The translations under genes and the position numbers were made by a program. Below are positions 1 to 64,000 of a DNA stretch of 64,000 nucleotides, in pieces. Source of the stretch: Parcubacteria group bacterium Athens0714_12. Its GTDB lineage: Bacteria > Patescibacteriota > Patescibacteriia > UBA2591 > VMGY01. Under the pieces are notes generated by a model, which did not search any database, had not been told where the DNA came from, and saw nothing but the letters and a program-made list of their open reading frames with translations. Each line of letters opens with the position of its first letter. Position 1 is the first letter of the stretch. The stretch spans positions 26,264-90,263 of the forward strand of contig VMGY01000003.1 of assembly GCA_007378955.1 (NCBI GenBank), in the 5' to 3' direction.

Positions 1-1
1 G

Positions 2-289
2 GGAACCAATGACGAGAGAAAAATAGAAGTTACGAAGCCGATTATTTCCAATATTAAAAAACCTGGTCCGGCTCGTTATCTTGAAAGTGAAACTTTAAAG
101 CCGGGAGAAATAAAAATGATTGAAAGAGCTCATGACGGCGCTGACGCGGAATTCACCAGAACTGTTATTTATTCCGCTCCGGAAAAAGAAAAACTTGAAG
201 AAACTTGGACCAGCCGCTACAAGCCATGGCAAGCTGTTTATTTAATTCCCAAAACCTCCACCACCTCGGAAAAAATCATCAAAGAATAA
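2..289 (+). CDS. C-terminal ~95 aa of an upstream gene (hypothetical); partial at window edge
   Basis: Open frame from window start to TAA at 287-289; no recognisable motif. Confidence 0.3.
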   Translation, partial: GTNDERKIEVTKPIISNIKKPGPARYLESETLKPGEIKMIERAHDGADAEFTRTVIYSAPEKEKLEETWTSRYKPWQAVYLIPKTSTTSEKIIKE

Positions 290-302
290 AAAAGACCGGA
301 TT

Positions 303-515
303 TTATTTTTTCCGATCTCTTAAATGTATGCTAAAAGTGATTGAAGTGGCATTGGCCTCGGAATTAAACATTTCTTTATCAAGTGTTATTTGAGTTATAA
401 AAAAATCTTCAATCCCTAAAACCGCGGTTTTGATTAATATTTTTTTATCTTTGTCATTTTCCGCGATCACGTTGATTTTCCAAACTTTTGAATTGAATTT
501 TACCTTTACCTTCAT
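303..515 (-). CDS. small hypothetical protein (70 aa)
   Basis: ORF-track ORF; GGAGGGGG Shine-Dalgarno 4 nt upstream of ATG; no family recognised. Confidence 0.3.
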   Translation of the reverse strand: MKVKVKFNSKVWKINVIAENDKDKKILIKTAVLGIEDFFITQITLDKEMFNSEANATSITFSIHLRDRKK

Positions 516-717
516 TCCCCCTCCTTTTTTAAATTTTTAAAGTTTTTATCCCATTCAAAAGTCTGCAGACAAGAAGATTATCTGAAGTAGCAACCGAGTT
601 AAAAACCCAGTAAATGCCCTTCTTGAGAATCCCCATGCTTTTCGTGCCTGCAGGCTTTAAAATGGAATTTTCAGCGTATTTTAACGACAAGAAACATACT
701 AACACATTTTATTCGGC

Positions 718-2085
718 TTGTCAATGACGACAAATAAATCAAAAATTTTTCTCTATTTTTGCTTAAGTTTCATTTTAGGAGTCGCCTTGCGCTCTTTTTT
801 TGATATTTCTTTTTTTCAAAGTTACATTTTATTTTTAACCAGTTTAGTAATCGCTATTTTGTCGCCCAAAACGCGCTGGCTGGCAATGGGAGGATTTTTT
901 TTATTTTTAGGAATTTTAATATATAACTTAAATTTGCCCGAATTATCCAAAAATAAAATTTCTTTTTATAATAATCAAAATCAAAATATTTCTTTTCAGG
1001 GAATAATCGCCAAAGAGCCGGAAATAGAAATTGATAAGCAAAATTTAACCATTGAAAGCGAGGCGGCTTTCATTAATCAAAGATGGCAAAAAATATCCGG
1101 TCGCGTTTTGATTGGCGTAAAGCTTTACCCCCGATATAGTTATGGCGACCGGATAGAAATCAAATGCGGCTTAAAGTCGCCGGAAAAAATTGAAAATTTT
1201 GATTATGCCGCTTATTTATCGCCGCAAAAAATTTATTCGCTCTGCTATTATCCAAAAATTAAAATCTTATCCGATAATCAGGGAAACGCCTTTTTGGCCA
1301 AGATCTTAAAAATCAAAAACAAGCTTCAATCAATCATTAATTATTCTTTGCCGGAGCCGCACGCTTCCCTCTTTTCGGCTATATTTTTGGGCAATCGCTC
1401 TGCTTTGCCGCAAGAATTATTGGAAAAATTCAAAAGAGCGGGCATCAGCCACATCATTGCCATTTCCGGCCTGCATGTTGCTATTATCGGCTTGATTTTA
1501 TCTAACTTATTTTTATTATTTTGCCTTCCCAAAAAATACGCTTTTTATTTGTCATCTGTTTCTCTTTTTTTATTTGTCGTTTTAACCGGCGCCAGAAGCA
1601 GCGTCATCAGAGCGGGCATTATGGGCTTTTTAATTTTATTGGCGGAAAAAGAAGGCAGATTAAAAAATTCCCTTAACGCTCTTGTTTTCACCGCCGCTTT
1701 AATGATTCTTTTTAATCCTTTTTTATTAAAGAACGACATTGGCTTCCAATTATCTTTTTTGGCGGTTTTAGGAATAATTTATTTTTATCCTTTTTTTGAT
1801 AATCTGAAATTTCTCCAAAAATTGCCTGATTTTTTAAAAAGCATTTTTTCCGTCACTCTTTCCGCTCAATTGGCGACTCTGCCTTTGATTATTTATTATT
1901 TTCATTATTACTCGATTATCGCGCCCTTAACCAATCTTTTAATTTTGCCCGCTCTGCCTTTGATGATGGCTTTGGGATTTTTATTTATTTTTATCGGGCT
2001 ATTCTATCCGCCTTTGGCAAAATTTCTTTTTGTTTTTGTTTATTTAATTCTGGATTATATTATAAAAATAACAGGGATTATCTAA
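718..2085 (+). CDS. comEC: ComEC/Rec2 DNA-uptake channel, N-terminal plus competence membrane domain (multi-TM)
   Basis: Polytopic membrane protein with GISHIIAISGLHV-type ComEC competence-domain motif; followed immediately by the MBL domain ORF. Confidence 0.7.
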   Translation: MSMTTNKSKIFLYFCLSFILGVALRSFFDISFFQSYILFLTSLVIAILSPKTRWLAMGGFFLFLGILIYNLNLPELSKNKISFYNNQNQNISFQGIIAKEPEIEIDKQNLTIESEAAFINQRWQKISGRVLIGVKLYPRYSYGDRIEIKCGLKSPEKIENFDYAAYLSPQKIYSLCYYPKIKILSDNQGNAFLAKILKIKNKLQSIINYSLPEPHASLFSAIFLGNRSALPQELLEKFKRAGISHIIAISGLHVAIIGLILSNLFLLFCLPKKYAFYLSSVSLFLFVVLTGARSSVIRAGIMGFLILLAEKEGRLKNSLNALVFTAALMILFNPFLLKNDIGFQLSFLAVLGIIYFYPFFDNLKFLQKLPDFLKSIFSVTLSAQLATLPLIIYYFHYYSIIAPLTNLLILPALPLMMALGFLFIFIGLFYPPLAKFLFVFVYLILDYIIKITGII

Positions 2086-2088
2086 TTT

Positions 2089-2934
2089 ATGCTTAAAAAA
2101 ATCATTGTCCTTGTTTTATTAATCATTGCTTTATCAGGCCCGACTGTTTGGCAAAATGAATTTGATAAAAATTTAAAAGTAATTTTTTTAAATGTCGGCC
2201 AAGGCGACGCTATTTTAATCAAGACTCCCGACAAAAAACATATTTTAATTGACGGCGGCCCGGATAACAAAGTCATTTACGGCTTAGGAAAAAATATCCC
2301 TTTTTACCGGCAAAAAATAGATTTAATGATTTTGACTCACTCCGACCTTGACCATCTTACCGGCTTAATAGAAGTCTTAAAAAGATATCAAGTGAAATCA
2401 ATTTTATACAACGGCTTGGAAGACGACAGCCCTGAATTTCAGGAATGGCTGAAAATAATCAAAGAAAAAAATATTCCTTTACAAATTACCCAAGCGGGCG
2501 ATGAAATGAAATCCGGCGAAGATTTAATTTTAAAAACAATTTATCCATTTGAAACGCCGGCTGAAAATCCGGAAAATAACAACAATACTTCGGTTGTCAA
2601 TAAATTGATTTATAAAAATATCTCTTTTCTTTTTACCGGCGATTTGGAAAGCGAAGCAGAGGAAAAATTATTAAGCCAAAATATTGATTTAAAAAGCGAT
2701 ATTTTAAAAGTAGGCCATCATGGAGCAAAAAAATCAACCGGTAAAAATTTCTTGAGAAAAGTTAAGCCGGAATATGCTGTCATCAGTGTCGGGAAAAACA
2801 ACTTCGGCCATCCAAGCCTTAGAGTTTTGAAAAATTTACAAGAAGCGGGCGCGGCAATTTTAAGGACTGATTCGCAAGGCGAAATAAAAATATCCACTGA
2901 CGGAGAAAAAATAGAAATTTTTACTTCCCTCTGA
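2089..2934 (+). CDS. MBL-fold metallo-hydrolase, ComEC C-terminal (beta-lactamase-like) domain encoded as a separate ORF
   Basis: HxHxDH motif (LTHSDLDHLTG), GDLE, VGHHG, fold typical of ComEC C-terminal domain; start 4 nt after comEC stop. Confidence 0.7.
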   Translation: MLKKIIVLVLLIIALSGPTVWQNEFDKNLKVIFLNVGQGDAILIKTPDKKHILIDGGPDNKVIYGLGKNIPFYRQKIDLMILTHSDLDHLTGLIEVLKRYQVKSILYNGLEDDSPEFQEWLKIIKEKNIPLQITQAGDEMKSGEDLILKTIYPFETPAENPENNNNTSVVNKLIYKNISFLFTGDLESEAEEKLLSQNIDLKSDILKVGHHGAKKSTGKNFLRKVKPEYAVISVGKNNFGHPSLRVLKNLQEAGAAILRTDSQGEIKISTDGEKIEIFTSL

Positions 2935-2974
2935 ATTAAAATCTTATAAAAAAATGTAGGCGACTTATTTTTTA

Positions 2975-3012
2975 TCAACAAAAAAAAGAACACTCCTTTA
3001 AGAATGTTCTTT
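2975..3012 (-). terminator. stem-loop plus T-run downstream of 5S rRNA
   Basis: On minus strand aagaaca..tgttctt stem followed by TTTTTTTT. Confidence 0.4.
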
Positions 3013-3020
3013 TATCAATT

Positions 3021-3136
3021 CCTGGCATTGGCCTACTTTCCCACACCCACAATGGGGTAAGTATCATCGGCGCTGAGATGCTTAACTGCCGTGTTCGGAA
3101 TGGGAACGGGTGTTGCCATCTCGCTAGAAACACCAG
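3021..3136 (-). rRNA. rrf: 5S rRNA
   Basis: Reverse complement reads ...ccgaacacggcagttaagc...cgccgatgatac... matching the 5S consensus; located just 3' of 23S. Confidence 0.85.
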
Positions 3137-3520
3137 AAAAATTTATAAATGGTTTTTCCCGCTTAAATTTTTGAGTTAAAAAATATTTTAAAAGCCCAAA
3201 AATTTAAGCGGGAAAAATTGTATTCCAATAATTCTTGCGGTTAAAATGAGTTATTAGTACGGCTCAGCTCAATCCATTGCTGGACTTACACTTGCCGCCT
3301 ATCAAACCTCTAATCTAGAGGACTCTATGAAATCTAATCTTGGGTTAGGCTTCGCACTTAGATGCTTTCAGCGCTTATCCAAACCGAACTTAGCTACCCA
3401 GCGATGCCCTTGGCAGGACAACTGGTACACTAGAGGTTCGTCCTTCCCGATCCTCTCGTACAAGGGAAGAATCCCCTCAAATTTCGACGTCTACGGCAGA
3501 TAGGAGACCGAACTGTCTCA

Positions 3521-4261
3521 CGCATATTATTCCATTATTACTAATGGTATAGACTATATCTTCGCCCTTCTTTAATAGATAAAGTTAGGGTGAGCGGCGT
3601 ATGATAACAGTTTTAAATTAATTTTCTGCTATCTCATCTTAAAAAATTTTAAGAATCAGTCGTTACGGGGAAATAATTTATGTTCTTCTAAAAATTTTTT
3701 CACGACTTTGGTAGTATTAATTCTCTTCTTTGAATAATTCAATTCTCCGAATTTGTCTACCAATAAACTAGCTTTTAAAAATTTTTTAATATTAAATTTA
3801 CCTTTTAAAACCTTGTTTATTTTTAAAGCTAATTTTATGTGCTCTTTTTTTAGCCTAACATAAGGCGCTAATAATCCCAAAATTTCTATAACGGGTTTAA
3901 TTCCTACTATGGTATATTCCGTCATCATATCTTTTCTATCTCTGATATATCCGTACTTTAGAATACTTTTTAACCATAGAAGATGATTATGGCGATCAAT
4001 TTTCTGATAAAAAACTATACTGGCTCTTATTTGATAGCCATAAATATAATCTTTCCGTCTTACTAATTGAAACATTATACAACCATCACCATCTAAAAAA
4101 CCCGAAATATAAGATTTAACTTCTTTTGAAATTACAAACGACATAAAATATTTCTTCCCTCGGTATAGCCCTTACAAATCAGTTCTAAAGTTGTAAGGAT
4201 TCCACCGATATAGCCACTTTTATTATACCGCGTTTCCGCGGTAAGACGCAATGTAATTTAC
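3521..4261 (-). mobile_element. group I intron in 23S at about the E. coli 2585/2586-equivalent site, carrying a LAGLIDADG homing endonuclease gene
   Basis: 23S exon sequence ...GGGTTCAGAACGT | CGTGAGACAGTTCGG... is interrupted by about 740 nt containing an HE ORF; boundaries approximate. Confidence 0.6.
3656..4144 (-). CDS. LAGLIDADG homing endonuclease (intron-encoded)
   Basis: GFLDGDGCI LAGLIDADG motif; lies inside the 23S insertion. Confidence 0.8.
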   Translation of the reverse strand: MSFVISKEVKSYISGFLDGDGCIMFQLVRRKDYIYGYQIRASIVFYQKIDRHNHLLWLKSILKYGYIRDRKDMMTEYTIVGIKPVIEILGLLAPYVRLKKEHIKLALKINKVLKGKFNIKKFLKASLLVDKFGELNYSKKRINTTKVVKKFLEEHKLFPRND

Positions 4262-4323
4262 GTTCTGAACCCAGCTCGCGTATCGCTTTAATTGGCGAAC
4301 AGCCAAACCATTGGGAGCTTCTT

Positions 4324-4367
<44 letters not shown>

Positions 4368-5062
4368 TCGTCGATATGAACTCTTGGAGGAGATCAGCCT
4401 GTTATCCCCGGAGTAGCTTTTATCCGTTGAGCTTCCGCGCTCCTATGAGCAGCGGTCGGATCACTAAGTTCTGCTTTCGCACCTGCGCGGCTTGTAGGCC
4501 TTGCAGTCAAGCTGGCTTTTGCCTTTACGCGTCCAGCGCGGTTTCCATCCGCGCTAAGCCAACCTTTGTAAACTTCTCCGTTACCATTTAGGAGAAATCC
4601 GCCCCAGACAAACTACCTACCAGATACTGTCCCCGGACCGGTACCTGAATTCTTATTTTTAAATAAAAATCCAAATATCGGTCTAGGGTTAGAATTAAAA
4701 ATACACAAGGGTGGTATCTCACTGGCGGCTGCCTTGCGGCAACCTCCCACCTATTCTGAACATGAATATCCCTAATCCAATATCAAGCTATAGTAAAGCT
4801 TCACGGGGTCTTTTCGTCTAGCCGTAGATAAAGAGCATCTTCACTCCTCTTGCAATTTCACCGAGTCTCTCGTCAAGACAGTTCTCATGTTGTTATGCCA
4901 TTCGTGCAGGTCGTAACTCACACGACAAGGGATTTCGCTCATTTTTGTTATCCTTTTAATAAAGGAGTGTAGGCATTTCTGCTACACACTGTATGTCGCC
5001 ATACAGATCGGACTATATCTTCCCGCCTCATTGGCAGGTTTGGCGTATAGTCTCTGGGGATA

Positions 5063-5545
5063 CTAAAGCTTTCTTACCTTTTTACGATTCATCATGCTAA
5101 TTAAATTGGCAATTTTCTTAAAACCAGAATTTTCTAGGTGTTTTCCTTTTCTCATTAATCTTACTACTTGAACAAAAATCTTAAAATCTTTTTTCTTAGC
5201 CGTTTTCAAAAGATTTTTCTCAAAGAATGGAATAATTTTTTCTTCCAATTCTTTTAAATTTCTCACGCAATAACGATAAATGTTTTCTTTGTGATTATCC
5301 CATCTTCTATTAATTGTTATCGTTCCGCAATTGAAAAATTCTTTCATAAGATTTAAAACTGAAAAACTTTTTTTCCCTTGTGTTACCACAAATTCCGGGA
5401 AAACTTGCCAACCGTTTTTGGTTGTCGGATTTCTAAAAATACTAACCGTGAAACAGCCTTCTCCATCAGTAAATCCTACAACCCAATTAGCGAACTTTAG
5501 TCTTTCCTGCTGATTGTCTGCACTAGATGATTTTTCACTTGGCAT
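5063..5545 (-). CDS. LAGLIDADG homing endonuclease (intron-encoded)
   Basis: GFTDGEGCF LAGLIDADG motif; inside the 23S insertion. Confidence 0.8.
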   Translation of the reverse strand: MPSEKSSSADNQQERLKFANWVVGFTDGEGCFTVSIFRNPTTKNGWQVFPEFVVTQGKKSFSVLNLMKEFFNCGTITINRRWDNHKENIYRYCVRNLKELEEKIIPFFEKNLLKTAKKKDFKIFVQVVRLMRKGKHLENSGFKKIANLISMMNRKKVRKL

Positions 5546-5761
5546 AATTAAACTTTATAATATATGGTTTAATTATACCATAGTACCACTAGATACTCCA
5601 GACTTTCCAGCATATAGCCAAATTTTACTAAGGCTAGCAAAACTAACCATAGGACGATTCATTTGTGTTAGCTCATGGTCGCCCATGAGATCGGACTATA
5701 TCATATCACCATCTCTGATGATTTCGGCGTATAGTCTCTGAGGATCCTCTTAATTTAAATT

Positions 5762-5875
5762 TTATTCAATCCATTCCCTGTCAGTAAAACTAGAAAGAAA
5801 ATAACCAAAATAAAATGGAATATTTTTAATAAGAGTTTCCTGCTGATTGTCCCCACTGGACATTTTTTTACTCAT
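5762..5875 (-). pseudogene. truncated remnant of a second intron homing-endonuclease gene (37 codons)
   Basis: MSKKMSSGDNQQETL... parallels the N-terminus of the 5063-5545 HE (MPSEKSSSADNQQERL...), then terminates; the DNA is a diverged duplicate. Confidence 0.45.
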
Positions 5876-6198
5876 TAATTTTGAGTAATGCCAGATACAC
5901 GGGATATTCCAGCATACAGCCGAATTTTATAACTACAATTGTCTCATAGTTATCGCCGGCGTTCATCAGCGCTTAAGTTCAAAGCTTTGCCCTGTAAACA
6001 GGGCTAACCTCTCCCCTTAACGTTCTGACACTGGCCAGGCATCAGCCCCTATACTTCAGCTTTCGCTTTTGCAGGGACCTAAGTTTTTGGTAAACAGTCA
6101 CATGAGATCTTTTACTGCGGGTCGCACAAGGCGACCAATGCTTATTCCGAAGTTACGCACGTTGTATTGCCGAGTTCCTTAACGAGAGTTCTCTCGTA

Positions 6199-6236
<38 letters not shown>

Positions 6237-7401
6237 ACGGTACGGATTTGCCAAACCTAACTCTTCAAAAATTTTCTGGGAAAGTTGCTCATTTGTATCG
6301 CCTTGATAAATCAAAACTTTTCGCCCTTCATTGGGAAAACCCTCAAAGGACAAATGTAAATCCAATAATACACACAAATTACAAACCTTCGTCTTTCTGA
6401 AAAAAATTTGGCAAAGGGTAGGAATATTAACCTACTGTCCATCGTCTACGCCATTCGGCCTCGACTTAGGACCGCCTAACCCTGGGATAATAATTATTGC
6501 CCAGGAAACCTTAGGTTTTCGGTGGTCTGGATTCTCACCAGACTTTTTGCTACTCATACCAACATTCTCTCTTCCATAACCTCCACCGACTCTCGCGGGT
6601 CGGCTTCAATGATTATGGAATGCTCCCCTACCAACCACTGCTACGCAGTGGTTTTACATCTTCGGTATCAAACTTGAGCCCCGGTAAATTTTCGGCGCAA
6701 CGCGACTTGACCAGTGAGCTGTTACGCTTTCTTTGAAAGATGGCTGCTTCTAAGCCAACTTCCTGGTTGTCATAGTTGAATCACTGCCTTTAACACTTAG
6801 TTTGAATTTTGGGACCTTAGATGGTAATCTGGGCTGTTTCCCTTTTGACTAATGGAGCTTAGCCCCCATAGTCTGACTCCAGTCGTATAATGTTGCCGGA
6901 ATTCGGAGTTTGGTTGAATTAAGTAGGCAAAGCCATCTTAACTCATTCAGTGCTCTACCTCCGGACATCACGACCAGGCTAGCCCTAAAGCTATTTCGGG
7001 GAGAACCAGCTATCACGAGGTTCGATTGGAATTTCACCCCTAACCACAACTCATCCCAAAGTATTGCACGACTTACGGGTTCGGGCCTCCCCCCGATTTT
7101 CATCGGGGTTCACCCTGGCCATGGCTAGCTCACCTCGCTTCGGGTCAAATATGTATTACCTTACATTAAATTAGTGAATTAATTATTATTTATAATCAAC
7201 TCACTAATTATAATGTACGCGCGCTATTAACACTTGGTTTCCCTTCGACTCCACTGTTTTAAGCAGTTTAGTCAAGCAACACACATAAACTCGTTGGTTC
7301 ATTCTTCAATAGGCACGCCGTCACCCCGACTTAACGTCAGGGCTCCGACTCCTTGTAAGCATATGGTTTCAGATTCTATTTCATCGCCCTCACCGGGCTA
7401 T

Positions 7402-7437
<36 letters not shown>

Positions 7438-7794
7438 ATGGCCAAAAGTATTTAGCCTTAGGTCATAGTCGACCTGGTTTCAAATAGGATTTCACGTGTC
7501 CTATTTTACTTGAGAAAAATTACTAGAAGCACAAAACACTTTTCATTTACAGGACTTTCACCTTCTATGGTTCCGCTTTCCAACGGATTCAATTAAGTAA
7601 GTTTTGATTAATATTTACTTCCTCCGGTTTTCCTAGTCCCGGAACATAATCCTCTCGCAACATCCTATAAAACATTTTAGCCTAGGAGCCTTACCTTTTA
7701 CTTCAAGTTCCGCCCGAAGGCAGACTTTCCATAAAAGTTAGGTTTTATAAGATTTAGGCTGTTCCCCGTTCGCTCGCCACTACTAGGGGAATGC

Positions 7795-8133
7795 AAGTAA
7801 CTAAACATTGGTAACTGATTTTGAGGGGGGAGATTTCTCCCCCTCGAATTTTTATAAAAAACGGGAAAATTTTATTTCTGTTCCTTCGCCGATGCTAAAA
7901 ATTTTATTAGCATCGCCATTTATAGAACCGCAAAAAGAGACATAAGCGTATTTCTGTTGTTTTTTCTCTTCCACTTTTATTATTTTCGCTCTTATTTTCT
8001 CTTTTTTATTTCTTATCTTTAAAAAAATTTTCATACTGCGATTCGATAAATCTTTTACTTTTATCATTAAGCCCTCCTTTTTTCGTTTTATAAAAATAAT
8101 TAATCCTCAAAATCAGCTACCAAAATTAGTTAC
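7795..8133 (-). other. intervening-sequence (IVS)-like insertion in 23S domain I: about 30-bp inverted-repeat stem enclosing an AT-rich loop with a 71-aa ORF (7852-8067)
   Basis: cctcaaaatcag(c/t)taccaa..ttagttac at 8104-8133 and inverted at 7795-7827; GGGGGAGAtttcTCCCCC hairpin at 7826-7845; flanked by conserved 23S blocks. Confidence 0.45.
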
Positions 8134-8722
8134 TATTATTTTTTTTCTTTTCCTCCGCTTACTGAGATGTTTCACTTCAGCGGGTTTGCTTCGTCAACCT
8201 ATGAATTCAGTTAACGATACTTTGGTTTTAAATCAAAGTGGGTTTCCCCATTCGGAAATCCCCGGGTCAAAGGTTGCTTGCCACCTTACCGAGGCTTATC
8301 GCAGGCTGCTACGTCCTTCATCGCCTTTTGGTCTCAAGGCATCCACCATATGCATTAAAATAACCGCAAGAATTATTGAAATACAATAATTCTTTAAACT
8401 TATATAATGCTCTTTATATTTTTTTGATATGCTTTTTAATTGTCAATGTTCTTTCCTTAACTTCCAGAGATAAGAATATATCCTTATCTTTGAAAACTAT
8501 GGTATTAAAAAAACCGCTTTTAAGCGGCTCTGGACACTACCTAAAATATCCTTAATTTAACCGCTTAGGATTGAAAGTTGTATTAACTGTCGCATAATTA
8601 TTTCTATCTTTAAATAATTAATTTAATTAATGCTTCTTATTATATCAATATCTTTCTCTCTTTTCAATACTCGAAAATGTGAAAGATATGTGGATAACTA
8701 AGGATTATTTTTAGTTAGTTAT

Positions 8723-8750
8723 ATTATAAACCTTTAAAAATCTTTGTCAA
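8723..8750 (-). promoter_or_regulatory. sigma70-like promoter (TTGACA-16-TATAAT) upstream of 23S
   Basis: Minus strand: TTGACA (8745-8750), 16-nt spacer, TATAAT (8723-8728). Confidence 0.4.
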
Positions 8751-8792
8751 TAGTCAATTTGAAATTATTAGTTATAAGTTATGTGTTGAGTC

Positions 8793-8880
8793 TGGTGCCG
8801 CGGGAGGGACTTGAACCCTCAAGACCTTGCGGTCACAAGATTTTAAGTCTTGCGTGTATACCAATTCCACCACCGCGGCA
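8793..8880 (-). tRNA. tRNA-Leu (anticodon TAA), CCA encoded
   Basis: Cloverleaf by eye; anticodon loop ctTAAaa; long variable arm; 88 nt. Confidence 0.8.
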
Positions 8881-8883
8881 TGA

Positions 8884-8912
8884 AACAACCGACAACTAAC
8901 AACTGATAACTA
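8884..8912. repeat. AACTAACAACT/GTTGTTAGTT heptamer-type repeat block between tRNA-Leu and tRNA-Gly (5' leader side of tRNA-Leu)
   Basis: caaccgacaactaacaactgataactaa. Confidence 0.5.
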
Positions 8913-8921
8913 AAATAAATT

Positions 8922-8996
8922 TGGAGCGGGTAAGGGGAGTCGAACCCCTTTCACCGGCTTGGAAAGCCGAGGTAATACCGGTATACGATACCCGCC
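8922..8996 (-). tRNA. tRNA-Gly (anticodon TCC), CCA encoded
   Basis: Acceptor gcgggta/tacccgc; anticodon stem ccggc/gccgg; loop ttTCCaa. Confidence 0.75.
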
Positions 8997-9352
8997 TAAA
9001 AATAAAAATTATTTCTCGCTCAATCTAAACGTTCTTCAGTTCCCGCGTCAATCCATTGCCCTTGATAAATAAAAGCTGATAATTTTCTTTGTTTAACAAT
9101 TTCAGAAAAAATATCTTTTTCAATAGAAAATTTATCTTTATTAATATTTTTAAAAAATTTCGGCGAAAGACTATAAAAAACCTACCTTGATAAATCCTTT
9201 TTCTCCGGCTAAAATAATTACTTTCATCCCGTTAGAAATTAAATATTTAAAAATATATGTACTCCTATTAGGAATTTATTATAAAAATGGAATTTCTAAG
9301 GGGATTCATAAAAAACTTTTAATTCGCCTTCGCTACGCTACGGCGAAATAAA

Positions 9353-9424
9353 TCGGGGTACAGGGATTCGAACCCAGACTAAATCCTCCCAAAGGACTTG
9401 TGCTAGCCATTACACTATACCCCG
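9353..9424 (-). tRNA. tRNA-Pro (anticodon TGG), no encoded CCA
   Basis: Acceptor cggggta/taccccg; T-loop ttcgaat; anticodon loop ttTGGga. Confidence 0.75.
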
Positions 9425-9436
9425 TTGCTTATTAAA

Positions 9437-9817
9437 CTATATTACATCTCTGCTGTTTTTTTCAGAATGTAATATCCTATGACAGTTTGCGCAAACAACA
9501 ACACATTTTTTTATCTCTTTTTTGATCCGATTAAAACCTTGTCCTTCTGTCAAGGCAGCCCCCACGCTAAACTTTTTATCGTTATCATTATCGTGATGAA
9601 AATCAAGTACTCTAGGATCAGCAATGCCACATTTGCTGCATTTCTGTTTTCTCTTATAATCAGCAATCCATCGGCGATACTTCTGCCTAAGTTCTTTTTT
9701 TGCGATACGATAGCAAGATTTACATTTGTGGCGCCGGTAGACTTTATTTTTAATCGTTAAAGCAACGCCAAATTCTGACTCTGGATAACGTTTATTACAA
9801 TATTTACATATTCTCAT
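9437..9817 (-). CDS. HNH homing endonuclease (free-standing, inside the tRNA cluster)
   Basis: Multiple CxxC pairs, HH..N..CANCH HNH motif (CVVVCANCHRILH); 126 aa. Confidence 0.8.
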   Translation of the reverse strand: MRICKYCNKRYPESEFGVALTIKNKVYRRHKCKSCYRIAKKELRQKYRRWIADYKRKQKCSKCGIADPRVLDFHHDNDNDKKFSVGAALTEGQGFNRIKKEIKKCVVVCANCHRILHSEKNSRDVI

Positions 9818-9900
9818 ATATAGTTATTATAACATTTTGAACCCATATGTAAAAGGTTCAAAATAATCGTTATTTCATTTTTAAATCAAGTAAATAACTC

Positions 9901-9975
9901 TGGTGCCGAGGGGGAGGATCGAACTCCCGACACAATGATTTTCAGTCATTTGCTCTACCACTGAGCTACCTCGGC
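9901..9975 (-). tRNA. tRNA-Phe (anticodon GAA), CCA encoded
   Basis: gccgaggtagctcagtggtagagc..ctGAAaa..ttcgatc; 75 nt. Confidence 0.85.
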
Positions 9976-10066
9976 GCGAAATAACTAATAACTTACAACC
10001 TACAACTAACAACTCAATGATAAATTTTATTGTAAGTTGTAGGTTGTAAGTTGTGAGTTAATAAAT
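9976..10066. repeat. palindromic block of GTTGTAAGTTGTAGGTTGTAAGTT-type heptamer repeats (hairpin) in the leader of tRNA-Phe
   Basis: cttacaacctacaactaacaactcaa ... ttgtaagttgtaggttgtaagttgtgag are reverse complements of each other. Confidence 0.6.
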
Positions 10067-10068
10067 AA

Positions 10069-10141
10069 TGGACGATGCAGGACTCGAACCTGCGGCCTTC
10101 TGGGTGTAGACCAGACGCTCTGCCAATTGAGCTAATCGTCC
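10069..10141 (-). tRNA. tRNA-Val (anticodon TAC), no encoded CCA
   Basis: ggacgat/atcgtcc acceptor; anticodon stem tctgg/ccaga; loop tcTACac. Confidence 0.8.
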
Positions 10142-10151
10142 CATCTTTTAA

Positions 10152-10233
10152 TGCCCTCGGTGGGACTCGAACCCACACGCCAAAAAGGCACGGCACCTCA
10201 AGCCGCTGCGTATGCCAATTCCGCCACGAGGGC
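10152..10233 (-). tRNA. tRNA-Leu (anticodon GAG), long variable arm
   Basis: gccctcg/cgagggc acceptor; loop ttGAGgt; 82 nt. Confidence 0.75.
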
Positions 10234-10238
10234 TATTT

Positions 10239-10619
10239 TTAAACTTTTTCTTCTTTTAATTTCTTATTATAATTTCTTAGATAAAAAAGTTTAGCTTTTT
10301 TTACTTTAGCTTTTTTAACTATTTCAATCTTAGCAATAACCGGAGAATATAAAGGAAAAATCTTTTCTACTCCAATGCCAAAAGAATTTTTTCTGACTGT
10401 AAAAGTCTTGCTTTTACCCACTCCTTTTATGCCTAAAACCATTCCTTCAAAAATTTGAATTCTTTCCTTTTTTTCTCCCTTGGAATTTGTTTCTATGATT
10501 TTTTGGTGGACTTTAATAGTCATGCCCGGCTTAATTTCAGGCAATGTTTTTTCTTCAGTTTTTTTTGAATTTTCTTTTTTATCCTCTTTTTGTTCAGAGT
10601 CAATTTGCTTTTCTGACAT
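10239..10619 (-). CDS. rplS: 50S ribosomal protein L19
   Basis: KERIQIFEGMVLGIKGVG..TFTVRKNSFGIGVEKIFPLYSP..AKLFYLR matches the bL19 signature. Confidence 0.85.
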   Translation of the reverse strand: MSEKQIDSEQKEDKKENSKKTEEKTLPEIKPGMTIKVHQKIIETNSKGEKKERIQIFEGMVLGIKGVGKSKTFTVRKNSFGIGVEKIFPLYSPVIAKIEIVKKAKVKKAKLFYLRNYNKKLKEEKV

Positions 10620-10695
10620 ATTTTTTTATTAATATTTACTAATTATAAGCAACACATTCTATATTTTAAGATTTTAGCGGATTAAACCGCTAATG

Positions 10696-11622
10696 TCAAT
10701 CGCTTTTAAAAAAATCATTTAATTCATCAGGCAAACCGATTTCAAAATTTTGCTTCTTGTTTTCCAAATCGTGAAATCCCAATTTATGGCAATGTAAAAA
10801 AATTCTGTCCAATTTTACTTTTTTGCTTTTTTTTGGCTTGTAAATTTTATCCCCCACCACTGGATATCCCAAAGCTTTTAAATGAACCCTGATCTGATGC
10901 GTCCGGCCGGTTTTGGTCTTTACCTTAAGAAATGAATAATCGTTAATATATTTAATCAGTTCGTATTCAGTCAAAGCTGGTTTTGCCTTGGAAAAATAAC
11001 CGGTGCTCATCTTAAATCCTTTTTTCGGCAAACGGCCGATGGGCAATTCTATTTTTCCTTTTTTCTCTTTAATTCGGCCATGGACTAAAACTAAATATTC
11101 TTTTTCTATTTGGCGGTCTTGAAACTGCTTTTTTAGATATTCAAAAGCTTTTTGAGTTTTGGCGATTGCCAACAAGCCGGACGCTTCTTTATCTAAACGA
11201 TGGACAATGCCCGGCCGAAATTCATCTTCGCCCACATTTTTAATTTCCGGAAAATAATTCAATAAAATATTAACTAAAGTTTCTTTGCGATGAGCAGCTG
11301 AAGGATGGACAATCAAGCCGGCTGGCTTATTAATGATTAAAAAATTTTTATCTTCAAAAATAATTTCTAATTTCTTCTTTGACGGCGACAAATCAATTTC
11401 TTTCGCTTTTTTCATTTCTTCTATTTTTTTCTCGTCTATTTTTATCTCCTCATTTTCTTTTAATAAATAATGGGCTTTGATTTTTTTATCATTAACTAAA
11501 ACGCCGTTGCTTTTTATCAATTCCTGAATAAAAGCGCGCGGCAAGAAAAATTTTTCCGCCAAAAATTTATCTAAACGTTGTTTTTGACAATTTTCTTTAT
11601 TTGTGGTATGCTTTAAAAACAT
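10696..11622 (-). CDS. RluA-family 23S rRNA pseudouridine synthase with S4-like N-terminal domain
   Basis: HRLDKEASGLL catalytic motif; N-terminal S4 domain. Confidence 0.85.
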   Translation of the reverse strand: MFLKHTTNKENCQKQRLDKFLAEKFFLPRAFIQELIKSNGVLVNDKKIKAHYLLKENEEIKIDEKKIEEMKKAKEIDLSPSKKKLEIIFEDKNFLIINKPAGLIVHPSAAHRKETLVNILLNYFPEIKNVGEDEFRPGIVHRLDKEASGLLAIAKTQKAFEYLKKQFQDRQIEKEYLVLVHGRIKEKKGKIELPIGRLPKKGFKMSTGYFSKAKPALTEYELIKYINDYSFLKVKTKTGRTHQIRVHLKALGYPVVGDKIYKPKKSKKVKLDRIFLHCHKLGFHDLENKKQNFEIGLPDELNDFFKSD

Positions 11623-11672
11623 TGTTCTTCAAAATTAAAAAACAAAATCAAAATAACAAAGGAGGTGTTATA

Positions 11673-11870
11673 ATGTCTGTATATGGCGAAACAAAAATCT
11701 TGGCATGTATGTTAATTTCTTTCTTGATATCAATATTATCAATAATCGCGATGATATACTTATTCAAGCTGGCAATTTTTTCAACAATCATGTTTGCTCA
11801 TCTGATTTTTCTTTTTTCTTTTTTTATTGCTCTTCGCCGCGCGAGTAACAATAAAGCTCTCTCAGAATAA
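11673..11870 (+). CDS. small membrane protein (65 aa, two TM)
   Basis: AAGGAGGTG Shine-Dalgarno 7 nt upstream of ATG at 11673 (internal start of ORF-track ORF 11601-11870). Confidence 0.5.
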   Translation: MSVYGETKILACMLISFLISILSIIAMIYLFKLAIFSTIMFAHLIFLFSFFIALRRASNNKALSE

Positions 11871-13409
11871 AAGAGAGCTTTTTTCTTTTTCCAGATGTTT
11901 TTTTAAAAATTCAAATGCTTGTTTTTTACTTTTTACTCTTTTTGCCAATTGCTCTTCTCTTAAAATTTTTAATAATTCGCCGATTTGTTTACTTGGTTTT
12001 AATTTAAATTTTTTCATTATCTCATGGCCGTCTAAAATTGATTCAGGTAGTTTTTCTTTTTCTTTGCTCATCGCCTGCAAATTTTTTATTCTCTCTGCCA
12101 TTTTATAAAAATTGGTTAAATTTGTCTTGCCTTTATCAGGAATACTGGCGATCGCGTCAATAAAACCTAATTTTAATAAATCTTGACCATTAAATTTAGG
12201 ATTAAAAAAATATTTTTCCAAGGTGCTATTTTTTATTCCATCAACATTGTTGTTAAGAAAAAACATATGCGCTCTGACCAACCAGACAACTCTGTCTATG
12301 TCAATTTGAAATTCCTCGCTTGAAGAAAGCTTTAAACGTTCGCAAATTTTTTTAGCTAAATCAGCGCCAATCTGGTCATGGTCATTAAACCTGATTCTGT
12401 CAACAATGTCTTTTTTCGGCGTTTTTATCGTGTAGGGTTTGCCAATGTCATGAAAAATAATTCCCAAAATCAATTCTATCCCCGGCTTTTCACCGCCGAA
12501 TTCATTTTTAAATTCTTTTGAATTTAATTTTTCCAAAGCTAATTTAGTATGCGACCAAACATTGCCTTCTGAATGGAAATTTTTCGGCTGGGAACATTTT
12601 TTCATTTTTAAAAGTTCCGGCATTAAAACTTTAAAAGCGCCGCTTTGGTCATATAAATCAAAGGCCTTAACTGGATTCAAATAAAAAGCCTTTAAAAATT
12701 CTTTGGCGATAATTTCATAAGAAACAATTCTCTCTCCCTTGATTTCAGAATTTAATTTGGGAATAAACTTTTTAATCGCTGACCAAGTTTTATTTTCTAT
12801 TTTAAAATCTAATTGACAGGCAAATCTCAAAGCGCGAAGCATCCTTGAATAATCTTCTTTAAATCTTTCTTCTGGCTTGCCGACAGTTCTAATCACTTTT
12901 TTTTGTAAATCTTTTAGTCCGTTAAAAGAATCAATTAGTTGTTGTAAGTTGCGGGTTGTAAATTGCGGGTTATTTATTGCAAAGGCATTAATCGTAAAAT
13001 CTCTTCTGCTTAAATCTTCTTTAATCTCCAAATCGGGATTGCTCTGCACTTCCACATCCTTATAACCGCCGGTGCCAAAAGCATGCTCTTTTCTGGGCAA
13101 AGCAATATCCAAAGGTGTTCCTATTTTTTTACCTTTAGGCAAAAATTTAAAAACGCCGAAATTTTTACCAACCAAAAAAACTTTTCCTTCTTTAGTTAAA
13201 AAATTTTCCAAATCATTCGCGGAAACTTTTCTAACCACGAAATCATAATCCCCTTCATCCGGCAATCCCAACAAAGCATCCCTGACCGCGCCGCCAACCA
13301 AATAAACTTCGCTTTGGGAAAATTTTTTGTTCAATTTTTCGGCAAAATCCAAAAGACCTTCCTTTTCCAAACGTTTAATAAATTGAGAAATAATTTTTTG
13401 GCAATTCAT
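11862..13409 (-). CDS. cca: CCA-adding tRNA nucleotidyltransferase (Pol-beta-like head plus HD domain)
   Basis: GGAVRD..DxD nucleotidyltransferase motif and HD domain (FHDIGK). ORF-track N-terminal 37 codons are read-through of tRNA-Val; start reset to MNCQ at 13409. Confidence 0.8.
   Translation of the reverse strand: MNCQKIISQFIKRLEKEGLLDFAEKLNKKFSQSEVYLVGGAVRDALLGLPDEGDYDFVVRKVSANDLENFLTKEGKVFLVGKNFGVFKFLPKGKKIGTPLDIALPRKEHAFGTGGYKDVEVQSNPDLEIKEDLSRRDFTINAFAINNPQFTTRNLQQLIDSFNGLKDLQKKVIRTVGKPEERFKEDYSRMLRALRFACQLDFKIENKTWSAIKKFIPKLNSEIKGERIVSYEIIAKEFLKAFYLNPVKAFDLYDQSGAFKVLMPELLKMKKCSQPKNFHSEGNVWSHTKLALEKLNSKEFKNEFGGEKPGIELILGIIFHDIGKPYTIKTPKKDIVDRIRFNDHDQIGADLAKKICERLKLSSSEEFQIDIDRVVWLVRAHMFFLNNNVDGIKNSTLEKYFFNPKFNGQDLLKLGFIDAIASIPDKGKTNLTNFYKMAERIKNLQAMSKEKEKLPESILDGHEIMKKFKLKPSKQIGELLKILREEQLAKRVKSKKQAFEFLKKHLEKEKSSLLF
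12940..12975. repeat. GTTGTAAGTTGCGGGTTGTAAATTGCGGGTT 14-mer tandem repeat, antisense and in frame within cca
   Basis: Encodes NNPQFTTRNLQQ in cca; same motif family as the tRNA-leader repeats. Confidence 0.55.
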
Positions 13410-13450
13410 TTTAAATAAGCCCCTTTTTTGGGGCTCTAAGTTTTCAAAAA

Positions 13451-13526
13451 TGGTGGGCATTGTAGGATTTGAACCTACGACCTTCTCGATGTCGACGAGA
13501 CGCGCTAACCACTGCGCCAAATGCCC
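13451..13526 (-). tRNA. tRNA-Val (anticodon GAC), CCA encoded
   Basis: gggcatttggcgcagtggttagcgc..tcGACat..ttcaaat; 76 nt. Confidence 0.85.
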
Positions 13527-13770
13527 TAATAATTATTAATTATTTTTTGACAAAATAAACTGCTGATAAATAGTAATCTTCTTTGAATGGCTATGTTTCC
13601 ACATCTTATTTGTTGATATTTCACCCCTTTAGCATTTCTTCTATTATTTTTTAGAATATCAAAAAATCGCGAAAACGGCAAGATGCCTTGGCATTTTTTA
13701 AAATTAAAGCTATTATGAAATAAAAGTTCTTTACAATCAAATTTAACATCTAAATAAAAGGAGGATTTAA

Positions 13771-14391
13771 ATGTCTCAATTTATCAAAGGCGTAGAGGAT
13801 TTATTAGATGAAATAATTAAAAGAAAAGAAACTTTTCTGCAAAAAATTTTGAAGCCGGCGCCTTTATGGGTAACTCCCGACCAGCTAACGCTAATTCGTA
13901 TTTTATGCATTTTTCCGATTATTTTTTTCCTTTTAGGCAAAAAATTATTCTTGGCTTTCTCTTTTTACACCTTCGGCGCTTTACTGGATTTAATCGACGG
14001 TCCCTTAGCGCGGGTTAGAAAAAAAGAAACTGATTTAGGAAAAAGACTCGACCCCTTCGCGGATAAAATTTTATTTGGCGTTACTTTCATTATTTTGGTC
14101 TTGGCTATTCGCCCATCATTTTCAAAGATTCTTTTTTGGCTGATTTTCATCTGTGAATTTATCTTGGTCGCTTTAAGCTTGATTGGAAAAAATTTTATGG
14201 TCTATAAAGGGCTCAAAAAAAAATTAGGAGCCAATCTTTGGGGAAAATGGAAATTTACTCTGCAATTTTTTGGCATCTACCTGCTCATTTTCAACCAATT
14301 ATTTTTTGCGCATATTGTTCTATGGGTGTCTCTTATTTTAGCCATCGCCAGCATCATCGGACATTTAACCTTTAAAGAAGAAAAGCCCTGA
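13771..14391 (+). CDS. pgsA: CDP-alcohol phosphatidyltransferase (phosphatidylglycerophosphate synthase-like)
   Basis: DGPLAR...G..LDPFADKIL CDP-OH P-transferase motif; multi-TM. Confidence 0.75.
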   Translation: MSQFIKGVEDLLDEIIKRKETFLQKILKPAPLWVTPDQLTLIRILCIFPIIFFLLGKKLFLAFSFYTFGALLDLIDGPLARVRKKETDLGKRLDPFADKILFGVTFIILVLAIRPSFSKILFWLIFICEFILVALSLIGKNFMVYKGLKKKLGANLWGKWKFTLQFFGIYLLIFNQLFFAHIVLWVSLILAIASIIGHLTFKEEKP

Positions 14392-14467
14392 GAAAAACTC
14401 GGGGCTTTTAATTATTGATTTGCTTTTATTGATAAAGTTGATAAAATAAAAATAAATAACGATTTTT

Positions 14468-14716
14468 ATGTATTTTATTTATTATTTATTAGCAATTTTA
14501 ATTGGAAGTTTATTAACGATTAAATCTGAATGGTTTTTAAATAATTTCGGCCGGGTGGAATGGGCGGAAAAACATTTAGGATTAGATGGCGGCAGTAGAT
14601 TATTTTACAAACTTTTGGGCATTGCCATTATTATTATAGCTTTGTTGTTTATGACCGGCTTGATGCAAAATTGGCTTTTAGGCTTCTTCTTCCCTTTTTT
14701 AAATCCTAAATTATAA
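14468..14716 (+). CDS. small membrane protein (82 aa)
   Basis: Two hydrophobic helices; no family recognised. Confidence 0.35.
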   Translation: MYFIYYLLAILIGSLLTIKSEWFLNNFGRVEWAEKHLGLDGGSRLFYKLLGIAIIIIALLFMTGLMQNWLLGFFFPFLNPKL

Positions 14717-14737
14717 ATTTTTATATAAAAGTTTTAG

Positions 14738-14765
14738 GTTGTTAATTGTAAGTTGTGGGTTGTTA
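14738..14765. repeat. GTTGTTAATTGTAAGTTGTGGGTTGTTAGTT repeat immediately 5' of tRNA-Ala
   Basis: Same heptamer family as 9976-10066, in transcript orientation directly abutting the tRNA 5' end. Confidence 0.55.
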
Positions 14766-14842
14766 GTTATTTATTGGGCTGTTAGCTCAGCTGGCTAGAG
14801 CGCCTGCTTTGCAAGCAGGAGGTCACCGGTTCGAATCCGGTA
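14766..14842 (+). tRNA. tRNA-Ala (anticodon TGC), CCA encoded
   Basis: gggctgttagctcagctggctagagc..ttTGCaa..ttcgaat; 77 nt. Confidence 0.9.
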
Positions 14843-14852
14843 CAGTCCACCA

Positions 14853-14890
14853 AGGTTTATTATTTCGCTTAAAGCGAAATTTTTTTATTT
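14853..14890 (+). terminator. rho-independent terminator after tRNA-Ala
   Basis: atttcgcttaaagcgaaat hairpin plus TTTTTTTATTTTT. Confidence 0.5.
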
Positions 14891-15157
14891 TTAACAACTT
14901 CTATTTTGAATGACTTTTTAAAAAATAATTTAACAATAAAAAATTTTAATTATCTTCATTTTAAAAAACATAAATATTTTTTAAAGTAAAATTTTTTCAA
15001 AAAATCAAAAGTTATCCACACTTTTTATTGTTGCAAAAAAAATTAGATGTTATAATAAAAATAGAATTTAAAAAAATAATTTTGAAAAATTTTACGCAAA
15101 AAATTTTTTAAAAATCAGAATGTAATTTTTTACATTCGGAAGGAGGTGAAAAAACAA

Positions 15158-15244
15158 ATGGCAAAAAGAAAAGTAACAAAGAAAAAAACAACAAAGAAAA
15201 AAGTGACTAAAAAGAAAAAAACTGCTAAGAGAAAAAAAAGATAG
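15158..15244 (+). CDS. tiny lysine-rich basic protein (28 aa: MAKRKVTKKKTTKKKVTKKKKTAKRKKR)
   Basis: GGAAGGAGGTG Shine-Dalgarno 9 nt upstream, ATG, TAG stop, immediately followed by a strong hairpin terminator. Confidence 0.4.
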   Translation: MAKRKVTKKKTTKKKVTKKKKTAKRKKR

Positions 15245-15295
15245 GTCTATAGTTCTCATGATATAAATCTTATATCAGTTTCTAAGGAGATCTCT

Positions 15296-15344
15296 TTGAA
15301 AGAAACAAAAACAAAGTTCTTATTAAGAACTTTGTTTTTGTTTA
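15296..15344. terminator. bidirectional hairpin terminator (serves the tiny ORF on + and the PHP gene on -)
   Basis: aaacaaaaacaaagttcttattaagaactttgtttttgttt perfect palindrome flanked by A/T runs. Confidence 0.5.
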
Positions 15345-15371
15345 TAATGGATTTACCGCGCGGCTATAAAA

Positions 15372-16634
15372 TTAAAATAATATTGATTGTTTGCCAATTT
15401 CCCTATCTTGATCGTTAAAAACTTTTACTGTTCCATAAATTCCATCGTAGCCGGGCTCTATTTTAAGGTCTCTTTTCTTTACTTTTTTTATTCCTTCAGC
15501 AATTTTTGGCAAAGTAATGCTTGAAAGTTCGTCAAAAGATAAATCCAATAAAATATTAAATTCGCTTTTTCCTTTTTCTATCAAACTTCGATATTCAATC
15601 TCCACTCCCTTGGTTCCTTTTTTCTTGTCCAGCCCTTCGGCGATAATTTCCCTTAATGGAACTAAATTTTTAAAAGGGATGTGATTTTTAGGAATAAAAT
15701 TTTCTTCGCGGTCGGCTAATTTATCTACTCGATGCATCACGCCGACGGTTAATGGTTTTTTGCAAACCGGACAAAGATAATTATTCTTTTTTGTCTGATT
15801 AGGAGAAAATCTAATGCCGCATAAACGATGGCCGTCAAAATGATATTTTCCTTCTTCGGGAAAAAATTCAATAGTGTATAAAAATTTTGACTTGTCTTTT
15901 TCTTTGATAATTCTAATTATTTCTTGATAAGAAAGATTTTTCGGTTCAATTTCAAAAACATTGGCTTCCCTGCCCAAGTTATCCAAGCTATGAGCGTCAG
16001 AGTTAGAAATTAAAGTTAATTCATCCATGGACGATAAGCGCCAATTCATCGCCGGATCACTGCTTAAACCAGTTTCCAAAGCATAAATGTTTGGTGTCAT
16101 TTCATCAAAGCATTCTTCCAAGGAATCAAAGCCGGATTCAGAACCGAAGATGCCGAACCACGGCGTCCAACAATGCGCCGGCACCAGCAAACAATCAGGC
16201 GAAACGTCTAAAACTATTTTTAATAACTCTTTGGAATCCATTCCTAAAATCGGCCGGCCGTCTGATTTTAATTTAGCGCCGCGCGCTAATAATTGTTTGT
16301 TTATTTTTTCCGCTGTTTCCAAATTAGGGGCGAAAATAAGCAAGTGAACTCTTCTTACTCTGCCATTCTTGGAATAAATACAGCTTATTTCCGTGGTTAA
16401 AATAAATCTTGTTTTTATTCCGGCTTCGCTATTTTTTAATTTATACAATCCTTCTTCTACGCGCAACAGCTTATTTTTTATTTCTTTAAACCATTCTGGA
16501 TGGGTAAAATCCGCGACGGTAATAATATCAATGCCTTTTTTCTTCGCCCATAAATTTAAATGCTCCAAATCCATTTTGGGGCTGGTAGCCCGGGAATATT
16601 TGGAATGAATGTGTAAATCCGCAATGTATCTCAT
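15372..16634 (-). CDS. PHP-domain metal-dependent phosphoesterase with internal C4 zinc ribbon
   Basis: N-terminal HIHSKYS.. PHP His motif; CPVCKK...CGIRF Zn-ribbon. Confidence 0.65.
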   Translation of the reverse strand: MRYIADLHIHSKYSRATSPKMDLEHLNLWAKKKGIDIITVADFTHPEWFKEIKNKLLRVEEGLYKLKNSEAGIKTRFILTTEISCIYSKNGRVRRVHLLIFAPNLETAEKINKQLLARGAKLKSDGRPILGMDSKELLKIVLDVSPDCLLVPAHCWTPWFGIFGSESGFDSLEECFDEMTPNIYALETGLSSDPAMNWRLSSMDELTLISNSDAHSLDNLGREANVFEIEPKNLSYQEIIRIIKEKDKSKFLYTIEFFPEEGKYHFDGHRLCGIRFSPNQTKKNNYLCPVCKKPLTVGVMHRVDKLADREENFIPKNHIPFKNLVPLREIIAEGLDKKKGTKGVEIEYRSLIEKGKSEFNILLDLSFDELSSITLPKIAEGIKKVKKRDLKIEPGYDGIYGTVKVFNDQDREIGKQSILF

Positions 16635-16754
16635 ATTTATTAAAAGTATAAGATCCTTCGCCTTCAGCTCGGGACGAGAGTATTGAATAATTATTTAACA
16701 CTCTTAGTTTATCATCTTAAAAAATTTTAGACAAATTTTATTTTTAAATAAAAT

Positions 16755-18074
16755 GTGCTAATCTTAAAAAATATGAATAATAAAAAAATCTTAATCTGGG
16801 GCTTAGGGAAAAGCGGAATTTCTTTAGCCAAGCTTCTAATCAGGAAAGGTTTTACTGTTTATGCCGGCGATGACAAAAAAATTCCTCTTTTAAATAAAAA
16901 AATAAAAATTGTTCTGATAAAAGAAGCGGAAAAAATTTTAAAAGGAGTAGATATTTTTTCTCCCGCGCCGGGAATATCTCCCAAACATCGTCTTTTCATT
17001 AAAGCCCAAAAATTAAAAAAAGAAATTTTAGGCGAGATAGAAATCGCCTCTTGGTTTTTAAAGGGAAAAATTATTGCTGTCACCGGCACTGACGGCAAAT
17101 CAACGACCTGCGCTTTTTTGCATAAATTATTAAAAAACGCCGGCCTGGAAGTTTGGCTGGGAGGAAATTATGGAAAGCCGTTAGCCGACTTCGCGGAAAA
17201 AACAAAAAAAGACGATTTTACAATTTTAGAAATTTCCAGTTTTCAAGGATTTTCTTTAAAAAATTTTAGGCCTAACTATGGATTTTTTTTGAATCTCTCT
17301 GATGACCACTTGGACTGGCACCTTAATTTAAATCATTATCTTTCGGCTAAATATAAAATTTTTCAAAATCAAACAAGAGCAGATTTTTTAATTATTAACG
17401 ATGATAATAGCTTTGCTCGGGCCGTTTCTTCGCCAGCAAAAAAATACTTTTTCTCTCTAAAAAACAAAACTGCCGATGCTTATTTGGACAATGAAACAAT
17501 TTATGCCTTTAAGGAAAAAATTTTCAGCCGCTCTGAACCAAAACTTTTAGGCGAACATAATTTGAGCAATCTGATGGCAAGTTGCCTTTTGGCTAAAATT
17601 TTAAAAATTAACAATGAAACAATCAGAAAAACCATTAAAACTTTCTCTCCTCTGCCGCACCGCCTGGAATTAGCCAGAAAAATTAAAGGGGTAAAATTTT
17701 ATAACGATTCTAAGGCAACTACTCCTCAGGCGATGAGAGCGGCGATAGAATCATTTCCTGAACAAAAAATTATTTTAATCGCCGGCGGCAAAGACAAGGG
17801 CAGTGATTTTAAAAAATTAAAAGAAATAATCAAAGAAAAAATAAAAGCTGCGGTCTTAATCGGCAAGACAAAAAATAAAATAAAAAAAGCCTGGCAAAAA
17901 GCAACTCTTATTTTTTTAGAAAATTCCATGGAAAAAGCCGTAAAAAAATCCTTTGCTTTAGCTAAAAAAGACGAAATTGTTTTGCTTTCTCCCGGCTGCT
18001 CTAGCCTTGATATGTTCGCTAATTATAAAGAAAGAGGAAAAAAATTTAAAAAAATCGTGAAACAGCTAAAATAA
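16755..18074 (+). CDS. murD: UDP-N-acetylmuramoylalanine--D-glutamate ligase
   Basis: N-terminal Rossmann GLGKSG; Mur-ligase P-loop VTGTDGKSTT; C-terminal domain. Confidence 0.85.
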   Translation: MLILKNMNNKKILIWGLGKSGISLAKLLIRKGFTVYAGDDKKIPLLNKKIKIVLIKEAEKILKGVDIFSPAPGISPKHRLFIKAQKLKKEILGEIEIASWFLKGKIIAVTGTDGKSTTCAFLHKLLKNAGLEVWLGGNYGKPLADFAEKTKKDDFTILEISSFQGFSLKNFRPNYGFFLNLSDDHLDWHLNLNHYLSAKYKIFQNQTRADFLIINDDNSFARAVSSPAKKYFFSLKNKTADAYLDNETIYAFKEKIFSRSEPKLLGEHNLSNLMASCLLAKILKINNETIRKTIKTFSPLPHRLELARKIKGVKFYNDSKATTPQAMRAAIESFPEQKIILIAGGKDKGSDFKKLKEIIKEKIKAAVLIGKTKNKIKKAWQKATLIFLENSMEKAVKKSFALAKKDEIVLLSPGCSSLDMFANYKERGKKFKKIVKQLK

Positions 18075-18204
18075 ACGCGTTGATTTTTATTGATTTATTT
18101 GCTATTATATTTTTATCCTATTAATACAATACCCAGCATTACAACATAAACAAAATTTTCTGATTATGGTGTTGCGATGCTGGGTTATAAATTAAAGCCG
18201 TAAA

Positions 18205-19473
18205 TTGGCTATGCGTATTTTTAAACAAAAAATAACTATTCACTTGGTTATTACTTTAATTAAAATATTAACTTTTATAAAAAGAAGTATTGCCTTCTTT
18301 TTTTTAATTATCTTAAAATTCTTAAAAAAAATAGGTGGTGTATTGTTTCAAATTATTATTTTGCCTATTTATAAATTTTATCTACCGATAAAAAAAAGAT
18401 TTCAAAAATTTTTTCAAGAATCTTCCAAAAATAAATTCTTTTTTCTTGTTACCCATCCAAAATCTATCAATGTCTTGATTATCTTATTGGCTATTCTTGT
18501 GGCAAGCGCTAATATAAATGCCGGAGACAAGCAGCAAAGCACCGCCAAAGAATCTCTTCCTTTCATTCTTTTCAATGGAGAAGAGGAAATAACAGAGGAA
18601 GCGTTCGTCGAAGAAGGCGTTCCTTTAGAAAACTACTTTTCTAACGCGGAAGCAATCAAGCCATTGTTGCAAATTGAAGAGGAAAAGTTTGACTTAGAAG
18701 CGGAAAATGTAATTAGTTTTTTTAATGATTCGTATTTATTCAAGCCTTTCACTTCTGTCACGCAACAGACTCCTCGCTCAAGGACAAGTATAGAAACTTA
18801 CGTTGTGCAACTGGGGGATACGATTGGCGAAATCGCGGAAAAATTTAACTTGTGGGTGAGTACTATTTTATGGGAAAATAATTTATCAAGTTACTCCATT
18901 ATCAAGCCGGGCCAAGAACTGACTATTTTGCCGGTCAATGGCATTACTTATAAAATCAAAAAAGGCGATACTCTGGATTCTATCGCCAAGAAATATAAAA
19001 GCGAATCGACAAAAATTATTGATTTAAATAAATTAGCCAGCGCGAATGATTTGGAAATAGGCAAAATTTTAATTATCCCCGACGGGAAAAAATATATCGC
19101 GCCAATAATCAAAAAAGTGTCGTCCCAATCTGCTTTTGCTTCAGGAAATTTTAAAGGGCATACTTTCCCTTGGGGCCAATGCACTTGGTATGTAGCCCAA
19201 AAAAGATATGTTCCTTGGAGCGGGCATGCTAAAAATTGGTTAGCCAATGCCAGAAGAATGGGATTTGAAATAGGCACAAACCCATTAATAGGAGCGATTA
19301 TTTGTTTAAAGGAGACTGGCTGGCAAGCGCGGCTTTGGGGTCATGTTGCTTACGTGGAAGAAGTGAACGGAAATAATATTATCATTTCGGAAATGAATTA
19401 TAAAGGCGTTGGCGTTTATAGCAAAAGAACTTTGCCTATTAACAGCAAAAAAATAATCGGGTATATCTATTAA
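18205..19473 (+). CDS. secreted peptidoglycan hydrolase: N-terminal TM, two LysM domains, C-terminal CHAP amidase/peptidase domain
   Basis: YVVQLGDTIGEIAEKF and YKIKKGDTLDSIAKKY LysM repeats; GQCTWYV...GHVAYVEEV CHAP Cys/His. Confidence 0.75.
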   Translation: MAMRIFKQKITIHLVITLIKILTFIKRSIAFFFLIILKFLKKIGGVLFQIIILPIYKFYLPIKKRFQKFFQESSKNKFFFLVTHPKSINVLIILLAILVASANINAGDKQQSTAKESLPFILFNGEEEITEEAFVEEGVPLENYFSNAEAIKPLLQIEEEKFDLEAENVISFFNDSYLFKPFTSVTQQTPRSRTSIETYVVQLGDTIGEIAEKFNLWVSTILWENNLSSYSIIKPGQELTILPVNGITYKIKKGDTLDSIAKKYKSESTKIIDLNKLASANDLEIGKILIIPDGKKYIAPIIKKVSSQSAFASGNFKGHTFPWGQCTWYVAQKRYVPWSGHAKNWLANARRMGFEIGTNPLIGAIICLKETGWQARLWGHVAYVEEVNGNNIIISEMNYKGVGVYSKRTLPINSKKIIGYIY

Positions 19474-19478
19474 AATTT

Positions 19479-21011
19479 CTACTCTATTTTCTCCCTATAT
19501 TGCAATGCTTCGGCAAGATGCTGAGTTTGGATAAAATCATTTTGCTCTAAATCGGCAATTGTCCGGGCGACTTTTATGGTTTTATAATAAGCCCTGGCTG
19601 ATAAATGAAATTGGTTAATGGCTTGCTTTAAAAGTTTTTCCGAATCATTATTAATAAAACAAAATTCTTTAACCATTTTTGAAGTCATTTCAGAATTATT
19701 AAAAATTTTTAAATTTTTAAAACGTTCTTTTTGCTTTAAAAAAGCTTTTTTCACTCTTTCTCTGATAATTTTAGATGCTTCGGCTAAGCTTTCTTTAGTA
19801 AGGTCTTCAATATTCAAGCGGGCAATTTCCAAATGCAAATCAATTCTGTCCAACAATGGCCCTGATATTCTTTTTCGGTATCTATTGATTTGCCCTAAAT
19901 TGCAAGTGCAATGTTTTATTGAATCGCCATAATAACCGCAAGGGCAAGGGTTTTGCGCCGCGATTAAAGTAAAGCGAGCGGGAAAAGTAAAACTTCCATG
20001 AACGCGGGAAACGGTGATTAATCCATCTTCCAAAGGCTGCCTTAAACTCTCCAAAACATCCCGAGGAAATTCCGGAAATTCATCCAAAAATAAAACTCCT
20101 CGATGAGCCAAGCTTATCTCGCCCGGCCTGGGCGAGCTTCCTCCTCCAACCAAGGAAACGGCCGAACTAGTATGATGAGGAGAGCGAAAAGGCCTTTCTA
20201 AAATTAAAGACTGATTTTTTTTAAGCAATCCGGCGGCGCTATAAATTTTACTTGTGTCTAAAATTTCTTCATAGGCCATCGGCGGTAAAATAGATATCAA
20301 GGCTTTAGAAAGTATGGTTTTGCCGGCGCCGGGAACGCCGCTCATTAATACATTATGCCCTCCGGCGGCGGCGATTTCTAATGCTCTTTTGGCGTGTTCT
20401 TGGCCTTTTATATAAGCCATATCATATTCAAAATCATTTTTTTCTTTTATTGAAATTATGCCTTTGCTAATTTCCGATTCAATAATTCTTACCCCTTTTA
20501 AATAATCAATTAAATCTTTCAAACAATTTAAAGCAAAAACTTCCAAGCCTTTTATTAATCTCACCTCTTCTATATTAGCTTTTGGCAAAAAAACTTTTTT
20601 TATTCCTTTTTGCTTGGCGTAAACCGCCATTGATAAAACGCCTCTCACCGGCCTTAATTCTCCATTTAAGGAAAGTTCTCCCATAAAAATAATTTCTTCT
20701 ATTTTCCAAGAAGAAAATAAATTAATATTTCCGGAAGCGATGAGAATGCCGACGGCGATAGCCAAATCATAACCTGCTCCTTCTTTTTTTAAATCAGCCG
20801 GCGCCAAATTAACTAAAACTCTTTTTTGAGAAGGAAAATTAAGTCCGGAATTTTTAATAGCCGTCCTCACTCTTTCTTTTGACTCTTCTAATGTTTTATC
20901 CGGCAAGCCGACTATATTAAAAGCGGGAAAACCGGAACAGACTTCCGTTTCTATTTCTACCCCCTCCCCTTCCAGGCCATTAAGGCCGCAGGAAAATATT
21001 TTAGATAACAT
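19479..21011 (-). CDS. comM: YifB/ComM-family Mg-chelatase-like AAA+ ATPase
   Basis: Lon-like N-terminus, Walker A GVPGAGKT, arginine-finger region, full-length family match. Confidence 0.85.
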   Translation of the reverse strand: MLSKIFSCGLNGLEGEGVEIETEVCSGFPAFNIVGLPDKTLEESKERVRTAIKNSGLNFPSQKRVLVNLAPADLKKEGAGYDLAIAVGILIASGNINLFSSWKIEEIIFMGELSLNGELRPVRGVLSMAVYAKQKGIKKVFLPKANIEEVRLIKGLEVFALNCLKDLIDYLKGVRIIESEISKGIISIKEKNDFEYDMAYIKGQEHAKRALEIAAAGGHNVLMSGVPGAGKTILSKALISILPPMAYEEILDTSKIYSAAGLLKKNQSLILERPFRSPHHTSSAVSLVGGGSSPRPGEISLAHRGVLFLDEFPEFPRDVLESLRQPLEDGLITVSRVHGSFTFPARFTLIAAQNPCPCGYYGDSIKHCTCNLGQINRYRKRISGPLLDRIDLHLEIARLNIEDLTKESLAEASKIIRERVKKAFLKQKERFKNLKIFNNSEMTSKMVKEFCFINNDSEKLLKQAINQFHLSARAYYKTIKVARTIADLEQNDFIQTQHLAEALQYREKIE

Positions 21012-21034
21012 AAAATTAAATAAAAATTACAATT

Positions 21035-21270
21035 ATCAAACCCCAAATCACAAACAAATACCAAATTCTAATGACCAAAATTCAAAACTGTTTGGAATTT
21101 ACCTGCCCGACTTCGCCTTGACTGATTTTATCCTCTAAATTTTTTAAATTATTATAATTAGCGAAAACTATCAATCCTGTTTATTAGAAACGGCGAAGTC
21201 AAGGCGGGCGGGTAATTTGGGATTTTGAATTTGTTTGATATTTGTAATTTGAAATTTGGGATTTAAAATT
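21035..21270. repeat. about 235-bp inverted-repeat element: AT-rich AAATTCAAA/CCAAAT arms with a GC-rich core hairpin (cccgacttcgccttgac / gtcaaggcgggcggg)
   Basis: Arms 21040-21100 and 21211-21270 are reverse complements; core arms at 21098-21124 and 21191-21216. Confidence 0.5.
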
Positions 21271-21291
21271 TTATTAAATTAATTTAGTCGT

Positions 21292-21711
21292 TTAAATCTT
21301 ATTGTTTCTAAATTTAAATAAATATTTATAAACTATCACTGCAATTCCTACTACGATCATTGCATCAGCCAAATTAAAAACCGTAAAAAAAGGAACATTG
21401 ATATAATCAATCACATAGCCGTAAACCAAGCGGTCCATTAAATTGCTAAAAGCTCCTAAAATAATCAAAGTTAAAGAAAAAATTTGATAAACATTTCTCC
21501 TTTGATAGCTTTTTATTAAAAATAAAATCAAAACAAAAATAATAATGATTATTAAAATAATCAAAATATCTTTAGGAAATGGCAGGCTAAAAGCGAGATA
21601 AGGGTTTTTAAATAAAAAACCACGCCTAGCGTGGTTAAAAAATATTTTTAAAAAACGGTCAAAGAAAAAAAATACAAAAGGAATCAAATTGGCGAAAAAA
21701 ATTTTTTTCAT
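21292..21711 (-). CDS. lspA: lipoprotein signal peptidase (signal peptidase II)
   Basis: GAFSNLMDRLVYGYVIDYINV..FNLADAMIVVG matches LspA motifs. Confidence 0.8.
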   Translation of the reverse strand: MKKIFFANLIPFVFFFFDRFLKIFFNHARRGFLFKNPYLAFSLPFPKDILIILIIIIIFVLILFLIKSYQRRNVYQIFSLTLIILGAFSNLMDRLVYGYVIDYINVPFFTVFNLADAMIVVGIAVIVYKYLFKFRNNKI

Positions 21712-21715
21712 CTAA

Positions 21716-22081
21716 TTAATTATTTTTTTCTTTTTTGCATTTAAGACAAAGAGTGGCTTGAGGAAGAGCTTTTAAGCGGGCCTCTGGAATTATTTGTTTG
21801 CATTTTTTGCAAATTCCATAATTTCCCTGTTTTATCATTTCCAAAGCTTCGCCTACTTCTTTTAAAATTTTTTCCAAATCTCTTTCCAGGGAAAGGCGAT
21901 TTTCATATAATGTAACTTCCTGAGCATTTTCTTCTTCTTTATTCCCAATTTCAAGATATTTCGCCTGATAATCATCTTTAATTTTTTTATTTTTCTGGGC
22001 GATATTGCCCAACTCTTCTTCTAATCGTTTTCTTTCTTGAAGAAGCGAGTTTTTTGCTTCTTCTAAAAATTTTTTATCCAT
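21716..22081 (-). CDS. DksA/TraR-family C4 zinc-finger protein
   Basis: Coiled coil plus CKKCKQIIPEARLKALPQATLCLKC zinc finger. Confidence 0.7.
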   Translation of the reverse strand: MDKKFLEEAKNSLLQERKRLEEELGNIAQKNKKIKDDYQAKYLEIGNKEEENAQEVTLYENRLSLERDLEKILKEVGEALEMIKQGNYGICKKCKQIIPEARLKALPQATLCLKCKKEKNN

Positions 22082-22087
22082 AAATTA

Positions 22088-22138
22088 TTATTTAACTTGC
22101 CCCGTGAAATCCCCTTCGGGGAACTGCGAAGCAGTTAT
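22088..22138 (-). terminator. hairpin terminator downstream of pnp
   Basis: ccccgtgaaatccccttcggggaactgcgaagcag GC stem in an AT-rich context. Confidence 0.45.
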
Positions 22139-22139
22139 T

Positions 22140-24305
22140 TTACTGGGCTTGTTTTAAAGAAAGGCTAATTTTGCCTTGCTCGTCAATTCTTATTACTTTA
22201 ACAGGAATTATCTCGCCCTCTTTAACAATGTCTTCTACCTTTGCCACTCTGTAAGGAGCTAATTCGGAAATATGAACCAATCCTTCTTGCTTCGGCAATA
22301 TTTCCACAAACGCGCCAAAATCCATTATTTTTACAACTCGGCCTTGAAAAATCTCGCCAATTTTCGCTTCTTTAGTTAAATTTTCAACCCATTCCACGGC
22401 TTTATCAATACCCGATGAGCTCAAGGAAGAAATAAAAACTGTTCCGTCTTGCTCTATATCAATAGACGCTACTCCTGTCTTTTCAATAATTTCGTTAATC
22501 ATTTTTCCTCCCGGCCCGATAACATCTCTGATTTTTTCCGGATTAATTTTTAAGGTTATTACCCGCGGAGCGTAAGGCGAAAGTTCCGCCCTTGGCTCGC
22601 CGATCGCTTCACTCATTGCTTCTAAAATTTTTAAACGCGCTTCTTTCGCTTGAAAAATAGTTTTTTCAACAATTTCATCAGTCAAGCCATTTGTTTTAGT
22701 GTCCATTTGTATGGCGGTAATGCCGTCTTTTGTTCCCGCTACCTTAAAATCCATTCCTCCGTTTGAATCTTCAAGGTCTTGCAAATCAGTAAAAATTTTA
22801 TAACTCTTTATTTCTTTGTTTTCTTCAATGGAAGCCAATCCCATGGCAATGCCTGCCACTGGTTTTTTAATCGGTATGCCGGCATCCATTAAAGCCATGC
22901 AAGAAGCGCAAACAGAACCCATTGAACTGGAACCATTGGAACTCAAAACTTCAGAAACTAATCTGATCGTGTAAGGAAATTTATCTTTTTCGGGCAAAAC
23001 AGGGATTAAAGCTTTTTCCGCTAACGCGCCATGGCCGATTTCTCTTCTGCCCGGCCCTCTGACCGGAGCGACTTCTCCGACGCTGAAAGGAGGAAAATTA
23101 TAATGGTGCATAAATCTTTTTTTGCCGCTCTCTTCCATTGTGTCTAAATGCAATTCTTCGCCCGGCGAACCCAAAGTTACCACTGAAAGCACTTGAGTAT
23201 CGCCCCTTTTAAATAAAGCCGAGCCGTGGACGTGAGGCAGAATAGCCACTTCGCAATTAAGCGGCCTGATCTCGTCTAATTTTCTGCCGTCAACCCTTTT
23301 ATCTTTCTCTAAAATCGCTTTACTGATTTCCTCTTCTAATAAAGCTTTAAATATTGTTTGGGCTTTTTCCCTTTTTTCTTTTCCTATCTCTTGCTCCAAT
23401 AATTCATTGTTTAACTTTTCCGCCAATTCTTCTTTTTTATGCTTTCTCCCTAATTTGCTTTTAATCTTATGATTAAACAATCCCTCTTCTAAATTTTTAT
23501 TTAAAAATTCTTTGACTTTGCTTTTTAATTCTTCTTCTTTTTCTTTGTCTTCCGGCGACTTAAGAAAGGAAGGTAAAACTTCCAAATTTTTTTCCTGGCC
23601 GATTTCTTTTTTAATTTCTTCTATCAAAGAAATGACTTTTTCTATATGTTTTTGCCCGAATCTTATCGCTTCCAAAACAACTTCTTCTTTCGCCTCTTTA
23701 GCTCCGGCTTCCAACATTACGACTTTATCTTTTGTTCCCGCGACGACCAAATCTAAATCGCTTTTTTCCCTCGCGCTATAAATGGAATTCAAAATCCACT
23801 CTTCATTAATTCTTCCGACTCTTACCGCTCCTACCGGACCGAACCAAGGAATACCAGAAACAGCCAAAGCGCAAGAAGCGGCAATTAAAGAAACAATGTC
23901 CGGATCATTTTCTTGGTCAAAAGAAAGGACGGTTAAAATAACTTGAACATCATTTCTAATTTCTTCCGGAAATAATGGCCTGATCGCCCGATCAATTAAA
24001 CGAGCGGTCAAGATCGCTTCATCGGTTGCTCTGCCTTCTCTTTTGATAAAACGAGAGCCTTTTATTTTTCCCGCCGCGTATAATCTTTCTTCGTAATCAA
24101 CTAAAAGGGGAAGAAAATCAATTCCTTCCCTTTGTTCTCTGCTTAAAACCACAGTTGCCAAAACTGTTGTTTCGCCGTATTGGACGGTGCAGCTGCTGGT
24201 GGCTAAGCCGGCTAATTTTCCAACTTCAATAATTAAATTTCTTCCTCCTAATTCTCTGACAAATTTCTGAATCGCCATAAATTTTACCTCATCCCTGATC
24301 ATCAA
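22140..24305 (-). CDS. pnp: polyribonucleotide nucleotidyltransferase (PNPase)
   Basis: Two RNase PH domains, KH and S1 domains; full-length. Confidence 0.9.
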   Translation of the reverse strand: MMIRDEVKFMAIQKFVRELGGRNLIIEVGKLAGLATSSCTVQYGETTVLATVVLSREQREGIDFLPLLVDYEERLYAAGKIKGSRFIKREGRATDEAILTARLIDRAIRPLFPEEIRNDVQVILTVLSFDQENDPDIVSLIAASCALAVSGIPWFGPVGAVRVGRINEEWILNSIYSAREKSDLDLVVAGTKDKVVMLEAGAKEAKEEVVLEAIRFGQKHIEKVISLIEEIKKEIGQEKNLEVLPSFLKSPEDKEKEEELKSKVKEFLNKNLEEGLFNHKIKSKLGRKHKKEELAEKLNNELLEQEIGKEKREKAQTIFKALLEEEISKAILEKDKRVDGRKLDEIRPLNCEVAILPHVHGSALFKRGDTQVLSVVTLGSPGEELHLDTMEESGKKRFMHHYNFPPFSVGEVAPVRGPGRREIGHGALAEKALIPVLPEKDKFPYTIRLVSEVLSSNGSSSMGSVCASCMALMDAGIPIKKPVAGIAMGLASIEENKEIKSYKIFTDLQDLEDSNGGMDFKVAGTKDGITAIQMDTKTNGLTDEIVEKTIFQAKEARLKILEAMSEAIGEPRAELSPYAPRVITLKINPEKIRDVIGPGGKMINEIIEKTGVASIDIEQDGTVFISSLSSSGIDKAVEWVENLTKEAKIGEIFQGRVVKIMDFGAFVEILPKQEGLVHISELAPYRVAKVEDIVKEGEIIPVKVIRIDEQGKISLSLKQAQ

Positions 24306-24411
24306 ACTTTAGACTTGTTAATAATCGCGCTAAGCGCAACTAAAGCCTATCTGTCTGACGACCAAAAATTAAAAAATTAAAAAAATAAATAAACTATCTT
24401 TAATCTAAAAT

Positions 24412-24672
24412 CTAAAGTTTTATTTTTTCCAACAATTTATCGTAGCGCTTTTCATTTTCTCTCTCCAAATATTTCAAAAGCCTTCTTCTTTGACCGACTT
24501 TTTTCAACAAACCCTTTCTGGAAGAAAAATCTTTTTTATGAGCTTTTAAATGCTCAGCCAAATCTTTTATTTCCGTAGTTAAAATAGCGATCTGAACTTC
24601 CGGAGAACCCGTGTCGCTTGGATGAATTTTAAATTTTTCAATAATTTTATCTTTTTTCTTTTTTTCTAACAT
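24412..24672 (-). CDS. rpsO: 30S ribosomal protein S15
   Basis: [44 protein letters not shown] uS15 signature. Confidence 0.85.
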
Positions 24673-24716
24673 AATATTTCATACCTTAACATATGCTAAA
24701 AATTTAATCAAGTCTT

Positions 24717-26057
24717 TCAAAAAAATAACTTTAAACATTCTTTCAAATTTTTAATTTCTATTATTTCCAGCCCTTGCTTATTTTTAACCCCATTTTTGGG
24801 GATAATGGCTTTTTTAAATCCTAACTTGCTTATTTCTTTTAAACGTCTTTCAGTCTGGGAAACATTTCTTACTCCTCCGTCTAAGCCGACTTCGCCAAAA
24901 GCCACCAATCCGGAATCAATAACTTGATTTTTATAAGCGGAAGCAATGGCTAAGCAAACGGCTAAATCGCAAGCCGGCTCTTCTATTTTTATTCCGCCGA
25001 CAATATTAATCAAAACATCTAAATTACTTAAATTGAGCCCGCAAATTTTAGTCAAAACAGCGATTAATAACTGCAAACGATTAAAATCAAATCCGGCGCT
25101 GCGGCGCTGCGGATAGCCATAAGCTGTCTTGGAGACTAATGCCTGAACCTCAATTAAAAATGGTCTATTGCCCTGCATCACCGCTGTCACCACCGAGCCA
25201 GGCGCGTTTCCTTCCCTTTGCTGCAAAAAAACATGCGACGGATTTTTTATTTCTTTAAGTCCGTCTTCTTTCATTTCAAAAACTCCCACTTCATTCGTCG
25301 AGCCAAACCTATTTTTAATCGTTCTTAAAAGCCTTAATTGGTGATACCTCTCGCCTTCTAAATAAATAACGCAATCAACTAAATGTTCTAAGGTTTTTGG
25401 CCCTGCCACAAAACCTTCTTTAGTCACATGGCCGACGATAAAAATAGAAATTTTATTTTTTTTAGCTACTCCCAAAAGTTTAACCGTGCAAGCGCGAACC
25501 TGATTGACACTGCCCGCTTCCGAAGGCAAACCGGAAAAAAACATCGTCTGAATAGAATCAATAATGGCTATTTGGGGCTTGCATTGTTCAAGAGTGGCGC
25601 AAATAATTTCAATATTGGTCTCGCCTAAAAATTTTAATTCCTTAACTTTTAAATTCAACCTGTCTAAGCGCATTTTAATTTGCTCGGCTGATTCTTCGCC
25701 GGAAACATAAAGAATGGGAAAAGAATTTTTCTCCGTAATTTGCAGAACCAAGGTTGATTTGCCGATGCCCGGTTCGCCGCCTAATAAAACCAAACTTCCG
25801 GGCACAATGCCGCCGCCCAAAACCTGGTCAAATTCTTCTATGCCTGTTTTTAATCTTTCTATATCATTGCCTTGCACTTTCTCAAATTCCACAATTTTTC
25901 CCGCGGCTGCTTCAATTTTTGTCCCTTGAGAATGTTCGCTCGCCATTTGCTTTTCCACTGTCCCCCAAGAACCGCATTCCGGGCACTGCCCGAGCCAACG
26001 AGGAAATTGGGCGTCGCATTTGGAACAAACATAGATTATTCTTGAAAGTTTAACCAT
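24717..26057 (-). CDS. radA: DNA repair protein RadA/Sms
   Basis: CSKCDAQFPRWLGQCPECGSW zinc finger, Walker A GEPGIGKST, Lon-like C-terminus. Confidence 0.9.
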   Translation of the reverse strand: MVKLSRIIYVCSKCDAQFPRWLGQCPECGSWGTVEKQMASEHSQGTKIEAAAGKIVEFEKVQGNDIERLKTGIEEFDQVLGGGIVPGSLVLLGGEPGIGKSTLVLQITEKNSFPILYVSGEESAEQIKMRLDRLNLKVKELKFLGETNIEIICATLEQCKPQIAIIDSIQTMFFSGLPSEAGSVNQVRACTVKLLGVAKKNKISIFIVGHVTKEGFVAGPKTLEHLVDCVIYLEGERYHQLRLLRTIKNRFGSTNEVGVFEMKEDGLKEIKNPSHVFLQQREGNAPGSVVTAVMQGNRPFLIEVQALVSKTAYGYPQRRSAGFDFNRLQLLIAVLTKICGLNLSNLDVLINIVGGIKIEEPACDLAVCLAIASAYKNQVIDSGLVAFGEVGLDGGVRNVSQTERRLKEISKLGFKKAIIPKNGVKNKQGLEIIEIKNLKECLKLFF

Positions 26058-26099
26058 TTTATTATTTAATAATGCAATTCAATCAGATTATTTTTTAAG

Positions 26100-26370
26100 G
26101 ATAAAAAAATGTCTAATTCCTAATTTCTAATGCCAAATTAATGCTCAATGCCAAAATGTCCAATCTTTAATTAATCTTATTCGGTTATTGGTCATTTAAT
26201 CGTTAAGATTTTTTATTAGAAATTAGAAATTTGACATTAGGTATTAAATAACTTTGAATTACGAAATAGGCTGAGTAGGGGGCGCGCTCATATCTTTTTT
26301 GCAGACGCGGCGATTAGTCCGCAGCGCAAAAAAGATATGAGCCCTAAATAATGAATTTCGTAATTCAAAC
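26100..26370. repeat. AT-rich inverted-repeat element (ctaatttctaatgccaaat arms) adjoining a nested GC-rich hairpin (26252-26370)
   Basis: attcctaatttctaatgccaaatt / aattagaaatttgacattaggtat inverted; ctttgaattacgaaat..atttcgtaattcaaac outer stem; gggggcgcgctcatatcttttttgc..gcaaaaaagatatgagccc inner stem. Confidence 0.5.
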
Positions 26371-26389
26371 TAAATAAAAATATTGATTT

Positions 26390-27628
26390 TTATTTGAGTT
26401 GTATCTTATTCAACTGTCCGGTATTTTGGTCGGTAAAATAAAGAAAATCTTCTTCCGCGGAAAGAAATATATCCGAGACATTATATTCGCCAACGCTTGG
26501 TTCGGCTAAAAAAGTTTTTACTCCGCGATCAAGATTTATTTTATAAAAATTATCTCCGCGATCAGCTATTTCCGGCGCTAAGCCGGCGCCTTCCGGCAAA
26601 TATTTAGGCGCGGCGCAATAAATATTTTTATTATCAGAACTAAAAACGCATTTATCCGCCCAGGTCTGCAAATCTAATTCTTTTCTTCCCCGCCCGATAT
26701 TGTCGCCTTCGGCTTCAACCGCCCACAAAGTCGGACGATAACCGGAATCAGCATTCCAAACGCTGTAAATAATTTTATTTCCTTGAGGCGACCACTTGCC
26801 TTCAAAACCCCTGCCTTCCACGACAATTGATTTAAAATTCTCGCCATAAAAACCAATGAAAAGAATTTCCTGTTTGTCAAAACCCATATCCTCGCCGGTA
26901 GCGGAAAAAGCCACAACTTGATTATTGGGCGACCAAGCGACTTGGACTTTTTGAGCGTTTTCCCCCAAAGGCTCGATCATTTTCAAACCAGTGCCGTCAG
27001 CATTAGCTTTAGCCAGCCACCTGTTATTTGGGTCGTCACTGTCAATTTTTAAGCCGATTTCATTGCCTGAAGAAGAAAAAGAAAAATCGTACCAATTTTT
27101 ATTTAAAGTTATTTGCTTGTCTTTTTCAAAATCATACAAAATTTTATTTCCATCCGGATATTCCAAAATCGCCTTATTTTTATCCGGCGACCAATTAATA
27201 TTTTCCACCTGATAAAATTTTCTTTCTGAAAGCAATTCTCGCTTGCCGTCGGCATTGATTTTATAAAATTCGTTCTTGTCTTTATCGTAATAAAAAACTT
27301 CCCCGGTATTTTTATTCAAAATAGGCGATGAGACGACTTCTTTAATCACGGACTTGACTAATGTTTCTCCGCCGGCGGCAATATCAGAAGCAACGGGCAA
27401 AGACGGGGTGATTTCCGGCGATTCGCCTGACGGAGGAACAACGATTATTCCGCCAGTTCCTTCGCCTGCCGGAGGCAAAATTCCGGGCGAGACTATTTCT
27501 TTTCCTGCTTCCGGCAAAGGTTCCTTTGATATCGGCCGAAAAAATAAATAATATAATCCAAAGCCAAAACCGATGGCAATTAAAATAAAAATAATAATTA
27601 AAATGATTTTTTTAAAATCAAAACGCAT
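26390..27628 (-). CDS. membrane-anchored TolB-like beta-propeller protein
   Basis: N-terminal TM; repeated hydrophobic/Gly/Asp-rich blades resembling PD40/WD40-like repeats. Confidence 0.5.
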   Translation of the reverse strand: MRFDFKKIILIIIFILIAIGFGFGLYYLFFRPISKEPLPEAGKEIVSPGILPPAGEGTGGIIVVPPSGESPEITPSLPVASDIAAGGETLVKSVIKEVVSSPILNKNTGEVFYYDKDKNEFYKINADGKRELLSERKFYQVENINWSPDKNKAILEYPDGNKILYDFEKDKQITLNKNWYDFSFSSSGNEIGLKIDSDDPNNRWLAKANADGTGLKMIEPLGENAQKVQVAWSPNNQVVAFSATGEDMGFDKQEILFIGFYGENFKSIVVEGRGFEGKWSPQGNKIIYSVWNADSGYRPTLWAVEAEGDNIGRGRKELDLQTWADKCVFSSDNKNIYCAAPKYLPEGAGLAPEIADRGDNFYKINLDRGVKTFLAEPSVGEYNVSDIFLSAEEDFLYFTDQNTGQLNKIQLK

Positions 27629-27649
27629 AAATTATAACATTATAAAAAA

Positions 27650-28531
27650 TTAATATCCTAAATTTTCTTTGCACATATTATCAGTAGCGAGCGTCCATCC
27701 CACGCCGCAAATATCTCTGCATTCCCCTTTTAAAGGAAGTAAAGTATATTTATATTCAAGTTGAGGAACGCATTCATTGTCAATTAATTGACAACCGGGC
27801 TGAAGTTCGCAAGCATTTATTCCAAAAAACCCGCATCTCTCCAGTTTACTTGACCAAGAAACTAACGCATCGCTGCAGCAGACTATCTTTGAATCAACTG
27901 GCGGTATTTTATTTTCTATTTCATTTCTTGTTAAACCGCACATGCGCAAGACCTCGCATTTATTGCCTGTCCACCAGCAACCCCAATTATATTGCCCTAA
28001 ACATGCTTCTCTGCCTAAAAAACCGCATTCTTGCCCAGTTTTTTTCGACTGGACATATTCTTTTATATAAATACACTTATCATCAACCCATTGGCAACCT
28101 GGTTCAGGCTCGCATTTTTCTTTGCCAAGCAAACTGCATTTATCCTGAATAATGCCTATTTCGGGCAATTTTAATTTTACCAAATTTGGATTAATGATAT
28201 AAAGCAAACCATAAGAACAAAGCGCTAAAATCAAACCAACCACGGCATTGGAAATTGCTTTTCTCGCTTCGCCGATTTGCGAACCGCTGCCCGCGGCAGT
28301 CAGCCACTGCAGACCGCCCCACATAATCATCACCACTGCCACAACACTAATCGCTCCCAAGCCAAAAGTGTACCAAGCCGCGATGTAAGAAGCTAAATCC
28401 TTGCCCGCGCCTTCCTGCCCGGGAATAGGCACCTGCAAATCAATCGCCTTATCTTGCGCTTTAACTATCAGGCAAAAGCCAAAAACCAATAAGCTCGCTA
28501 AAATAATTTTTGAATATCTTTTATTAAACAT
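27650..28531 (-). CDS. secreted membrane protein with VirB2/TrbC-pilin-like N-terminal module and about 170-aa cysteine-rich C-terminal domain
   Basis: Signal peptide, two hydrophobic helices (WYTFGLGAISVVAVVMIMWGG..; VVGLILALCSYGLLYII), then about 26 Cys. Confidence 0.4.
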   Translation of the reverse strand: MFNKRYSKIILASLLVFGFCLIVKAQDKAIDLQVPIPGQEGAGKDLASYIAAWYTFGLGAISVVAVVMIMWGGLQWLTAAGSGSQIGEARKAISNAVVGLILALCSYGLLYIINPNLVKLKLPEIGIIQDKCSLLGKEKCEPEPGCQWVDDKCIYIKEYVQSKKTGQECGFLGREACLGQYNWGCWWTGNKCEVLRMCGLTRNEIENKIPPVDSKIVCCSDALVSWSSKLERCGFFGINACELQPGCQLIDNECVPQLEYKYTLLPLKGECRDICGVGWTLATDNMCKENLGY

Positions 28532-28532
28532 A

Positions 28533-28850
28533 TTAACGCAGTAAATCCCAAAATATTTTTAAAGGCGTCGCGCCAAAAAAATTTAAAAACCCCATTGGAT
28601 CATTTATAATCCAAGCCAATAAAATAATTATAAATAAAAGAATCAGCCAAAACCACCAAGTGACGGCGAAAAAGCCGACGAGAGAACTTAAAATCCAAAA
28701 CCAAATTTTTTTTGAAACAGCTTTTTTTATTTGGTTTGCGGCTTGTTTTTTAGCCGCCTCCCGCGCTTTTTCTTTTAAATCCTGTAATTTTGATTTTTTT
28801 AATTCTCGGCTTGCTTCCAATTCTTGTTCTTGCGTAATTTCATTATCCAT
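28533..28850 (-). CDS. small membrane protein (charged N-terminus, two TM)
   Basis: ORF abutting the pilin-like gene; no family recognised. Confidence 0.45.
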   Translation of the reverse strand: MDNEITQEQELEASRELKKSKLQDLKEKAREAAKKQAANQIKKAVSKKIWFWILSSLVGFFAVTWWFWLILLFIIILLAWIINDPMGFLNFFGATPLKIFWDLLR

Positions 28851-28907
28851 ACCAAAATTATTAAAAATTTAGAACGAAGTGAATAAATTTTTTATTATAA
28901 TTTTGAG

Positions 28908-29022
28908 TATCCCCCACCTATCCTAAAGTAGGGTTCTCAAAAAAGAATAATTAGAGCGGCGAAGCGACTCCGTCTCTGAAACTTACAAAAGAATTAATCA
29001 TACTCTGGGATAGGTGGGGGAT
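28908..29022. repeat. inverted repeat atcccccacctatcc ... ggataggtgggggat enclosing a GC-rich segment
   Basis: Perfect 15-bp arms about 80 bp apart. Confidence 0.4.
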
Positions 29023-29088
29023 TAACGATTTTGTAACTAAATTTTTTTCGGTTATTATTACAACCTCAAAAATTTTAGACAAAATCAG

Positions 29089-29646
29089 TTATTCCCATTT
29101 AATTTCATTTACTTTCCAATCTCCATTTTCTTTCAAAAAGGTTATTTTTGCTTCTTGATAATATATCTTGTTATCCGAAGGGCTGTCTGAACTTTCCTGC
29201 CTTTGGCAATTTACTTTAATGAGCGCTTGATTTGAATTAAAACTTTCTATTTCACTATTTAAAAATTTCGCGGAAAATTTTTCATAAGGCTGTTCAGCGC
29301 TTTGTTTTCGCAAGGCTTGTTTTATAAAATCATCAGCCCATTTTCGCATCGCCTGAGTCATAAACGGCTTCAAATCAATAATATTTTCGTAATTATTTTG
29401 ATTGGAATAATTGCCATAACTTTCGGCAAAGAAAGAAGCCAAGCTTTGCAATTCTAATTTAAGCTTTGTTTCTTCATCCGCGATTGGAATAATAACTTCT
29501 TCTGCTATTTTATTTTCCGCCTCTTGATTGATATTATTTGATTCTTTTTCCGCCGGCGCTAAATTATTTTTATAAATAAAAAAACCGCCAATTAAAAATA
29601 TAATTATTAGTAAAACGACAAATAAAATTTTTAGATTAGTGGGCAT
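29089..29646 (-). CDS. membrane-anchored hypothetical protein (185 aa)
   Basis: N-terminal TM; no family recognised. Confidence 0.45.
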   Translation of the reverse strand: MPTNLKILFVVLLIIIFLIGGFFIYKNNLAPAEKESNNINQEAENKIAEEVIIPIADEETKLKLELQSLASFFAESYGNYSNQNNYENIIDLKPFMTQAMRKWADDFIKQALRKQSAEQPYEKFSAKFLNSEIESFNSNQALIKVNCQRQESSDSPSDNKIYYQEAKITFLKENGDWKVNEIKWE

Positions 29647-29702
29647 AATTAATAAAATTTCTAATATCTAATATCTAAATAAAATGTCAAAATCCTAATG
29701 CC

Positions 29703-29822
29703 GAATAATATGAAGTGTCATTGCGAGCGACTGGAAGGAGCGAGGCAATCCCGAGGGGAAAGCAGTGAGCGGTGGGATTGCCGCGTCGTTCATTCCGCTT
29801 CTCTCCATTCACTCCTCGCAAT
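29703..29822. repeat. GC-rich long hairpin element, GTCATTGCGAG...GCAATCCC family
   Basis: gtcattgcgagcgac..gcaatccc / gggattgccgcg..ctcgcaatgacagcg inverted; about 60% GC in an about 30% GC context; same family as 43983-44208. Confidence 0.55.
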
Positions 29823-29883
29823 GACAGCGCGAAAGAATATCTTTTGTTATTTTGATTTTTAATAATTTATTGAAAATTGATAA

Positions 29884-31773
29884 TTATTTCTCCCGCTCCA
29901 TCTCTTCCTCAAACTCCTTTTTGGCGGCTTCTATTTCCAAAAGCTGGCGCGGGTCTGAAGTGATAAGCTGGTCTTCCGCGTAAGAAGCGACTACTTTAAT
30001 CGCCGCGTGTTTGGCGCCGGCGAAAAAAATTCCTTCTCCCACTCCGCTTTCCAAAAGCAAATATTTCTCTCCTTCGGTGAGCATAAAAGTTTTAGACACC
30101 AAATCTATCGCCGCCGGCGATTGCTTAAAAAGCAATTGCAAGGCGGAATTATTGACAATCGCGTGGCCATAATCTGAACTCAAAAAATCCTGAACATCTT
30201 GAGTAATCACCGTGATGCCTAAATAATACTTGCGGCATCTTTTAACCAAGGCGTAAATAAATTTGGCTGAATCTTCGTTTTGCATCAGCCACCAAGCTTC
30301 ATCAACAACCAGCATTCTTTTCTTCATTTCCGTTCTGACGATATTCCAAATATAATTGATTATAGTATAAATAGCGATCGGCCTCAATTCGTCCTCCAAA
30401 TCACGGACGGAAAAAACAACTAATTGATTTTTGGTTTCAATATTAGTCGGCTGATTCAATAAACCGGAAAAAGTTCCTTCGGTGTATTTTTTCAAACGCT
30501 CGGCTAAACTTTCCCCGCCTTCCATTCCCTGCAAAACTTCCAATAGGTCGCTCATAATCGGCGCTTCTATCTGTTGGGAAAGATTTGAGGAGGGGGTAAT
30601 GTCTTTTTTGGCGTAAGTTTCCAATAAAGCTCTATCCAATAACGAATCTTCTTCTGGAGTAAAATGCAAAACGCCTTTTTCGTCCGGCACGCCAATCATT
30701 AATTTTAATAATCCTTTTAAGGTGATAACAGCTGTTCTGATAATATCTTCTGTTTTAAAATCTTTGGAAAGCGGCTTGGGCAAATCAAAAGGATTGATTT
30801 TGCTTTCCGAGGCCAAAGAAATATTTATATAACTTCCGCCCACCGCGTCGCAAAGGTGCTTATATTCTCTTTCCGGGTCAATGATAATCATCTCAACGCC
30901 AAACATCATACTCCTTAAAACTTCTAATTTTACGAAATAACTTTTTCCCGCGCCCGACACGGCGAAGACAGTCATATTCGCGTTCTCCAAAGAAAAACGG
31001 TCAAATAAAATCAAACTATTATTATGGCGGTTAACGCCGTAAAGAATGCCGTTATCGCTGGTGACGTCAGCTGAAACAAATGGAAATGAAGAGGCGCAAG
31101 GCGAAGTGTTCATATTAAAAGCAATCATCAGCTCGTCATTAGCCAAGGGCAAAGTGGAATTAAATCCTTGCTCTGACTGATAAAAACTTCTTCGCGAATA
31201 TATTAATTTTGAGCCCAGCAAAGATTCCACTTTTTCAGAAAGCAAATCCAATTCTTTTTGAGAATCAGCGTAAATAGTGATATATAAACTGAATTGAAAA
31301 AATTGTTCAATGCCCTGGGTCAAATCATCTCTTAATTTTTCCATATCCCTTAAAGCGGTTTCTTTTATCGGGTCTCGGGGAGCGCCTTTCTCCACCCCCG
31401 CGGAAATTTCCGCCTCTAATATTCCCACTCTATTTCTTAATTGCTTTAAAATAATTTCTGATTTAACTTTATAAAAATACATCGCGATATCCAAAGGGGC
31501 GGTTAAATTAATGATTGGCGTAAACCAGCCCACATTAATATAGCGGGGATAATTAATGACAAAAAGAGTGCGGATGAATTTATTATTCAATTCCAAATTA
31601 TAAGGATTGATACGCATGGAAGCGGGAGCAATTAAATCACGGACAGAAAATATTCCGGCGCGATAAGCCTCTTCGGACCTTATTAATTCTTTTTCCTCTT
31701 CAATAGTAAGTTTAATTTTTTCTTTATTATCCTTTTCCTTTTCTTCTATTTTTATTTTATTCGCTTTGAACAT
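29884..31773 (-). CDS. VirB4/TrbE-family type IV secretion ATPase (ATPase domain)
   Basis: Walker A VSGAGKSYFVK, Walker B VVDEAWWLM, VirB4-like length and C-terminal organisation. Confidence 0.75.
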   Translation of the reverse strand: MFKANKIKIEEKEKDNKEKIKLTIEEEKELIRSEEAYRAGIFSVRDLIAPASMRINPYNLELNNKFIRTLFVINYPRYINVGWFTPIINLTAPLDIAMYFYKVKSEIILKQLRNRVGILEAEISAGVEKGAPRDPIKETALRDMEKLRDDLTQGIEQFFQFSLYITIYADSQKELDLLSEKVESLLGSKLIYSRRSFYQSEQGFNSTLPLANDELMIAFNMNTSPCASSFPFVSADVTSDNGILYGVNRHNNSLILFDRFSLENANMTVFAVSGAGKSYFVKLEVLRSMMFGVEMIIIDPEREYKHLCDAVGGSYINISLASESKINPFDLPKPLSKDFKTEDIIRTAVITLKGLLKLMIGVPDEKGVLHFTPEEDSLLDRALLETYAKKDITPSSNLSQQIEAPIMSDLLEVLQGMEGGESLAERLKKYTEGTFSGLLNQPTNIETKNQLVVFSVRDLEDELRPIAIYTIINYIWNIVRTEMKKRMLVVDEAWWLMQNEDSAKFIYALVKRCRKYYLGITVITQDVQDFLSSDYGHAIVNNSALQLLFKQSPAAIDLVSKTFMLTEGEKYLLLESGVGEGIFFAGAKHAAIKVVASYAEDQLITSDPRQLLEIEAAKKEFEEEMEREK

Positions 31774-31786
31774 AAAATAATTTAAT

Positions 31787-32464
31787 TTATTGGTCTATCC
31801 TTAATTTTTCTAAACTTTCTAATTTTTCCTGCTCGGCAATTTCCGGATTATAAGTTTTATAAAATAATTCTATCAAACTTTGCGTATCCAAGGGAACTGA
31901 TTTCAATCCCATACTCGCCAATCCGCTCATAATCGTATCCGCTCTTTTGAATAATTCCAATTTATATTTTTCAAATAAAGTCCTTTTTAATTTTATGATC
32001 ATCACCGCGGAAAGAGTTTCTTGCAATCTGATAAAAAAATTCTTTGCTCCACCGGAAAATGGCGAATAAGAGACAGCCACATAAAAATATTTGCTCATAA
32101 TCTCGCCCATCTCCACTAATTCCTGAATATAGCTGATATATTCCGCGGTCTGCATTTTCAACAAATCATTTTCCTGATTTTCTTCAACTTCTTTTAATTT
32201 CTCTATGTAAGAAGAAATATTCAGTTTCCTTGATTGAACAATGATTTGCACTGAAAATTCCAAACTATTTAAAAAATTAACATATCCTTGAATAATCGCT
32301 TTTTGCTCTTCTTCGCTTTTTAAAGCAAAGTTAATTGAAGAAACTAATAGGATTGTTCTTAAACTGCCGTCTTTTAAAACCACGCAATCGTCTTTTATTT
32401 CCGCGATATCCAAATATTTTTGCGTGGAAGGCAAACTCTTTTTTTTAATTATATTTTCTGGCAT
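31787..32464 (-). CDS. putative VirB4 N-terminal domain encoded as a separate ORF
   Basis: LDIAEIKDDCVVLKDGSLRTILLVSS..SEEEQ resembles the VirB4 N-terminal start; ends 13 nt before the ATPase ORF start. Confidence 0.45.
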   Translation of the reverse strand: MPENIIKKKSLPSTQKYLDIAEIKDDCVVLKDGSLRTILLVSSINFALKSEEEQKAIIQGYVNFLNSLEFSVQIIVQSRKLNISSYIEKLKEVEENQENDLLKMQTAEYISYIQELVEMGEIMSKYFYVAVSYSPFSGGAKNFFIRLQETLSAVMIIKLKRTLFEKYKLELFKRADTIMSGLASMGLKSVPLDTQSLIELFYKTYNPEIAEQEKLESLEKLRIDQ

Positions 32465-32486
32465 AAATATTTTATTAAATTTTTAA

Positions 32487-32912
32487 TTACTCTTCCCGGT
32501 ACGCTCCGCCGGTGTCAACAATCAATGATAATTCCGAAAGCTTGGAGCTAATTAATTTTTTTCTGATTAATTCCGCTGGAATATCTTCTTTTATTGATAA
32601 TTTTATTTCTTCCTTCTCTTTTTCTTTTATTGTTTCTTTCCCCCAGATTCGCAAGGCTGGCTTTCTAAAAACCGATTGGATAAAATTCAAAAGAAAATAA
32701 TGGAACATTTGCCCGCCCGGCTTAAACCAGCCGAATAAATAAACAAAAAAGATAACCATCAGGCCTTCGGTGACAAATAAAGAAAAATCAGCCAGCTTAT
32801 AACTAATAACCAAAATTATTCCGCCCGCTAACATAATAATAAATTGCCGGGCGGTAATGGGCCCGATAATTTTTGGCTCGATTTCAATAAATTGCGGGAC
32901 TAAAAACTGCAT
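32487..32912 (-). CDS. VirB3-like small membrane protein
   Basis: 141 aa, two TM helices, immediately upstream of the VirB4-like genes. Confidence 0.45.
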   Translation of the reverse strand: MQFLVPQFIEIEPKIIGPITARQFIIMLAGGIILVISYKLADFSLFVTEGLMVIFFVYLFGWFKPGGQMFHYFLLNFIQSVFRKPALRIWGKETIKEKEKEEIKLSIKEDIPAELIRKKLISSKLSELSLIVDTGGAYREE

Positions 32913-32915
32913 AAT

Positions 32916-34265
32916 TTAAAATCTTAAAGATTTGTTTAAATCCACTAGGGCGATGATTTCTTCCTCGGTTAAAGCAATTTTTCCCTGCTCAATCCTTTCT
33001 TTTATTACTTCTTTGGTTTCTTTGTTTTTTTCTATGCTTTCTCTGCCTATTTCTAAATATATTCTATAAACCTCGCTTTGCCGCCAATTCCTGATGCCCT
33101 GAATCTTCTTGGAAAATGATTCCTTTTCTAAAAGGTCAATCTTTTGCTTAATTTTCAAAGCGGCTCCTTGCGCCTCATCAGCCAATTCCCTAAAATCTTT
33201 CAATTTAAAATATCTTAATTCCTCCAAAGGCCCTATTACTTTCGGGGGCGGCGCTTTTATATCTTCCATCAATGTTTTATTTGTTTCTATTTTCGGCTTC
33301 CATTCTGTGTTAATAATTTTTTCCTGTTGTTTATCAATTTCTTTTTTCCCAATTTTTGGCTCGGTTATTATTTTAGGAATCTTTGGTTCTATCAAAACCG
33401 GCGCAACTGATTTGGCGGGTTCAGCAATTTCAACGGGCTTATTTTCCTTTAAGTCAGAAAAGGAAATTTTTTCCTCATTTTTAATTTCCGGTTTCAAGGC
33501 GGGCAAGTTAGAATTTTCTATCGCTTCAGCGGCTTCGTAAATTTTAACTTCTAAATCTTTCGTAATAGGAAATTTTATGGGTTTAACCGGCTTAGAAATC
33601 TCAAATTTGGGCAAGGGCGCGTCTTTTTTAAATTTCTCGCCGAATTTTTTAAATTCTTCTTTAAAAATCTTTGCTGTTCTTTCCGCTTCGCTCTCGCTTA
33701 ATTCCAAGCCGCCGATTTTTTTGGATTTCATTAAAATTTCTTTGGTCTCTATCTCGTCCCTGATGTCCCTTAAGTGAAGGGCAATAATGCTTTTTAGCCG
33801 CTTGCTCAAAATTTCGTCGGCAAAAGGCAAATTGACTTTTCCCGCGATTTCCTCCGCCAATTTTTCTACGCTTAAAGGCTTGATTTTTCCCGCCTTTTCT
33901 CTTATTTTTTCTAATTCCTCGTCCTCCAAAGCTCCAGCAGGAACGAAGGAGGATTTTTTTTCTTCCGAAGGAATATCGGAAAAAGAAAATTTTTCCAAAT
34001 CATCCATAATAGGATTGAAAACCTTTTTTAAAACCTCTTTGATATTTTCTATATCCTCTTTCTTTTCAAGATGATAATATTCTCTTAAAAAATTTTCCGA
34101 CTCTTTTATCTTTATAGTTTTAGTGGCGATAAAAATAACCATTCTTAATAAATCAATATTATATTTTTTTTCAGCTTTTTCCAAAAATTCTAAAACTTCC
34201 GGCTTTTCAATCCTCTCTTTTATTTTCTTTGGCGCTCTTTGAAATTTTTCTAAAATTTCTATCAT
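32916..34265 (-). CDS. soluble Lys/Glu-rich hypothetical protein (449 aa) in the T4SS-like cluster
   Basis: No TM; low complexity; no family recognised. Confidence 0.45.
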   Translation of the reverse strand: MIEILEKFQRAPKKIKERIEKPEVLEFLEKAEKKYNIDLLRMVIFIATKTIKIKESENFLREYYHLEKKEDIENIKEVLKKVFNPIMDDLEKFSFSDIPSEEKKSSFVPAGALEDEELEKIREKAGKIKPLSVEKLAEEIAGKVNLPFADEILSKRLKSIIALHLRDIRDEIETKEILMKSKKIGGLELSESEAERTAKIFKEEFKKFGEKFKKDAPLPKFEISKPVKPIKFPITKDLEVKIYEAAEAIENSNLPALKPEIKNEEKISFSDLKENKPVEIAEPAKSVAPVLIEPKIPKIITEPKIGKKEIDKQQEKIINTEWKPKIETNKTLMEDIKAPPPKVIGPLEELRYFKLKDFRELADEAQGAALKIKQKIDLLEKESFSKKIQGIRNWRQSEVYRIYLEIGRESIEKNKETKEVIKERIEQGKIALTEEEIIALVDLNKSLRF

Positions 34266-34273
34266 AATTTTAT

Positions 34274-36367
34274 TTAAGCGCTTGTCTTAAAATCATTAGC
34301 CCGCTTTTCCAATTCTTTTAAATATTTATTTAATTCTATTTCAACAACCGAACTAAGCGGCTTGCCATTGATATCTTTTTTGCTTCTTAATGAATTTTTT
34401 ATTTTCTCAATTTCTGAAGCTGCCGCTGATTCGTTAAGCTTGCTCGGGTCTAAAAATGAATAATTTTCTCCTTGTGTCTTGTTGGCAGTTTTGGCAGGCC
34501 GTGTCAAAGTTGCTATTTTTTTGTTAGCCTTATTTCTAAGATCAGTCTTATATTTAGCTTGATTGGCTACTTTTTCTAATTGCCCCATAATTTGTTCTTT
34601 TGTTTTTTCAGGCATTCTAAAAAACTGTTTTTCGTCAAGCCCGAGATAAAAACGGGCTTCTTCTTCGTATTTATCGGCATTATTCATGCCCGCGATTGCT
34701 TTGCCCATATCCGCCCCGGCTATTTTCCCGGCGGCTGTTTCCGCTTTTTCCAACGCCTCTTCTCTTTCGCTCTTCTCTCCCGGCGTTTCAGGGATTTCTT
34801 TTTTCGCGCGATATTTCTTATTTTCCCATTTCGGAGCAATAACACTGACTGCTTTATTATAATCGCTCGCTCCGCTAGTCAACTTAGCCAAAACACTATA
34901 TGCTGTTTGTTGATCTTTCCCTGCTAATCCTGTTCCTTCTTTTAGCAAATTCAATTCTTCCATTCCTAATTTTTTCTCTTTATTTAATTGTCTTCCAAAA
35001 GTTTCCGCTGTTACCCAATCTCTCTTTTTAACAGCCTGCTTAAAATTATCTTTAATTTCGTCTACATCTCTAAATAATCCCTCTTCTTCGCATTCCTTTG
35101 ACCTTCTATTTACTGATTTTTCATAAGCGCCAGACACGCCTTGGCGCATCATTGCCGCTTCTTCCTTTTCTTTTGTCATTGCCGTTCTGCCTTGCGCTGT
35201 TAAAAATCTTAATCCTTTTGTTTCGCTCAATTTTTCGCCAATGGCCTTGCCTGGGGCGCCCCAGCCCAAAGCTTTAGGCGCTTCCTGCGCTGTTTTTCTC
35301 AACCATTTCATTGGCGAATAACCGCTCTTGCCGCTGGCCCAGCCGACAATCGCGCCAGATGCTCTGCCGCCTAATTTGGTGGCAACGCCCAAAGATGTTA
35401 TCAGTATCGTAATGGCGAAAGCGTAATTCAAAATATTTTTTGATTCGCTAAGCTCGCTCAAAGTCGTAGTGATTACTCCTTCTTCATTGACTCCTTTAAC
35501 GCCAAAATCTCCGGCGATATCGCTCTGGAGAATTAGCAAAGAAAACCATAAAAAGAAAGCCAAAATAGGGCCGATAATAACCCAATTAGTGAACTGTTTC
35601 CACCACTGGGAAACATACCCGGAAAACGCCGGCACTAAATTTCCCATCCAAATAATCGGGGAAAGGACGACTAAAAGCCAAAGCATTACAACGCGAATTA
35701 ATAAAATTAGAAAAAACGCTAAAAGGACCACAAAACTGATAATAACAAAAATCAGATTCAAAATCATTGTGCCGGCTATGCTAAAATTGGCTAAACTCAA
35801 ACCATTGTCCTTGCTTATATTCCACATCGTGGAAAGGCCGGTCGCGTTAATCAAAACTCCAGCGGCGCTGTCTTTAAAAGCATTGACAAAAGTAATCATC
35901 ACTATTTGACCGGCGTCAATCAATAAGCCGCAAATCATTTTGCTGAAATTAATCATCACCGCGGCAATAACCAATTTGCCTAATAATCGCCTGTAATTCC
36001 AAGCTTCCTGTCCTAAAACCGTGCCAAAAGCCATCAATAAAAGAACAATAATAAAAAACATATTGCAAATATCCCTGACTATCAGCCAAGCGGTAGTGAC
36101 CGAAGGCACATTTATAAACTTATTAAATTGGGCGACTTGAAGTAAAAGATAAATAATACCCAAAGAAAGACTTCCCAAAGCCCAAGCCGGAATCCATAAA
36201 ATCCAACTGATCATTAAAAAAATCGCATTATAAAGCTCCGCGCCAACTTCTTTGATAACATTGTCTCCTGCCGCCAAAACCGGATTTTGCCAAAAAGAAA
36301 AAATTAAAATAGAAAATAGTACTATTAAAATTACATTGGCGATTAAATTTCTTTTGTTTCTTTTCAT
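34274..36367 (-). CDS. VirB6/TrbL-like polytopic membrane protein with long C-terminal soluble extension
   Basis: Signal-anchor plus at least 6 TM helices over the first about 330 aa, then a charged domain. Confidence 0.45.
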   Translation of the reverse strand: MKRNKRNLIANVILIVLFSILIFSFWQNPVLAAGDNVIKEVGAELYNAIFLMISWILWIPAWALGSLSLGIIYLLLQVAQFNKFINVPSVTTAWLIVRDICNMFFIIVLLLMAFGTVLGQEAWNYRRLLGKLVIAAVMINFSKMICGLLIDAGQIVMITFVNAFKDSAAGVLINATGLSTMWNISKDNGLSLANFSIAGTMILNLIFVIISFVVLLAFFLILLIRVVMLWLLVVLSPIIWMGNLVPAFSGYVSQWWKQFTNWVIIGPILAFFLWFSLLILQSDIAGDFGVKGVNEEGVITTTLSELSESKNILNYAFAITILITSLGVATKLGGRASGAIVGWASGKSGYSPMKWLRKTAQEAPKALGWGAPGKAIGEKLSETKGLRFLTAQGRTAMTKEKEEAAMMRQGVSGAYEKSVNRRSKECEEEGLFRDVDEIKDNFKQAVKKRDWVTAETFGRQLNKEKKLGMEELNLLKEGTGLAGKDQQTAYSVLAKLTSGASDYNKAVSVIAPKWENKKYRAKKEIPETPGEKSEREEALEKAETAAGKIAGADMGKAIAGMNNADKYEEEARFYLGLDEKQFFRMPEKTKEQIMGQLEKVANQAKYKTDLRNKANKKIATLTRPAKTANKTQGENYSFLDPSKLNESAAASEIEKIKNSLRSKKDINGKPLSSVVEIELNKYLKELEKRANDFKTSA

Positions 36368-36441
36368 ATGAAGTTATGAAATTCCAAATCTCAAATCACA
36401 AATTTCAAACAAATTCAAAATCCCAAATTCTAAATTCCAAA
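36368..36441. repeat. AT-rich inverted-repeat arm (aaattccaaatctcaaatcacaaatttcaaacaaattcaaaatcccaaatt), partner at 36805-36856
   Basis: Reverse complement of 36805-36850 agaatttgtgatttgtttggaatttggtgcttgaaatttggaattt. Confidence 0.55.
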
Positions 36442-36804
36442 CTACTTACTATTAGTCAAAATAGAATTAAAAATTTTAATAAATTCTGAGGCTTCTTGAA
36501 TTAAAAATTTACCTTCGTTGTTGCTACTTAAATTATTAGTATCAATAATTAATCTAAGCCAATAGCGACTTTCTTTTGATTCTTTCCTGGAAATTTTTAT
36601 TCTCATCATAAAGTCTTTTTTACTTAATGATTCATTCGCTTCAATATAGTTTGCCCCAACTGAACCACTGGCTCGAACTACTTGTCTAATTAACTCAATG
36701 TTTTCTACTGTTCTTACTAATTTTTTGCAAAATTCTATTACTCGTTTAGTAAAATTAAAAGTTCTTTCTTCTAAATCGTAATTTTGGTTTTGTATTTTGG
36801 TCAT
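36442..36804 (-). CDS. four-helix-bundle protein ('23S rRNA intervening-sequence protein' family)
   Basis: VRASGSVGANYIEANESLSKKDF..RISRKESKESRYWLRL matches the family signature (GANY.EA....S.KDF...S..E..E..YWL). Confidence 0.75.
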   Translation of the reverse strand: MTKIQNQNYDLEERTFNFTKRVIEFCKKLVRTVENIELIRQVVRASGSVGANYIEANESLSKKDFMMRIKISRKESKESRYWLRLIIDTNNLSSNNEGKFLIQEASEFIKIFNSILTNSK

Positions 36805-36856
36805 TAGAATTTGTGATTTGTTTGGAATTTGGTGCTTGAAATTTGGAATTTAATCT
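36805..36856. repeat. AT-rich inverted-repeat arm, partner of 36368-36441
   Basis: See 36368-36441. Confidence 0.55.
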
Positions 36857-39800
36857 TTACGGTATCACCACTATCCGCCCGTCAAACATTTGACCGCCGC
36901 AACCGGCTTGATAGCCGCCGTTATTGCACCAACCCCAATTATCTTGAATCTGAATTGCCGGCCTAAAAACGCAACAGCCGCCATTAGTAATCCCTAAAAC
37001 AGGGCAAACAGCCTGCCAGCCGGCTCCGCCAATCTCGCACCTATAACTATGATAATAATTGAAATAACCTTCTAAACAAGCTTCTGGGGTATGCCCAAAA
37101 TCCCGGCTGTCGCATTCTCCTATTGCCAAATGATTTTTATAAAATCCCGGGAAAGGCCCACTCGCGCTTCCGTCGCCCCAATTAATAATTATATTTCTAA
37201 TGGGCATTTGGTCTTTGTCTACCAAGCTGAAAAATTTAAGACTTGTCCTTATTCTGCCCCTCGCCAAAATATCCCCGCTGTTCTGATTATTGATCGTCAT
37301 TCTATAATTCGCGTCTTGATAGCATTTTCCGCTTGACGGGTCGCAATCCAAAACGCCAACGCTTCTTATTTTTAAAGCCGATATTTGAGGCGCTCTGGAA
37401 GCATTGCTGGCGGTAAAAGTCACATCCCAAACATCGCTATTATTTACAGGCACGTATCCATTGCCAATATTATATTGATAAATTTGGTAAGACCGGGCAA
37501 AAATATCATGTAAACTTGATTTATTATTTTGATAATCATTATCCCCGATATAAAACATTTCCTGCTGAGAGCATTTTGGAAAATTCTCGTGGTCAATAAA
37601 AATAGTTTCTCTGTCCACCGCCCGATTAGGCAAAGCGGCAAAAAGAGGAGAGCAAGTACTGCTATAATTATAGCCAAGAGAATTAGTAAAATTACTTGTC
37701 TGCCAAACCCTGTCAGTCCAAGCTTTATTTTCCGCCCCTTGGGTAACTCCCGCTATTTCAGCGCATCTTTCGCCAGTACTTAAAATATTGCAATCTCCTT
37801 GGCTTAAATTAGGAATTATGGTTAAAGTGGCGGAAATATAACAGCCATTGCCGCCAATAACTTCGCAATCCCATTCGCATCTGTCATGCAAGCCTCTCCG
37901 ATATGTGCGGGTATTTCTCTCCACAAAGCCAAAGGGACAGCCATCGCATTCCCCCGAATCTTCATGATAACTTGCTCTCCAATCATAATTAAGTTCTTCT
38001 TTCTCCAAGCAATAAAACGGACCCTCGCCCAAACCTAATCCTCCGGCATTAAACCCGGCTTCCACATATTGATTATATAAATCAGAAGCGCCGACAATCA
38101 AATCAATAGGCATCCAGGTCAAACAGGCGAATTGGTCGCTTTTGCCATTGATGGTTTTACTCTTGTCTCTTTCCAAGCAATAGCCCTCCCAGCCGATATA
38201 ATTAACTTTTTTCTTAACTGGCGCGCAATGGCCATCTCCATCTCGGCAATCTTGAACTGTCACTTCTTGCCCGCAGAATTTTCCGTCTTCTTCTCCCCCC
38301 TGGCAAATAGAATCAGGAATAGTTAAATTATTTCCGGCAAAATATTTTTCTTCGCCACTGCCGTAAGACACTTTTTGATAATGACAATCGCAAGCCTCTA
38401 CTTCGCCATCGCCCGCGTCTTGGCAATAATTCGCGTTGGCAAATTCCGTGATTACTCTGGTGTTATTAGAAAAAGGGCTTTCTTTTTGAGGATACCCGCG
38501 GCAGGAAGAAGATAGCGCGCCGCCATTAGGCAAATTTCCATCTATGCCCGCCACGCACCGCTGGCTGTAGCAAAGCCCGTTTCTCCCTCCGATGTTGCAA
38601 GCCGAACCATTGGCGCTTCCCGACGGGCAATCGCCCAAAATATAAACTAATTTATTTTCCGGATTATCCAAACTGCCAAAATTAATTGAACTTAATAAAT
38701 GAATTTGATATTTATCAAACAAGGAATATCCTGAAAAATCCAAAGCTTCCCATTGACCTGTGTTCAAAGAAGCATAAACATCTTGAGTCAGAGGCTGAAG
38801 CAAATTAGGGTCATTTACTTCATTACTGCAACTAAATCCCCGCCCAAAACCTAATGACTGGTCGCAAAGAATCAAACCGCCGTCTTCGCAAACTTCTTTA
38901 TACTTGCCGATGCGGGAATCAAAAACCATATGCGTATTTTCGCAAGTAAGCCATTGCCCGCATTCTCTGTCTCTGAGCACTTTTAAAAGATTATCTTCGC
39001 CTTCTCTCGCTTGGCCATTGAAATTAATTCCCATTTTTTCTAATTTAACGCAACTATCTTTCCAATCTTCCTTAGAACAAAAAGAGAGTTTGTTATTATC
39101 CATGTAATAATAAGTTTCTCCTGTTAAATTTTCCGTATTTTCCTGATATGGCCTGAATTGCGTGCAGCCGCTGTATTTTGAAGGGCATAAGCCGGCCCAG
39201 CCAATATCAGGGTATCTATCTTCATCAATGTCACAATTTAAATTATTTACTTTAGTGAACCAGCCGGAAGTAATGACTCCGTTCAGATTAATATTTTCTT
39301 TAAACTCGCAAACTCTTTCGCCCGGGTCTTTAAAATAAGCCGTTGCTCCATTTGCTTCATATGCTTCGCATTTATCCTCGCTATTTTGGCAAAGTATCGG
39401 ACTGATTATTTTTTCCGGAGTAGAAATATATTGGTCGGGATTATTTTTTAAATAAACTGTTTGCCAAATTTGCCCATTGCTTGAATCTAATTTTAAATTC
39501 CCATTTGCGTCCAAACTCGGAAGGCCGAATACCCTGCAACCTTTATCATCGCTATGGCAATAATTCTTGGAATTAACCACGACATAAACCAAAGCATCGC
39601 TTTGTACGGTGACATCATCTATATTATCTCCTCCCTGATTAAAGCTTTCTTCATAAGGAGAAGATGAATTTCGGGTGTCTATTAAAAGTTCACAGCCTGC
39701 TTTGTCTTCTTCGCAAAGGCGGGAAAATGATTTTAAATAATATCTATTTCCTTTTTTATCTTTATATTCCTCGCAATTAATTTGCGCTTTTGTGATTGGC

Positions 39801-42800
39801 TGGTCGCAGACTGCTGGCGTATCCGCGGAATTTTTTATCAAATAAAGGCTGTCGAAAATTTCTTTCAAAATAATATTATCTAAGTAAAAAACTCCTTGTC
39901 CGTTAATCACGATGCTTTCTCCGCCATTTTCTTCCGCGTCAAAAGAAATCGGGCCTACGGTGTATGAATTCCATTCGTTAGAAATTAAGTTTACTCTGCC
40001 GAATTCCAAACTTAAATCAGGCCTTCGCAATTCGCTCAAAAGCTGGCCTTCTCCTTTTGCCCAAAAACTCAAAACATAACTTCTGCCTGGCAACGGCGAA
40101 ATTGATTTTGAAACCGCGCCGTTTACCCTTAAAGAATGCCCGCTGATATTTACCGATTCATTGCTGTTAACTCCTCCTTGCCAGCTCTGATTAGTTAAAT
40201 CTTCAAAATCATTTTTAAATAAAACGCGATAATTATTGGCGGACGCGCCTTTATATTCTCTGCAGCCCGCGCTCTGCCGGGAACATTTAACGCCTTGGCT
40301 GGGAATAGCCATATAAATACAATTATTATTCTGCCAAGTCCCGCCAGTCGCGTCGCAATCCTGCAAATTAGAATCTGTTTTTCTCAAAGGATGGCAATCA
40401 TCAGAACAGGTGATAGTTTTAGAATAAGAACGATAAAAAATTTCTCCATTGGTATTATAAAATTCCCGGCAATCAGGGTTGGTTAAAATTTTCTGACTGC
40501 AACTATTTGGGTCGTCAGAAACTAAATTAGGGTCGCAGCAACTGCCGGAATTATCAACAGTGGCAGGGACGCCCCCAGCCACTGACTCTAAATTATAAAC
40601 TTCCAATTGATATCCGGTTTGTTCGGAGCCGACCCAAGTATAAAAATTAGCGCAACTTAAATTCGGCTTCTGACATTGCCTTAAATACGTATAATATTCT
40701 TTGCCTTCGCCGCCTTGAGCCACCACATCCAAATTCGTAAATTCTTCGCAACCCGCATTCTGCGCTGAACATTTCTTCGCGTTTTTAGCGATTAAAGCCG
40801 TAAGGTCATTTCCTGTATCAAAAAAAGTGGGTGATTGCTTATAATAACGATAACCGACGCATTCCGCGGGGCATTTATTATAATCCATAATTACGCCCGG
40901 AATATCCGGCTCTCCCTGCCTTGAAACCGGAGTATAAAGCCGGCAGCCTAAATCATTCGCGTTGCAATAAGTCCGATTGCCATTAAGATAAATTTTTTCC
41001 ACCTCGGCATAATTTTCATATATATCATTTTCATCCGCATCAGCTTGCACAATATTAAAAACATCCGCCAAACTTCTATTTTCCGTAATCTTGCTTAAAT
41101 ATAAAAATTCTTCACAGCCTGATTCTTTCTCGTCGCATTTTTTAGCATTTTTATTTAAATAAATCCTGTCATTAACGTTCCATTGTTCATTAAGCATAGA
41201 CTGGCTGTACCATTTGCATCCGGCATTGTCGGCATCACAGCCATTTCTTTCCAAAGTATTGGTTAAATAGGAAAAAACCTTTCCGTCTTCCCGCCTGTAA
41301 GTTGAACAAGTGTCAAAATAAAAAGGGCATTCATCACCGCCTAAACGCCAAACATTTTTTTCTCTTAAGCAATATCCCCAGCCGCCCCGGCAATTACCAT
41401 TTTTGTCTTCACTGATGCAACTGGGCGTGTCCACGCAGACATCCTGCCTCCTATTGCTTTCATTGGATTCTAAAAATGTTCCTGAAACAAGGGACTTGCA
41501 TTGCGTAAGCGGCGCTTTTAAAAGCCACTCGGGGTCAATAAGATGAAAATATTTAGAATCAGGATTATCAAAATTATCCATCATTTGCTTTAAAGTCGCT
41601 TCTCCTTTGGAAATAGAGGCTGCTATTTCCCACCCTAAAGGTAAAATTCTAACTTTTCTTAATTTGACCAAATTACTATGGCAATAAGCGTATGTATAAC
41701 AATAAGCGTCTTGATTTTTAGCAATCTCTTCAGGAGAAATCAAAAGCCAATCGCCCTTGATGTATCCTTGCTCTATCGCTTCTCTGACGGTTAATTTTTC
41801 TCTTATCGCGTGAGCGAAATTTTCATCAATCGCGCAATTATCAATTGAGGCAAAACGAGTATCCTCCGGGCAAGAAACAAATTTGCTTAAAGGATTGTAT
41901 TCGCCGCCGGAACGGATATCAGGCACCGCCAAAGAAGAAAAGACATTTCGGGCTTTAGTGATGCCGCCCGCGCTTAAACCGCTTCCGAATCTGTTATAAT
42001 CTTCATCATCGCCTAAATCCATTAAACTCCAAAATCCTTTTTTCATTCTGTCCGTCAAGCGCGCCGTTAAAGTATTGGTAAAAATTGAAATTGTGTCCGC
42101 CCAAATTTCTCCGGTAAATGTTTTTTCCGGGGCATCCGCGCCTTTGATAGAATTTTTAACTTGTTCTTGGCTAAGGTCGGCCGGAGTTTCTATTTGTTCG
42201 GAAATAGGAGAGGTCACGTCTTTAACCCAATTACCAGCTCTCTTTAATTCAGCGTTAGTTTGAGCTTTTTGTTGGACGCTTAACATTTGACTGGATAAAG
42301 TTAAATAAGTTCCTATGTCATTTTGAGTTGGTTCAAAGCTAACCGCGAATCTTCTTAAAAAATTAGGGTCTTTCAAGGCTTTCTGCCAATTATTTCTCAT
42401 TTCTTTCCAGGTGCATTTTACTTCTCTCGGTTTTATTTCTTCACCCAATCCCAATTGAATTTTTAATTTAGCGGAAATATCTGAAGGTTCGCAGATGTTT
42501 ATATTCCATTGGCTGACGCAAACATCAGATATTTGCTTGTAAAGCCCTTCATCCGTTTTAGGGCAAGGACTTATTTCCGCTCCATTTATATCACTCAACC
42601 ATCTGCAATCAGCGGGGTCATTTGGATTATTGCACTGGCAATGAGTGCCAATAGGAGAACAAAAATTATTTTTGCCGCATCGCGCGGTTGAATTTCCCTT
42701 GCAATAGCCCGAACCGCTACTGACTAAAGTTTCCAGAAAATCTCCCGCCGCCGCGTCAGCCGCGTCTTCCAAATAAGTCTTCCAATTCTTAGTAAATAAA

Positions 42801-43147
42801 AGCGGTTTTTGGCCTTTATCTCCGCTGCCAATCCAGACCGCCGTGTCATAAGCGATTTTAGTGGTAAAAGTTTTTAAAGCGTTTTTAAAAGCAATCGCCG
42901 CCACCTTGTTATAAAGAAACTCCCCTGCTTTTTCTATTCTTTCCCATACCCATTTTGACATATTCATAACTGTTTGAATTGGATCTGTAACTACCCATTG
43001 AGCATTTGCTGGCTTTGGATAAAACAAAACAGGAATAATAACTTGCAAAATAAAAAATATCAAAACCACGCTGGCGATAACTTTTGTCTTGCCAGAATGT
43101 TTTGATGATTTGTTTTTGGGATTAAATTTCTGTTCCCGCCAAACCAT
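36857..43147 (-). CDS. giant (2096 aa) secreted cysteine-rich protein with a concanavalin/LamG-like lectin domain; putative surface adhesin of the T4SS-like locus
   Basis: N-terminal signal-anchor; more than 150 Cys in CxxC/CxC/CC-rich modules; central jelly-roll-like segment (about aa 975-1100) ending in YLDNIILKE. Confidence 0.65.
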   Translation of the reverse strand: MVWREQKFNPKNKSSKHSGKTKVIASVVLIFFILQVIIPVLFYPKPANAQWVVTDPIQTVMNMSKWVWERIEKAGEFLYNKVAAIAFKNALKTFTTKIAYDTAVWIGSGDKGQKPLLFTKNWKTYLEDAADAAAGDFLETLVSSGSGYCKGNSTARCGKNNFCSPIGTHCQCNNPNDPADCRWLSDINGAEISPCPKTDEGLYKQISDVCVSQWNINICEPSDISAKLKIQLGLGEEIKPREVKCTWKEMRNNWQKALKDPNFLRRFAVSFEPTQNDIGTYLTLSSQMLSVQQKAQTNAELKRAGNWVKDVTSPISEQIETPADLSQEQVKNSIKGADAPEKTFTGEIWADTISIFTNTLTARLTDRMKKGFWSLMDLGDDEDYNRFGSGLSAGGITKARNVFSSLAVPDIRSGGEYNPLSKFVSCPEDTRFASIDNCAIDENFAHAIREKLTVREAIEQGYIKGDWLLISPEEIAKNQDAYCYTYAYCHSNLVKLRKVRILPLGWEIAASISKGEATLKQMMDNFDNPDSKYFHLIDPEWLLKAPLTQCKSLVSGTFLESNESNRRQDVCVDTPSCISEDKNGNCRGGWGYCLREKNVWRLGGDECPFYFDTCSTYRREDGKVFSYLTNTLERNGCDADNAGCKWYSQSMLNEQWNVNDRIYLNKNAKKCDEKESGCEEFLYLSKITENRSLADVFNIVQADADENDIYENYAEVEKIYLNGNRTYCNANDLGCRLYTPVSRQGEPDIPGVIMDYNKCPAECVGYRYYKQSPTFFDTGNDLTALIAKNAKKCSAQNAGCEEFTNLDVVAQGGEGKEYYTYLRQCQKPNLSCANFYTWVGSEQTGYQLEVYNLESVAGGVPATVDNSGSCCDPNLVSDDPNSCSQKILTNPDCREFYNTNGEIFYRSYSKTITCSDDCHPLRKTDSNLQDCDATGGTWQNNNCIYMAIPSQGVKCSRQSAGCREYKGASANNYRVLFKNDFEDLTNQSWQGGVNSNESVNISGHSLRVNGAVSKSISPLPGRSYVLSFWAKGEGQLLSELRRPDLSLEFGRVNLISNEWNSYTVGPISFDAEENGGESIVINGQGVFYLDNIILKEIFDSLYLIKNSADTPAVCDQPITKAQINCEEYKDKKGNRYYLKSFSRLCEEDKAGCELLIDTRNSSSPYEESFNQGGDNIDDVTVQSDALVYVVVNSKNYCHSDDKGCRVFGLPSLDANGNLKLDSSNGQIWQTVYLKNNPDQYISTPEKIISPILCQNSEDKCEAYEANGATAYFKDPGERVCEFKENINLNGVITSGWFTKVNNLNCDIDEDRYPDIGWAGLCPSKYSGCTQFRPYQENTENLTGETYYYMDNNKLSFCSKEDWKDSCVKLEKMGINFNGQAREGEDNLLKVLRDRECGQWLTCENTHMVFDSRIGKYKEVCEDGGLILCDQSLGFGRGFSCSNEVNDPNLLQPLTQDVYASLNTGQWEALDFSGYSLFDKYQIHLLSSINFGSLDNPENKLVYILGDCPSGSANGSACNIGGRNGLCYSQRCVAGIDGNLPNGGALSSSCRGYPQKESPFSNNTRVITEFANANYCQDAGDGEVEACDCHYQKVSYGSGEEKYFAGNNLTIPDSICQGGEEDGKFCGQEVTVQDCRDGDGHCAPVKKKVNYIGWEGYCLERDKSKTINGKSDQFACLTWMPIDLIVGASDLYNQYVEAGFNAGGLGLGEGPFYCLEKEELNYDWRASYHEDSGECDGCPFGFVERNTRTYRRGLHDRCEWDCEVIGGNGCYISATLTIIPNLSQGDCNILSTGERCAEIAGVTQGAENKAWTDRVWQTSNFTNSLGYNYSSTCSPLFAALPNRAVDRETIFIDHENFPKCSQQEMFYIGDNDYQNNKSSLHDIFARSYQIYQYNIGNGYVPVNNSDVWDVTFTASNASRAPQISALKIRSVGVLDCDPSSGKCYQDANYRMTINNQNSGDILARGRIRTSLKFFSLVDKDQMPIRNIIINWGDGSASGPFPGFYKNHLAIGECDSRDFGHTPEACLEGYFNYYHSYRCEIGGAGWQAVCPVLGITNGGCCVFRPAIQIQDNWGWCNNGGYQAGCGGQMFDGRIVVIP

Positions 43148-43220
43148 AAAATTTATTTTAATTCATTAGACCTGTTGCGCAATAATTTTTTCTGCTGCAA
43201 CTTAAAATTTTGACTGAAAA

Positions 43221-43937
43221 TTATTCGGGCTTCGCGTTTTGCCGGTTCAACGCCTCTAAAAATAAAGTTCTTAAAGTCTTGTCATCAATTTGGTCCAAAA
43301 TTTCTTTTTCCGCGCCGCCTTCCATTAAAATGTTTCTGATGTCTTGAGCGGATAAATTTTCCAAGAGCGCTTGATTATTTTTTAAAACATCGGGGTTGAG
43401 ATTTTTTTCCAATGACAAATTTTCTGGGTTAATGCCCGTTTCTTTTATAGTTTCATTATACACTTCTTTTAAAGTCTTGTCATCAATTTTATCCAGAGTT
43501 TCTTTGTCCATTCCCGACTTGATTAAAAAATCTTTTATTTCTTCGGCGGATAATTCTGTTTCATCGCTTGACGAATCTTGTGAAGAAGATTCTACTGAAA
43601 CGGTTCCGCAAATTTCTCCTTCCGGACAAGAAGGATTTGTTCCCTTCTCTATTTCTTCTTTATCAAAAATTCCGTCGCCATCCGTATCTTCCAAATAAGG
43701 CGATGTCTTATAAACATTGAGCTCGTTAAAATCATTTAAGCCGTCTTTATCAGTATCTATATTATTTAAATCCAATAATTCCGAAACTTTTTGTTGTTCG
43801 CCTTGGTCATTGGCCGCTGAATTAAACGGCCTATAAATATTTGACTTGAATTGAAAAAAGGCGATAAAAAAAATCAGAATAGTTAAAAAACTTAAGCCCA
43901 ATAAAGATAATTTTTGCCGCTTGTTAAGAGATTTCAT
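43221..43937 (-). CDS. secreted calcium-binding protein with thrombospondin-type-3/dockerin-like DxDxDG loops and an internal duplicated domain
   Basis: Signal peptide; DTDKDGLNDFNE and DTDGDGIFDKEE loops; duplicated ETLDKIDDKTLKEVY / EILDQIDDKTLRTLF. Confidence 0.6.
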   Translation of the reverse strand: MKSLNKRQKLSLLGLSFLTILIFFIAFFQFKSNIYRPFNSAANDQGEQQKVSELLDLNNIDTDKDGLNDFNELNVYKTSPYLEDTDGDGIFDKEEIEKGTNPSCPEGEICGTVSVESSSQDSSSDETELSAEEIKDFLIKSGMDKETLDKIDDKTLKEVYNETIKETGINPENLSLEKNLNPDVLKNNQALLENLSAQDIRNILMEGGAEKEILDQIDDKTLRTLFLEALNRQNAKPE

Positions 43938-43982
43938 TAATTATAATTATAGCAAATAAATTAGAAAAGATAAATAAAAAAG

Positions 43983-44208
43983 ATGTCATTGTGAGGAACC
44001 TCGAGATTGCTTCGCCTGCTGGCTCGCAATGACAGGGCGGAAGAGTGTCATTGCGAGGAGCGACTGAAGGGAGCGACGAAGCAATCCCGTGTCCACTTGT
44101 CATTGCGAGGAGCGACCCCAAGGAGCGACGCGGCAATCCCGTTGTCTATCGCGTCCCCACTCTGTCATTGCGAGGAGGCAGCAGCCGACGCGGCAATCCC
44201 GTGAGTAT
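43983..44208. repeat. four tandem copies of the GC-rich GTCATTGCGAGGAGCGAC...GCAATCCCG element
   Basis: Units start at about 43986, 44047, 44099 and 44165; first unit is itself a hairpin (tgtcattgtgagg..ctcgcaatgaca). Confidence 0.6.
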
Positions 44209-45021
44209 TTATTTTAATTTCTCGCTAAGCCTGATCCAATCTTCCACGCTCAAATCCTGCGCCCTGATTTTCGGATTAAAATTCAATTTTTTAAATATTT
44301 CTTTTATCTCTTCATTGTTCATTTTTAATCCCGTGGCTAAGTTATTGTGTAATTGCTTCCGCCTGTTTGAAAAACCTATTTTTACTATCTTAAAAAAAAC
44401 TTTTTCATCTATTCTTGATTCTTGGCTTTTAATTTTTAATCTGATAATCGCGCTGTCCACTTTTGGCTCGGGATAAAAACTTTTTTTAGAGACCAAGCTG
44501 ATAATCTCCGGTTGGCTGTAAAACTGGACTGCCACGGAAAGCAAAGACATTTTACCCGGCCTTGCCGCGATTCTTTCGGCAACTTCTTTTTGAACTAATA
44601 AAACCATTTCTTCGGGCTTTATTTTGTTTTCTAAAAATTTCCGCAAAAAATTGCCGGTAATAGAATAAGGAATATTAGCGACAATCTTAAAGTTATGAGT
44701 TATAAGTTGCTGGTTGTAAGTTAATTTCAAAATGTCTCCTTCAATAATCTCCACATCTTTATAATCCTTCAAAATATCTTTCAAGGCTCTGATTATATTT
44801 TTATCAATTTCCACGGCCATGACTTTTTTAACTCTTTTGGCTAATGCTTGCGTTAAAATACCAAACCCCGGGCCAACTTCCAAAATTAAATCATCTTTTT
44901 TTAAATCAGCCGCTTCAATTATTTTATCTAAAATTTTATTGTCAATTAAAAAATTCTGCCCTTTCCAAGACTTGGGCAGAAGATTATATTTTTGGCAAAG
45001 AAATTTAATATCATTTAACAT
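44209..45021 (-). CDS. rsmA: 16S rRNA (adenine1518/1519-N6)-dimethyltransferase
   Basis: LEVGPGFGILT SAM motif, NIPYSIT, full KsgA architecture. Confidence 0.85.
   Translation of the reverse strand: MLNDIKFLCQKYNLLPKSWKGQNFLIDNKILDKIIEAADLKKDDLILEVGPGFGILTQALAKRVKKVMAVEIDKNIIRALKDILKDYKDVEIIEGDILKLTYNQQLITHNFKIVANIPYSITGNFLRKFLENKIKPEEMVLLVQKEVAERIAARPGKMSLLSVAVQFYSQPEIISLVSKKSFYPEPKVDSAIIRLKIKSQESRIDEKVFFKIVKIGFSNRRKQLHNNLATGLKMNNEEIKEIFKKLNFNPKIRAQDLSVEDWIRLSEKLK
44690..44725. repeat. AAGTTATGAGTTATAAGTTGCTGGTTGTAAGTT repeat antisense and in frame inside rsmA
   Basis: Encodes LTYNQQLITHNF; same motif family as the tRNA-leader repeats. Confidence 0.5.
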
Positions 45022-45073
45022 ATCTATGTCTGAATTACTAAATAACGATTATCCATTTCGTAATTCAAGGTAT

Positions 45074-46243
45074 TTAAATCTTTTTTAACTGGGTGATAAA
45101 GCTGTATAACAAAGTCATTAAGCCGGCGAGAACAAAAGCGGGGATAAAAGAATTCGGATATATAAATAAAAATAAATAAACAACAAGCATCGCCGCAAGC
45201 TTTCCTATTACCAAACTCATTTCAAAAAAAACAATCGTCTTCATTATTGAACTTTTAGAGCCCTGATTATAAACTAAGGACATCATCGGAATGCCAACTA
45301 ATCTTTGGCTTATTTGCGTGGAGGAATGAAGCAAGAAAACAGCAAAAGGAGAAGAAGTGAAAATTCTTAAAAACCAAGAGATTGAGCCAAAAATAATTCC
45401 GCTGTTCAAAATTTTGTATTTATCTTTTTCATCCGCCGTCTTTCCTATATAAAGAATGGATAAAGAGCTTATTAAAGTGCTTAAAGCGATTATTGAGCCA
45501 ATGGAAAAAAAATTTTTAGCGGTTAAATAAATAAAAACCGGCCAGATAACCAAAAAAATAAATTCCTCCCCGTATCCCAAATAAGCCAAAACGCCCTTAC
45601 GGTAATTTTTTTTAAACAAGCGCTTAAACGCGTCTTTATAAGAAAATTTTAAAGGAGTAAAAACTTCTTTCGTGGCAAGCATTGGCAAATTAGAAATCAA
45701 AATTAAAAAGCTAACCATCATAAACAAAACTTTAAATCCAAAAAAGGAAATTATCAAACCGCCTAAAAATGGCCCGACGACGCAAACTATTGAATAGAGA
45801 ACCACTAAATTGCTTATTTCCCTGCTTCTTTCCTCGCCTCTGCCAAAACGGGTGAAATCCGCATGGTAAGCGGGCCAATAAAGCGCTTTTGAAACAGCCA
45901 GCATTAATATCGCCAAATAAACAAAATAAACATTTCTGGAAATACTGAATAAGCTCAAATAATACAAAATGCAAAAAAAACTGCTGTAAAAAATGGAGTG
46001 TTCATAGCCTTTAGTTCTGGCGATATTGGCGCCAATAGGCACAATAAAAAAATACAATGCGTAAACGAAAATAAAAAATAAAACAATCTGGGATAAAGAA
46101 AAACCCAGCGTGTAAAGATAAATTGGCTCAAAAATTGATACCGCACTAATGGCTAAATTTAAAATCAAGGTGGATAAATAAAGTTCTTTGAGTTCCCTTT
46201 TTAAACCATTGGCAATACAGCCGTCAAAAATTTTTAGCTTCAT
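45074..46243 (-). CDS. MFS-like 12-TM transporter
   Basis: Two six-helix halves with a charged central loop; no specific subfamily recognised. Confidence 0.55.
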   Translation of the reverse strand: MKLKIFDGCIANGLKRELKELYLSTLILNLAISAVSIFEPIYLYTLGFSLSQIVLFFIFVYALYFFIVPIGANIARTKGYEHSIFYSSFFCILYYLSLFSISRNVYFVYLAILMLAVSKALYWPAYHADFTRFGRGEERSREISNLVVLYSIVCVVGPFLGGLIISFFGFKVLFMMVSFLILISNLPMLATKEVFTPLKFSYKDAFKRLFKKNYRKGVLAYLGYGEEFIFLVIWPVFIYLTAKNFFSIGSIIALSTLISSLSILYIGKTADEKDKYKILNSGIIFGSISWFLRIFTSSPFAVFLLHSSTQISQRLVGIPMMSLVYNQGSKSSIMKTIVFFEMSLVIGKLAAMLVVYLFLFIYPNSFIPAFVLAGLMTLLYSFITQLKKI

Positions 46244-46248
46244 ATTTT

Positions 46249-48714
46249 TTAGTTCGCGACGATGTTTATTAATCTGTTGTTAATATAAATTATCTTTTTT
46301 ATTTCTCTGTTTTCAAGCCATTTTTTAATTTTTTCCCTTTCCAAGACCATTTTTTTAACTTCTTCTTCTGAAATATTTATTTTTATTTCCATTTTATCCC
46401 TTACCTTGCTATTAATCTGAATTATCAATTCTATTGTTTCATCAATAATTAAATCTGGATTGTAATCAGGCCATTTTTCTTCAAAAATAGTTTTCTCTTC
46501 CGGCAATCCTTTGAGCTGATGCCATAATTCTTCACTTAAATGAGGCGCGAGCGGCGCTAAAAGTAAAATTAAAATTTCCAAATCATGAGTTGTAAGTTGT
46601 AAGTTGTAAGTTGTAAGTTTATTTACGTATTCCATTAAACAAGCGATCATGGTATTGAATTTAAATTTTTCTATATCTTCGCTCACTTTTTTAATTGTCT
46701 GATGCCTTAATTTCTCTATTTCTAAATTTGGTCGCTGGTTGTTGGTCGCGAGTTGTTGGCTGACTAAATCCCAAACTTTATTTAAAAATCTATAAACCCC
46801 AATCACGCCTCTATCCTGCCATTCAGCGTCTTGTTCCGGCGGCGACATAAAAAGTTCATACAAACGCATTGTGTCCGCGCCGTATTTTATAAAAAATTCA
46901 TTCGGATTGACGACATTGCCTTTTGATTTGCTCATTTTCTCTCCGTTTCTATAAATCATTCCTTGGTTGAATAATTTTAAAAATGGCTCTTCAAATTCTA
47001 TTATTCCCAAATCAAACATTATTTTGCTAAAAAAACGGGCGTAAAGCAAATGCAAAACCGCGTGTTCTATGCCGCCGACATATAAGTCTGTTGGCAGCCA
47101 ATATTTAATTTTTTTCTTTTCAAAAATTTCTTCTGAATTTTTCGGGTCAACATACCTTAAATAATACCAAGCCGAGTCAACAAAAGTATCCATAGTATCT
47201 GTTTCTCTTTTCGCTTCAGCGCCGCATTTAGGACATTTTGTTTTTACAAATTTTTCGGCTTTTGCTAAAGGGGATTTTTCGCCTAAAGGCTTAAAATCTT
47301 CAATTTCCGGCAAAACGAGCGGCAAATCGCTTTCAAGTACAGGAATTTCACCGCAATGCTCGCAATAAATAATCGGTATTGGCACGCCCCAGTATCTTTG
47401 CCGTGAAATAAGCCAATCCCTTAATTTATATTTTTTAGTCCCAAAGCCAATGCCTTTATCTTCCAGCCATTTGGTCATTTCTTCCTGCGCCCTTTCGGAG
47501 GATAAACCATTAAATTTTTCCGATTCAATCAAAACGCCGTCTTCTTCAAAAGCGCCGTTTTCAATAGTTGACCTGCCATCTTCTGATTTAATCACTTCAA
47601 TAATTTCCAAGCTATGCTTTTCCGCGAAAAAATAATCTCTTTGGTCATGCGCGGGCACGGCCATAATCGCGCCTGTGCCGTATTCAGCCAAAACATAATC
47701 GCCGATATAAACAGGAACTTGTTTCTGATTAAAAGGATTTAGCGCGTAAGCGCCGGTAAAAACTCCGGTTTTTTCTTTTTCCTCCGACATTCTTTCTATT
47801 TCTGTTTTTTCTTTCGCTTGCTTGATATATTCTTCAACTTCTTTTTTCCGGCTCTCGGCAGTTAGAGATTCCACCAAAGGATGTTCCGGCGATAAAACCG
47901 CGTAAGTCATTCCGAAAACCGTATCAACGCGCGTGGTATAAACTCTGATTACCTCTTCTTTTTGTCCTCCCTTTTCATCCAAAATCGGCATTTCAAATTC
48001 CACGCCATAGCTTCGGCCAATCCAATTTCTTTGCATAATTTTTACTTTTTCCGGCCAATCCACCAAATCCAAATCTTCAATCAAACGGTCGGCGTATTGA
48101 GTAATTTTTAAAAACCATTGATTAAGTTCTTTTTTTGTAATTTCAGAACAACATCTTTCGCACTTTCCATCCTTAACCTGCTCATTTGCCAAAACAGTCT
48201 GGCAGGAAGGGCACCAATTAACCAAAGCCATTTTTTTATAAGCCAATCCTTTTTTATAAAATTGCAGAAAAAGCCATTGAGTCCATTTATAATATTCCGG
48301 CTGCGAAGTATTGACTTCTTTTTGCCAATCATAAAGATAACCGGCATTTTTTAATTGTTCTTTGATGATGGAAATATTTTTTTCCGTGCTGATTCTGGGA
48401 TGAACGCCGGTTTTTAAAGCATAATTCTCCGCCGGTAATCCGAAAGCGTCCCAACCCATGGGATGCAGGACATTATATCCTTCCATTAATCTTTTTCTGG
48501 CAATCACATCGCTGTAAGTATAGCCGCGCATATGCCCGACATGAAGGCCTTCGCCGGAAGGATAAGGAAACATATCCAAACAATAAAACTTTGATTTTTT
48601 ATTATCCTCTGAAGTTTTATTAATTCCTATTTTATTCCATATCGCCTGCCATTTTTTTTCAATTTTTTGAGCTTCGTATTTCACCCCGTTAGAAATATTT
48701 TCTTTTTTAGACAT
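46249..48714 (-). CDS. leuS: leucyl-tRNA synthetase
   Basis: HMGH (HVGHMRGY) and KMSKS motifs, CP1 editing domain. Confidence 0.9.
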   Translation of the reverse strand: MSKKENISNGVKYEAQKIEKKWQAIWNKIGINKTSEDNKKSKFYCLDMFPYPSGEGLHVGHMRGYTYSDVIARKRLMEGYNVLHPMGWDAFGLPAENYALKTGVHPRISTEKNISIIKEQLKNAGYLYDWQKEVNTSQPEYYKWTQWLFLQFYKKGLAYKKMALVNWCPSCQTVLANEQVKDGKCERCCSEITKKELNQWFLKITQYADRLIEDLDLVDWPEKVKIMQRNWIGRSYGVEFEMPILDEKGGQKEEVIRVYTTRVDTVFGMTYAVLSPEHPLVESLTAESRKKEVEEYIKQAKEKTEIERMSEEKEKTGVFTGAYALNPFNQKQVPVYIGDYVLAEYGTGAIMAVPAHDQRDYFFAEKHSLEIIEVIKSEDGRSTIENGAFEEDGVLIESEKFNGLSSERAQEEMTKWLEDKGIGFGTKKYKLRDWLISRQRYWGVPIPIIYCEHCGEIPVLESDLPLVLPEIEDFKPLGEKSPLAKAEKFVKTKCPKCGAEAKRETDTMDTFVDSAWYYLRYVDPKNSEEIFEKKKIKYWLPTDLYVGGIEHAVLHLLYARFFSKIMFDLGIIEFEEPFLKLFNQGMIYRNGEKMSKSKGNVVNPNEFFIKYGADTMRLYELFMSPPEQDAEWQDRGVIGVYRFLNKVWDLVSQQLATNNQRPNLEIEKLRHQTIKKVSEDIEKFKFNTMIACLMEYVNKLTTYNLQLTTHDLEILILLLAPLAPHLSEELWHQLKGLPEEKTIFEEKWPDYNPDLIIDETIELIIQINSKVRDKMEIKINISEEEVKKMVLEREKIKKWLENREIKKIIYINNRLINIVAN
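46588..46619. repeat. (AGTTGTA) x4.5 perfect heptamer tandem repeat, antisense and in frame inside leuS; a second 14-mer pair lies at 46729-46764
   Basis: agttgtaagttgtaagttgtaagttgtaagtt encodes LTTYNLQLTTH; ggtcgctggttgttggtcgcgagttgttgg encodes QQLATNNQRP. Confidence 0.6.
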
Positions 48715-48968
48715 AATATCTTTTTTTAACTTCCCCGCAGAATATAAAATTTCTAACGGGGCGCGTATTTATATTTTATCATTTTAAATATATTTTTCAA
48801 GTTCGCGCGTTTTATCGCCGTCAAGCCATCGCTATTAAAAAAATTTAGACAAATCAAAAAAAATGTGTTAAATTAAAAATCATCATAACTGGGGTCGGTA
48901 AATGTGATAGAAAAGATTTCCCACTTCCGACATTTTACAATGCGCGCAAAGCCTGTTATTATAGAAAT

Positions 48969-50009
48969 ATGGTTAATCCGTTTATTTCTAAAAGAGTAAT
49001 TTTTCCTCCAAGCGAACAAAAAAAATTTATTATTGAAAATAAAAAAACTCTTGATTTATCAGATGAAAAACTGGCTTATTTATTAAAAATCAACCATCGG
49101 ACATTAACTAACTGGAAACGAGAAAAATTTTCTATTTCATTAAAAGCAGTTAAAATTATTTTAAAAAAAACTGATGGGAAAATGCCAAAAAATGTGGAAA
49201 TTAAGGAGGCTTTTTGGTATGCAAACAAAGGTGCTAAATTAGGCGGATTGACTGTATATAAAAAATATGGGAAAATAGGCGGCGATCCAGAATATAGAAA
49301 AAAGAAATGGTATGAATGGTGGGAAAAAATCGGAAAATTTAATCCAAATGAATATTTTGTAGCCAAAAAAATTGTTATGCCTCAAAAAAATACGGATTTA
49401 GCTGAATTCATTGGGATTATGATAGGAGATGGCGGGATTACCAAAAATCAAATAACTGTAAGTCTTAATTATAAAACTGATAAACTTTACAGTATTTTTG
49501 TAAAAAATCTTATTAGAAAACTTTTTAAAATAAATCCGAGCATTTATATCAGAAAAAATCAATCCTTAACTAATATTGTTGTTTCACGAAAACGTTTAGT
49601 ATTATTTTGTAAATCTTTGGGTTTAAAAATTGGCGATAAATTAAAACAAAATTTAGATATTCCTCAATGGATTAAAAAAAATAAATCTTTCAAAATTTTC
49701 TGCTTAAGGGGCTTGATGGACACTGACGGTTGTATATTTAATGAATGCCATAAAATTAATGAAAAAAAATATTGCTATCATAGATTATCTTTTGTAAGTC
49801 ATTCAAAACAACTTCGTTCCTCAGTCTTTAAAATATTAGAAGAATTAGATTTTTCTCCAAAAATTCGCAATAATAGAAGTGTGCAATTAGAAAGTCGAAA
49901 AGATGTTATAAAATATTTTAATTTAATAAGCACTAATAATCCAAAACATAAGAAACGTTTTAAATATTTTTTAGGAGGGGTCGGGAGTGGTTGTCCCAAG
50001 CGGTCTTGA
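48969..50009 (+). CDS. free-standing LAGLIDADG homing endonuclease with N-terminal HTH-like domain; 3' end overlaps tRNA-Ser
   Basis: Two LAGLIDADG motifs: GIMIGDGG and LRGLMDTDGC. Confidence 0.75.
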   Translation: MVNPFISKRVIFPPSEQKKFIIENKKTLDLSDEKLAYLLKINHRTLTNWKREKFSISLKAVKIILKKTDGKMPKNVEIKEAFWYANKGAKLGGLTVYKKYGKIGGDPEYRKKKWYEWWEKIGKFNPNEYFVAKKIVMPQKNTDLAEFIGIMIGDGGITKNQITVSLNYKTDKLYSIFVKNLIRKLFKINPSIYIRKNQSLTNIVVSRKRLVLFCKSLGLKIGDKLKQNLDIPQWIKKNKSFKIFCLRGLMDTDGCIFNECHKINEKKYCYHRLSFVSHSKQLRSSVFKILEELDFSPKIRNNRSVQLESRKDVIKYFNLISTNNPKHKKRFKYFLGGVGSGCPKRS

Positions 50010-50062
50010 AAACCGCTAGGGCTGCAAGGCCCTCGTGGGTTCGAATCCCACCCCCTCCGCCA
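49974..50062 (+). tRNA. tRNA-Ser (anticodon TGA), long variable arm, CCA encoded
   Basis: ggagggg/cccctcc acceptor; loop ctTGAaa; variable arm tagggctgcaaggccctc. Confidence 0.8.
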
Positions 50063-50096
50063 ATTTTCAGAATTAGAAAAACAGCCAAATAAATCA

Positions 50097-50187
50097 GGAG
50101 GAGTGCGGCGAATGGTAAGCCAGCAGTTTGCTAAACTGTAACCGTGTCAAAAGCGGTTTGTGGGTTCGACTCCCACCTCCTCCGCCA
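50097..50187 (+). tRNA. tRNA-Ser (anticodon GCT), long variable arm, CCA encoded
   Basis: ggaggag/ctcctcc acceptor; loop ttGCTaa; variable arm taaccgtgtcaaaagcggtt. Confidence 0.8.
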
Positions 50188-50234
50188 TTAAACTTCGCCA
50201 AGATTTCGCTTAAATTATTAAGTTTATATAATTT

Positions 50235-50735
50235 ATGAAAGTTAAAGAAAAAAATTACGCTTTTATAGACAGCCAAAATCTTAATTTAGGAATTCGGAGT
50301 TTAGGTTGGAAATTGGATTACAAAAGATTTAAAGTTTATTTAAGCGAAAAATATAATATTGAAACAGCGTATTTATTTATTGGCTACATGCCAGAAAATC
50401 AGGATATTTATTCATCTTTGCAGGAAGCGGGTTATGTTTTAATTTTTAAGCCGACTTTGCCGGATAAAAACGGAGATGTTAAAGGCAATGTTGACGCTGA
50501 TTTGGTTTTGCAAGTTATGCTTGATTATATAAAATATGATAAAGCCATTATTGTAACAAGCGACGGCGATTTTTATTCGTTAGTTAAATATTTATACAAA
50601 CAAAACAAACTTAAATTTGTAATGAGCCCTTATGTAAAAACTTGCTCTGCATTATTGAAAAAAACCGCTAAAGAAAAAATTATTTTTATGGCTAATTTAA
50701 AAAAGAAATTAGAGTATAAAGAAAAACACCGCTAA
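50235..50735 (+). CDS. NYN-domain (LabA-like PIN-fold) putative ribonuclease
   Basis: FIDSQNL..., TSDGDFYSLVKYL NYN/LabA motifs. Confidence 0.7.
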   Translation: MKVKEKNYAFIDSQNLNLGIRSLGWKLDYKRFKVYLSEKYNIETAYLFIGYMPENQDIYSSLQEAGYVLIFKPTLPDKNGDVKGNVDADLVLQVMLDYIKYDKAIIVTSDGDFYSLVKYLYKQNKLKFVMSPYVKTCSALLKKTAKEKIIFMANLKKKLEYKEKHR

Positions 50736-50802
50736 GGGACAGAACCTATAGAGGTGCTTTTCATATGTATTCTATTTTAGAGAATAGCAAGTTTTATCCA
50801 CA

Positions 50803-51318
50803 GTGTCAAATTTATATATGCCTAAAAAAATACAAGAAAAAAATGAGCGCGGCAAAATTTTAAACCAATGGAATTTTTCACAAATTCCCCAATACAAAAG
50901 AACGAAATCCTGGTATCTTTGGCTTGGCATTATCAGCGCCGGATTATTTATTTACGCCCTTTCTTCTTTGAATTTGCTTTTTGCTTTTTTTATTATTTTG
51001 GCGGACATTATTCTTGTTTTTGCCAATAATAATAAATTATCAAATATAAAAATTTCCATCGCTGAAGACGGTTTGGAAGTCGGCAAAAATTTTTATCCTT
51101 TTAACGACTTTGAAAAATTCTGGCTTGTCTATGAACCACCGGAAACAAAAAAACTCTATTTTGAATTTAAAAATAAATTCCGGCCTTTTTTGATTATTCT
51201 TTTGGAAAATCAAAATCCTGCTAAAATACGGCAAACTCTTTCAAAATACTTAACCGAAGACTTGGAAAAAGAAAATGAGTCTTTGGGCGAGCAAATGGAA
51301 AAATGGCTGAAAATATAA
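50803..51318 (+). CDS. hypothetical membrane protein (171 aa)
   Basis: Two TM helices; no family recognised. Confidence 0.4.
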   Translation: MSNLYMPKKIQEKNERGKILNQWNFSQIPQYKRTKSWYLWLGIISAGLFIYALSSLNLLFAFFIILADIILVFANNNKLSNIKISIAEDGLEVGKNFYPFNDFEKFWLVYEPPETKKLYFEFKNKFRPFLIILLENQNPAKIRQTLSKYLTEDLEKENESLGEQMEKWLKI

Positions 51319-51324
51319 TTATTC

Positions 51325-51399
51325 GCCCCTATAGTCTAATGGATAGAACACAAGCTTGCGGAGCTTGAGATGTAGGTTCGATTCCTACTGGGGGCACCA
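51325..51399 (+). tRNA. tRNA-Arg, anticodon reads GCG by manual folding; CCA encoded
   Basis: gccccta/tgggggc acceptor; anticodon stem caagc/gcttg; loop ttGCGga; T-loop ttcgatt. Confidence 0.7.
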
Positions 51400-51568
51400 A
51401 ATTGGACTTCGCGATTTTTTGCGGGGGGATTTTTTCGGAAAAATGCGTTCGGACTAATTCAAGAATACTGCACCAAGGATAACTTATAACTAAATTACGA
51501 AATACTAGGAATGCCGCATCCTCCCTCCTTTCCAAAAAATTGGAAATTAATATCATCAATTTTATTTA

Positions 51569-53656
51569 ATGCTCACTTCACAATCGCCTATTTCCCAGCT
51601 CCCGCGAGTGGGAAAAAGTTTAAGCAATAAATTAAAACGGCTCGAGATCTCAACTTTAGAAGATCTTATTTTTTATTATCCTTTCCGCTATGACGATTTA
51701 ACTAAAATTACGCCTATCGCCAAAATAATTCCCGGCCAAATTTTTACGGTAAGGGGAAAAATTCTTGTCATTGCCAACCGCCGAACTCCTTTAAAAAGAA
51801 AAATTATCACGGAAGCGATTATCACCGACCATTCCGGCTCCGTGAAAGCGATCTGGTTTTCCCAGCCATTTTTAACAAAAACTTTAAAGCCGGGAGAAAA
51901 TGTTTATTTTTCCGGCAAAACGGAAACCGGCCAAAACGGCCTTTATTTTTCCAATCCGGTTTACGAAAAAATCACTGAATGGAAAAAAGAAACTCTGCAT
52001 ACCGCCCGACTTGTCCCTATTTATTCTTTAAAAGATAAAATAACGCAAAAACAATTTCGCTTCTTAATCAAACAGTCTTTGCCTTACGGCAAATTAATTT
52101 ACGATTGGCTGCCTTTGGAAATTAAAAAAAACCTTACTTTGGCGGATTTAAATTTTTGCCTCAAGCAAATTCACTTTCCTGAAAATAATTATTATTTGGA
52201 AAAAGCGATTTACAGAATAAAATTCAATGAATTATTTTTACTCCAGCTTCAAGGCCAAAAAATCAAAAAAGACCTGCAAAAATTAAAAGCGGAAAAAATT
52301 GATTTTCATTTGAAGGAAACAAAAAAATTCACTTCTTCCCTGCCTTTTAAATTGACTGACAGCCAAAGAAAATCAAGTTGGGAAATTTTGCGCGACTTGC
52401 AAAAAGAAACGCCGATGAACCGGCTTTTGGAAGGCGATGTCGGCTCCGGCAAAACCTTGGTCGCGGCGATTATTTCTTTAAATAATGCTTTATCCGGCTT
52501 TCAGACCGCTTTCATGGCGCCGACGGAAATTTTAGCCAAACAGCATTTTAAAACTTTAAACAAAGTTTTTAAAAATTATAAAATTAAAATCGCTTTATTC
52601 ACCCGGACTGACAAAAAAATTCAAAACAAAAATAAAATTTCGGAAATTAAAAAATCAGCTTTAATTAAAAAAATATCCGAAGGGGAAATTCAAATTATTG
52701 TCGGCACTCACGCCTTAATCCAAAAAGAAATTGAATTTAAAAATCTTTCCTTGGTGATTGTTGACGAACAGCATCGTTTTGGCGTTGAACAAAGAGCGAT
52801 TTTGACTAAAAAATCAAAAACTCATAAATTTCCTCATTTTTTATCAATGACCGCTACGCCGATTCCCCGCTCCTTGGCCTTGACTTTATATGGCGATTTA
52901 GACCTTTCAGTGATTAATGAAATGCCCAAAGGCAGAAAAAAAATCATCACTAAAATCGTCAGTCCGCAAGATAGGACAAAAGCAAACCAATTTATCAGAA
53001 AAGAAATCGAAAAAGGCAGGCAAGTTTTTATTATCTGCCCTTTAATAGAAGAGTCTGATTTATTGGGCGTCAAAGCAACGACAATTGAATACGAAAGATT
53101 AAAAAAAGAAATTTTTCCCGATTTAAAAATCGGTTTGCTTCACGGCAAAATGAAAACGCGGGAAAAAGAAAAAATCAGATTGGAATTTTTGGAAAATAAA
53201 ATTAATATTTTAGTCGCCACTTCAATGGTTGAAGTCGGGGTAGATATCCCCAATGCTTCGGTGATGGTAATAGAAGGCGCGGAAAGATTCGGACTTGCCC
53301 AGCTTTACCAATTCAGGGGAAGAGTCGGCAGAAGCGAATATCAAAGTTATTGTTTTCTTTTCGCCGAATCAAACAGCTTAAATGCCAAACAAAGGCTGAA
53401 TGCCTTGCTAACCGCTAAAAACGGATTTGAACTGGCGGAAAAAGATTTGGAAATCCGCGGCGCCGGAGAAATTTACGGCGTTAAACAAAGCGGTTTTTTA
53501 TCCTGTTTAAAATTAGCGAAATTAACTGATTATAAAATTATTATTGAAGCGAAAAAATGGGCGATGAAAATCATCAATCAAGATCCTGAATTATCGGCGT
53601 ATCCGAATTTAAAAGAAAAATTAATTGAATTGGATAAAATTATCCATTTGGAATAA
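51569..53656 (+). CDS. recG: ATP-dependent DNA helicase RecG
   Basis: Wedge domain, Walker A GDVGSGKT, DEQHRFGV, helicase C-terminal motifs. Confidence 0.9.
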   Translation: MLTSQSPISQLPRVGKSLSNKLKRLEISTLEDLIFYYPFRYDDLTKITPIAKIIPGQIFTVRGKILVIANRRTPLKRKIITEAIITDHSGSVKAIWFSQPFLTKTLKPGENVYFSGKTETGQNGLYFSNPVYEKITEWKKETLHTARLVPIYSLKDKITQKQFRFLIKQSLPYGKLIYDWLPLEIKKNLTLADLNFCLKQIHFPENNYYLEKAIYRIKFNELFLLQLQGQKIKKDLQKLKAEKIDFHLKETKKFTSSLPFKLTDSQRKSSWEILRDLQKETPMNRLLEGDVGSGKTLVAAIISLNNALSGFQTAFMAPTEILAKQHFKTLNKVFKNYKIKIALFTRTDKKIQNKNKISEIKKSALIKKISEGEIQIIVGTHALIQKEIEFKNLSLVIVDEQHRFGVEQRAILTKKSKTHKFPHFLSMTATPIPRSLALTLYGDLDLSVINEMPKGRKKIITKIVSPQDRTKANQFIRKEIEKGRQVFIICPLIEESDLLGVKATTIEYERLKKEIFPDLKIGLLHGKMKTREKEKIRLEFLENKINILVATSMVEVGVDIPNASVMVIEGAERFGLAQLYQFRGRVGRSEYQSYCFLFAESNSLNAKQRLNALLTAKNGFELAEKDLEIRGAGEIYGVKQSGFLSCLKLAKLTDYKIIIEAKKWAMKIINQDPELSAYPNLKEKLIELDKIIHLE

Positions 53657-53740
53657 ATTCCGCGCCTTTTAGATTATGTAGTAAAACCTGCGCGTAAAAG
53701 CGCGAAATAAATTTAAATTTTATAAATTTTTTATAATAAA

Positions 53741-53776
53741 AAAACTGGACAAAAGGCCAGTTTTTTTATTTATCTT
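53741..53776. terminator. bidirectional hairpin terminator between recG and tRNA-Ile
   Basis: aaaaaaactggacaaaaggccagttttttt. Confidence 0.5.
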
Positions 53777-53825
53777 TTTTAAAAATTAATCTAAAATATT
53801 ATTAATTGCTAATTTAAAATTTATC

Positions 53826-53902
53826 TGGTGGGCGATTCAGGATTCGAACCTGAGACCTCGTCATTATCAGTGACGCGCTCTAACCAACTGAGCTAATCGC
53901 CC
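53826..53902 (-). tRNA. tRNA-Ile (anticodon GAT), CCA encoded
   Basis: gggcgattagctcagttggttagagc..ctGATaa..ttcgaat; 77 nt. Confidence 0.9.
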
Positions 53903-53940
53903 AAACAACTTATAACTGATAACTAACAACTGATAACAAT
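53903..53940. repeat. AACTTATAACTGATAACTAACAACTGATAACAAT repeat abutting the 5' end of tRNA-Ile
   Basis: Same family as 8884-8912, 9976-10066 and 14738-14765. Confidence 0.55.
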
Positions 53941-54123
53941 AAGATAACAAAAAAAATTGGCTCTGGCAAGACCAATTTTCTATTTTGACAACTAAAAAGT
54001 GATTGTAAGAATGCCTATTGTATTTAAACGAAGTTAATCAAAGATTAAACTTTAGCTTTTTATTTAAATTAAACAAAAAACTATCGACAACGGCAATTAT
54101 AAATTGCCGCCTTTTTCTCCCTA

Positions 54124-55660
<1,537 letters not shown>

Positions 55661-55794
55661 AAAAAATAATTAGTTTAAAAAACTAATTATCACAAAAAAA
55701 TAGACATTCTTACTTTTGCAAAATTCTCGCAAATTTTGCAAAACACAATCACTTTCTAATTGTCAAAGTACTTTTTCCATTTCTACATTTCTAT

Positions 55795-55822
55795 ATTATA
55801 TAACAAACTATAATACTGTCAA
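55795..55822 (-). promoter_or_regulatory. sigma70-like promoter (TTGACA-16-TATAAT) about 135 nt upstream of 16S
   Basis: Minus strand TTGACA at 55817-55822, TATAAT at 55795-55800. Confidence 0.35.
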
Positions 55823-55839
55823 GTCTTTTTAAAACCCGC

Positions 55840-56568
55840 TTATTTTCTTTTGATTTTTTTGCGTCCTTCTCGCCAGTCCTGAATTTTTTTATGGTCGCCG
55901 GAAAGCAGAATTTTAGGGACTTTGTGTTTTAAATTTTTGTTAAACAAAAAAATTTCAGGCCTGGTATATTGCGGATATTCCAGAGTAACTTTTAAATTTT
56001 TACTCTTAAATTTTGACTGGTTAAAACTCTCTTCTTTTAAAGATTCTTGATTGCCTAAAACTCCGGGAATTAATCTCGTCACCGCGTCAATAATAACCAT
56101 CGCCCCTAATTCGCCGCCGCTTAAAACATAATCGCCGATGGAAATTTCTTCGTCTATTAATTTTTTCACCCTTTCATCCACTCCTTCATAATGGCCGCAA
56201 ATAAAAATTATTCTGTCTAATTTAGAATATTTTTCAGCCGTCTTTTGATTAAAAGTTTTGCCTCTGGGGCTAAGCAAAATAATTTTTTGCTTATTTTTTC
56301 GGCCGGCGAATTTTACCTCCTTTTTTTTAACTGCTTCTAATGCCTGATAAATCGGTTCTATTTTCATCACCATGCCCGGTCCGCCGCCATAAGGTTTATC
56401 ATCAACTTTTTTATGTTTATCATTAGTATAATCTCTTATATTATATTCCTTAATAACAATCAATCCTTTTTTTTGAGCTCTTTTAATAATGCTCAAATTA
56501 AAATAAGAATCAAAAGCAGAAGGAAAAATTGTCAGGATATCAAATTTCATAATTATATTTGAAAACAA
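55840..56568 (-). CDS. trmD: tRNA (guanine37-N1)-methyltransferase
   Basis: SPOUT knot; [14 protein letters not shown] and [26 protein letters not shown] motifs. Confidence 0.9.
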
Positions 56569-56634
56569 AGACCGCGATTTCCACCGCAGTCTTTGTTTTT
56601 ATTTCTATAAAACAATTAGTTTTACTTGATAAAA

Positions 56635-56949
56635 TTAAAGTTTTAATTCTTCAACGTCTTCGCTAATCGGTCTTCTTTCTCTTCTGGCGGCTTGCGCGCC
56701 TTCTGGTTCGTAAATCTTTAAGTTGACTCTGGCATTATTTTTCGCTCCCACTATTTTTACCAAAGTTCTTAAAGCGCGAGCGTTCTGACCTTGTCTGCCG
56801 ATGATTTGGCCCATATCCTCTTGATTAATTTTCAGAGTGATAAGAACGCCCATTTCATCTACAGTTCTTTCGGTTGAAACATCTTCGGGATGACTGACTA
56901 AATTTTTTACGATATACTCTACAAATTCTTGGTCTTTTGCTTTAGCCAT
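56635..56949 (-). CDS. KH-domain RNA-binding protein (YlqC/UPF0109-like) of the rpsP operon
   Basis: KH GxxG-like core MGQIIGRQGQNARALRTLV; position between rpsP and trmD. Confidence 0.75.
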   Translation of the reverse strand: MAKAKDQEFVEYIVKNLVSHPEDVSTERTVDEMGVLITLKINQEDMGQIIGRQGQNARALRTLVKIVGAKNNARVNLKIYEPEGAQAARRERRPISEDVEELKL

Positions 56950-57238
56950 TTTTACCTTTTTCTATCCTTCCTTTTTTATCTCGCTTAATTGCTTTTTGAC
57001 GTTTAAGCTGATAGTTTAGGGAAAGATTTATCTTCGCCCCGTGAAATAATCCGCCACGAAAGCAGATTCTCGCCCTGTGGGATTCCACCGGGTTAACTTA
57101 ACTTGTATCTTATCACCAGACTGCCGACCATTTAGAGCGCTAGTTTTTCTTAACCACTAGCCTGCTATTTTCAGACTGGTTCTTAAGTTTAAGGATAACA
57201 AATCGCTTAAAATTGTCAAATTAAAAAAATCCTTACTT
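56950..57238 (-). other. 289-nt comparatively GC-rich intergenic region in the rpsP operon; possible structured leader or small RNA
   Basis: Several GC stems (ccccgtgaaataatccgccacg..; ccctgtgggattccaccggg) in an AT-rich genome; no ORF. Confidence 0.2.
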
Positions 57239-57601
57239 TTAAACTTTTAGAGTTGTTTCTTTTTTTTCCGTAATTTCTGGAGAAACTGTCTTTTTTTCTT
57301 CCGCGATAGGCTGATTTCCGCCAGCTTCTTTTTTATTTTTTGACTTAGCTAATTTAATTTTAACTCCAGCGATTACTTTATCTTCTATTAATAAATTATG
57401 GACCGTCTCCGAAGTCTGAGCTCCTTTAGAAAGCCAATATTTTATTCTTTCTTTTTTCAACTCTCTTTTTTTAGTGAAAGGATTGTAATAACCCAAGTCT
57501 TCCAAAAAATCCCCCCATGGATCTTTTTTCTTTTCTAAAACTATGATCCGATAAGAGGGTTGTTTCTTTTTTCCAATTCTTGAAAATTTTATGCTTAACA
57601 T
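57239..57601 (-). CDS. rpsP: 30S ribosomal protein S16
   Basis: MLSIKFSRIGKKKQPSYRIIV..LGYYNP bS16 signature. Confidence 0.85.
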   Translation of the reverse strand: MLSIKFSRIGKKKQPSYRIIVLEKKKDPWGDFLEDLGYYNPFTKKRELKKERIKYWLSKGAQTSETVHNLLIEDKVIAGVKIKLAKSKNKKEAGGNQPIAEEKKTVSPEITEKKETTLKV

Positions 57602-57635
57602 AATGGATTAAAATTAGCACAAGATAAAAATAAGG

Positions 57636-59870
57636 TCAAGACACAACTTCCTTTATGTCTTCCAGTTTCAAGCTTAATAATCTTGAAACTCCATTTTCTC
57701 CCATGGTTACGCCATAAAGAATTTTCGCTTTTTCCATGGTCGCCCGATTATGGGTAATAACAATAAATTGGCTTTGGTGAGCCAAGCCGGTCAAAATATC
57801 GGAAAACTTTGTTGAATTAATTTCATCCAAAGCGGCGTCAACTTCATCAAGAATGACAAAAGGGGAAGGATTGCAGGAAATTATAGCGCAAATTAAAGCC
57901 AATGAAGTCAAGGCGCGCTCTCCTCCTGAAAGCAAATTTATATTTTTTAAGCGCTTGCCCGGCGGTGTCGCTTGTATATCAATACCAGTATAACTATAGC
58001 CTTTATTCTCGTTAAAATCAGGGTTTATTAAAAATCCCCCGTCTTCATTAACCGCGGGAATTTGTTCAATCTCGCTTTTTTGCAAAACCAATTTTGCCGC
58101 GCCGCCGTCAAATAAAATTTTAAAATATTTTTCAAACCCCTGATTAATAAGGTTAAAACTGGTGTTAAATTGTTTCTTGATCATCGCGTCTAATTCTTTT
58201 ATTACTTTTTCTAAATTCTTAGTCGCGTTTTTCAAGTCATTTGTTTGGAAAAAAAGAAAATCAAACCGCTCTTTAATTTCTTGATATTCTTTATTGACCT
58301 CCGGGTCAATGCCGCCAATCACCTCCAAAGAACTTTTCAAGCGATGAATTTCCGATAAAAAACTATAAGCGTCAAAATTGTCTTCTAAAATTTGATTTTC
58401 CAATTCTTCAAAACTTTTTAACTCTTCCAAGATTTCATTTTTTAAATCTTCTCTTCTTGTCTCTATCTTGGTTGATTCAACTCTTGTTTCATTATTTAAA
58501 AAGTTTGCTTTATTAAATTCATTTTGCTTGTCTTGAAAATTTTTTTGCAAATCAAATAATTTTTGCATCTCGCCTTGTTCCGCGTTTTTATATTTTTTAA
58601 TTTTTTCGGCGATCAAGATTAATTTTTCCTCCTTCTCTTCTATTAATTCAAGCATCTTCTTAAGCTCGCTTTCAATTAAACTGATTTTTTCCTCGCTGCG
58701 GCCGTCCTTAATTTTAGATTTTTTCATTCTTAAAATCAATCTTGATATTTCCCGGGAAATTAAATTGATTTCTTGTTTTATCTCTTCCAATTCCTCCAAT
58801 CTTTCCACGCGGTCTAAATTCATAATCAAATTATGGTGCGATTTTTCTATTTCTTCTAATTTTTGCGAAATTTCTTGCATTTCTTGGGGTAAAAAAACGG
58901 GCAAAGAAATATTTTCTTTCGTTCTTTCTTTTTCTATTTCCATTCTTCCTTCAAGAATGGCTTGCTGCTTTAAAAAATTATTTTTAGCTTCTAAAATTTT
59001 TTGATAATCTTCTTCCAGCATTACTACTTCTTTATTCTCTATTTTTAAACTTGATAAATTTTTCATTTTTTCCTGAATTTCCGCGAGTTCTTTTTCAACT
59101 CTTTGATAATTCTGCTCGCTTTTGTTTAAATCCTGCCTCCGCTGTTCATAATTGCCGTCAATATTACGCCAAAGATGATAATAATATTTTTTCTGAGATT
59201 CTTTTAATATTCGCTCTACCTCTTCTCTCTTTTCCAATCTTTTCACTTGCCTTGTCAAAGACTTAAGATGAGGTTCTATTTCCTGCATCATAATTTCCAC
59301 CTTTTTCAAATTTTCTTTGGTTGCTTCCAATTTTAATAAAGTTTGCTCCCTTTTTATTTGATACTGCTTGACCCCGGCCGCTTCATTAAAAAATTCTCTT
59401 CTTTCCTGGGGGCTGGCGAGAAGAATAGAGTCAATTGTCCCTTGGCTGATAATGCTATAACTTTTTTGGCCAAAATTAGACTTCGCCAAAAGCAGAAGAA
59501 TATCCTGCAGCCTGACTCTTGATTTATTGATTAAATATTCGCTTTCCCCATTGCGATAAAGACGGCGCGTTATTACTATCTCGGAATAATCTATCGGCGC
59601 TTTTCTATCTTCATTATTCAAATATAAAGAGACTTGGGCGAATCCCACTCTGGCTAATTGAATCGAGCCGGCAAAAATTATATCTTCGGATTTTTTTCCT
59701 CTTAACGCTTTTAAGCTTTGCTCTCCTAAAACCCATCTTACCGCGTCTGAAATATTGCTTTTGCCGCTGCCATTAGGCCCGACAATGCAAATAATGCCGG
59801 GAAAAAATTTTAAGGTTGTCTTGTGAACAAATGATTTAAAGCCGAGAATTTCTATTTTTTCTAAAAACAT
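57636..59870 (-). CDS. smc: short SMC-family chromosome segregation ATPase (744 aa)
   Basis: N-terminal Walker A GPNGSGKSN, long coiled coil, C-terminal LSGGERALTSLAL signature and DEVDAALD Walker B. Confidence 0.8.
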   Translation of the reverse strand: MFLEKIEILGFKSFVHKTTLKFFPGIICIVGPNGSGKSNISDAVRWVLGEQSLKALRGKKSEDIIFAGSIQLARVGFAQVSLYLNNEDRKAPIDYSEIVITRRLYRNGESEYLINKSRVRLQDILLLLAKSNFGQKSYSIISQGTIDSILLASPQERREFFNEAAGVKQYQIKREQTLLKLEATKENLKKVEIMMQEIEPHLKSLTRQVKRLEKREEVERILKESQKKYYYHLWRNIDGNYEQRRQDLNKSEQNYQRVEKELAEIQEKMKNLSSLKIENKEVVMLEEDYQKILEAKNNFLKQQAILEGRMEIEKERTKENISLPVFLPQEMQEISQKLEEIEKSHHNLIMNLDRVERLEELEEIKQEINLISREISRLILRMKKSKIKDGRSEEKISLIESELKKMLELIEEKEEKLILIAEKIKKYKNAEQGEMQKLFDLQKNFQDKQNEFNKANFLNNETRVESTKIETRREDLKNEILEELKSFEELENQILEDNFDAYSFLSEIHRLKSSLEVIGGIDPEVNKEYQEIKERFDFLFFQTNDLKNATKNLEKVIKELDAMIKKQFNTSFNLINQGFEKYFKILFDGGAAKLVLQKSEIEQIPAVNEDGGFLINPDFNENKGYSYTGIDIQATPPGKRLKNINLLSGGERALTSLALICAIISCNPSPFVILDEVDAALDEINSTKFSDILTGLAHQSQFIVITHNRATMEKAKILYGVTMGENGVSRLLSLKLEDIKEVVS

Positions 59871-59980
59871 AAATTAAAAAATTCTAAATCCAATATCAAA
59901 ATTCGAAATTTAAAATCAAATTATTTTTATATTTTAACATTTAAAAAATATATAAACAAGAAGAGAGAGTTATTCTCTCT

Positions 59981-60112
59981 CTATTCTTTGTTTTTAATTT
60001 TTTCCTCCCGCTTATCTAAAATTTTTTCTAAAAAAGAAGATATTTTTGAAGCTGCCGCGCAATAAATGAAATAAACTATTAGTCCGATTAAGGCAATAAT
60101 TATAATCTTCAT
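59981..60112 (-). CDS. tiny single-TM protein (43 aa)
   Basis: GGGAGGG Shine-Dalgarno 5 nt upstream; MKIIIIALIGLIVYFIYCAAAS.. hydrophobic helix. Confidence 0.35.
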   Translation of the reverse strand: MKIIIIALIGLIVYFIYCAAASKISSFLEKILDKREEKIKNKE

Positions 60113-60127
60113 TCGCGCCCTCCCTTT

Positions 60128-60814
60128 TTACCATTTTTTCTTTTTTAAAGCATTTTCCGCCGCTTTTACTTGCGCTTCCTGCTTGCTCATTCCCTCCCCT
60201 GAAGCGATTAATTTATCTTCTAAAAATACTCCTATTTTAAAATATTTTGCATGGTCGGGACCGCTTTCTTCCAAAACATTGTAAATGGGCGTAATCTTAA
60301 ATTTTTCTTGAGATATTTCCTGGAATTTGGTTTTCGGGTCTATGTGAAGCTCATGTTTTAAAATATGCGGGAGCTTAAAAATCAGTTTTTTTTCAATAAA
60401 ATCAAAAGTCTTTTTCAATCCCTGGTCTAAAAAAATCGCCCCCACCAGGGCTTCAAAACCATCGGCTAAAATATATTCTCTGGCCTTGCCCTTATCTTTT
60501 GCCTCTCCCTTGCTAAGATAAAGATACTGGCCCAAATCCAAATCTTTGGCTAAAACAGAAAGCGTTTTGGCATTAACCAAGGCGGCCCGCCAATTAGTTA
60601 AATCTCCTTCTGGATTTTTATAATTTTTATAAAGATATTCCGTCACAATCAATTCCAAAACCGCGTCGCCTAAAAATTCCAATCTTTCATTATGTTCCAA
60701 ATGGAAATTGGGATGCTCGTTCAAATATGAGCGATGGACTAAAGATTGGCTTAATAAATTTTTGTCTTTAAATTTTAATCCTAAAATTTTTTCTAATTTG
60801 GAAAAATCTTTCAT
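60128..60814 (-). CDS. rnc: ribonuclease III
   Basis: ERLEFLGDAVLEL RNase III signature and C-terminal dsRBD. Confidence 0.9.
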   Translation of the reverse strand: MKDFSKLEKILGLKFKDKNLLSQSLVHRSYLNEHPNFHLEHNERLEFLGDAVLELIVTEYLYKNYKNPEGDLTNWRAALVNAKTLSVLAKDLDLGQYLYLSKGEAKDKGKAREYILADGFEALVGAIFLDQGLKKTFDFIEKKLIFKLPHILKHELHIDPKTKFQEISQEKFKITPIYNVLEESGPDHAKYFKIGVFLEDKLIASGEGMSKQEAQVKAAENALKKKKW

Positions 60815-60933
60815 AATTGCCTTATTTTATTCGTACAACCAGCATCGCATTCGTATATTGGCATCGAATTTAAAACATTGCAACGCGATGCTAATATGCG
60901 AATTCATGCTAATAATACAAATAAATCAATTTA

Positions 60934-61353
60934 TTATTTATTAAACATTTCTTTATAAATACTGCCTAAGACGCCATTAACAAACCTGCCTGAACTTTCG
61001 CCGCCGAATGTTTTAGCCAATTCTATCGCTTCATTAATCGCCACCTTGGGAGGAACTTCGGGAGAAAATTTTAATTCATAAATCCCTATCCTTAAAATGT
61101 TTCTGTCAATAATGGTAATCTGCTCAATCGGCCATTCAGGCGCGTATTTTTCAATAAACTTATCAATCGCGGAAATATTTTTTATTATTCCTTTTACCAA
61201 ATTATCAGAAAAATCTTTATCTTCCAAACCAGGGGCTAATTCTCTTTTATTGCGTTCCAATATTTCAGACAAATCTTGAACGCGCTTATCATTAAAGTCC
61301 CATTGGTAAAGAGTCTGCATCACGATTGTTCTGGAGAGATGACGATTCGCCAT
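60934..61353 (-). CDS. nusB: transcription antitermination factor NusB
   Basis: All-helical 139 aa; RAVLMQTLYQ-type N-terminus; conserved order with downstream genes. Confidence 0.8.
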
Positions 61354-61378
61354 ATGCTTTTATAAAAAAATAAATATT

Positions 61379-61603
61379 TTATTTATTTTCTTCTTTTTTG
61401 TTTTTTTTCGCTTTTGAATCTTTTTTTAATTTCAATTTCAAAATTTCTCTGCCGGCGTAAACGCCGCAAAAAGCGCAAGCATGATAAGGCAAAGCCGCTT
61501 TCTTGCATTTAGGGCAAAAAATAACTCTTACTTTTTTTAAAGCATGAGTGAACGCTCTTTTTCTTTTTTCGCTTCTTGGTCTTTTTTTGCTTGGTAAAGC
61601 CAT
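61379..61603 (-). CDS. rpmF: 50S ribosomal protein L32
   Basis: Basic N-terminus ...RSEKRKRAFTHAL plus CPKC...CAFCG zinc ribbon. Confidence 0.75.
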   Translation of the reverse strand: MALPSKKRPRSEKRKRAFTHALKKVRVIFCPKCKKAALPYHACAFCGVYAGREILKLKLKKDSKAKKNKKEENK

Positions 61604-61914
61604 ACGCTAAATTTATTTCATAAATTTTAAAATCCTAAATCCTAATTTCTAAATCCTAAACAAATTTTAAACTTCGCCGGTAGGTTTTTGCATTCCCATA
61701 GGATACATTTTATTATTTTTAATCATAAAAATTAAATCATTAAATATCTTACTTTTTAATATAGTCTATTTTAAATTTTAAAGCAAGTAAATTCTCTGTC
61801 CCCAGACTTTCCCCAGCTTATGCACAAAATAATTTTACTTAGTGTGTTTGTAGTATTTCTTATCTGTGTTATAATCTTTATTACATCCATATCTCTATTC
61901 CCTAATTTACTTTT
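61604..61914. promoter_or_regulatory. candidate replication origin / dnaA promoter region
   Basis: AT-rich divergent intergenic region between rpmF (-) and dnaA (+); DnaA-box-like TTATGCACA (61818-61826) and TTATCTGTG; tandem aaatcctaaat repeats at 61630-61665. Confidence 0.35.
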
Positions 61915-63270
61915 ATGATGACCAAAGAAGAACTTTGGCAAGCTATTTTAGGCGACCTTGAACTTTCTCTCAGTAAGGCCAACTTTACGACATGGTTTAA
62001 AAAAACTTTCATTTCTTTAGTGGAAGACGACCATATAGTAATTAGCGTGCCTAATGATTTTACTAAAACTTGGCTGGAAAAAAAATACCATAAAGCGATC
62101 TTGGAAACTCTTCAAAATTTGACTGACGATAAAATAAAAAAAATTATTTACAAAATAGAAGTAAAGGCAATTGCTAACGCGGCAAATTTAGAAACAAGCC
62201 CGATGGCGGCCAGCGTAAAAGTTGAGACCAGGCATAAAATAAATGAATTTGGACTGAATCCGCAATACAGCTTTTCCCGTTTTGTGGTCGGAAAAAATAA
62301 TGAATTAGCCCATGCCGCCTGCCAGCATGTGGCTAAAAGTCCCGGCGAAAAATACAATCCTTTATTTATTTACAGCGGCGTTGGTTTGGGGAAAACCCAT
62401 TTAATGCAAGCAGTGGGGCATCAAATTATAGAAAAATTTCGCAAGAAAAAAATTCTATACGCAAGCTGTGAAAAATTTACCAATGATTACATCCAGGCCG
62501 TCAGGGAAGGCAACGCGAAAGAATTTAAAAATCTTTACCGCAATGTAGATCTTCTATTAATTGACGATATCCAATTTATGACCGGCAAAGAAGGAACGCA
62601 AGAAGAATTCTTTCATACCTTTAATGAATTGCATCAAAAAAATAAACAAATTGTGATTACTTCCGACAGACCGCCAAAAGCCATCCCTGGCTTGGAAGAG
62701 CGTTTAAGTTCCAGATTTGGCTGGGGAATGATTACTGATATTTCCAAGCCGGATTTAGAAATGAGAACGGCTATTTTCAGGTCAAAATGCCAAGAAAAAA
62801 ACTACGCGCTCACTGAAGACATCGCTAATTATGTCGCTTCATACATTCAAAACAATATTCGCGAATTAGAAGGAGCTTTAAATAAAATAATCGCTTTTCA
62901 TGAACTGAATAACACCATACCCACGATTGATTCCGTCAAAGCAATTATTTCCAATTTAATATCGCAACCGCGGCAAGGAGCGACCACGCCCAGACAATTA
63001 ATAAAACTAATCTCGGAATTTTATGAAATAAAATTAGAAGATTTATTGGGCGTAAGGAGGACAAAAACTTTAGCCCTGCCCCGGCAAATAGCCATGTATT
63101 TATTAAGAACCGAATTAAACACTTCTTATCCCGCCATTGGTCAGGAATTGGGAAACAGAGACCATACGACCGCCATCCACGCTTGCAATAAAATCAAAAA
63201 AGAAATTGAGAATGAAAGCAGAATCAAGCAAGACATAGAAATGATCAAGCAGCGCTTATACGCGATGTAA
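61915..63270 (+). CDS. dnaA: chromosomal replication initiator DnaA
   Basis: AAA+ Walker A GVGLGKTHL, DnaA box-binding domain IV (LPRQIAMYLLR..HTT). Confidence 0.9.
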   Translation: MMTKEELWQAILGDLELSLSKANFTTWFKKTFISLVEDDHIVISVPNDFTKTWLEKKYHKAILETLQNLTDDKIKKIIYKIEVKAIANAANLETSPMAASVKVETRHKINEFGLNPQYSFSRFVVGKNNELAHAACQHVAKSPGEKYNPLFIYSGVGLGKTHLMQAVGHQIIEKFRKKKILYASCEKFTNDYIQAVREGNAKEFKNLYRNVDLLLIDDIQFMTGKEGTQEEFFHTFNELHQKNKQIVITSDRPPKAIPGLEERLSSRFGWGMITDISKPDLEMRTAIFRSKCQEKNYALTEDIANYVASYIQNNIRELEGALNKIIAFHELNNTIPTIDSVKAIISNLISQPRQGATTPRQLIKLISEFYEIKLEDLLGVRRTKTLALPRQIAMYLLRTELNTSYPAIGQELGNRDHTTAIHACNKIKKEIENESRIKQDIEMIKQRLYAM

Positions 63271-63434
63271 TTGTTTATTATCAGAATGAAATCCTGAATA
63301 AATCGTTAAATTTAATCCCGGCTTTAAATCGGGATTTTTTATAAGCCTTGAAATTTTTCAGAAAAAGAGTAAGATAAATTAAAAAAATAATTAATATCCC
63401 CCAAATGGCTATCCATGGGGTATAGGAGAATAAA

Positions 63435-64000
63435 ATGTCCGAGGAAATGAAAATAAATCTCAATAAAATGCCAAAAAGCATCGTGGAATTAACTATTGAG
63501 ATAAATACGGAAAATTTAACCCCTTTTTTAAACAAAGCCGCTAAAAGGCTTTCTCAAAAAAATAAAATTTCCGGTTTTAGGCCGGGAAAAACACCTTTTA
63601 ATCTTATAGAAAAACAATTAGGGACGATGGCGATTTATGAAGAAGCGATGGAAGAAATTTTAAATGACAGTTATTTTAAAGCCCTGAAAAAAAATCAGCT
63701 TTTACCGGTGGAAAAGCCGAAAATAGATATTATCAAATTTGCCCCAGGCAATCCATTTATCTACAAAGCTATTTTTGCCGTCCTGCCTAAAGTAAAATTA
63801 GGCGACTGCAAAAAAATCAATCTTAAAAGAAAGGAAATAAAAATTACTCCCGACCAAATGGAAAAAGCCTTGAAAGAATTGCAAAAAATGCGAGCCAAAG
63901 AAACTCTGGTTGACCGGGAAATCCAAAAAGGAGATAAAGCTATCGCTGACTTGGAAATGTTTATCGATAAAGTTCCCTTGGAAGGCGGTCAAAGTAAAAA
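63435..64000 (+). CDS. tig: trigger factor, N-terminal part (runs off window end)
   Basis: GFRPGKTPFNLIEKQLG ribosome-binding signature motif; AGGAG SD upstream. Confidence 0.65.
   Translation, partial: MSEEMKINLNKMPKSIVELTIEINTENLTPFLNKAAKRLSQKNKISGFRPGKTPFNLIEKQLGTMAIYEEAMEEILNDSYFKALKKNQLLPVEKPKIDIIKFAPGNPFIYKAIFAVLPKVKLGDCKKINLKRKEIKITPDQMEKALKELQKMRAKETLVDREIQKGDKAIADLEMFIDKVPLEGGQSK

What the first reader, a model, noticed from the sequence alone, without database searches (positions are those of the whole stretch)
8884..10066. GTTGTAAGTT-type heptamer repeat blocks form the immediate 5' leaders of tRNA genes
In transcript orientation, blocks of (A)GTTGT(A/T)AGTT(A/G)T repeats abut the 5' ends of tRNA-Leu(TAA), tRNA-Phe, tRNA-Ala and tRNA-Ile. 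The coordinates are 8884-8912, 9976-10066 (a perfect palindrome), 14738-14765 and 53903-53940. Four independent tRNA genes share the same leader repeat, one copy forming a hairpin. This suggests a dedicated promoter, processing or binding-site element rather than chance; TTGTAA resembles a -35 hexamer.
Basis: seen in the sequence. Interest (0 to 1): 0.65.

Follow-up and report, generated by a model that had tools for sequence, protein, structure and literature searches.

The report
Heptamer-repeat hairpins flanking tRNA genes
Runs of a 7-base repeat (RGTTRTN) form the flanks of several tRNA genes in this Parcubacteria genome and in other uncultured bacteria. They are predicted to pair into long RNA hairpins that probably help cut tRNA precursors apart, a role not described for this kind of repeat in the papers I could search.

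Summary
Tandem RGTTRTN heptamers end 1-4 nt before tRNA-Leu(taa), Phe, Ala and Ile, and precede tRNA-Glu just outside the window. A three-unit pattern matches 11 times against 0 in shuffles. These lie just after tRNA-Leu(taa) and tRNA-Val(tac), so the Val-Phe spacer is a 31-nt-arm hairpin (90% complementary, not perfect). The Leu leader and trailer pair around that tRNA.

A metagenome scan found 46 loci with the same arrangement, in several Patescibacteria lineages and candidate division WOR-1. Among 59 arrays not used as search seeds, 35 flank tRNAs in one polarity (G/U-rich 5', A/C-rich 3') and 1 in the opposite. Random placement gives 2.2.

The arrays are most likely transcribed pre-tRNA flanks, not promoters. 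They sit inside tRNA clusters and leave no room for a -10 box and start site. My best reading is double-stranded processing or insulating modules, probably RNase III substrates (the gene is in the window), built by replication slippage.

The same family also occurs inside three coding genes, in loops that tolerate heptamer arrays in homologs.

The nearest published kin are TAACTGA repeats and the heptamer-built stem of the Nostoc trnL intron. I rate it a new variant of a known kind. Function is inferred, not shown.

The parts
8884..8911 (-). Four RGTTRTN units forming the 5' leader of tRNA-Leu(taa) (also the Gly-Leu spacer); ends 4 nt before the tRNA
8763..8790 (+). Complementary (A/C-rich in the transcript) array in the 3' trailer of tRNA-Leu(taa); predicted to pair with the leader 8884-8911 in a stem that encloses the tRNA
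   Evidence: MFE fold (z -4.65 for the whole 261 nt)
9980..10014 (-). Five RGTTRTN units forming the 5' leader of tRNA-Phe; 3' arm of the spacer hairpin
10028..10062 (+). Complementary array forming the 3' trailer of tRNA-Val(tac); 5' arm of the spacer hairpin
9976..10068 (-). Whole Val(tac)-Phe spacer. It folds into one hairpin (-34.3 kcal/mol, z -9.1) that starts 8 nt after tRNA-Val and ends 6 nt before tRNA-Phe
   Evidence: arms of 31 nt, 90% complementary
14730..14771 (+). Six (partly degenerate) units forming the 5' leader of tRNA-Ala(tgc); only a weak partner (one AACAACT unit about 45 nt after the tRNA)
53904..53938 (-). Four to five units forming the 5' leader of tRNA-Ile(gat), downstream of the 16S rRNA gene; pairs only weakly with a degenerate 7-periodic trailer
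   Evidence: promoter-like hexamers 53969..53941 just upstream
51478..51491 (-). Two-unit complementary block about 80 nt downstream of tRNA-Arg(gcg); membership uncertain
46581..46622 (+). Perfect (AGTTGTA)x4.6 inside the LeuRS gene, antisense to the coding strand (peptide LTTYNLQLTT); same heptamer family, probably tolerated slippage in a variable loop
44691..44725 (+). Same family inside the KsgA/RsmA gene, antisense to the coding strand (peptide LTYNQQLITHN), in a loop that carries heptamer-encoded peptides in many homologs
12940..12974 (+). Degenerate array of the same family inside the CCA-adding enzyme / poly(A) polymerase-family gene, antisense to the coding strand (peptide PQFTTRNLQQ)
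60128..60814 (-). RNase III gene (Ribonuclease_3 plus dsrm domains): candidate enzyme for the double-stranded arrays. The link is an inference.

Best explanation
The blocks are tandem arrays of a 7-nt unit (RGTTRTN) that make up the transcribed flanks of tRNA genes. G/U-rich copies run up to a few nucleotides before the mature 5' end. Complementary A/C-rich copies begin a few nucleotides after the 3' end of the same or the preceding tRNA.

In the precursor RNA the two kinds pair in one of two ways:
- The trailer of one tRNA pairs with the leader of the next, giving a spacer hairpin of about 5 units (about 35 bp) per arm.
- The leader pairs with the trailer of the same tRNA, giving a stem that encloses the cloverleaf.

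I infer that these long A-U/G-U duplexes act as processing and insulating modules. They keep spacer RNA from interfering with tRNA folding. They also offer a double-strand-specific nuclease, most plausibly RNase III (encoded in the window), a site to separate tRNAs before RNase P and 3' trimming finish the ends. The arrays themselves arise and change length by replication slippage, as is proposed for heptamer simple-sequence repeats.

Shown here: the sequence anatomy, the polarity, the tRNA association, the predicted pairing and the occurrence in other lineages.
Inferred: that the arrays are transcribed, that they are cleaved, and which enzyme does it.
For: Anatomy in the window:
- Five tRNAs of this genome (Leu-taa, Phe, Ala, Ile, plus Glu just outside the window) have leader arrays. 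Two (Leu-taa, Val-tac) have complementary trailers.
- The Val-Phe spacer folds into one hairpin, -34.3 kcal/mol, z -9.1.
- The Leu-taa leader and trailer pair around the tRNA in the minimum-energy structure.

Generality:
- AGTTRTNRGTTRTNRGTTRTN{8,24}TAGCTCAG hit 46 metagenome loci, about 34 next to tRNAs called by ARAGORN and of many isotypes.
- After de-duplication there are 37 loci with 90 tRNAs. Of 59 arrays that were not search seeds, 15 are 5' sense, 20 are 3' antisense, 1 is 5' antisense and 0 are 3' sense. Random placement gives 2.2, with a maximum of 8 in 2000 trials.
- In L213, the three spacers between the first four of five clustered tRNAs are each [A/C array]-loop-[G/U array] hairpins of -33.7 to -36.5 kcal/mol, z -8.4 to -9.3.
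- In 18 hairpins both arms are about 5 units long.
- About two thirds of array leaders have a strong complementary partner.
- The loci come from Paceibacterota, Wolfebacteria-like, Moranbacteria-like and other Patescibacteria, and from WOR-1.

Specificity:
- The same tRNA-anchored pattern gives 0 hits in viral contigs, although at least 120 four-unit arrays exist there.
- Other intergenic heptamer arrays in the window belong to different families.

Enzyme: an RNase III gene lies in the window.

Turnover with retention: related loci (L221, L242, L243) differ in unit number and variants but keep the array.
Against: - No RNA data. Transcription of the arrays and any cleavage are inferred.
- About a third of array leaders, including Ala, Ile and Glu in this genome, have no convincing partner. 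Pairing therefore cannot be the whole story.
- A pure structural role does not explain why one heptamer family and one polarity are used in distant lineages.
- Nine of the 14 tRNAs seen in this genome lack leader arrays, so the element is dispensable for tRNA maturation as such.
- RNase III is not a known general tRNA-processing enzyme in model bacteria (my own knowledge).
- Arrays of the same family sit in coding genes, where a processing role is unlikely.
Confidence: 0.5

Rival explanations
1. The G/U-rich leader array is a single-stranded RNA platform for a protein that reads roughly 7-nt units. Candidates are a cold-shock-domain protein, S1, or the RNase P protein. Binding would chaperone or mark the precursor, and the complementary trailers would be secondary.
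For: - Leader arrays are more common than trailer arrays (54 against 22).
- A third of leader arrays lack a partner.
- Polarity is strict, and one sequence family is shared across phyla.
- Arrays end 1-9 nt from the RNase P site.
- MacGregor proposed S1, Csp or CsrA binding for the related TAACTGA repeats.
- A CSD gene lies about 80 nt downstream of the array-bearing tRNA-Glu.
- From memory, cold-shock domains cover 6-7 nt.
Against: - No binding data exist.
- Where partners exist, the duplexes are very stable (z about -9) and would compete with single-strand binding.
- Unit variants (A/G at two positions, any base at the seventh) are loose for a specific protein site.
- CSD and S1 proteins are universal, but the arrays are restricted to certain lineages.
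Confidence: 0.2
2. The arrays are selectively neutral or selfish by-products. Heptamer simple-sequence repeats would be generated by replication slippage, possibly spread as small palindromic units, and accumulate wherever they are tolerated, including tRNA flanks.
For: - Period 7 is over-represented in this genome in general (6 blocks against 0.1 expected), with several families.
- Heptamers are the commonest long simple-sequence repeats in prokaryotes and are attributed to slippage (Mrazek 2007, as summarised in PMC4679880).
- Unit number changes between related loci.
- Arrays occur in tolerant loops of LeuRS and KsgA in many Patescibacteria.
- L229 shows a partial tRNA duplication next to an array.
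Against: - Neutral accumulation does not predict a 35:1 polarity relative to the tRNA.
- It does not predict abutment within a few nucleotides of both mature ends.
- It does not predict one family at tRNA flanks and different families at the array-bearing protein-gene intergenic sites.
- It does not predict a narrow arm length of about 5 units.
- It does not predict recurrence in distant lineages.
Confidence: 0.17
3. The arrays are promoters or promoter-proximal DNA sites for tRNA transcription, as the first reader suggested (TTGTAA/TTGTTA as a -35 box).
For: - TTGTTA, TTGTAA and TTGTCA resemble TTGACA, and TATAAG resembles TATAAT.
- In the Ile leader, TTGTTA-19-TATAAG-6-G(+1 of the tRNA) can be read directly from the sequence.
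Against: - No hexamer pair inside the leader arrays passes the sigma-70 scan.
- Spacing is wrong (19, 9 or 15 nt) in three of the four leaders. Phe allows TTGTTA-16-TATTAG, but that -10 box lacks the final T.
- Arrays sit between closely spaced tRNAs of one cluster (window, L213, L218).
- Arrays end 1-9 nt before the mature 5' end.
- The genome has canonical promoters, for example a 12/12 TTGACA-16-TATAAT at 8750..8723.
- Promoter-like hexamers lie upstream of the Ile and Glu arrays.
Confidence: 0.03
4. Excised leader or trailer fragments act in trans. They would base-pair with the complementary arrays inside the mRNAs of LeuRS, KsgA and the CCA-adding enzyme, coupling tRNA precursor flux to expression of tRNA and rRNA maturation enzymes.
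For: - All three clear coding-region arrays in the window lie in tRNA- or rRNA-related genes. In the mRNA they read as the complement of the leaders.
- The homologous LeuRS site carries a perfect (CAGTTAT)x4 in the opposite orientation in one relative whose DNA was read, and nine more relatives carry the matching peptide.
- RNase III is present.
Against: - The orientation inside coding regions is forced. The sense orientation of these units contains stop codons, the same logic as for TAACTGA.
- The KsgA loop carries heptamer-encoded peptides of several unrelated families in homologs. This points to tolerated slippage rather than targeting.
- Many genes in this window are translation-related, so three out of three is weak evidence.
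- There are no expression data.
Confidence: 0.05

Closest known systems
TAACTGA direct repeats of marine Beggiatoaceae, cyanobacteria and some Bacteroidetes (MacGregor 2015, PMC4679880)
   Same: - They are tandem heptamers of the same sequence family. TAACTGA read on the other strand is TCAGTTA, i.e. the AGTTATC unit present in the Leu and Ile leaders.
- Sets are short, 2-6 units.
- They are mostly intergenic and directly abut the downstream gene.
- Copies inside ORFs occur only in the stop-free orientation.
- Distribution across phyla is patchy.
   Different: - There the repeats precede protein start codons, and the mRNA reads TAACTGA. Here they precede tRNAs in the opposite orientation (the RNA reads AGUUAUC or AGUUGUA).
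- Here they are mirrored by complementary arrays after tRNA 3' ends. That paper found only one inverted pair.
- A tRNA association was not reported there.
- The host lineages differ (Patescibacteria, WOR-1).
Long simple-sequence repeats with 7-nt units in prokaryotes (Mrazek et al. 2007, as summarised in PMC4679880)
   Same: - They are tandem heptamers longer than chance allows.
- They are sporadic among lineages.
- They are attributed to replication slippage.
   Different: That is a general mutational category with no positional rule. Here one family is tied to tRNA ends with a fixed polarity and a complementary partner.
P6b stem-loop of the Nostoc tRNA-Leu(UAA) group I intron, built from heptanucleotide repeats (PMC4476775)
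   Same: - It is an RNA hairpin whose two arms are tandem 7-nt repeats and their complements.
- Its length changes in steps of 7 or 14 nt.
- It lies in a tRNA gene.
   Different: - It lies inside an intron, not in the leader or trailer.
- The motifs differ (TDNGATT, NNTGAGT).
- It is limited to Nostocales.
Processing stems of bacterial rRNA operons, where the 5' and 3' flanks of 16S and 23S pair and are cut by RNase III (my own knowledge)
   Same: - Flanks of a stable RNA pair into a long duplex that encloses the mature RNA.
- A double-strand-specific nuclease is encoded in the genome.
   Different: - Here the enclosed RNA is a tRNA, or the duplex bridges two tRNAs.
- The duplex is made of a repeated heptamer shared by many genes.
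- Cleavage has not been tested.
REP/BIME-type and MITE-like intergenic palindromic elements (my own knowledge)
   Same: Both are dispersed intergenic inverted repeats that form RNA hairpins.
   Different: - These arrays have no fixed unit length or conserved full-length copy.
- They vary by heptamer steps.
- Half-elements occur alone.
- They are strictly positioned relative to tRNA ends.

Membership tests
Heptamer long simple-sequence repeats (Mrazek-type) | Head-to-tail copies of a 5-11 nt unit, longer than expected by chance in that genome | tested here: met
   TRF rows at 8884-8913, 9983-10014, 10030-10059, 14729-14768, 46588-46619 and 53907-53937. The three-unit pattern matches 11 times against 0 in shuffles. 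Period 7 gives 6 blocks against 0.1 expected, while periods 4-12 other than 7 and 8 are at or near background.
TAACTGA-type repeats (MacGregor 2015) | The unit is TAACTGA (TCAGTTA on the other strand); related heptamers are rarely repeated | tested here: not met
   AGTTATC units occur in the Leu and Ile leaders, but the dominant units are AGTTGTA, AGTTGTT and GGTTGTA. Units are mixed within one array. This is the same broad family, not the same unit.
TAACTGA-type repeats (MacGregor 2015) | Located directly upstream of protein start codons, in the TAACTGA-sense orientation | tested here: not met
   Here the arrays lie upstream of tRNAs and in the opposite orientation relative to transcription.
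TAACTGA-type repeats (MacGregor 2015) | Copies inside ORFs occur only in the orientation without stop codons | tested here: met
   All three coding-region arrays are antisense to the gene. The sense strings contain TAA or TGA (logic).
Sigma-70 promoter | -35 and -10 hexamers 16-18 nt apart, with the start site upstream of the mature RNA | tested here: not met
   No qualifying pair lies inside the leader arrays on the tRNA strand. Arrays end 1-4 nt before the tRNA in the window. They also lie between tRNAs of one cluster.
RNase III processing stem | A duplex of about 20 bp or more, formed by sequences flanking the mature RNA | tested here: inconclusive
   Met for the Val-Phe spacer (31-nt arms; -34.3 kcal/mol), for Leu-taa and for about two thirds of array leaders elsewhere. 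Not met for Ala, Ile and Glu.
RNase III processing stem | Staggered cleavage of both strands by RNase III | not testable with these tools
   Only the gene is seen (60128-60814). RNA end mapping or an enzyme assay is needed.
Intrinsic (Rho-independent) terminator | A short G+C-rich hairpin followed by a run of U | tested here: not met
   The array hairpins are A-U/G-U rich, about 31-38 bp long, and are followed by a tRNA rather than a U run. None was reported by the terminator scan.
Known RNA families (Rfam 15) | A match to a curated covariance model | tested here: not met
   The only hit is a sub-threshold, chance-like match of the Val-Phe hairpin to a plant miRNA precursor model (37 bits against a gathering score of 80).

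The most novel reading that the evidence does not exclude
The heptamer arrays are a lineage-spanning RNA code for tRNA biogenesis. A dedicated factor, or RNase III itself, would recognise the polar G/U-rich and A/C-rich arrays to time tRNA release. The excised array fragments would then pair in trans with the complementary arrays embedded in the mRNAs of LeuRS, KsgA and the CCA-adding enzyme. That would give a feedback loop between tRNA precursor flux and the enzymes that mature tRNA and rRNA in reduced-genome bacteria.
Probability: 0.06. Interest if true: 0.85.

Novelty: new variant of a known kind. Interest (0 to 1): 0.6.

Why it matters
How ultra-small, uncultured bacteria (Patescibacteria/CPR) process their stable RNAs is largely unknown. 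A repeat-built, polar, double-stranded module around tRNAs, recurring in several CPR lineages and in WOR-1, would be a new type of pre-tRNA signal. It would also give a function to heptamer repeats, whose role has been debated since they were noticed in cyanobacteria and Beggiatoaceae.

It also offers a simple, searchable marker (RGTTRTN arrays abutting tRNAs). With it the question becomes testable using metatranscriptomes and a single recombinant enzyme.

If the arrays turn out to be neutral slippage products, the strict polarity would still need a mutational explanation.

Tried and rejected
- **Promoter reading.** Rejected on position and on the hexamer scan.
- **Terminator reading.** Rejected: the hairpins have no G+C-rich stem and no U run.
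- **Known RNA family.** Rfam at gathering and at E-value thresholds found nothing relevant.
- **Close relatives through LeuRS in genome contigs.** The source genome itself was not returned, so no orthologous tRNA loci came from it. It did show heptamer arrays of other families in several Patescibacteria loci.
- **Universality in Patescibacteria.** None of 36 tRNAs in the named genome loci, 16 of them in other Patescibacteria, has any array next to it. The feature is lineage-restricted.
- **Phage origin.** Four-unit arrays are common in viral contigs, but none of the first 120 is within 300 nt of a tRNA. The tRNA-anchored pattern has 0 viral hits.
- **The LeuRS array as an insertion.** Rejected: the segment has the same length as in homologs.
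- **Coding-region arrays as evidence of targeting.** Weakened: the KsgA loop carries heptamer-encoded peptides of several families in homologs.
- **Correlation of arm lengths in hairpins.** Uninformative, because nearly all arms are about 5 units.
- **Literature searches.** I searched for heptamer repeats together with tRNA, CPR or RNase III and found no description of this arrangement in the held library.
Full report
**Source and setting**

The window is 36% G+C. It is near-identical (99.9-100%) to contigs of a metagenome-assembled genome named "Parcubacteria group bacterium Athens1014_10" (GCA_007376655.1) and to ENA and Logan assemblies.

It carries 12 tRNA genes. It also has a split rRNA set: 16S at 54125-55666(-) followed by tRNA-Ile, 23S at 4210-8365(-) with group I introns, and 5S at 3020-3137(-). 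dnaA lies at 61915-63270 and an RNase III gene at 60128-60814.

**Checking the observation**

In transcript orientation, the sequences directly upstream of tRNA-Leu(taa), Phe, Ala and Ile are runs of 4-6 heptamers of consensus RGTTRTN. They end 1-4 nt before the mature 5' end.

The three-unit pattern matches 11 times in 64 kb, against none in 100 dinucleotide-preserving shuffles. Blocks with at most one mismatch number 8 against 0 expected, and with at most two mismatches 11 against 0.15.

Of ten blocks of two or more units, six flank tRNAs in one consistent polarity. From the window sizes I estimate about 0.1 expected by chance.

The 7.9 kb of the same genome that lies beyond the window start holds two more tRNAs. 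One of them, tRNA-Glu(ttc), again has a three-unit leader array.

- The "perfect palindrome" has 31-nt arms that are 90% complementary.
- Half of that palindrome is the trailer of tRNA-Val(tac), not a leader.
- A complementary block after tRNA-Leu(taa) (8763-8790) and three blocks inside coding genes were missed.

**Anatomy**

The G/U-rich copies (RGTTRTN in the RNA) lie 5' of tRNAs. The A/C-rich complements lie 3' of tRNAs.

The whole 93-nt Val-Phe spacer folds into one hairpin of -34.3 kcal/mol (z -9.1). It starts 8 nt after tRNA-Val and ends 6 nt before tRNA-Phe.

For tRNA-Leu(taa), the minimum-energy structure pairs leader with trailer in a stem that encloses an intact cloverleaf.

For Ile the partner is a degenerate 7-periodic trailer. 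For Ala it is a single unit beyond a small terminator-like hairpin. Both pairings are weak.

**Is this particular to one genome?**

A metagenome scan for three units followed within 8-24 nt by the conserved tRNA D-arm string TAGCTCAG returned 46 loci. About 34 of the hits are next to tRNAs called by ARAGORN, of many isotypes. Several of the remainder look like tRNAs with insertions that ARAGORN did not call.

The count alone does not prove association, because I do not know how many arrays the collection holds. I therefore used the arrays in those loci that were not search seeds.

After collapsing near-identical loci there are 37 loci (268 kb, 90 tRNAs) and 59 such arrays:

| Position and orientation | Count |
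|---|---|
| 5' of a tRNA, sense | 15 |
| 3' of a tRNA, antisense | 20 |
| 5' of a tRNA, antisense | 1 |
| 3' of a tRNA, sense | 0 |
| Elsewhere | 23 |

Random placement puts 2.2 arrays in the two favoured positions, with a maximum of 8 in 2000 trials.

In L213, the three spacers between the first four of five clustered tRNAs are each an [A/C array]-loop-[G/U array] hairpin of -33.7 to -36.5 kcal/mol (z -8.4 to -9.3). The hairpins have single mismatches, mostly at the variable seventh position. That locus has the same Ser(tga)-Ser(gct)-Arg(gcg) order as the window.

In 18 hairpins both arms are about 5 units long. Roughly two thirds of array leaders have a strong partner upstream or in their own trailer.

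Exact-protein look-ups place the loci in Paceibacterota, Wolfebacteria-like, Moranbacteria-like and other Patescibacteria. Two loci come from candidate division WOR-1, which is outside the CPR.

The feature is not universal. None of 36 tRNAs in named genome loci, 16 of them in other Patescibacteria, has an array next to it. In viral contigs the arrays are common but never abut a tRNA.

**What it is not**

*A promoter.*
- Arrays sit between tRNAs of one cluster.
- They run up to the mature 5' end.
- They contain no hexamer pair that passes the sigma-70 scan on the right strand.
- The genome does use canonical promoters, for example a 12/12 match at 8750..8723, right after the Leu(taa) trailer and upstream of the 23S gene.
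- Promoter-like hexamers lie just upstream of the Ile and Glu arrays. That would make those arrays the whole transcribed leader. These are consensus matches only.

*An intrinsic terminator.* There is no G+C-rich stem and no U run.

*A known Rfam family*.

**Most likely mechanism (inference)**

The arrays are transcribed pre-tRNA flanks. Their pairing produces long A-U/G-U duplexes next to, or around, the tRNA.

Such duplexes would keep spacer RNA from invading the tRNA fold. They are also the natural substrate of RNase III, which the genome encodes. RNase P and 3' trimming would finish the ends.

The fixed order in spacer hairpins fits co-transcriptional insulation. The A/C-rich strand is made first and is inert. 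The G/U-rich strand is made second and is captured at once. This is my reasoning, not a result.

The arrays probably arise and resize by replication slippage, as proposed for heptamer repeats in general. Related loci differ in unit number and variants while keeping the array.

I give this model 0.5. Its main weakness is that a third of leader arrays are unpaired. Structure alone also does not explain why one family and one polarity recur in distant lineages.

The main rival (0.2) is a single-strand protein platform on the leader. Neutral or selfish slippage products get 0.17, because they do not predict the polarity, the abutment, or the narrow arm length.

**Arrays inside coding genes**

LeuRS (a perfect AGTTGTA x4.6), KsgA and the CCA-adding enzyme carry the same family antisense to the coding strand. 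That orientation is forced, because the sense strings contain stop codons. The same logic was noted for TAACTGA repeats.

The LeuRS segment is not an insertion. Ten other Parcubacteria LeuRS proteins have a QLSVISYQL-type peptide at the same site. That peptide is the exact translation of (CAGTTAT)n in the sense orientation. The DNA of one of them is a perfect CAGTTAT x4.

The KsgA loop holds heptamer-encoded peptides of several families in many homologs.

I read these as tolerated slippage in surface loops. A trans-acting link to the tRNA flanks is not excluded, but it is unlikely.

**Relation to what is known**

- The closest published relatives are the TAACTGA direct repeats of Beggiatoaceae, cyanobacteria and Bacteroidetes. 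They share the sequence family, the set size and the ORF-orientation rule. They precede start codons, lie in the opposite orientation, and have no reported tRNA link or complementary partner.
- The category is the general one of heptamer long simple-sequence repeats.
- The heptamer-built P6b hairpin of the Nostoc tRNA-Leu(UAA) intron has the same construction principle but lies inside an intron, with other motifs.
- Functionally, the nearest analogy is the RNase III processing stem of rRNA operons (my own knowledge).
- Full-text searches found no description of heptamer arrays flanking tRNAs in Patescibacteria or elsewhere. That library is incomplete.

**Verdict**

This is a real, non-random, tRNA-associated element that recurs in several lineages. 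It is a new variant of a known kind of repeat, with a plausible but untested role in pre-tRNA processing. Interest 0.6.

Noticed in passing
window 46581-46622; L254 about 6080-6110; proteins P0015-17, P0032, P0034, P0042, P0044, P0052, P0059, P0064: One loop of LeuRS (after LMEYVN/LMILTN) carries an RGTTRTN-family array in this genome, antisense to the gene (peptide LTTYNLQLTT). Ten other Parcubacteria homologs carry it in the sense orientation (QLSVISYQL-type peptide, the translation of (CAGTTAT)n; the DNA was read in one of them). No array-encoded peptide occurs anywhere else in the 120 homologs.
   Followed up: yes
window 44691-44725; KsgA homologs P0150-P0268: The KsgA loop between GDILK and YKIVANLPY is a hot spot for heptamer-encoded peptides of several families across Patescibacteria. 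Examples are KLQITNYKLQ, the translation of (AAATTAC)n, and LQPTSYNLQ in P0236/P0250 from antisense GGTTGTA.
   Followed up: partly
window 21024-21071 / 21217-21264; 26108-26138 / 26208-26238; 36376-36441 / 36789-36854: Other heptamer families (AAATTCC/TTTGGAA, CTAATTC/ATTAGAA, AATTTGG) form long inverted pairs in intergenic regions between protein genes. One pair, with 66-nt arms, encloses a 120-aa gene of the 23S_rRNA_IVP family. The other two enclose 145 nt and 69 nt of unannotated sequence.
   Followed up: partly
window 59878-59920, 61622-61671, 29656-29678: Further tandem heptamers (AAAATTC, AAATCCT, AATATCT). The 61.6-kb one lies in the intergenic region upstream of dnaA, where the replication origin is expected.
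   Followed up: no
window 3020-8365 and 53826-55666, 14776-14852: The rRNA genes are unlinked: 16S with tRNA-Ile, and 23S-5S about 46 kb away, with tRNA-Ala alone on the other strand. The 23S gene is 4156 bp long, with two group I intron matches and one LAGLIDADG ORF (5063-5545). A second LAGLIDADG ORF (3656-4144) lies between 23S and 5S.
   Followed up: no
window 8723-8750 (-): A perfect sigma-70 consensus (TTGACA-16-TATAAT) lies directly after the tRNA-Leu(taa) trailer array and about 360 nt upstream of the 23S 5' end. It is probably the 23S promoter.
   Followed up: no
window 44811-44875: These 65 bases are absent from the NCBI assembly (GCA_007376655.1), where KsgA is called as two fragments (50 and 191 aa). 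The window and a Logan assembly have the intact 270-aa gene. This is either an assembly difference or a population variant.
   Followed up: partly
window 50235-50735 and 9437-9817: A NYN-domain (PIN-like nuclease) gene sits between tRNA-Ser(gct) and tRNA-Arg(gcg). A cysteine-rich 126-aa ORF with no Pfam match sits between tRNA-Phe and tRNA-Pro.
   Followed up: no
L233 about 3262-3320; L241 about 3740-3810; L235 about 2310-2520; L229 3206-3290: Array-flanked tRNA-like sequences that ARAGORN did not call. They appear to carry insertions: a hairpin in the D-loop (L233), and sequence after the anticodon (L241, L235). L229 has a duplicated tRNA 5' fragment followed by a second array.
   Followed up: no
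L255 21570-21650: In the closest named relative (Candidatus Kuenenbacteria HGW-1), the trailer of tRNA-Arg(tct) is a tandem heptamer of a different family (TTATAAT-like, at least 5 units).
   Followed up: no
L206 3444-3641: A cold-shock-domain gene lies about 80 nt downstream of the array-bearing tRNA-Glu in the same genome.
   Followed up: no

Follow-up and report, generated by a model that had tools for sequence, protein, structure and literature searches.

[quoted passage not shown] The island encodes a membrane translocon (VirB4 with a TrsD-like protein, PrgI/VirB3, VirB6-like and VirB8-like proteins) and a VirB2-like pilin. This T4SS clade, its lack of a relaxase and its genomic position have already been described (PMC12102498), and in that respect the headline finding is known. 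New here is a conserved triad composed of a TSP3-like protein, a Cys-rich, CBM-bearing giant (2,000-3,600 aa) and VirB6. We consider it highly probable that the island is a vertically inherited chromosomal T4SS of the Patescibacteria clade, with the layout of class ABY1, that would act in host contact as set out below.

Gene organization and chromosomal setting

The island consists of 12 co-directional minus-strand ORFs, bounded by radA and ksgA, and all twelve genes that the original prediction placed in a row were found. These are listed in coordinate order, together with the structured repeats in and beside the island and the evidence for each assignment.

26390..27628, minus strand: membrane-anchored PD40-type beta-propeller, 412 aa (WSPDG repeats)
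27650..28531, minus strand: VirB2-like T4SS pilin, 293 aa (PF18895)
28533..28850, minus strand: small membrane protein, 105 aa, charged N-terminus, 2 TM segments (TM prediction)
28900..29020, minus strand: separate single long-stem hairpin (-43 kcal/mol, z -5.3; inverted repeat I2)
29089..29646, minus strand: predicted VirB8-like bitopic protein, 185 aa, N-terminal TM helix and NTF2-like domain (AF2/Foldseek)
29705..29840, minus strand: GC-rich hairpin, inverted pair of repeat unit (-49.5 kcal/mol, z -3.5)
29884..31773, minus strand: VirB4 ATPase, 629 aa, CD1110/MPF_FATA type (NF045971)
31787..32464, minus strand: TrsD-like protein, 225 aa, akin to the VirB4 N-terminal domain (NF041427, VirB4_plasma, PF26593)
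32487..32912, minus strand: PrgI/VirB3-like small membrane protein, 141 aa, 2 TM segments (PF12666)
32916..34265, minus strand: conserved soluble protein, 449 aa (synteny)
34274..36367, minus strand: VirB6-like polytopic membrane protein, 697 aa, "extended VirB6" (homologues TrbL_3/TrbL)
36376..36854, minus strand: inserted cassette with a 23S-rRNA-IVP four-helix-bundle gene (36442-36804, 120 aa; PF05635 and inverted repeats)
36857..43147, minus strand: giant Cys-rich secreted/surface protein, 2096 aa (signal peptide, Cys modules, family)
43221..43937, minus strand: TSP3-like protein, 238 aa, N-terminal membrane anchor (PF18884)
43975..44210, minus strand: array of five GC-rich repeat copies, three direct plus an inverted pair (D3, I15)

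HMM searches gave matches above curated cut-offs for the pilin, PrgI, VirB4, 23S-IVP and TSP3_bac families, and VirB6 is identified through its homologues, in agreement with the T4SS-type machine with pilin, VirB3, VirB4 and VirB6 that had been proposed. Three gene blocks, divided by hairpin-bearing spacers, are probably separate transcription units.

Housekeeping genes flank the island; dnaA lies 18 kb away, and recG, comM-like and comEC genes are all inside the window. A survey by Quinonero-Coronel et al. 2025 (PMC12102498) described a relaxase-less clade with TrsD, PrgI, VirB6 and VirB2-like pilins, located near ksgA and dnaA and, in ABY1, near radA, recG and comF, all of which are seen in the window; its dataset lists an ABY1 assembly, GCA_007376655.1 (Parcubacteria bacterium Athens1014_10), as VirB4-positive. 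Gene order is kept in 80 relatives, and nothing in the composition of the island, including a GC content that resembles its surroundings, indicates foreign DNA. The original prediction regarded the layout as not a textbook one, but the order adhesin(s)-VirB6-VirB3-VirB4-VirB8 mirrors that of pCF10, is class-typical for ABY1 and has been published.

The membrane translocon

The 629-aa ATPase scores 326.1 bits, against a cut-off of 325, with NF045971 (VirB4, CD1110 family; E 4.4e-97) and also matches P-loop_TraG (E 1.2e-29). As read from the translation, its Walker A (SGAGKS) and Walker B (LVVDEAWW) motifs are intact, and it is 65-74% identical to the VirB4 proteins of relatives, whereas its identity to plasmid-encoded VirB4s from Bacillota and Actinomycetota does not exceed 35%. 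The adjacent 225-aa ORF matches NF041427 (TrsD, E 1.5e-8), the N-region of VirB4_plasma (E 2.6e-9) and, in precomputed matches, PF26593 (TraC-like). This gene is an ORF of its own in 48 of 48 relatives and is separate in a Firmicute megaplasmid too, and TrsD-like proteins are the commonest T4SS component in Patescibacteria (PMC12102498). The two ORFs across which VirB4 had appeared to be divided are thus a native TrsD plus VirB4 pair, and a split virB4 gene is rejected. The VirB3-like protein predicted next to them scores above the cut-off for PrgI (PF12666; 37.5 bits vs 27, E 3.4e-9), with TM segments at residues 19-37 and 43-61.

The VirB6-like protein with a long extension was likewise correctly recognized. 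It has ~8 hydrophobic or TM segments within residues 1-330, followed by a hydrophilic C-terminal extension. The window's own 697-aa sequence has no direct Pfam match; one homologue (P0018, E 6e-62 to the query) belongs to TrbL_3 and a second (P0098) matches TrbL (3.4e-5). In hhalign comparisons, the family aligns over one motif region with TrwI of R388 (E 0.004), PrgH of pCF10 (0.02) and a 779-aa Pontibacillus protein (2e-4). Between VirB6 and PrgI, in 48 of the 56 informative loci, lies the gene for the 449-aa protein, which is devoid of TM segments and Cys residues, has a conserved domain at each terminus with a Pro/Lys-rich linker between the two, and has no match in Pfam, NCBIfam or PDB.

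On its predicted structure, the 185-aa protein is newly assigned here as VirB8-like. The AlphaFold (AF2) model has a pLDDT of 92.2 and its best Foldseek matches are CagV/VirB8 (8.6e-6), TcpC (3ub1), PrgL (7aed), the R388 structure 8rtd_Y and VirB8 (2cc3); hhalign places it with PrgL over the NTF2 region (E 0.006). The family has 1,693 cluster representatives, and 44 of 56 loci have the gene immediately downstream of virB4.

The island shares with the Patescibacteria-clade T4SS (PMC12102498; Wang et al. 2023, PMC10633639) an MPF_FATA VirB4, a separate TrsD, PrgI/VirB3, VirB6 and a VirB2-like pilin, the lack of a nearby relaxase or coupling protein (T4CP) and a chromosomal location near ksgA, dnaA, radA and recG. 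It differs in that those reports describe few VirB8 homologues and no adhesin, whereas here there is the structurally assigned VirB8-like protein, a TSP3-like and giant pair beside VirB6, and Cys-tailed pilins.

The pilin block

Residues 51-112 of the 293-aa protein match T4SS_pilin (PF18895) with 28.6 bits (cut-off 26.6), downstream of a signal peptide and with 2 TM segments. The Cys-rich tail noted originally is a C-terminal extension of 170 aa; 18 of the 20 Cys residues (6.8%) lie past residue 125, and three copies of a C-x(4-8)-GC motif occur in it. Cys-rich extended pilins are also encoded in five relatives' loci (L006, L034, L047, L081 and L088). The island has a single pilin gene, whereas the Saccharimonadia T4SS has a pilin array.

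The 105-aa protein, with TM segments at 49-67 and 69-87, is encoded by a gene that ends 1 nt from the start codon of the pilin gene; it has no tblastn match in relatives and matches CD1108 very weakly (E 0.016). Downstream of the pilin gene, the 412-aa protein has a TM segment (8-26) and five WSPDG-type PD40 repeats visible in its sequence. It is, as predicted, a propeller, but not TolB: it scores 16 bits with TIGR02800, for which the cut-off is 343, and an orthologue of TolB was rejected; its PD40 matches are also far below cut-off.

The giant protein and its TSP3-like partner

The 2096-aa Cys-rich giant of the original prediction stands, with 96 Cys residues (4.6%). A signal peptide with an A-x-A site (PANA|QW) is followed by a helical N-domain, a compact conserved domain at ~420-550, repeated C-x(4-8)-GC modules (9 motif copies), a CBM_4_9-like beta-sandwich at ~975-1110, which matches CBM_4_9 weakly (E 0.009), and a variable C-terminus. 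An AF2 model of residues 1-560 has a pLDDT of 55 overall, ~90 for 420-550, and no fold match. The family comprises 108 proteins of ~1,300-3,660 aa, with many incomplete sequences among the shorter ones; every member with a named source comes from Patescibacteria. The domains of homologues include CBM_4_9, dockerin, VWA, PA14 and fn3.

The Ca-binding, TSP3-like nature of the 238-aa protein was borne out by a TSP3_bac match (PF18884; 25.6 bits vs a cut-off of 25) and two DxDxDGxxDxxE Ca-binding repeats at residues 61 and 84, beyond a TM segment at 10-28. Its gene contains an internal 85-nt/28-aa direct repeat (D1).

A link between these two proteins and the machine is supported by synteny, which places the giant and its Ca-binding partner in a conserved neighbourhood in relatives: in 20 of them, and also in L085 and L086, a TSP3-like homologue is the immediate upstream neighbour of the giant gene, and in 45 of 58 informative loci VirB6 is preceded by a giant homologue. 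It is nevertheless possible, if somewhat unlikely, that the giant, its TSP3-like partner and the PD40 propeller do not belong to the machine and are ordinary surface proteins, neighbours of the T4SS only through a conserved near-origin gene order. The giant, having its own signal peptide, could be a mere neighbouring adhesin kept by synteny, since Sec export and adhesin-type modules need no T4SS. In 13 of the 58 loci the 10 kb upstream of VirB6 contain no giant homologue, in several loci the two are separated by leuS or other genes, and ksgA, MFS and leuS share the synteny despite clearly having nothing to do with the T4SS; the propeller occurs downstream of the pilin in only two relatives (L034 and L081). 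Against this, the triad is intact in the distant Kerfeldbacteria-type loci L085 and L086 and persists where the flank examined shows no VirB3/VirB4 block; its genes all point the same way, 52-74 nt apart. The C-x(4-8)-GC motif is, moreover, common to the giant and the pilin tail and absent from the 16 other proteins checked, and Gram-positive T4SS operons put adhesins in the same position.

In Enterococcus faecalis pCF10 (Prg/Pcf, the MPF_FATA prototype), adhesins PrgA/B/C are encoded upstream of PrgH (VirB6), PrgI (VirB3), PrgJ (VirB4) and, further along, PrgL (VirB8); like the island, that system belongs to a monoderm envelope and has no annotated VirB11. However, pCF10 has a coupling protein (PcfC), a relaxase (PcfG), a hydrolase (PrgK) and LPXTG adhesins, all four lacking in the window, and has no pilin, whereas the window has a pilin, TrsD, the 449-aa protein and a giant, non-LPXTG, Cys-rich protein. 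The minor pilins VirB5, TrbJ and TraI (CTnDOT, DUF4141) resemble the giant in having a gene immediately upstream of virB6, a Sec signal peptide and a helical N-terminus, and sub-threshold DUF4141 matches recur at the N-terminus of the giant family. These score 20-23 bits against a cut-off of 30, partly over the signal peptide, and the giant is ~10 times larger, aligns with TrwJ only at an hhalign E of 0.15 and has a low-confidence N-terminal model that matches no fold.

Proposed function

We infer that the giant, the TSP3-like protein and the Cys-tailed pilins serve host contact. VirB4, docked on PrgI, VirB6 and VirB8, would pull pilin out of the membrane, and the extracted pilin would form a short pilus or conduit across the cell wall, its filament decorated by the Cys-rich tails. 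At or beside the machine, the Sec-exported giant, with the membrane-anchored, Ca-binding TSP3-like protein as its partner and a link to VirB6, would bind host-surface polysaccharide through its carbohydrate-binding module. Giant, TSP3-like protein and pilus might thus constitute a disulfide-stabilised host-contact organelle for epibiotic attachment and for exchange of protein, another macromolecule or a nutrient, rather than for conjugation, with the IVP gene a passenger insertion. No giant Cys-rich protein beside a T4SS was mentioned in the Patescibacteria T4SS literature searched. There is no VirB1-like peptidoglycan hydrolase in the island; the nearest hydrolase candidate is a LysM-CHAP protein (18205-19473) on the opposite strand.

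Epibiotic growth of Southlakia epibionticum requires T4SS genes and the pilin array, whereas comEC is dispensable (PMC10633639, PMC12857230). This evidence comes from Saccharimonadia, another class than ABY1, and the consulted part of the supplementary table shows no such giant gene at the S. epibionticum locus.

We give a low probability to a DNA-uptake machine, in which the T4SS would run in reverse, like archaeal Ced/Ted, and bring in host DNA, to be recombined or used as a source of nucleotides, together with the neighbouring radA, recG, comM and comEC. As described in PMC9905601, Ced/Ted comprises a VirB2-like pilin, a VirB6-like protein (CedA) and a VirB4-family ATPase (CedB), chromosomally encoded without relaxase or coupling protein, a logic that the component set here fits. 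Also compatible are the presence of recG, comM-like and comEC genes in the window and the abutting radA (also next to the locus in 28 of 56 informative relatives), an association noted for ABY1 in PMC12102498, and the reported lack of de novo nucleotide synthesis in Patescibacteria. But the ATPase is no CedB orthologue (52.5 bits vs a cut-off of 700, compared with 326 for the CD1110 conjugation family), PrgI, TrsD and the VirB8-like protein are additional to the Ced set, and the adhesin-like giant has no counterpart in it. Natural transformation of S. epibionticum needs comEC, deletion of which abolished competence, and is ascribed to type IV pili, and the radA/ksgA adjacency may simply reflect a gene order conserved around the origin.

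Returning to the proposed host-contact T4SS, its non-conjugative nature, suspected from the outset, is supported by the gene content. No relaxase, VirD4-type coupling protein or VirB11 is present among the scanned window ORFs of at least 100 aa (the scan omitted seven, four of which, 56635-56949, 57239-57601, 60128-60814 and 60934-61353, are covered by precomputed Pfam matches), and none is called in ~12 kb beyond the window ends (~76 kb in all). The absence of relaxase and VirD4 seen originally thus extends to the neighbourhood; VirB11 is equally missing among scanned ORFs, but that carries no information because pCF10 has none annotated either. Its absence is probably usual for Gram-positive-type T4SSs. 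Lack of a coupling protein says little because, of 5,713 T4CP homologues in 2,918 Patescibacteria genomes, only 148 are near virB4 (PMC12102498). A functional or recently decayed conjugative element (ICE) with relaxase and coupling protein encoded elsewhere is very improbable: although the VirB4, PrgI, TrsD and VirB8 set descends from conjugation machinery, T4CP homologues are common far from virB4, and 109 relaxases occur in 103 Patescibacteria genomes (PMC12102498), the ~76 kb contain no integrase either, the housekeeping flanks and chromosomal position are the same in many species, GC content is that of the surroundings, VirB4 identity follows taxonomy, and inter-class transfer is reported to be rare (PMC12102498).

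The IVP cassette and GC-rich hairpins

The four-helix-bundle protein predicted within the island is a 23S_rRNA_IVP protein (PF05635; 61.5 bits vs a cut-off of 33.8, E 1e-16). Its gene is an insertion rather than a T4SS component because just two of the 80 relatives (L032 and L054) have homologues, and theirs are placed differently. The cassette ends form an imperfect 66-nt inverted repeat (I1, 36376-36441/36789-36854, 73% complementary); no long direct repeat joins the 3' end of the giant gene to the surroundings of the IVP gene, and the scanned ORFs include no RT.

Hairpin repeats had been noted at 28908, 29703 and 43983. The latter two belong to one repeat family (CTCGCAATGAC / GGGATTGCYKCG), at 29717-29825 in the 237-nt spacer from virB4 to the VirB8-like gene and at 43985-44200 in the 271-nt spacer from ksgA to the TSP3-like gene. 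Each of the two sequences has 7 matches, versus 0.4-0.7 expected, nearly all in those two spacers, and the repeat is absent from the loci of all 80 relatives and is specific to this genome. The hairpin at 28900-29020, in the 238-nt spacer downstream of the VirB8-like gene, is a different, single stem.

Gene content of the island and published counterparts

The twelve co-directional minus-strand ORFs at 26390-43937 are present exactly as originally predicted. The flanking genes have housekeeping functions, with radA, rpsO and pnp downstream and ksgA, an MFS transporter and leuS upstream; recG is located at 51569 and dnaA at 61915. The GC content of the island (0.35-0.41) is similar to that of its surroundings and, with no compositional break, a foreign origin was rejected. 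Five proteins are recognized by family models:

Island proteins matching family models
Minus strand, 293 aa: T4SS pilin (PF18895, 28.6 bits, cut-off 26.6; residues 51-112)
Minus strand, 141 aa: PrgI/VirB3 (PF12666, 37.5 bits, cut-off 27; E 3.4e-9)
Minus strand, 629 aa: VirB4-like ATPase, CD1110 family (NF045971, 326.1 bits, cut-off 325; E 4.4e-97)
Minus strand, 36442-36804, 120 aa: 23S-rRNA-IVP four-helix-bundle family (family model above its curated cut-off)
Minus strand, 238 aa: bacterial TSP3 repeats (family model match)

The pilin-like protein, which has a signal peptide and two transmembrane (TM) helices, the VirB3-like protein and the Ca-binding TSP3-like protein had all been anticipated. 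The 412-aa protein had been described as TolB-like but, with 16.2 bits on TIGR02800 (cut-off 343) and five WSPDG-type repeats, is instead a membrane-anchored PD40 propeller. A soluble 449-aa protein (p449) has no match in Pfam, NCBIfam or PDB profiles.

In a survey of 3,035 Patescibacteria genomes (Quinonero-Coronel et al. 2025; PMC12102498), the majority of VirB4s fall into a single clade within MPF_FATA, the Gram-positive T4SS type with pCF10 of Enterococcus faecalis as prototype, and TrsD, a separate protein akin to the VirB4 N-terminus, is the commonest accessory component. PrgI/VirB3, VirB6 and VirB2-like pilins are encoded near virB4, relaxases are nearly absent, coupling protein (T4CP) homologues are usually distant from virB4, and ksgA and dnaA are neighbours of the locus, joined in ABY1 by radA, recG and comF. 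The island agrees with this description, with a separate TrsD-like gene, PrgI/VirB3, a VirB6-like protein and a pilin near virB4, no nearby relaxase, and a chromosomal position between radA and ksgA. In Southlakia epibionticum (Saccharimonadia), a T4SS without recognisable coupling and relaxase proteins is, together with pilins, essential for epibiotic growth (Wang et al. 2023; PMC10633639); the essentiality is stated again in a 2025 review, which also lists comEC as dispensable for viability. As these two studies describe such T4SSs, the headline of the original prediction, a T4SS-like island without relaxase or coupling protein, was already in the literature. The VirB6-like protein and the Cys-rich 2096-aa protein (the giant) are 100% identical to those of Parcubacteria group bacterium Athens1014_10 (GCA_007376655.1, contig VMGP01000002.1), and this assembly is listed as class ABY1 and VirB4-positive in the survey's supplementary table. 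The T4SS, the missing relaxase and T4CP and the genomic context are, then, already published, GCA_007376655.1 included; the newer parts are an ABY1-specific accessory module and a VirB8-like assignment.

VirB4 and TrsD

The translated VirB4 has intact Walker A (SGAGKS) and Walker B (VVDEAWW) motifs, and is 65-74% identical to the VirB4s of ABY1-type relatives versus at most 35% to plasmid VirB4s. By sequence it is a CD1110/MPF_FATA-type protein with its nearest counterparts among other Patescibacteria VirB4s, a placement given by similarity ranking and not by a tree. A VirB4 apparently divided between two ORFs had been predicted, but the 225-aa ORF matches the TrsD model NF041427 (E 1.5e-8) and the TraC-like PF26593, and the two are a TrsD and VirB4 pair. 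A frameshifted VirB4 was rejected because the NCBI and Logan assemblies both have these ORFs of 225 and 629 aa, and a TrsD-like protein is encoded by a separate ORF in 48/48 relatives. The same arrangement is found in a Pontibacillus megaplasmid.

This Firmicute plasmid (NZ_CP062975.1), typed as non-mobilizable, has at 4474-14027 a gene series in the order pilin-like (Mbov_0395 family), hypothetical, 779-aa polytopic, 116-aa, TrsD-like (274 aa), VirB4 and M23 peptidase; pilin-bearing, TrsD-containing MPF_FATA loci therefore exist also outside the Patescibacteria. In one related locus (L070), the VirB4 tblastn match spans ~3.8 kb (16049-19888) and VirB4 ORFs of up to 1,310 aa are recorded among relatives, which suggests that the L070 VirB4 holds an insertion, either an intein or an extra domain.

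VirB6-like and VirB8-like proteins

The 697-aa polytopic protein has about 8 TM segments. With this protein as query, Pfam gave no match, a PDB profile search returned only low-complexity coiled coils and tblastn against plasmids found nothing. Its family is large (261 hits, Patescibacteria) and includes one member, P0018 (E 6e-62 to the query), that carries Pfam TrbL_3 and another, P0098, that matches TrbL (E 3.4e-5), although TrbL is reached by only 2 of 32 members in the current Pfam. Alignments by hhalign to TrwI of R388 (E 0.004), PrgH of pCF10 (E 0.02) and the Pontibacillus 779-aa protein (E 2e-4) all fall on one conserved 'LSP...WW' region. As direct searches gave nothing, the assignment rests on the TrbL_3 homologues and weak hhalign matches; from transitive homology, topology and position we accept the protein as VirB6-like, and the prediction to this effect holds through homologues only.

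A 185-aa protein is encoded directly downstream of virB4. A word-index search gave 3 related proteins, whereas an exhaustive search of representatives gave a family of 1,693 50%-cluster representatives. The AlphaFold model (98-sequence alignment, pLDDT 92) has a TM helix followed by an NTF2-like domain, and the top Foldseek matches in the PDB are CagV (a VirB8 homologue, 8.6e-6), TcpC, PrgL, TrwG (R388 stalk/arches chain 8rtd_Y) and Agrobacterium tumefaciens VirB8, in a list that also includes generic NTF2 folds. A PDB profile search with the sequence gave nothing, and fold comparison alone succeeded; hhalign to PrgL gave E 0.006 over the NTF2 region. Taken together, the modelled fold, bitopic topology and position identify this protein as VirB8-like, and a bitopic VirB8-like protein with an NTF2 fold is also part of pCF10-type conjugative T4SSs.

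Conserved gene order

A scan with the VirB6 alignment, with one genome per species, identified 80 loci in Falkowbacteria, Uhrbacteria and other ABY1-type MAGs. Based on tblastn with all island proteins, the recurring order is ksgA - TSP3-like - giant - VirB6 - p449 - PrgI - TrsD - VirB4 - VirB8-like - (pilin - propeller) - radA.

Homologues downstream of VirB6 in the 56 loci with sufficient downstream sequence
p449: 48/56
PrgI: 49/56
TrsD: 47/56
VirB4: 46/56
VirB8-like: 44/56
radA: 28/56

Of the 58 loci that extend 8 kb or more upstream, 45 encode a giant homologue upstream of VirB6 on the same strand. In 20 loci the TSP3-like gene immediately precedes the giant; by our own count, these are nearly all of the loci in which that position is visible. 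The same holds for two loci (L085 and L086) reached via distant giant homologues. Several genomes, including that with L086, have TSP3-like, giant and VirB6 genes together with the PrgI-TrsD-VirB4 block undetected in the downstream flank examined; linkage to VirB6 thus seems tighter for the giant than for VirB4. The rival explanation for this arrangement is that the surface proteins adjoin the T4SS genes by mere synteny.

The giant protein and Cys-tailed pilins

The giant contains 96 Cys (4.6%), and its signal peptide has a conserved A-x-A site. A C-x(4-8)-G-C-x(1-3)-[FYWL] motif occurs nine times in the giant and three times in the C-terminal tail of the pilin, and is absent from 16 further proteins that were checked. 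Variable Cys-rich tails are also present on the pilins of the closest relatives (258-524 aa; 11-33 Cys). The giant family has 108 proteins, mostly of 2,000-3,660 aa, and all members with a named source are from Patescibacteria. CBM_4_9, dockerin, VWA, PA14 or fn3 domains are found among them; the window giant has a weak CBM_4_9 match (about residues 975-1035, E 0.009).

At the N-terminus of the giant, of the family member P0140 and of 4/13 family N-termini, DUF4141 scores 18-23 bits (cut-off 30); no VirB5 or DUF4141 model is above threshold, and hhalign to TrwJ gave E 0.15. DUF4141 proteins are encoded beside traJ, the VirB6-like gene, in Bacteroides conjugative transposons (PMC10434189), and the CTnDOT protein TraI is reportedly a VirB5 homologue (PMC4027160); from the adjacency to traJ, we infer that DUF4141 is TraI. 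The classic position of virB5-type genes, for example in R388, is just upstream of virB6. In pCF10, the adhesins PrgA, PrgB and PrgC are encoded immediately upstream of PrgH-PrgI-PrgJ...PrgL, which makes an adhesin in this position normal for Gram-positive systems.

In the published survey (PMC12102498), adhesins were not detected for Patescibacteria T4SSs, and VirB8 hardly at all. Our results point to a very large family of VirB8-like proteins whose genes follow closely on virB4, to a conserved TSP3-like/giant pair tied to VirB6, and to Cys-tailed pilins. If parts of the apparatus, these proteins are candidates for host recognition and holding by uncultured ABY1 cells, and targets for cryo-ET, complex structure prediction and host-range inference. 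A tentative and, on balance, rather unlikely reading is that the ABY1 T4SS acquired a dedicated adhesive module, in which a disulfide-rich giant of 2,000-3,600 aa, with a carbohydrate-binding module, would sit on VirB6 or the pilus tip through a VirB5-like N-terminal adaptor, joined by the membrane-anchored, Ca-binding TSP3-like protein and by pilins that share its Cys motif. This module, if real, would be the 'missing adhesin' of Patescibacteria T4SSs and the first fusion of a giant adhesin to a tip or stalk protein of a T4SS.

Possible function

The island encodes translocon parts and a pilin at a conserved chromosomal position, with no DNA-processing genes nearby. In a plausible mechanism, VirB4 and TrsD would dock on PrgI, VirB6 and VirB8 and polymerise the pilin to form a short filament or conduit across the wall. 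The giant, exported by Sec, and the TSP3-like protein would bind glycans of the host surface at this machine, in a Ca-dependent manner and with stabilisation by disulfides. The system would then be used for attachment to, and exchange with, a host cell and not for conjugation.

DNA import by a Ced-like T4SS is a rival explanation to this host-attachment mechanism, and the neighbourhood of radA, recG, comM and comEC is in its favour. The ATPase family, however, disagrees: Ced/Ted import systems have a CedB-type ATPase, and the island VirB4 scores 52.5 bits on the CedB model NF041017 (cut-off 700).

A conjugative element is very unlikely. The conjugative pCF10-type T4SS has a relaxase and a VirD4/TcpA-type coupling protein, but neither was found among the scanned ORFs of the window and ~12 kb of flanks, ~76 kb of the 814-kb assembly, and no VirB11 was found among the scanned window ORFs or in ~12 kb of contig past the window ends. 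All three absences had been predicted, as had the improbability of conjugation, and within ~76 kb they are borne out. VirB11 is not to be expected, since in pCF10 only VirB4- and VirD4-like ATPases are annotated. Integrase, variable site and deviant composition, the hallmarks of a mobile element, were not found; the flanks are housekeeping genes and the position is the same in many species.

The pCF10-type operon also includes a VirB1-like cell-wall hydrolase, whereas no hydrolase domain is present in the twelve island ORFs. A LysM-LysM-CHAP peptidoglycan hydrolase (18205-19473, plus strand) is encoded ~7 kb away, in the opposite orientation to the island, and, as the island has no hydrolase, is a candidate for the VirB1-like function. 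A LysM-M23 gene is present near the T4SS locus L086.

Inserted cassette, repeats and hairpins

The 120-aa IVP gene lies between 66-nt imperfect inverted repeats (36376-36441 and 36789-36854) that are 73% complementary. Homologues are found in only 2/80 related loci (L032 and L054), at different positions within the T4SS cluster, which suggests a small mobile cassette that has repeatedly landed in T4SS operons. The four-helix-bundle fold had been correctly predicted, but the gene is an inserted cassette and not a part of the machine. With an Avd-like IVP protein, a diversity-generating retroelement was considered, but is argued against because there is no reverse transcriptase among the scanned ORFs and no TR/VR pair. 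No long direct repeat linking the 3'-end of the giant gene to the surroundings of the IVP gene was found. An AT-rich inverted repeat with 31-34 nt arms, 84% complementary, is present at 26108-26245 in the 332-nt propeller-radA spacer, and its 'TAATTTCTAAT' motifs are similar to motifs of the arms on either side of the IVP cassette.

Of the three GC-rich hairpin repeats noted originally, those at 29703 and 43983 belong to one family (29717-29825 and 43985-44200), with nearly all matches in the window within these two spacers and none in the loci of all 80 relatives. The hairpin noted at 28908 (28900-29020) is distinct. No Rfam family matches the island hairpins and, with no T-tract behind them, they were rejected as intrinsic terminators. 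From the TSP3-like gene through virB4, gaps are 3-74 nt, and these are followed by two spacers of ~237 nt with strong hairpins, an arrangement that suggests three transcription units.

Additional features of the window

Relative to the NCBI contig VMGP01000002.1, there are 4 mismatches over the island, 65 extra nt in ksgA (44811-44875; an intact 270 aa versus fragments of 50 and 191 aa) and 39 fewer nt in radA (25468-25508; 446 versus 459 aa). These differences are probably assembly variants.

Elsewhere, the window has a split comEC, rRNA genes with LAGLIDADG introns, murD, a comM-like gene and smc. The comEC sequence (718-2934) is divided into two adjacent ORFs, 3 nt apart, encoding a Competence/DUF4131 protein (455 aa) and then a metallo-beta-lactamase domain (281 aa), with the same split in the NCBI record. 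The 23S rRNA gene (4210-8365) is 4,156 nt, versus a 2,925-nt model, with a LAGLIDADG ORF inside (5063-5545) and a second between the 23S and 5S genes (3656-4144); the 16S gene (54125-55666) is unlinked, ~46 kb from the 23S gene. An Rfam tRNA-Sec match (49974-50058; 53 bits, gathering score 47) overlaps the 3'-end of a LAGLIDADG_3 ORF (48969-50009) and is directly followed by another tRNA; it may be a long-arm tRNA (Ser/Leu) and not a true tRNA-Sec.

Follow-up and report, generated by a model that had tools for sequence, protein, structure and literature searches.

Why does a gene of the protein family named after 23S rRNA intervening sequences (IVSs) lie, framed by inverted repeats, between two protein-coding genes of a Parcubacteria group bacterium? 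IVSs in rRNA have puzzled researchers since 1990; to our knowledge, neither their origin nor the function of their open reading frames (ORFs) has been explained. The window analyzed here, a stretch of 64,000 nucleotides from Parcubacteria group bacterium Athens0714_12, contains a 23S rRNA gene (4210-8365) and a 16S rRNA gene (54125-55666). The gene in question (36442..36804, minus strand) instead occupies the spacer between two codirectional ORFs encoding proteins of 2096 and 697 amino acids and is not inserted into an rRNA gene helix. An earlier note on this DNA had placed it in a T4SS-like island; island status found no support, since the syntenic cluster is also present in relatives and has housekeeping genes on its flanks. 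The same note had correctly observed that the 23S IVS of the window carries an ORF outside the family (7852-8067, without a Pfam or NCBIfam match) and had seen a paradox in the family name. The paradox disappears with the anatomy of the cassette formed by the gene and its repeats, which is that of a classical 23S IVS.

The 120-amino-acid product was assigned to PF05635 (E value of 1e-16; 61.5 bits against a cutoff of 33.8) and to TIGR02436 (E value of 3e-22; 78.8 bits against a threshold of 24), and its sequence matched PDB entry 2RLD (E value of 1e-12). The AF2 model (pLDDT of 93.5) comprised a disordered segment (residues 1 to 8) and four helices (residues 11-27, 33-57, 62-89, and 96-118). 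Foldseek aligned this model with 2RLD (TM score of 0.77-0.85) and 2GSC (0.74-0.82), identifying it as a four-helix bundle. The 2RLD structure has five chains, and a homopentameric toroid is cited for the S23p homolog Xcc0516 in the Coxiella study (PMC4990558). Scans with Pfam, NCBIfam, PADLOC, and PHROGs returned nothing beyond this family and no catalytic domain, and no transposase, HUH domain, or other catalytic domain was found beside the gene. At 0.04-0.15, the dN/dS ratio shows strong purifying selection on the cassette protein.

Avd, a pentameric nucleic-acid-binding four-helix bundle (PMC10053308), has this fold as well (4DWL and 8UB7; TM score of 0.6-0.79) and belongs to the same Pfam family. 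The cassette protein could thus be the DGR accessory protein Avd or have another retroelement-linked function, with the arms acting as RNA elements for reverse transcription. However, the identity to Avd amounted to 12-14% over the structural alignment, and the 78 other loci with homologs lie in ordinary metabolic operons. No template/variable repeat pair was seen near the cassette, the repeats found being the heptamer arms only. This reading is very improbable, and it was rejected because a scan of 20 ORFs in the 19.5- to 48.7-kb interval detected no reverse transcriptase.

In the sense of the gene, the cassette consists of a 5′ arm (36805..36851, minus strand), the gene, and a 3′ arm (36379..36441, minus strand). 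The arms are period-7 arrays of about four to five units, built from degenerate heptamers (AAATNCN) and an AAACAAA anchor. The 5′ arm starts 5 nt past the TAA (36857-36859) of the upstream 2096-amino-acid gene and reads AAATTCC, AAATTTC, AAGCACC, AAATTCC, and AAACAAA, followed by 12 nt and the ATG. As in the Coxiella type of leader, tandem heptamers, here four and the anchor, are located directly ahead of the gene (-47 to -13 relative to its start), and this arm is G poor and devoid of a Shine-Dalgarno motif. After the gene stop, the 3′ arm reads TTTGGAATTTAGAATTTGGGATTTTGAATTTGTTT and then GAAATTT, GTGATTT, GAGATTT, and GGAATTT; 11 nt separate its end from the ATG (36365-36367) of the downstream 697-amino-acid gene. 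Self-identity at a lag of 7 nt peaked at 0.50 and 0.51 in the two flanks, compared to 0.30 within the gene. An arm profile trained solely on arms from other phyla found both the 5′ arm (36856-36787; E value of 2e-9) and the 3′ arm (36373-36442; E value of 1e-7). The 3′-arm profile matched the cassette at 36411-36442 and 36378-36412 and gave no match with an E value of ≤0.01 on 20 shuffled windows.

Together, the arms form an inverted repeat of 66 nt (36376-36441 and 36789-36854) with 73% complementarity, and stem pairing overall amounted to 73-78%. The inverted-repeat score at this locus (L001 of our locus set) was 30 (z = 15.6 versus shuffled flanks), and the bracketing of the four-helix-bundle gene proposed in the earlier note was thereby borne out. 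The terminal repeats fold into a long stem around the ORF, as in an IVS; it was present in both the minimum free energy (MFE) and the centroid folds (z = -3.3) and includes the first ~5 to 8 codons of the gene with the start codon. Arm complementarity is maintained via compensatory changes: the observed level of covariation was matched in 0 of 500 shuffles and collapsed in slid registers, with an ascertainment bias in that the alignment was chosen for complementarity. The pairs at heptamer position 7 were C-G (11), U-A (8), and G-C (6), and 2 positions were unpaired. Mismatches of the sense-strand G-U type were barely more common (195) than those of the antisense A-C type (161), without a clear asymmetry. 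The mismatches thus carry no strand-specific RNA signature, and pairing in single-stranded DNA is equally possible. Among distant members the heptamer sequences differ or are unrelated, yet the period of 7 is conserved. Such an exact period is more than pairing needs and points to a further constraint on the arms, for example, protein binding or a copying mechanism.

The earlier note had listed five further occurrences of the arm motif in the window, often with a GC hairpin core. Scans for G-free or C-free runs and a strict lag-7 scan proved too noisy or too strict and were replaced by blastn and profile searches. These confirmed the element at 21 kb (21024-21271, plus strand), whose sequence identifies it as a genuine gene-less derivative. 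Its 5′ arm (21024..21091) showed 81% identity to that of the cassette over 47 nt (E value of 1e-8; arm profile, 2e-6) and retains ATGACCAAAATTCAAAAC, corresponding to the first six codons of the four-helix-bundle gene. Its 3′ arm (21214..21271) was 92% identical to the cassette counterpart over 51 nt (E value of 4e-15; profiles, 6e-4 and 1e-3). The gene is replaced by an unrelated core of ~110 nt (21102..21213) with a G+C-rich inverted repeat (ACCTGCCCGACTTCGCCTTGAC ... GTCAAGGCGGGCGGGT), of which no second copy was detected in the window or the fetched loci. The fold of the whole element reached -70 kcal/mol (z = -5.7). A GC core was seen at this site and at none of the others. The element runs opposite to the cassette and to its own flanking genes, lspA and comM; both gene-less copies in the window are antisense to the adjacent genes. 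A solo 3′-type arm at 61629..61669 (TTTGTTTAGGATTTAGAAATTAGGATTTAGGATTT on the minus strand; profile E values of 2e-5 and 5e-6) was also confirmed. No partner arm was found for it, and a small minus-strand ORF lies directly downstream, which by eye we take to be rpmF-like.

The remaining occurrences were less convincing, two or three of the five being nonsignificant. A weak two-armed hairpin of the same style at 26108..26254 (plus strand; CTAATTC... and ...GAAATTAGAAATT) was of marginal relatedness, with profile E values of 0.016 for the arm at 26108-26163 and 2.5 for its partner and a blastn E value of 1e-5 to a cassette arm. The match at 59879-59908 was marginal (E value of 0.17), and that at 29644-29704 was not significant (E value of >1). 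Heptamer stems also bracket a tRNA and stand between tRNAs in this genome. The genome has a G+C content of 36% and intergenic DNA rich in A/T runs, a background in which low-complexity spacers could resemble one another by chance without homology, and three of the noted sites were indeed nonsignificant. Against such an origin stand the z value of the inverted repeat, the foreign-phyla profile matches with E values down to 2e-9, the clean shuffled windows, and the 92% identity between arms at 21 and 36 kb. For the cassette, for the copy at 21 kb, and for the arm at 61.6 kb, these results refute an origin as simple low-complexity A+T sequence, which the earlier note had named as the outcome that would undo its proposal, and we regard chance resemblance as scarcely credible.

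To what extent gene and arms belong together became apparent from homologous loci. An inverted repeat with a z value of at least 4 flanked the gene in 63 of 78 loci from other phyla, some of which have a G+C content of ~60%. With the arm profile, the 5′ arm belonging to the gene itself was recovered in 68 loci and the corresponding 3′ arm in 56; arm type covaried with protein similarity. The units of arms and gene stay A+T rich in genomes of 31% to 63% G+C. These observations support the view that gene and arms behave as a single unit, conserved in different phyla and at different G+C contents. Its leader is rich in A (47%) and poor in G (9.6%), and a Shine-Dalgarno-like core was present in 6 of 80 loci. 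The cassette typically occupies, in sense orientation, a short spacer that begins after the stop codon of an operon gene and ends before the ribosome-binding site of the gene that follows, with gaps of 38-60 nt upstream and 74-84 nt downstream. Both neighbors were codirectional with it in 54 loci and both antisense in none. Two-armed copies without a gene, solo arms, and truncated copies are frequent in the window and in other genomes. None of the 80 closest loci touched an rRNA gene, and no rRNA homology was detected in the 82 loci (L001-L082) compared.

Could the unit be an ordinary, nonmobile host module, with the arms as regulatory or processing structures inside the operon and the protein as an old, widespread housekeeping factor? 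The strong purifying selection would fit, as would long-term retention in synteny in some clades (Pirellulales loci L007, L012, L025, and L079; WOR-3 loci L018 and L023), and the stems at tRNAs suggest a general processing role. However, the contexts are almost all different: the 149 neighboring proteins fell into 129 clusters, and arms and gene occur together in unrelated operons while remaining A+T rich over the whole range of G+C contents. The nearest proteins (81-84% identity) belong to other phyla and other contexts; a copy of 84% identity with homologous arms is located between PHO4 and PhoU. Several cassettes and decayed copies may share 5 kb. Moreover, orthologous operons exist without the cassette. 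The empty site L084 reads ...GTGATACCATAG, followed by 17 nt and ATG, at the exact cassette position of the window, and the cassette is also absent from the orthologous operons L085 and L083; the comparators for this presence/absence polymorphism are distant relatives (47-56% identity of the downstream protein). A host module is therefore improbable.

The diverse contexts, the empty sites that the earlier note had suggested looking for, and the gene-less derivatives support its view of a mobile single-gene cassette. The mechanistic part of this view fared less well. At the boundaries of 40 elements, no target-site duplication, target motif, or conserved terminal nucleotides were evident, and the repeat arrays blur the boundaries. 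Mobility is therefore argued from comparative evidence. The designation as MITE-like and nonautonomous, implying transposition by the encoded protein, was not supported, since the sole ORF encodes the 120-amino-acid PF05635 protein and no transposase. The cassette resembles MITEs and REPIN/RAYT systems in that short inverted-repeat elements populate spacers, a gene-carrying form has the same repeats, and gene-less doublets, internal-deletion derivatives, and nested insertions are numerous. It differs in lacking a transposase or RAYT and an evident target-site duplication, in its fuzzy repeat arrays as termini, and in the absolute sense bias of full copies. An integron cassette would have an attC on one side only and an integrase; neither was seen in the sequence or the scanned ORFs.

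These similarities would also suit a DNA-level hairpin transposon, in which the heptamer arms fold in single-stranded DNA and are moved by a nuclease or transposase, comparable to REPIN/RAYT or IS200/IS605-derived palindromes. The four-helix-bundle pentamer would serve as a specificity or accessory factor or the enzyme would act in trans, and the gene-less copies would be nonautonomous. Apart from the inverted repeats and nearby doublets, the strand-symmetrical mismatch spectrum, the occurrence of gene-less copies in either orientation, the very diverse insertion contexts, and near-identical cassettes across phyla (L067 and L069, from different phyla, with 93% nucleotide identity) agree with such an element, as does the homology to Avd as a nucleic-acid-binding partner of a polymerase. 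It is opposed by the missing catalytic domain, by the boundaries without evident duplication, conserved terminal nucleotides, or target motif, and by the 54:0 ratio of sense to antisense cassettes, which points to dependence on host transcription, although selection after insertion could also explain it. On balance, we consider a DNA-level hairpin transposon unlikely. Close relatives in viral contigs and phage records were absent, and phages are thus not an evident vector.

The closest parallel is provided by 23S IVSs with an S23p ORF (Coxiella burnetii, Leptospira, and Haemophilus sp.), which share the protein family, the ORF enclosed by terminal inverted repeats, the invariable sense orientation inside a host transcription unit, and a sporadic distribution suggestive of horizontal transfer. 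In the Coxiella IVS, three to four tandem heptamers (GACAGAT) directly precede the S23p ATG, which has a poor Shine-Dalgarno sequence; the first of these repeats, located within the stem of the terminal inverted repeats, is the site of RNase III cleavage (PMC4990558). In contrast, the cassette lies between protein-coding genes rather than in helix 9, 25, or 45 of 23S rRNA, its heptamers have another sequence, and derivatives without a gene or with a solo arm occur dispersed in spacers. Purifying selection clearly acts on its protein, whereas S23p is regarded as decaying by the authors of the Coxiella study (PMC4990558). Given the common anatomy, the cassette is best seen as an IVS-kind element outside rRNA, and it is probably a hitchhiker of this type: a promoterless four-helix-bundle gene with inverted heptamer arms that serve as a processing stem.

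Such a cassette would be transcribed by read-through from the host operon. Its A-rich, G-poor leader without a Shine-Dalgarno sequence would be translated while unpaired, either cotranscriptionally or by reinitiation once ribosomes have terminated at the adjacent stop codon of the upstream gene. After synthesis of the 3′ arm, the arms would pair into an imperfect A/U-rich duplex of 45-65 bp in which the start codon is buried. By analogy to rRNA IVSs, RNase III would cut this duplex and excise the insert from the RNA, which would make the insert tolerable to the host. Movement to new sites and genomes would take place at the DNA level; as a guess, we favor recombination or gene conversion between the arm repeats. 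The gene-less hairpins may be landing pads or deletion products, and horizontal transfer would help the spread.

Period-7 arrays are also known from spacers of other bacteria. Heptamer repeats of unknown function are found in Xanthomonas (GGGAATC; 70 convergent, i.e., inverted, pairs in X. campestris) and Nostoc (GGGGA[C/T]T), and STRR heptanucleotides occur in Calothrix and other heterocystous cyanobacteria (PMC4692102). Like the cassette arms, which are STRR-like, they have a period of 7 and about four units, are intergenic and often arranged in convergent pairs, and lie transcribed inside operons (for the cassette, transcription is predicted). Unlike these arms, the Xanthomonas and Nostoc repeats are G rich and discussed as G-quadruplexes, and that literature ties no gene to them. 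A plasmid search returned distant PF05635 members only (33-38% identity; cyanobacterial and Bacteroidota), and the genes on Nostoc, Anabaena, and Euhalothece plasmids had inverted heptamer arrays of unrelated sequence on both sides, which hints at a link to the Nostoc and Xanthomonas repeats. Our literature search revealed no paper on heptamer-armed PF05635 cassettes outside rRNA and none connecting heptamer repeats to PF05635, and the family goes unmentioned in the HEPN survey. It is conceivable, if somewhat doubtful, that PF05635 genes, together with inverted arrays comprising some four to five heptamers, make up one ancient, self-contained element class across bacteria. Its pentamer ring would read five heptads in the arms of its own element, either as RNA or as hairpin DNA, to control its processing or to copy itself into gene-less hairpins. 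The rRNA IVSs, STRR, and Xanthomonas and Nostoc repeats would then be its facets or relics. Under this idea, such reading could be the reason why the period and the number of units stay constant although the sequence of the heptamers is free to drift.

As this locus and its ~80 relatives suggest, copies in rRNA are exceptional, and the unit of gene and heptamer arms resides mostly in spacers of ordinary operons. It was found in Patescibacteria, Planctomycetota, Desulfobacterota, Chloroflexota, Bacteroidota, and Cyanobacteriota. The preferred reading, an IVS-type hitchhiker, offers a concrete model in which excision at the RNA level would render the insert harmless while selection keeps the protein. 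It also suggests where the intergenic heptamer repeats, long known to be in excess, may have originated. "Mysterious" four-helix-bundle genes in cas and other operons would be passengers and not components of these systems, which bears on annotation by guilt by association.

The 489-bp spacer between two minus-strand genes, an upstream one of 2096 aa (ending at 36857) and a downstream one of 697 aa (starting at 36367), contains a single open reading frame (ORF) of 120 aa (36442-36804, minus strand) in a Patescibacteria genome with a base composition of 36% G+C. Its product matched PF05635 with 61.5 bits (cutoff, 33.8), TIGR02436 ("four helix bundle protein") with 78.8 bits (cutoff, 24) and PDB entry 2RLD with an E value of 1e-12. 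The AlphaFold model (pLDDT 93.5) displayed four helices and superposed on 2RLD and Xcc0516 (2GSC) and, more distantly, on Avd, an accessory protein of diversity-generating retroelements (DGRs). Both sequence and fold identify the protein as a PF05635/TIGR02436 member. A DGR was considered and rejected, since a scan of 20 ORFs lying from 19.5 to 48.7 kb revealed no reverse transcriptase. The dN/dS values of 0.04 to 0.15 revealed strong purifying selection on the protein, which is therefore made and matters.

The gene is bracketed by two inverted arms (36376-36441 and 36789-36854), which a repeat search recovered as 66 nt with 73% complementarity. In gene sense, the 5′ arm reads AAATTCC AAATTTC AAGCACC AAATTCC AAACAAA, followed by 12 nt and the ATG, and the 3′ arm reads, past the stop codon, ...TTTGAATTTGTTT GAAATTT GTGATTT GAGATTT GGAATTT; thus, each arm consists of four degenerate heptamers and an AAACAAA/TTTGTTT anchor. 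Since arm pairing extends into the first codons, the start codon lies within the stem, which also codes for residues 1 to 8, disordered in the protein model. The 5′ arm starts 5 nt past the stop codon of the upstream gene, and the 3′ arm ends 11 nt ahead of the ATG of the downstream gene. When the whole spacer was folded, the arms formed the terminal stem (-100.1 kcal/mol compared to -81.3 +/- 5.7 for shuffles). The inverted-repeat score of this cassette DNA (L001) reached z = 15.6 against shuffled flanks, and a profile from 40 foreign 5′ arms recovered the window arms at E values of 2e-9 and 1e-7. The cassette reported in the earlier note is real and far from chance.

More than 8000 matches to the protein (a lower bound) were obtained in a 90%-identity database, and 6657 clusters were matched at 50% identity (E <= 1e-3). 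Among the matches listed, the closest proteins showed 81 to 84% identity and included WOR-3 bacteria, and relatives at 57 to 68% identity came from Desulfobacterota, Planctomycetota, Chloroflexota, Nitrospirota, Bacteroidota, Saccharibacteria and others. We fetched 80 homologous loci; the gene could be delimited in 78 loci outside the window, 63 of which displayed a flanking inverted repeat with z >= 4. The 5′ flank of the fetched loci was nearly always (AAATYCN)x4 AAACAAAT-TCAA ATG ACC GAA AT, with its reverse complement as the 3′ flank, and this pattern was kept even in genomes of ~60% G+C. Self-identity scans showed a lag-7 peak in both flanks (0.50 and 0.51; lag 14, 0.47 to 0.48) that was absent from the coding region. 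Judged from these sequences, the arms belong with the gene and not with the source genome. At the last heptamer position, the pairs were C-G (11), U-A (8) and G-C (6), with 2 unpaired. The observed arm covariation was reached by none of 500 shuffles, and pairing fell from 78% to 48 to 53% when the register was shifted by a single column. Compensatory change maintains arm complementarity, with a recurrent mismatch bubble at the middle heptamer (typically AAGCACN versus NGATATT). Protein similarity was 65.5% within a heptamer type (ending in C, T or G) compared to 61.2% between types (permutation p < 0.001); arms and protein thus co-evolve.

The earlier description of a single-gene cassette with gene-less derivatives was right in outline. 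A true gene-less relative lies at 21024-21271, where it is flanked by lspA and a comM-like gene and runs opposite to the cassette. Its right arm (21214-21264) shares 92% identity with the cassette 3′ arm over 51 nt (E 4e-15), its left arm (21024-21070) shares 81% identity with the 5′ arm over 47 nt (E 1e-8), and both were matched by profiles. The first six gene codons, ATGACCAAAATTCAAAAC, are retained, a segment of ~110 nt containing a G+C-rich inverted repeat stands in for the gene, and the element folds strongly (z = -5.7). A second proposed recurrence, a solo 3′-type arm directly upstream of a small minus-strand ORF (61629-61669), was also significant (E 2e-5 and 5e-6), while the sites at 26108-26254 (E 0.016 and 2.5) and 59879-59908 (E 0.17) were marginal and that at 29644-29704 (E > 1) was not significant. 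Twenty shuffled windows yielded no arm profile match at E <= 0.01. G+C-rich inverted-repeat inserts nested in A+T-rich arms were observed at 21102-21213 and in a WOR-3 cassette (L090, ~2400-2450), with similar termini (ACCTGCCCG...CGGGCGGGT and CCTGCCTGCC...GGCGGGCAGG, respectively), and may constitute a separate small element targeting arms. A different nested insert occupies positions 4367-4690 of another fetched locus (L010). Within ~5-kb flanks of the loci, the arm profile detected 53 further arms, and these flanks held back-to-back gene-less hairpins and second full cassettes (L025 and L056). A 5′ fragment was fused to another gene in L079, and the arms of L010 and L090 were interrupted by the nested inserts. 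Decay products of the cassette are frequent.

Varied contexts, empty sites, the co-evolution of arms and protein, decay products and near-identical copies in different phyla all speak for movement of the unit. The 149 neighboring proteins of the loci formed 129 clusters, and their functions were ordinary (methylmalonyl-CoA mutase subunits, ABC permeases, ATP synthase epsilon, QueF). In a cassette of 84% identity the arms were homologous as well, and it separated the gene for a PHO4 phosphate transporter from that for its PhoU-like partner; two loci from Thermodesulfobacteriota (L067) and Pseudomonadota (L069) shared 93% nucleotide identity, possibly through mis-binning. The empty-site comparison proposed earlier turned up orthologous operons without the cassette: those encoding the nearest relatives (47 to 56% identity) of the 697-aa protein have no insert, and their gene order (giant protein, 697-aa homologue, ~430-aa protein, PrgI, TraC-like protein, VirB4-like ATPase) is that of the window. 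In one such contig (L084), the junction is ...GTGATACCATAG, 17 nt, ATG, compared to ...GTGATACCGTAA AGATT [cassette] CATAACTTCAT ATG in the window. The otherwise "empty" 77-nt spacer of another relative (L085, 1500-1576) contains TAATTGT x3, a heptamer array of a different type that may be what remains of another cassette at this position. The surrounding cluster (27650-43147) encodes a T4SS pilin, a VirB4/TraG-like ATPase, PrgI, the TrbL-like 697-aa protein and the Cys-rich 2096-aa giant protein. Because three related metagenomic contigs show synteny with it and the housekeeping genes leuS, ksgA, pnp and radA flank it, this "T4SS-like island" resembles a conserved trait of the lineage more than a recently acquired island. 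MITE-like transposition, also suggested earlier, is unproven, and a classical transposon is argued against by the boundaries inspected, which had neither target-site duplications nor sharp termini, and by the lack of a catalytic protein with the cassette. An IVS-type (intervening sequence) element in operon spacers provides a better frame.

In the Coxiella 23S IVS, terminal inverted repeats enclose an ORF for S23p, a PF05635-family protein; three to four GACAGAT units stand in tandem directly upstream of the ATG, and RNase III cuts at the first of these, within the stem (PMC4990558). Every structural feature of S23p-type IVSs is common to the cassette except the defining one, rRNA location, which was found neither for the cassette nor for any of the 80 closest loci. 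PF05635 genes have been noted inside cas operons (PMC3936711) and in 16S and 23S insertions of the Candidate Phyla Radiation (bioRxiv 10.1101/2024.02.27.582315), in both cases without mention of arms. No description of the extra-ribosomal, heptamer-armed form was found in the literature searched, the coverage of which was incomplete. Distant four-helix-bundle genes adjoin cas1 and cas2 in Anabaena cylindrica pANACY.01 (L094), where cas2 and cas1 flank the gene but it is on the opposite strand, and in Pseudanabaena pPg_04 (L095). These placements are more consistent with inserted passengers than with components of CRISPR systems. The window's own 23S gene (4210-8365, 4156 nt) has two insertions, of which one (5063-5545) encodes a LAGLIDADG_1 endonuclease. 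The other (7795-8133) indeed carries a different ORF, as had been noted: its inverted-repeat arms (GTAACTAATTTTGGTAGCTGATTTTGAGG / CCTCAAAATCAGTTACCAATGTTTAGTTAC) differ, and the 71-aa ORF is unrelated and without a family match.

Both neighbors were co-directional with the cassette in 54 loci and both opposite in none, and full cassettes were never antisense in the fetched loci. The gaps were stereotyped, with the arm starting at or adjoining the upstream stop and ending just ahead of the next gene's ribosome-binding site. The leader contained 47% A and 9.6% G, and a Shine-Dalgarno-like core was present in only 6 of 80 loci. These features fit a promoterless passenger that would be read through from the host operon and translated from the unstructured leader ahead of 3′ arm synthesis, after which the arms would fold into a long A/U-rich duplex. 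Because the Coxiella 23S IVS has the same anatomy, we infer that RNase III would cut this duplex. Mismatches of the G-U type (195) were hardly commoner than those of the A-C type (161); therefore, single-stranded-DNA pairing is equally compatible with the data.

A second period-7 inverted-repeat family (unit ACAACTN / NAGTTGT) was observed in the window, as a hairpin between tRNA-Phe and tRNA-Val (9982-10060; 31-nt arms, 90% complementary) and as 21-nt arms (8768-8913) bracketing tRNA-Leu (8793-8879). Heptamer stems may be a general RNA-processing device in the source genome. The same unit forms a perfect tandem, AGTTGTA x4.6 (46588-46619), inside the leuS ORF (46249-48714, minus strand), and its in-frame translation, KLTTYNLQLTTH, falls within a loop of the anticodon-binding domain. 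PF05635 members of only 33 to 38% identity, on plasmids of cyanobacteria and one Bacteroidota, were flanked by inverted tandem heptamers of unrelated sequence: TTCAAAA x4 upstream and TTTTGAA x4 downstream in Nostoc flagelliforme, AATTCGC x4 and GCGAATT x4 in Nostoc punctiforme, and CCAGTGA-type units and TCACTGG x12 in Euhalothece, with weaker inverted heptamers in Anabaena and Chondrinema. Period and copy number are therefore conserved while the sequence is free, which pairing alone fails to explain. In Xanthomonas and Nostoc, Rehm et al. (2015) reported intergenic heptamer repeats in unexplained excess, mostly of four units, often in convergent pairs and transcribed, with no gene linked to them (PMC4692102). 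The crystallized family member Xcc0516 is also from Xanthomonas. We hypothesize that these repeats are arms or relics of the element class to which the cassette belongs.
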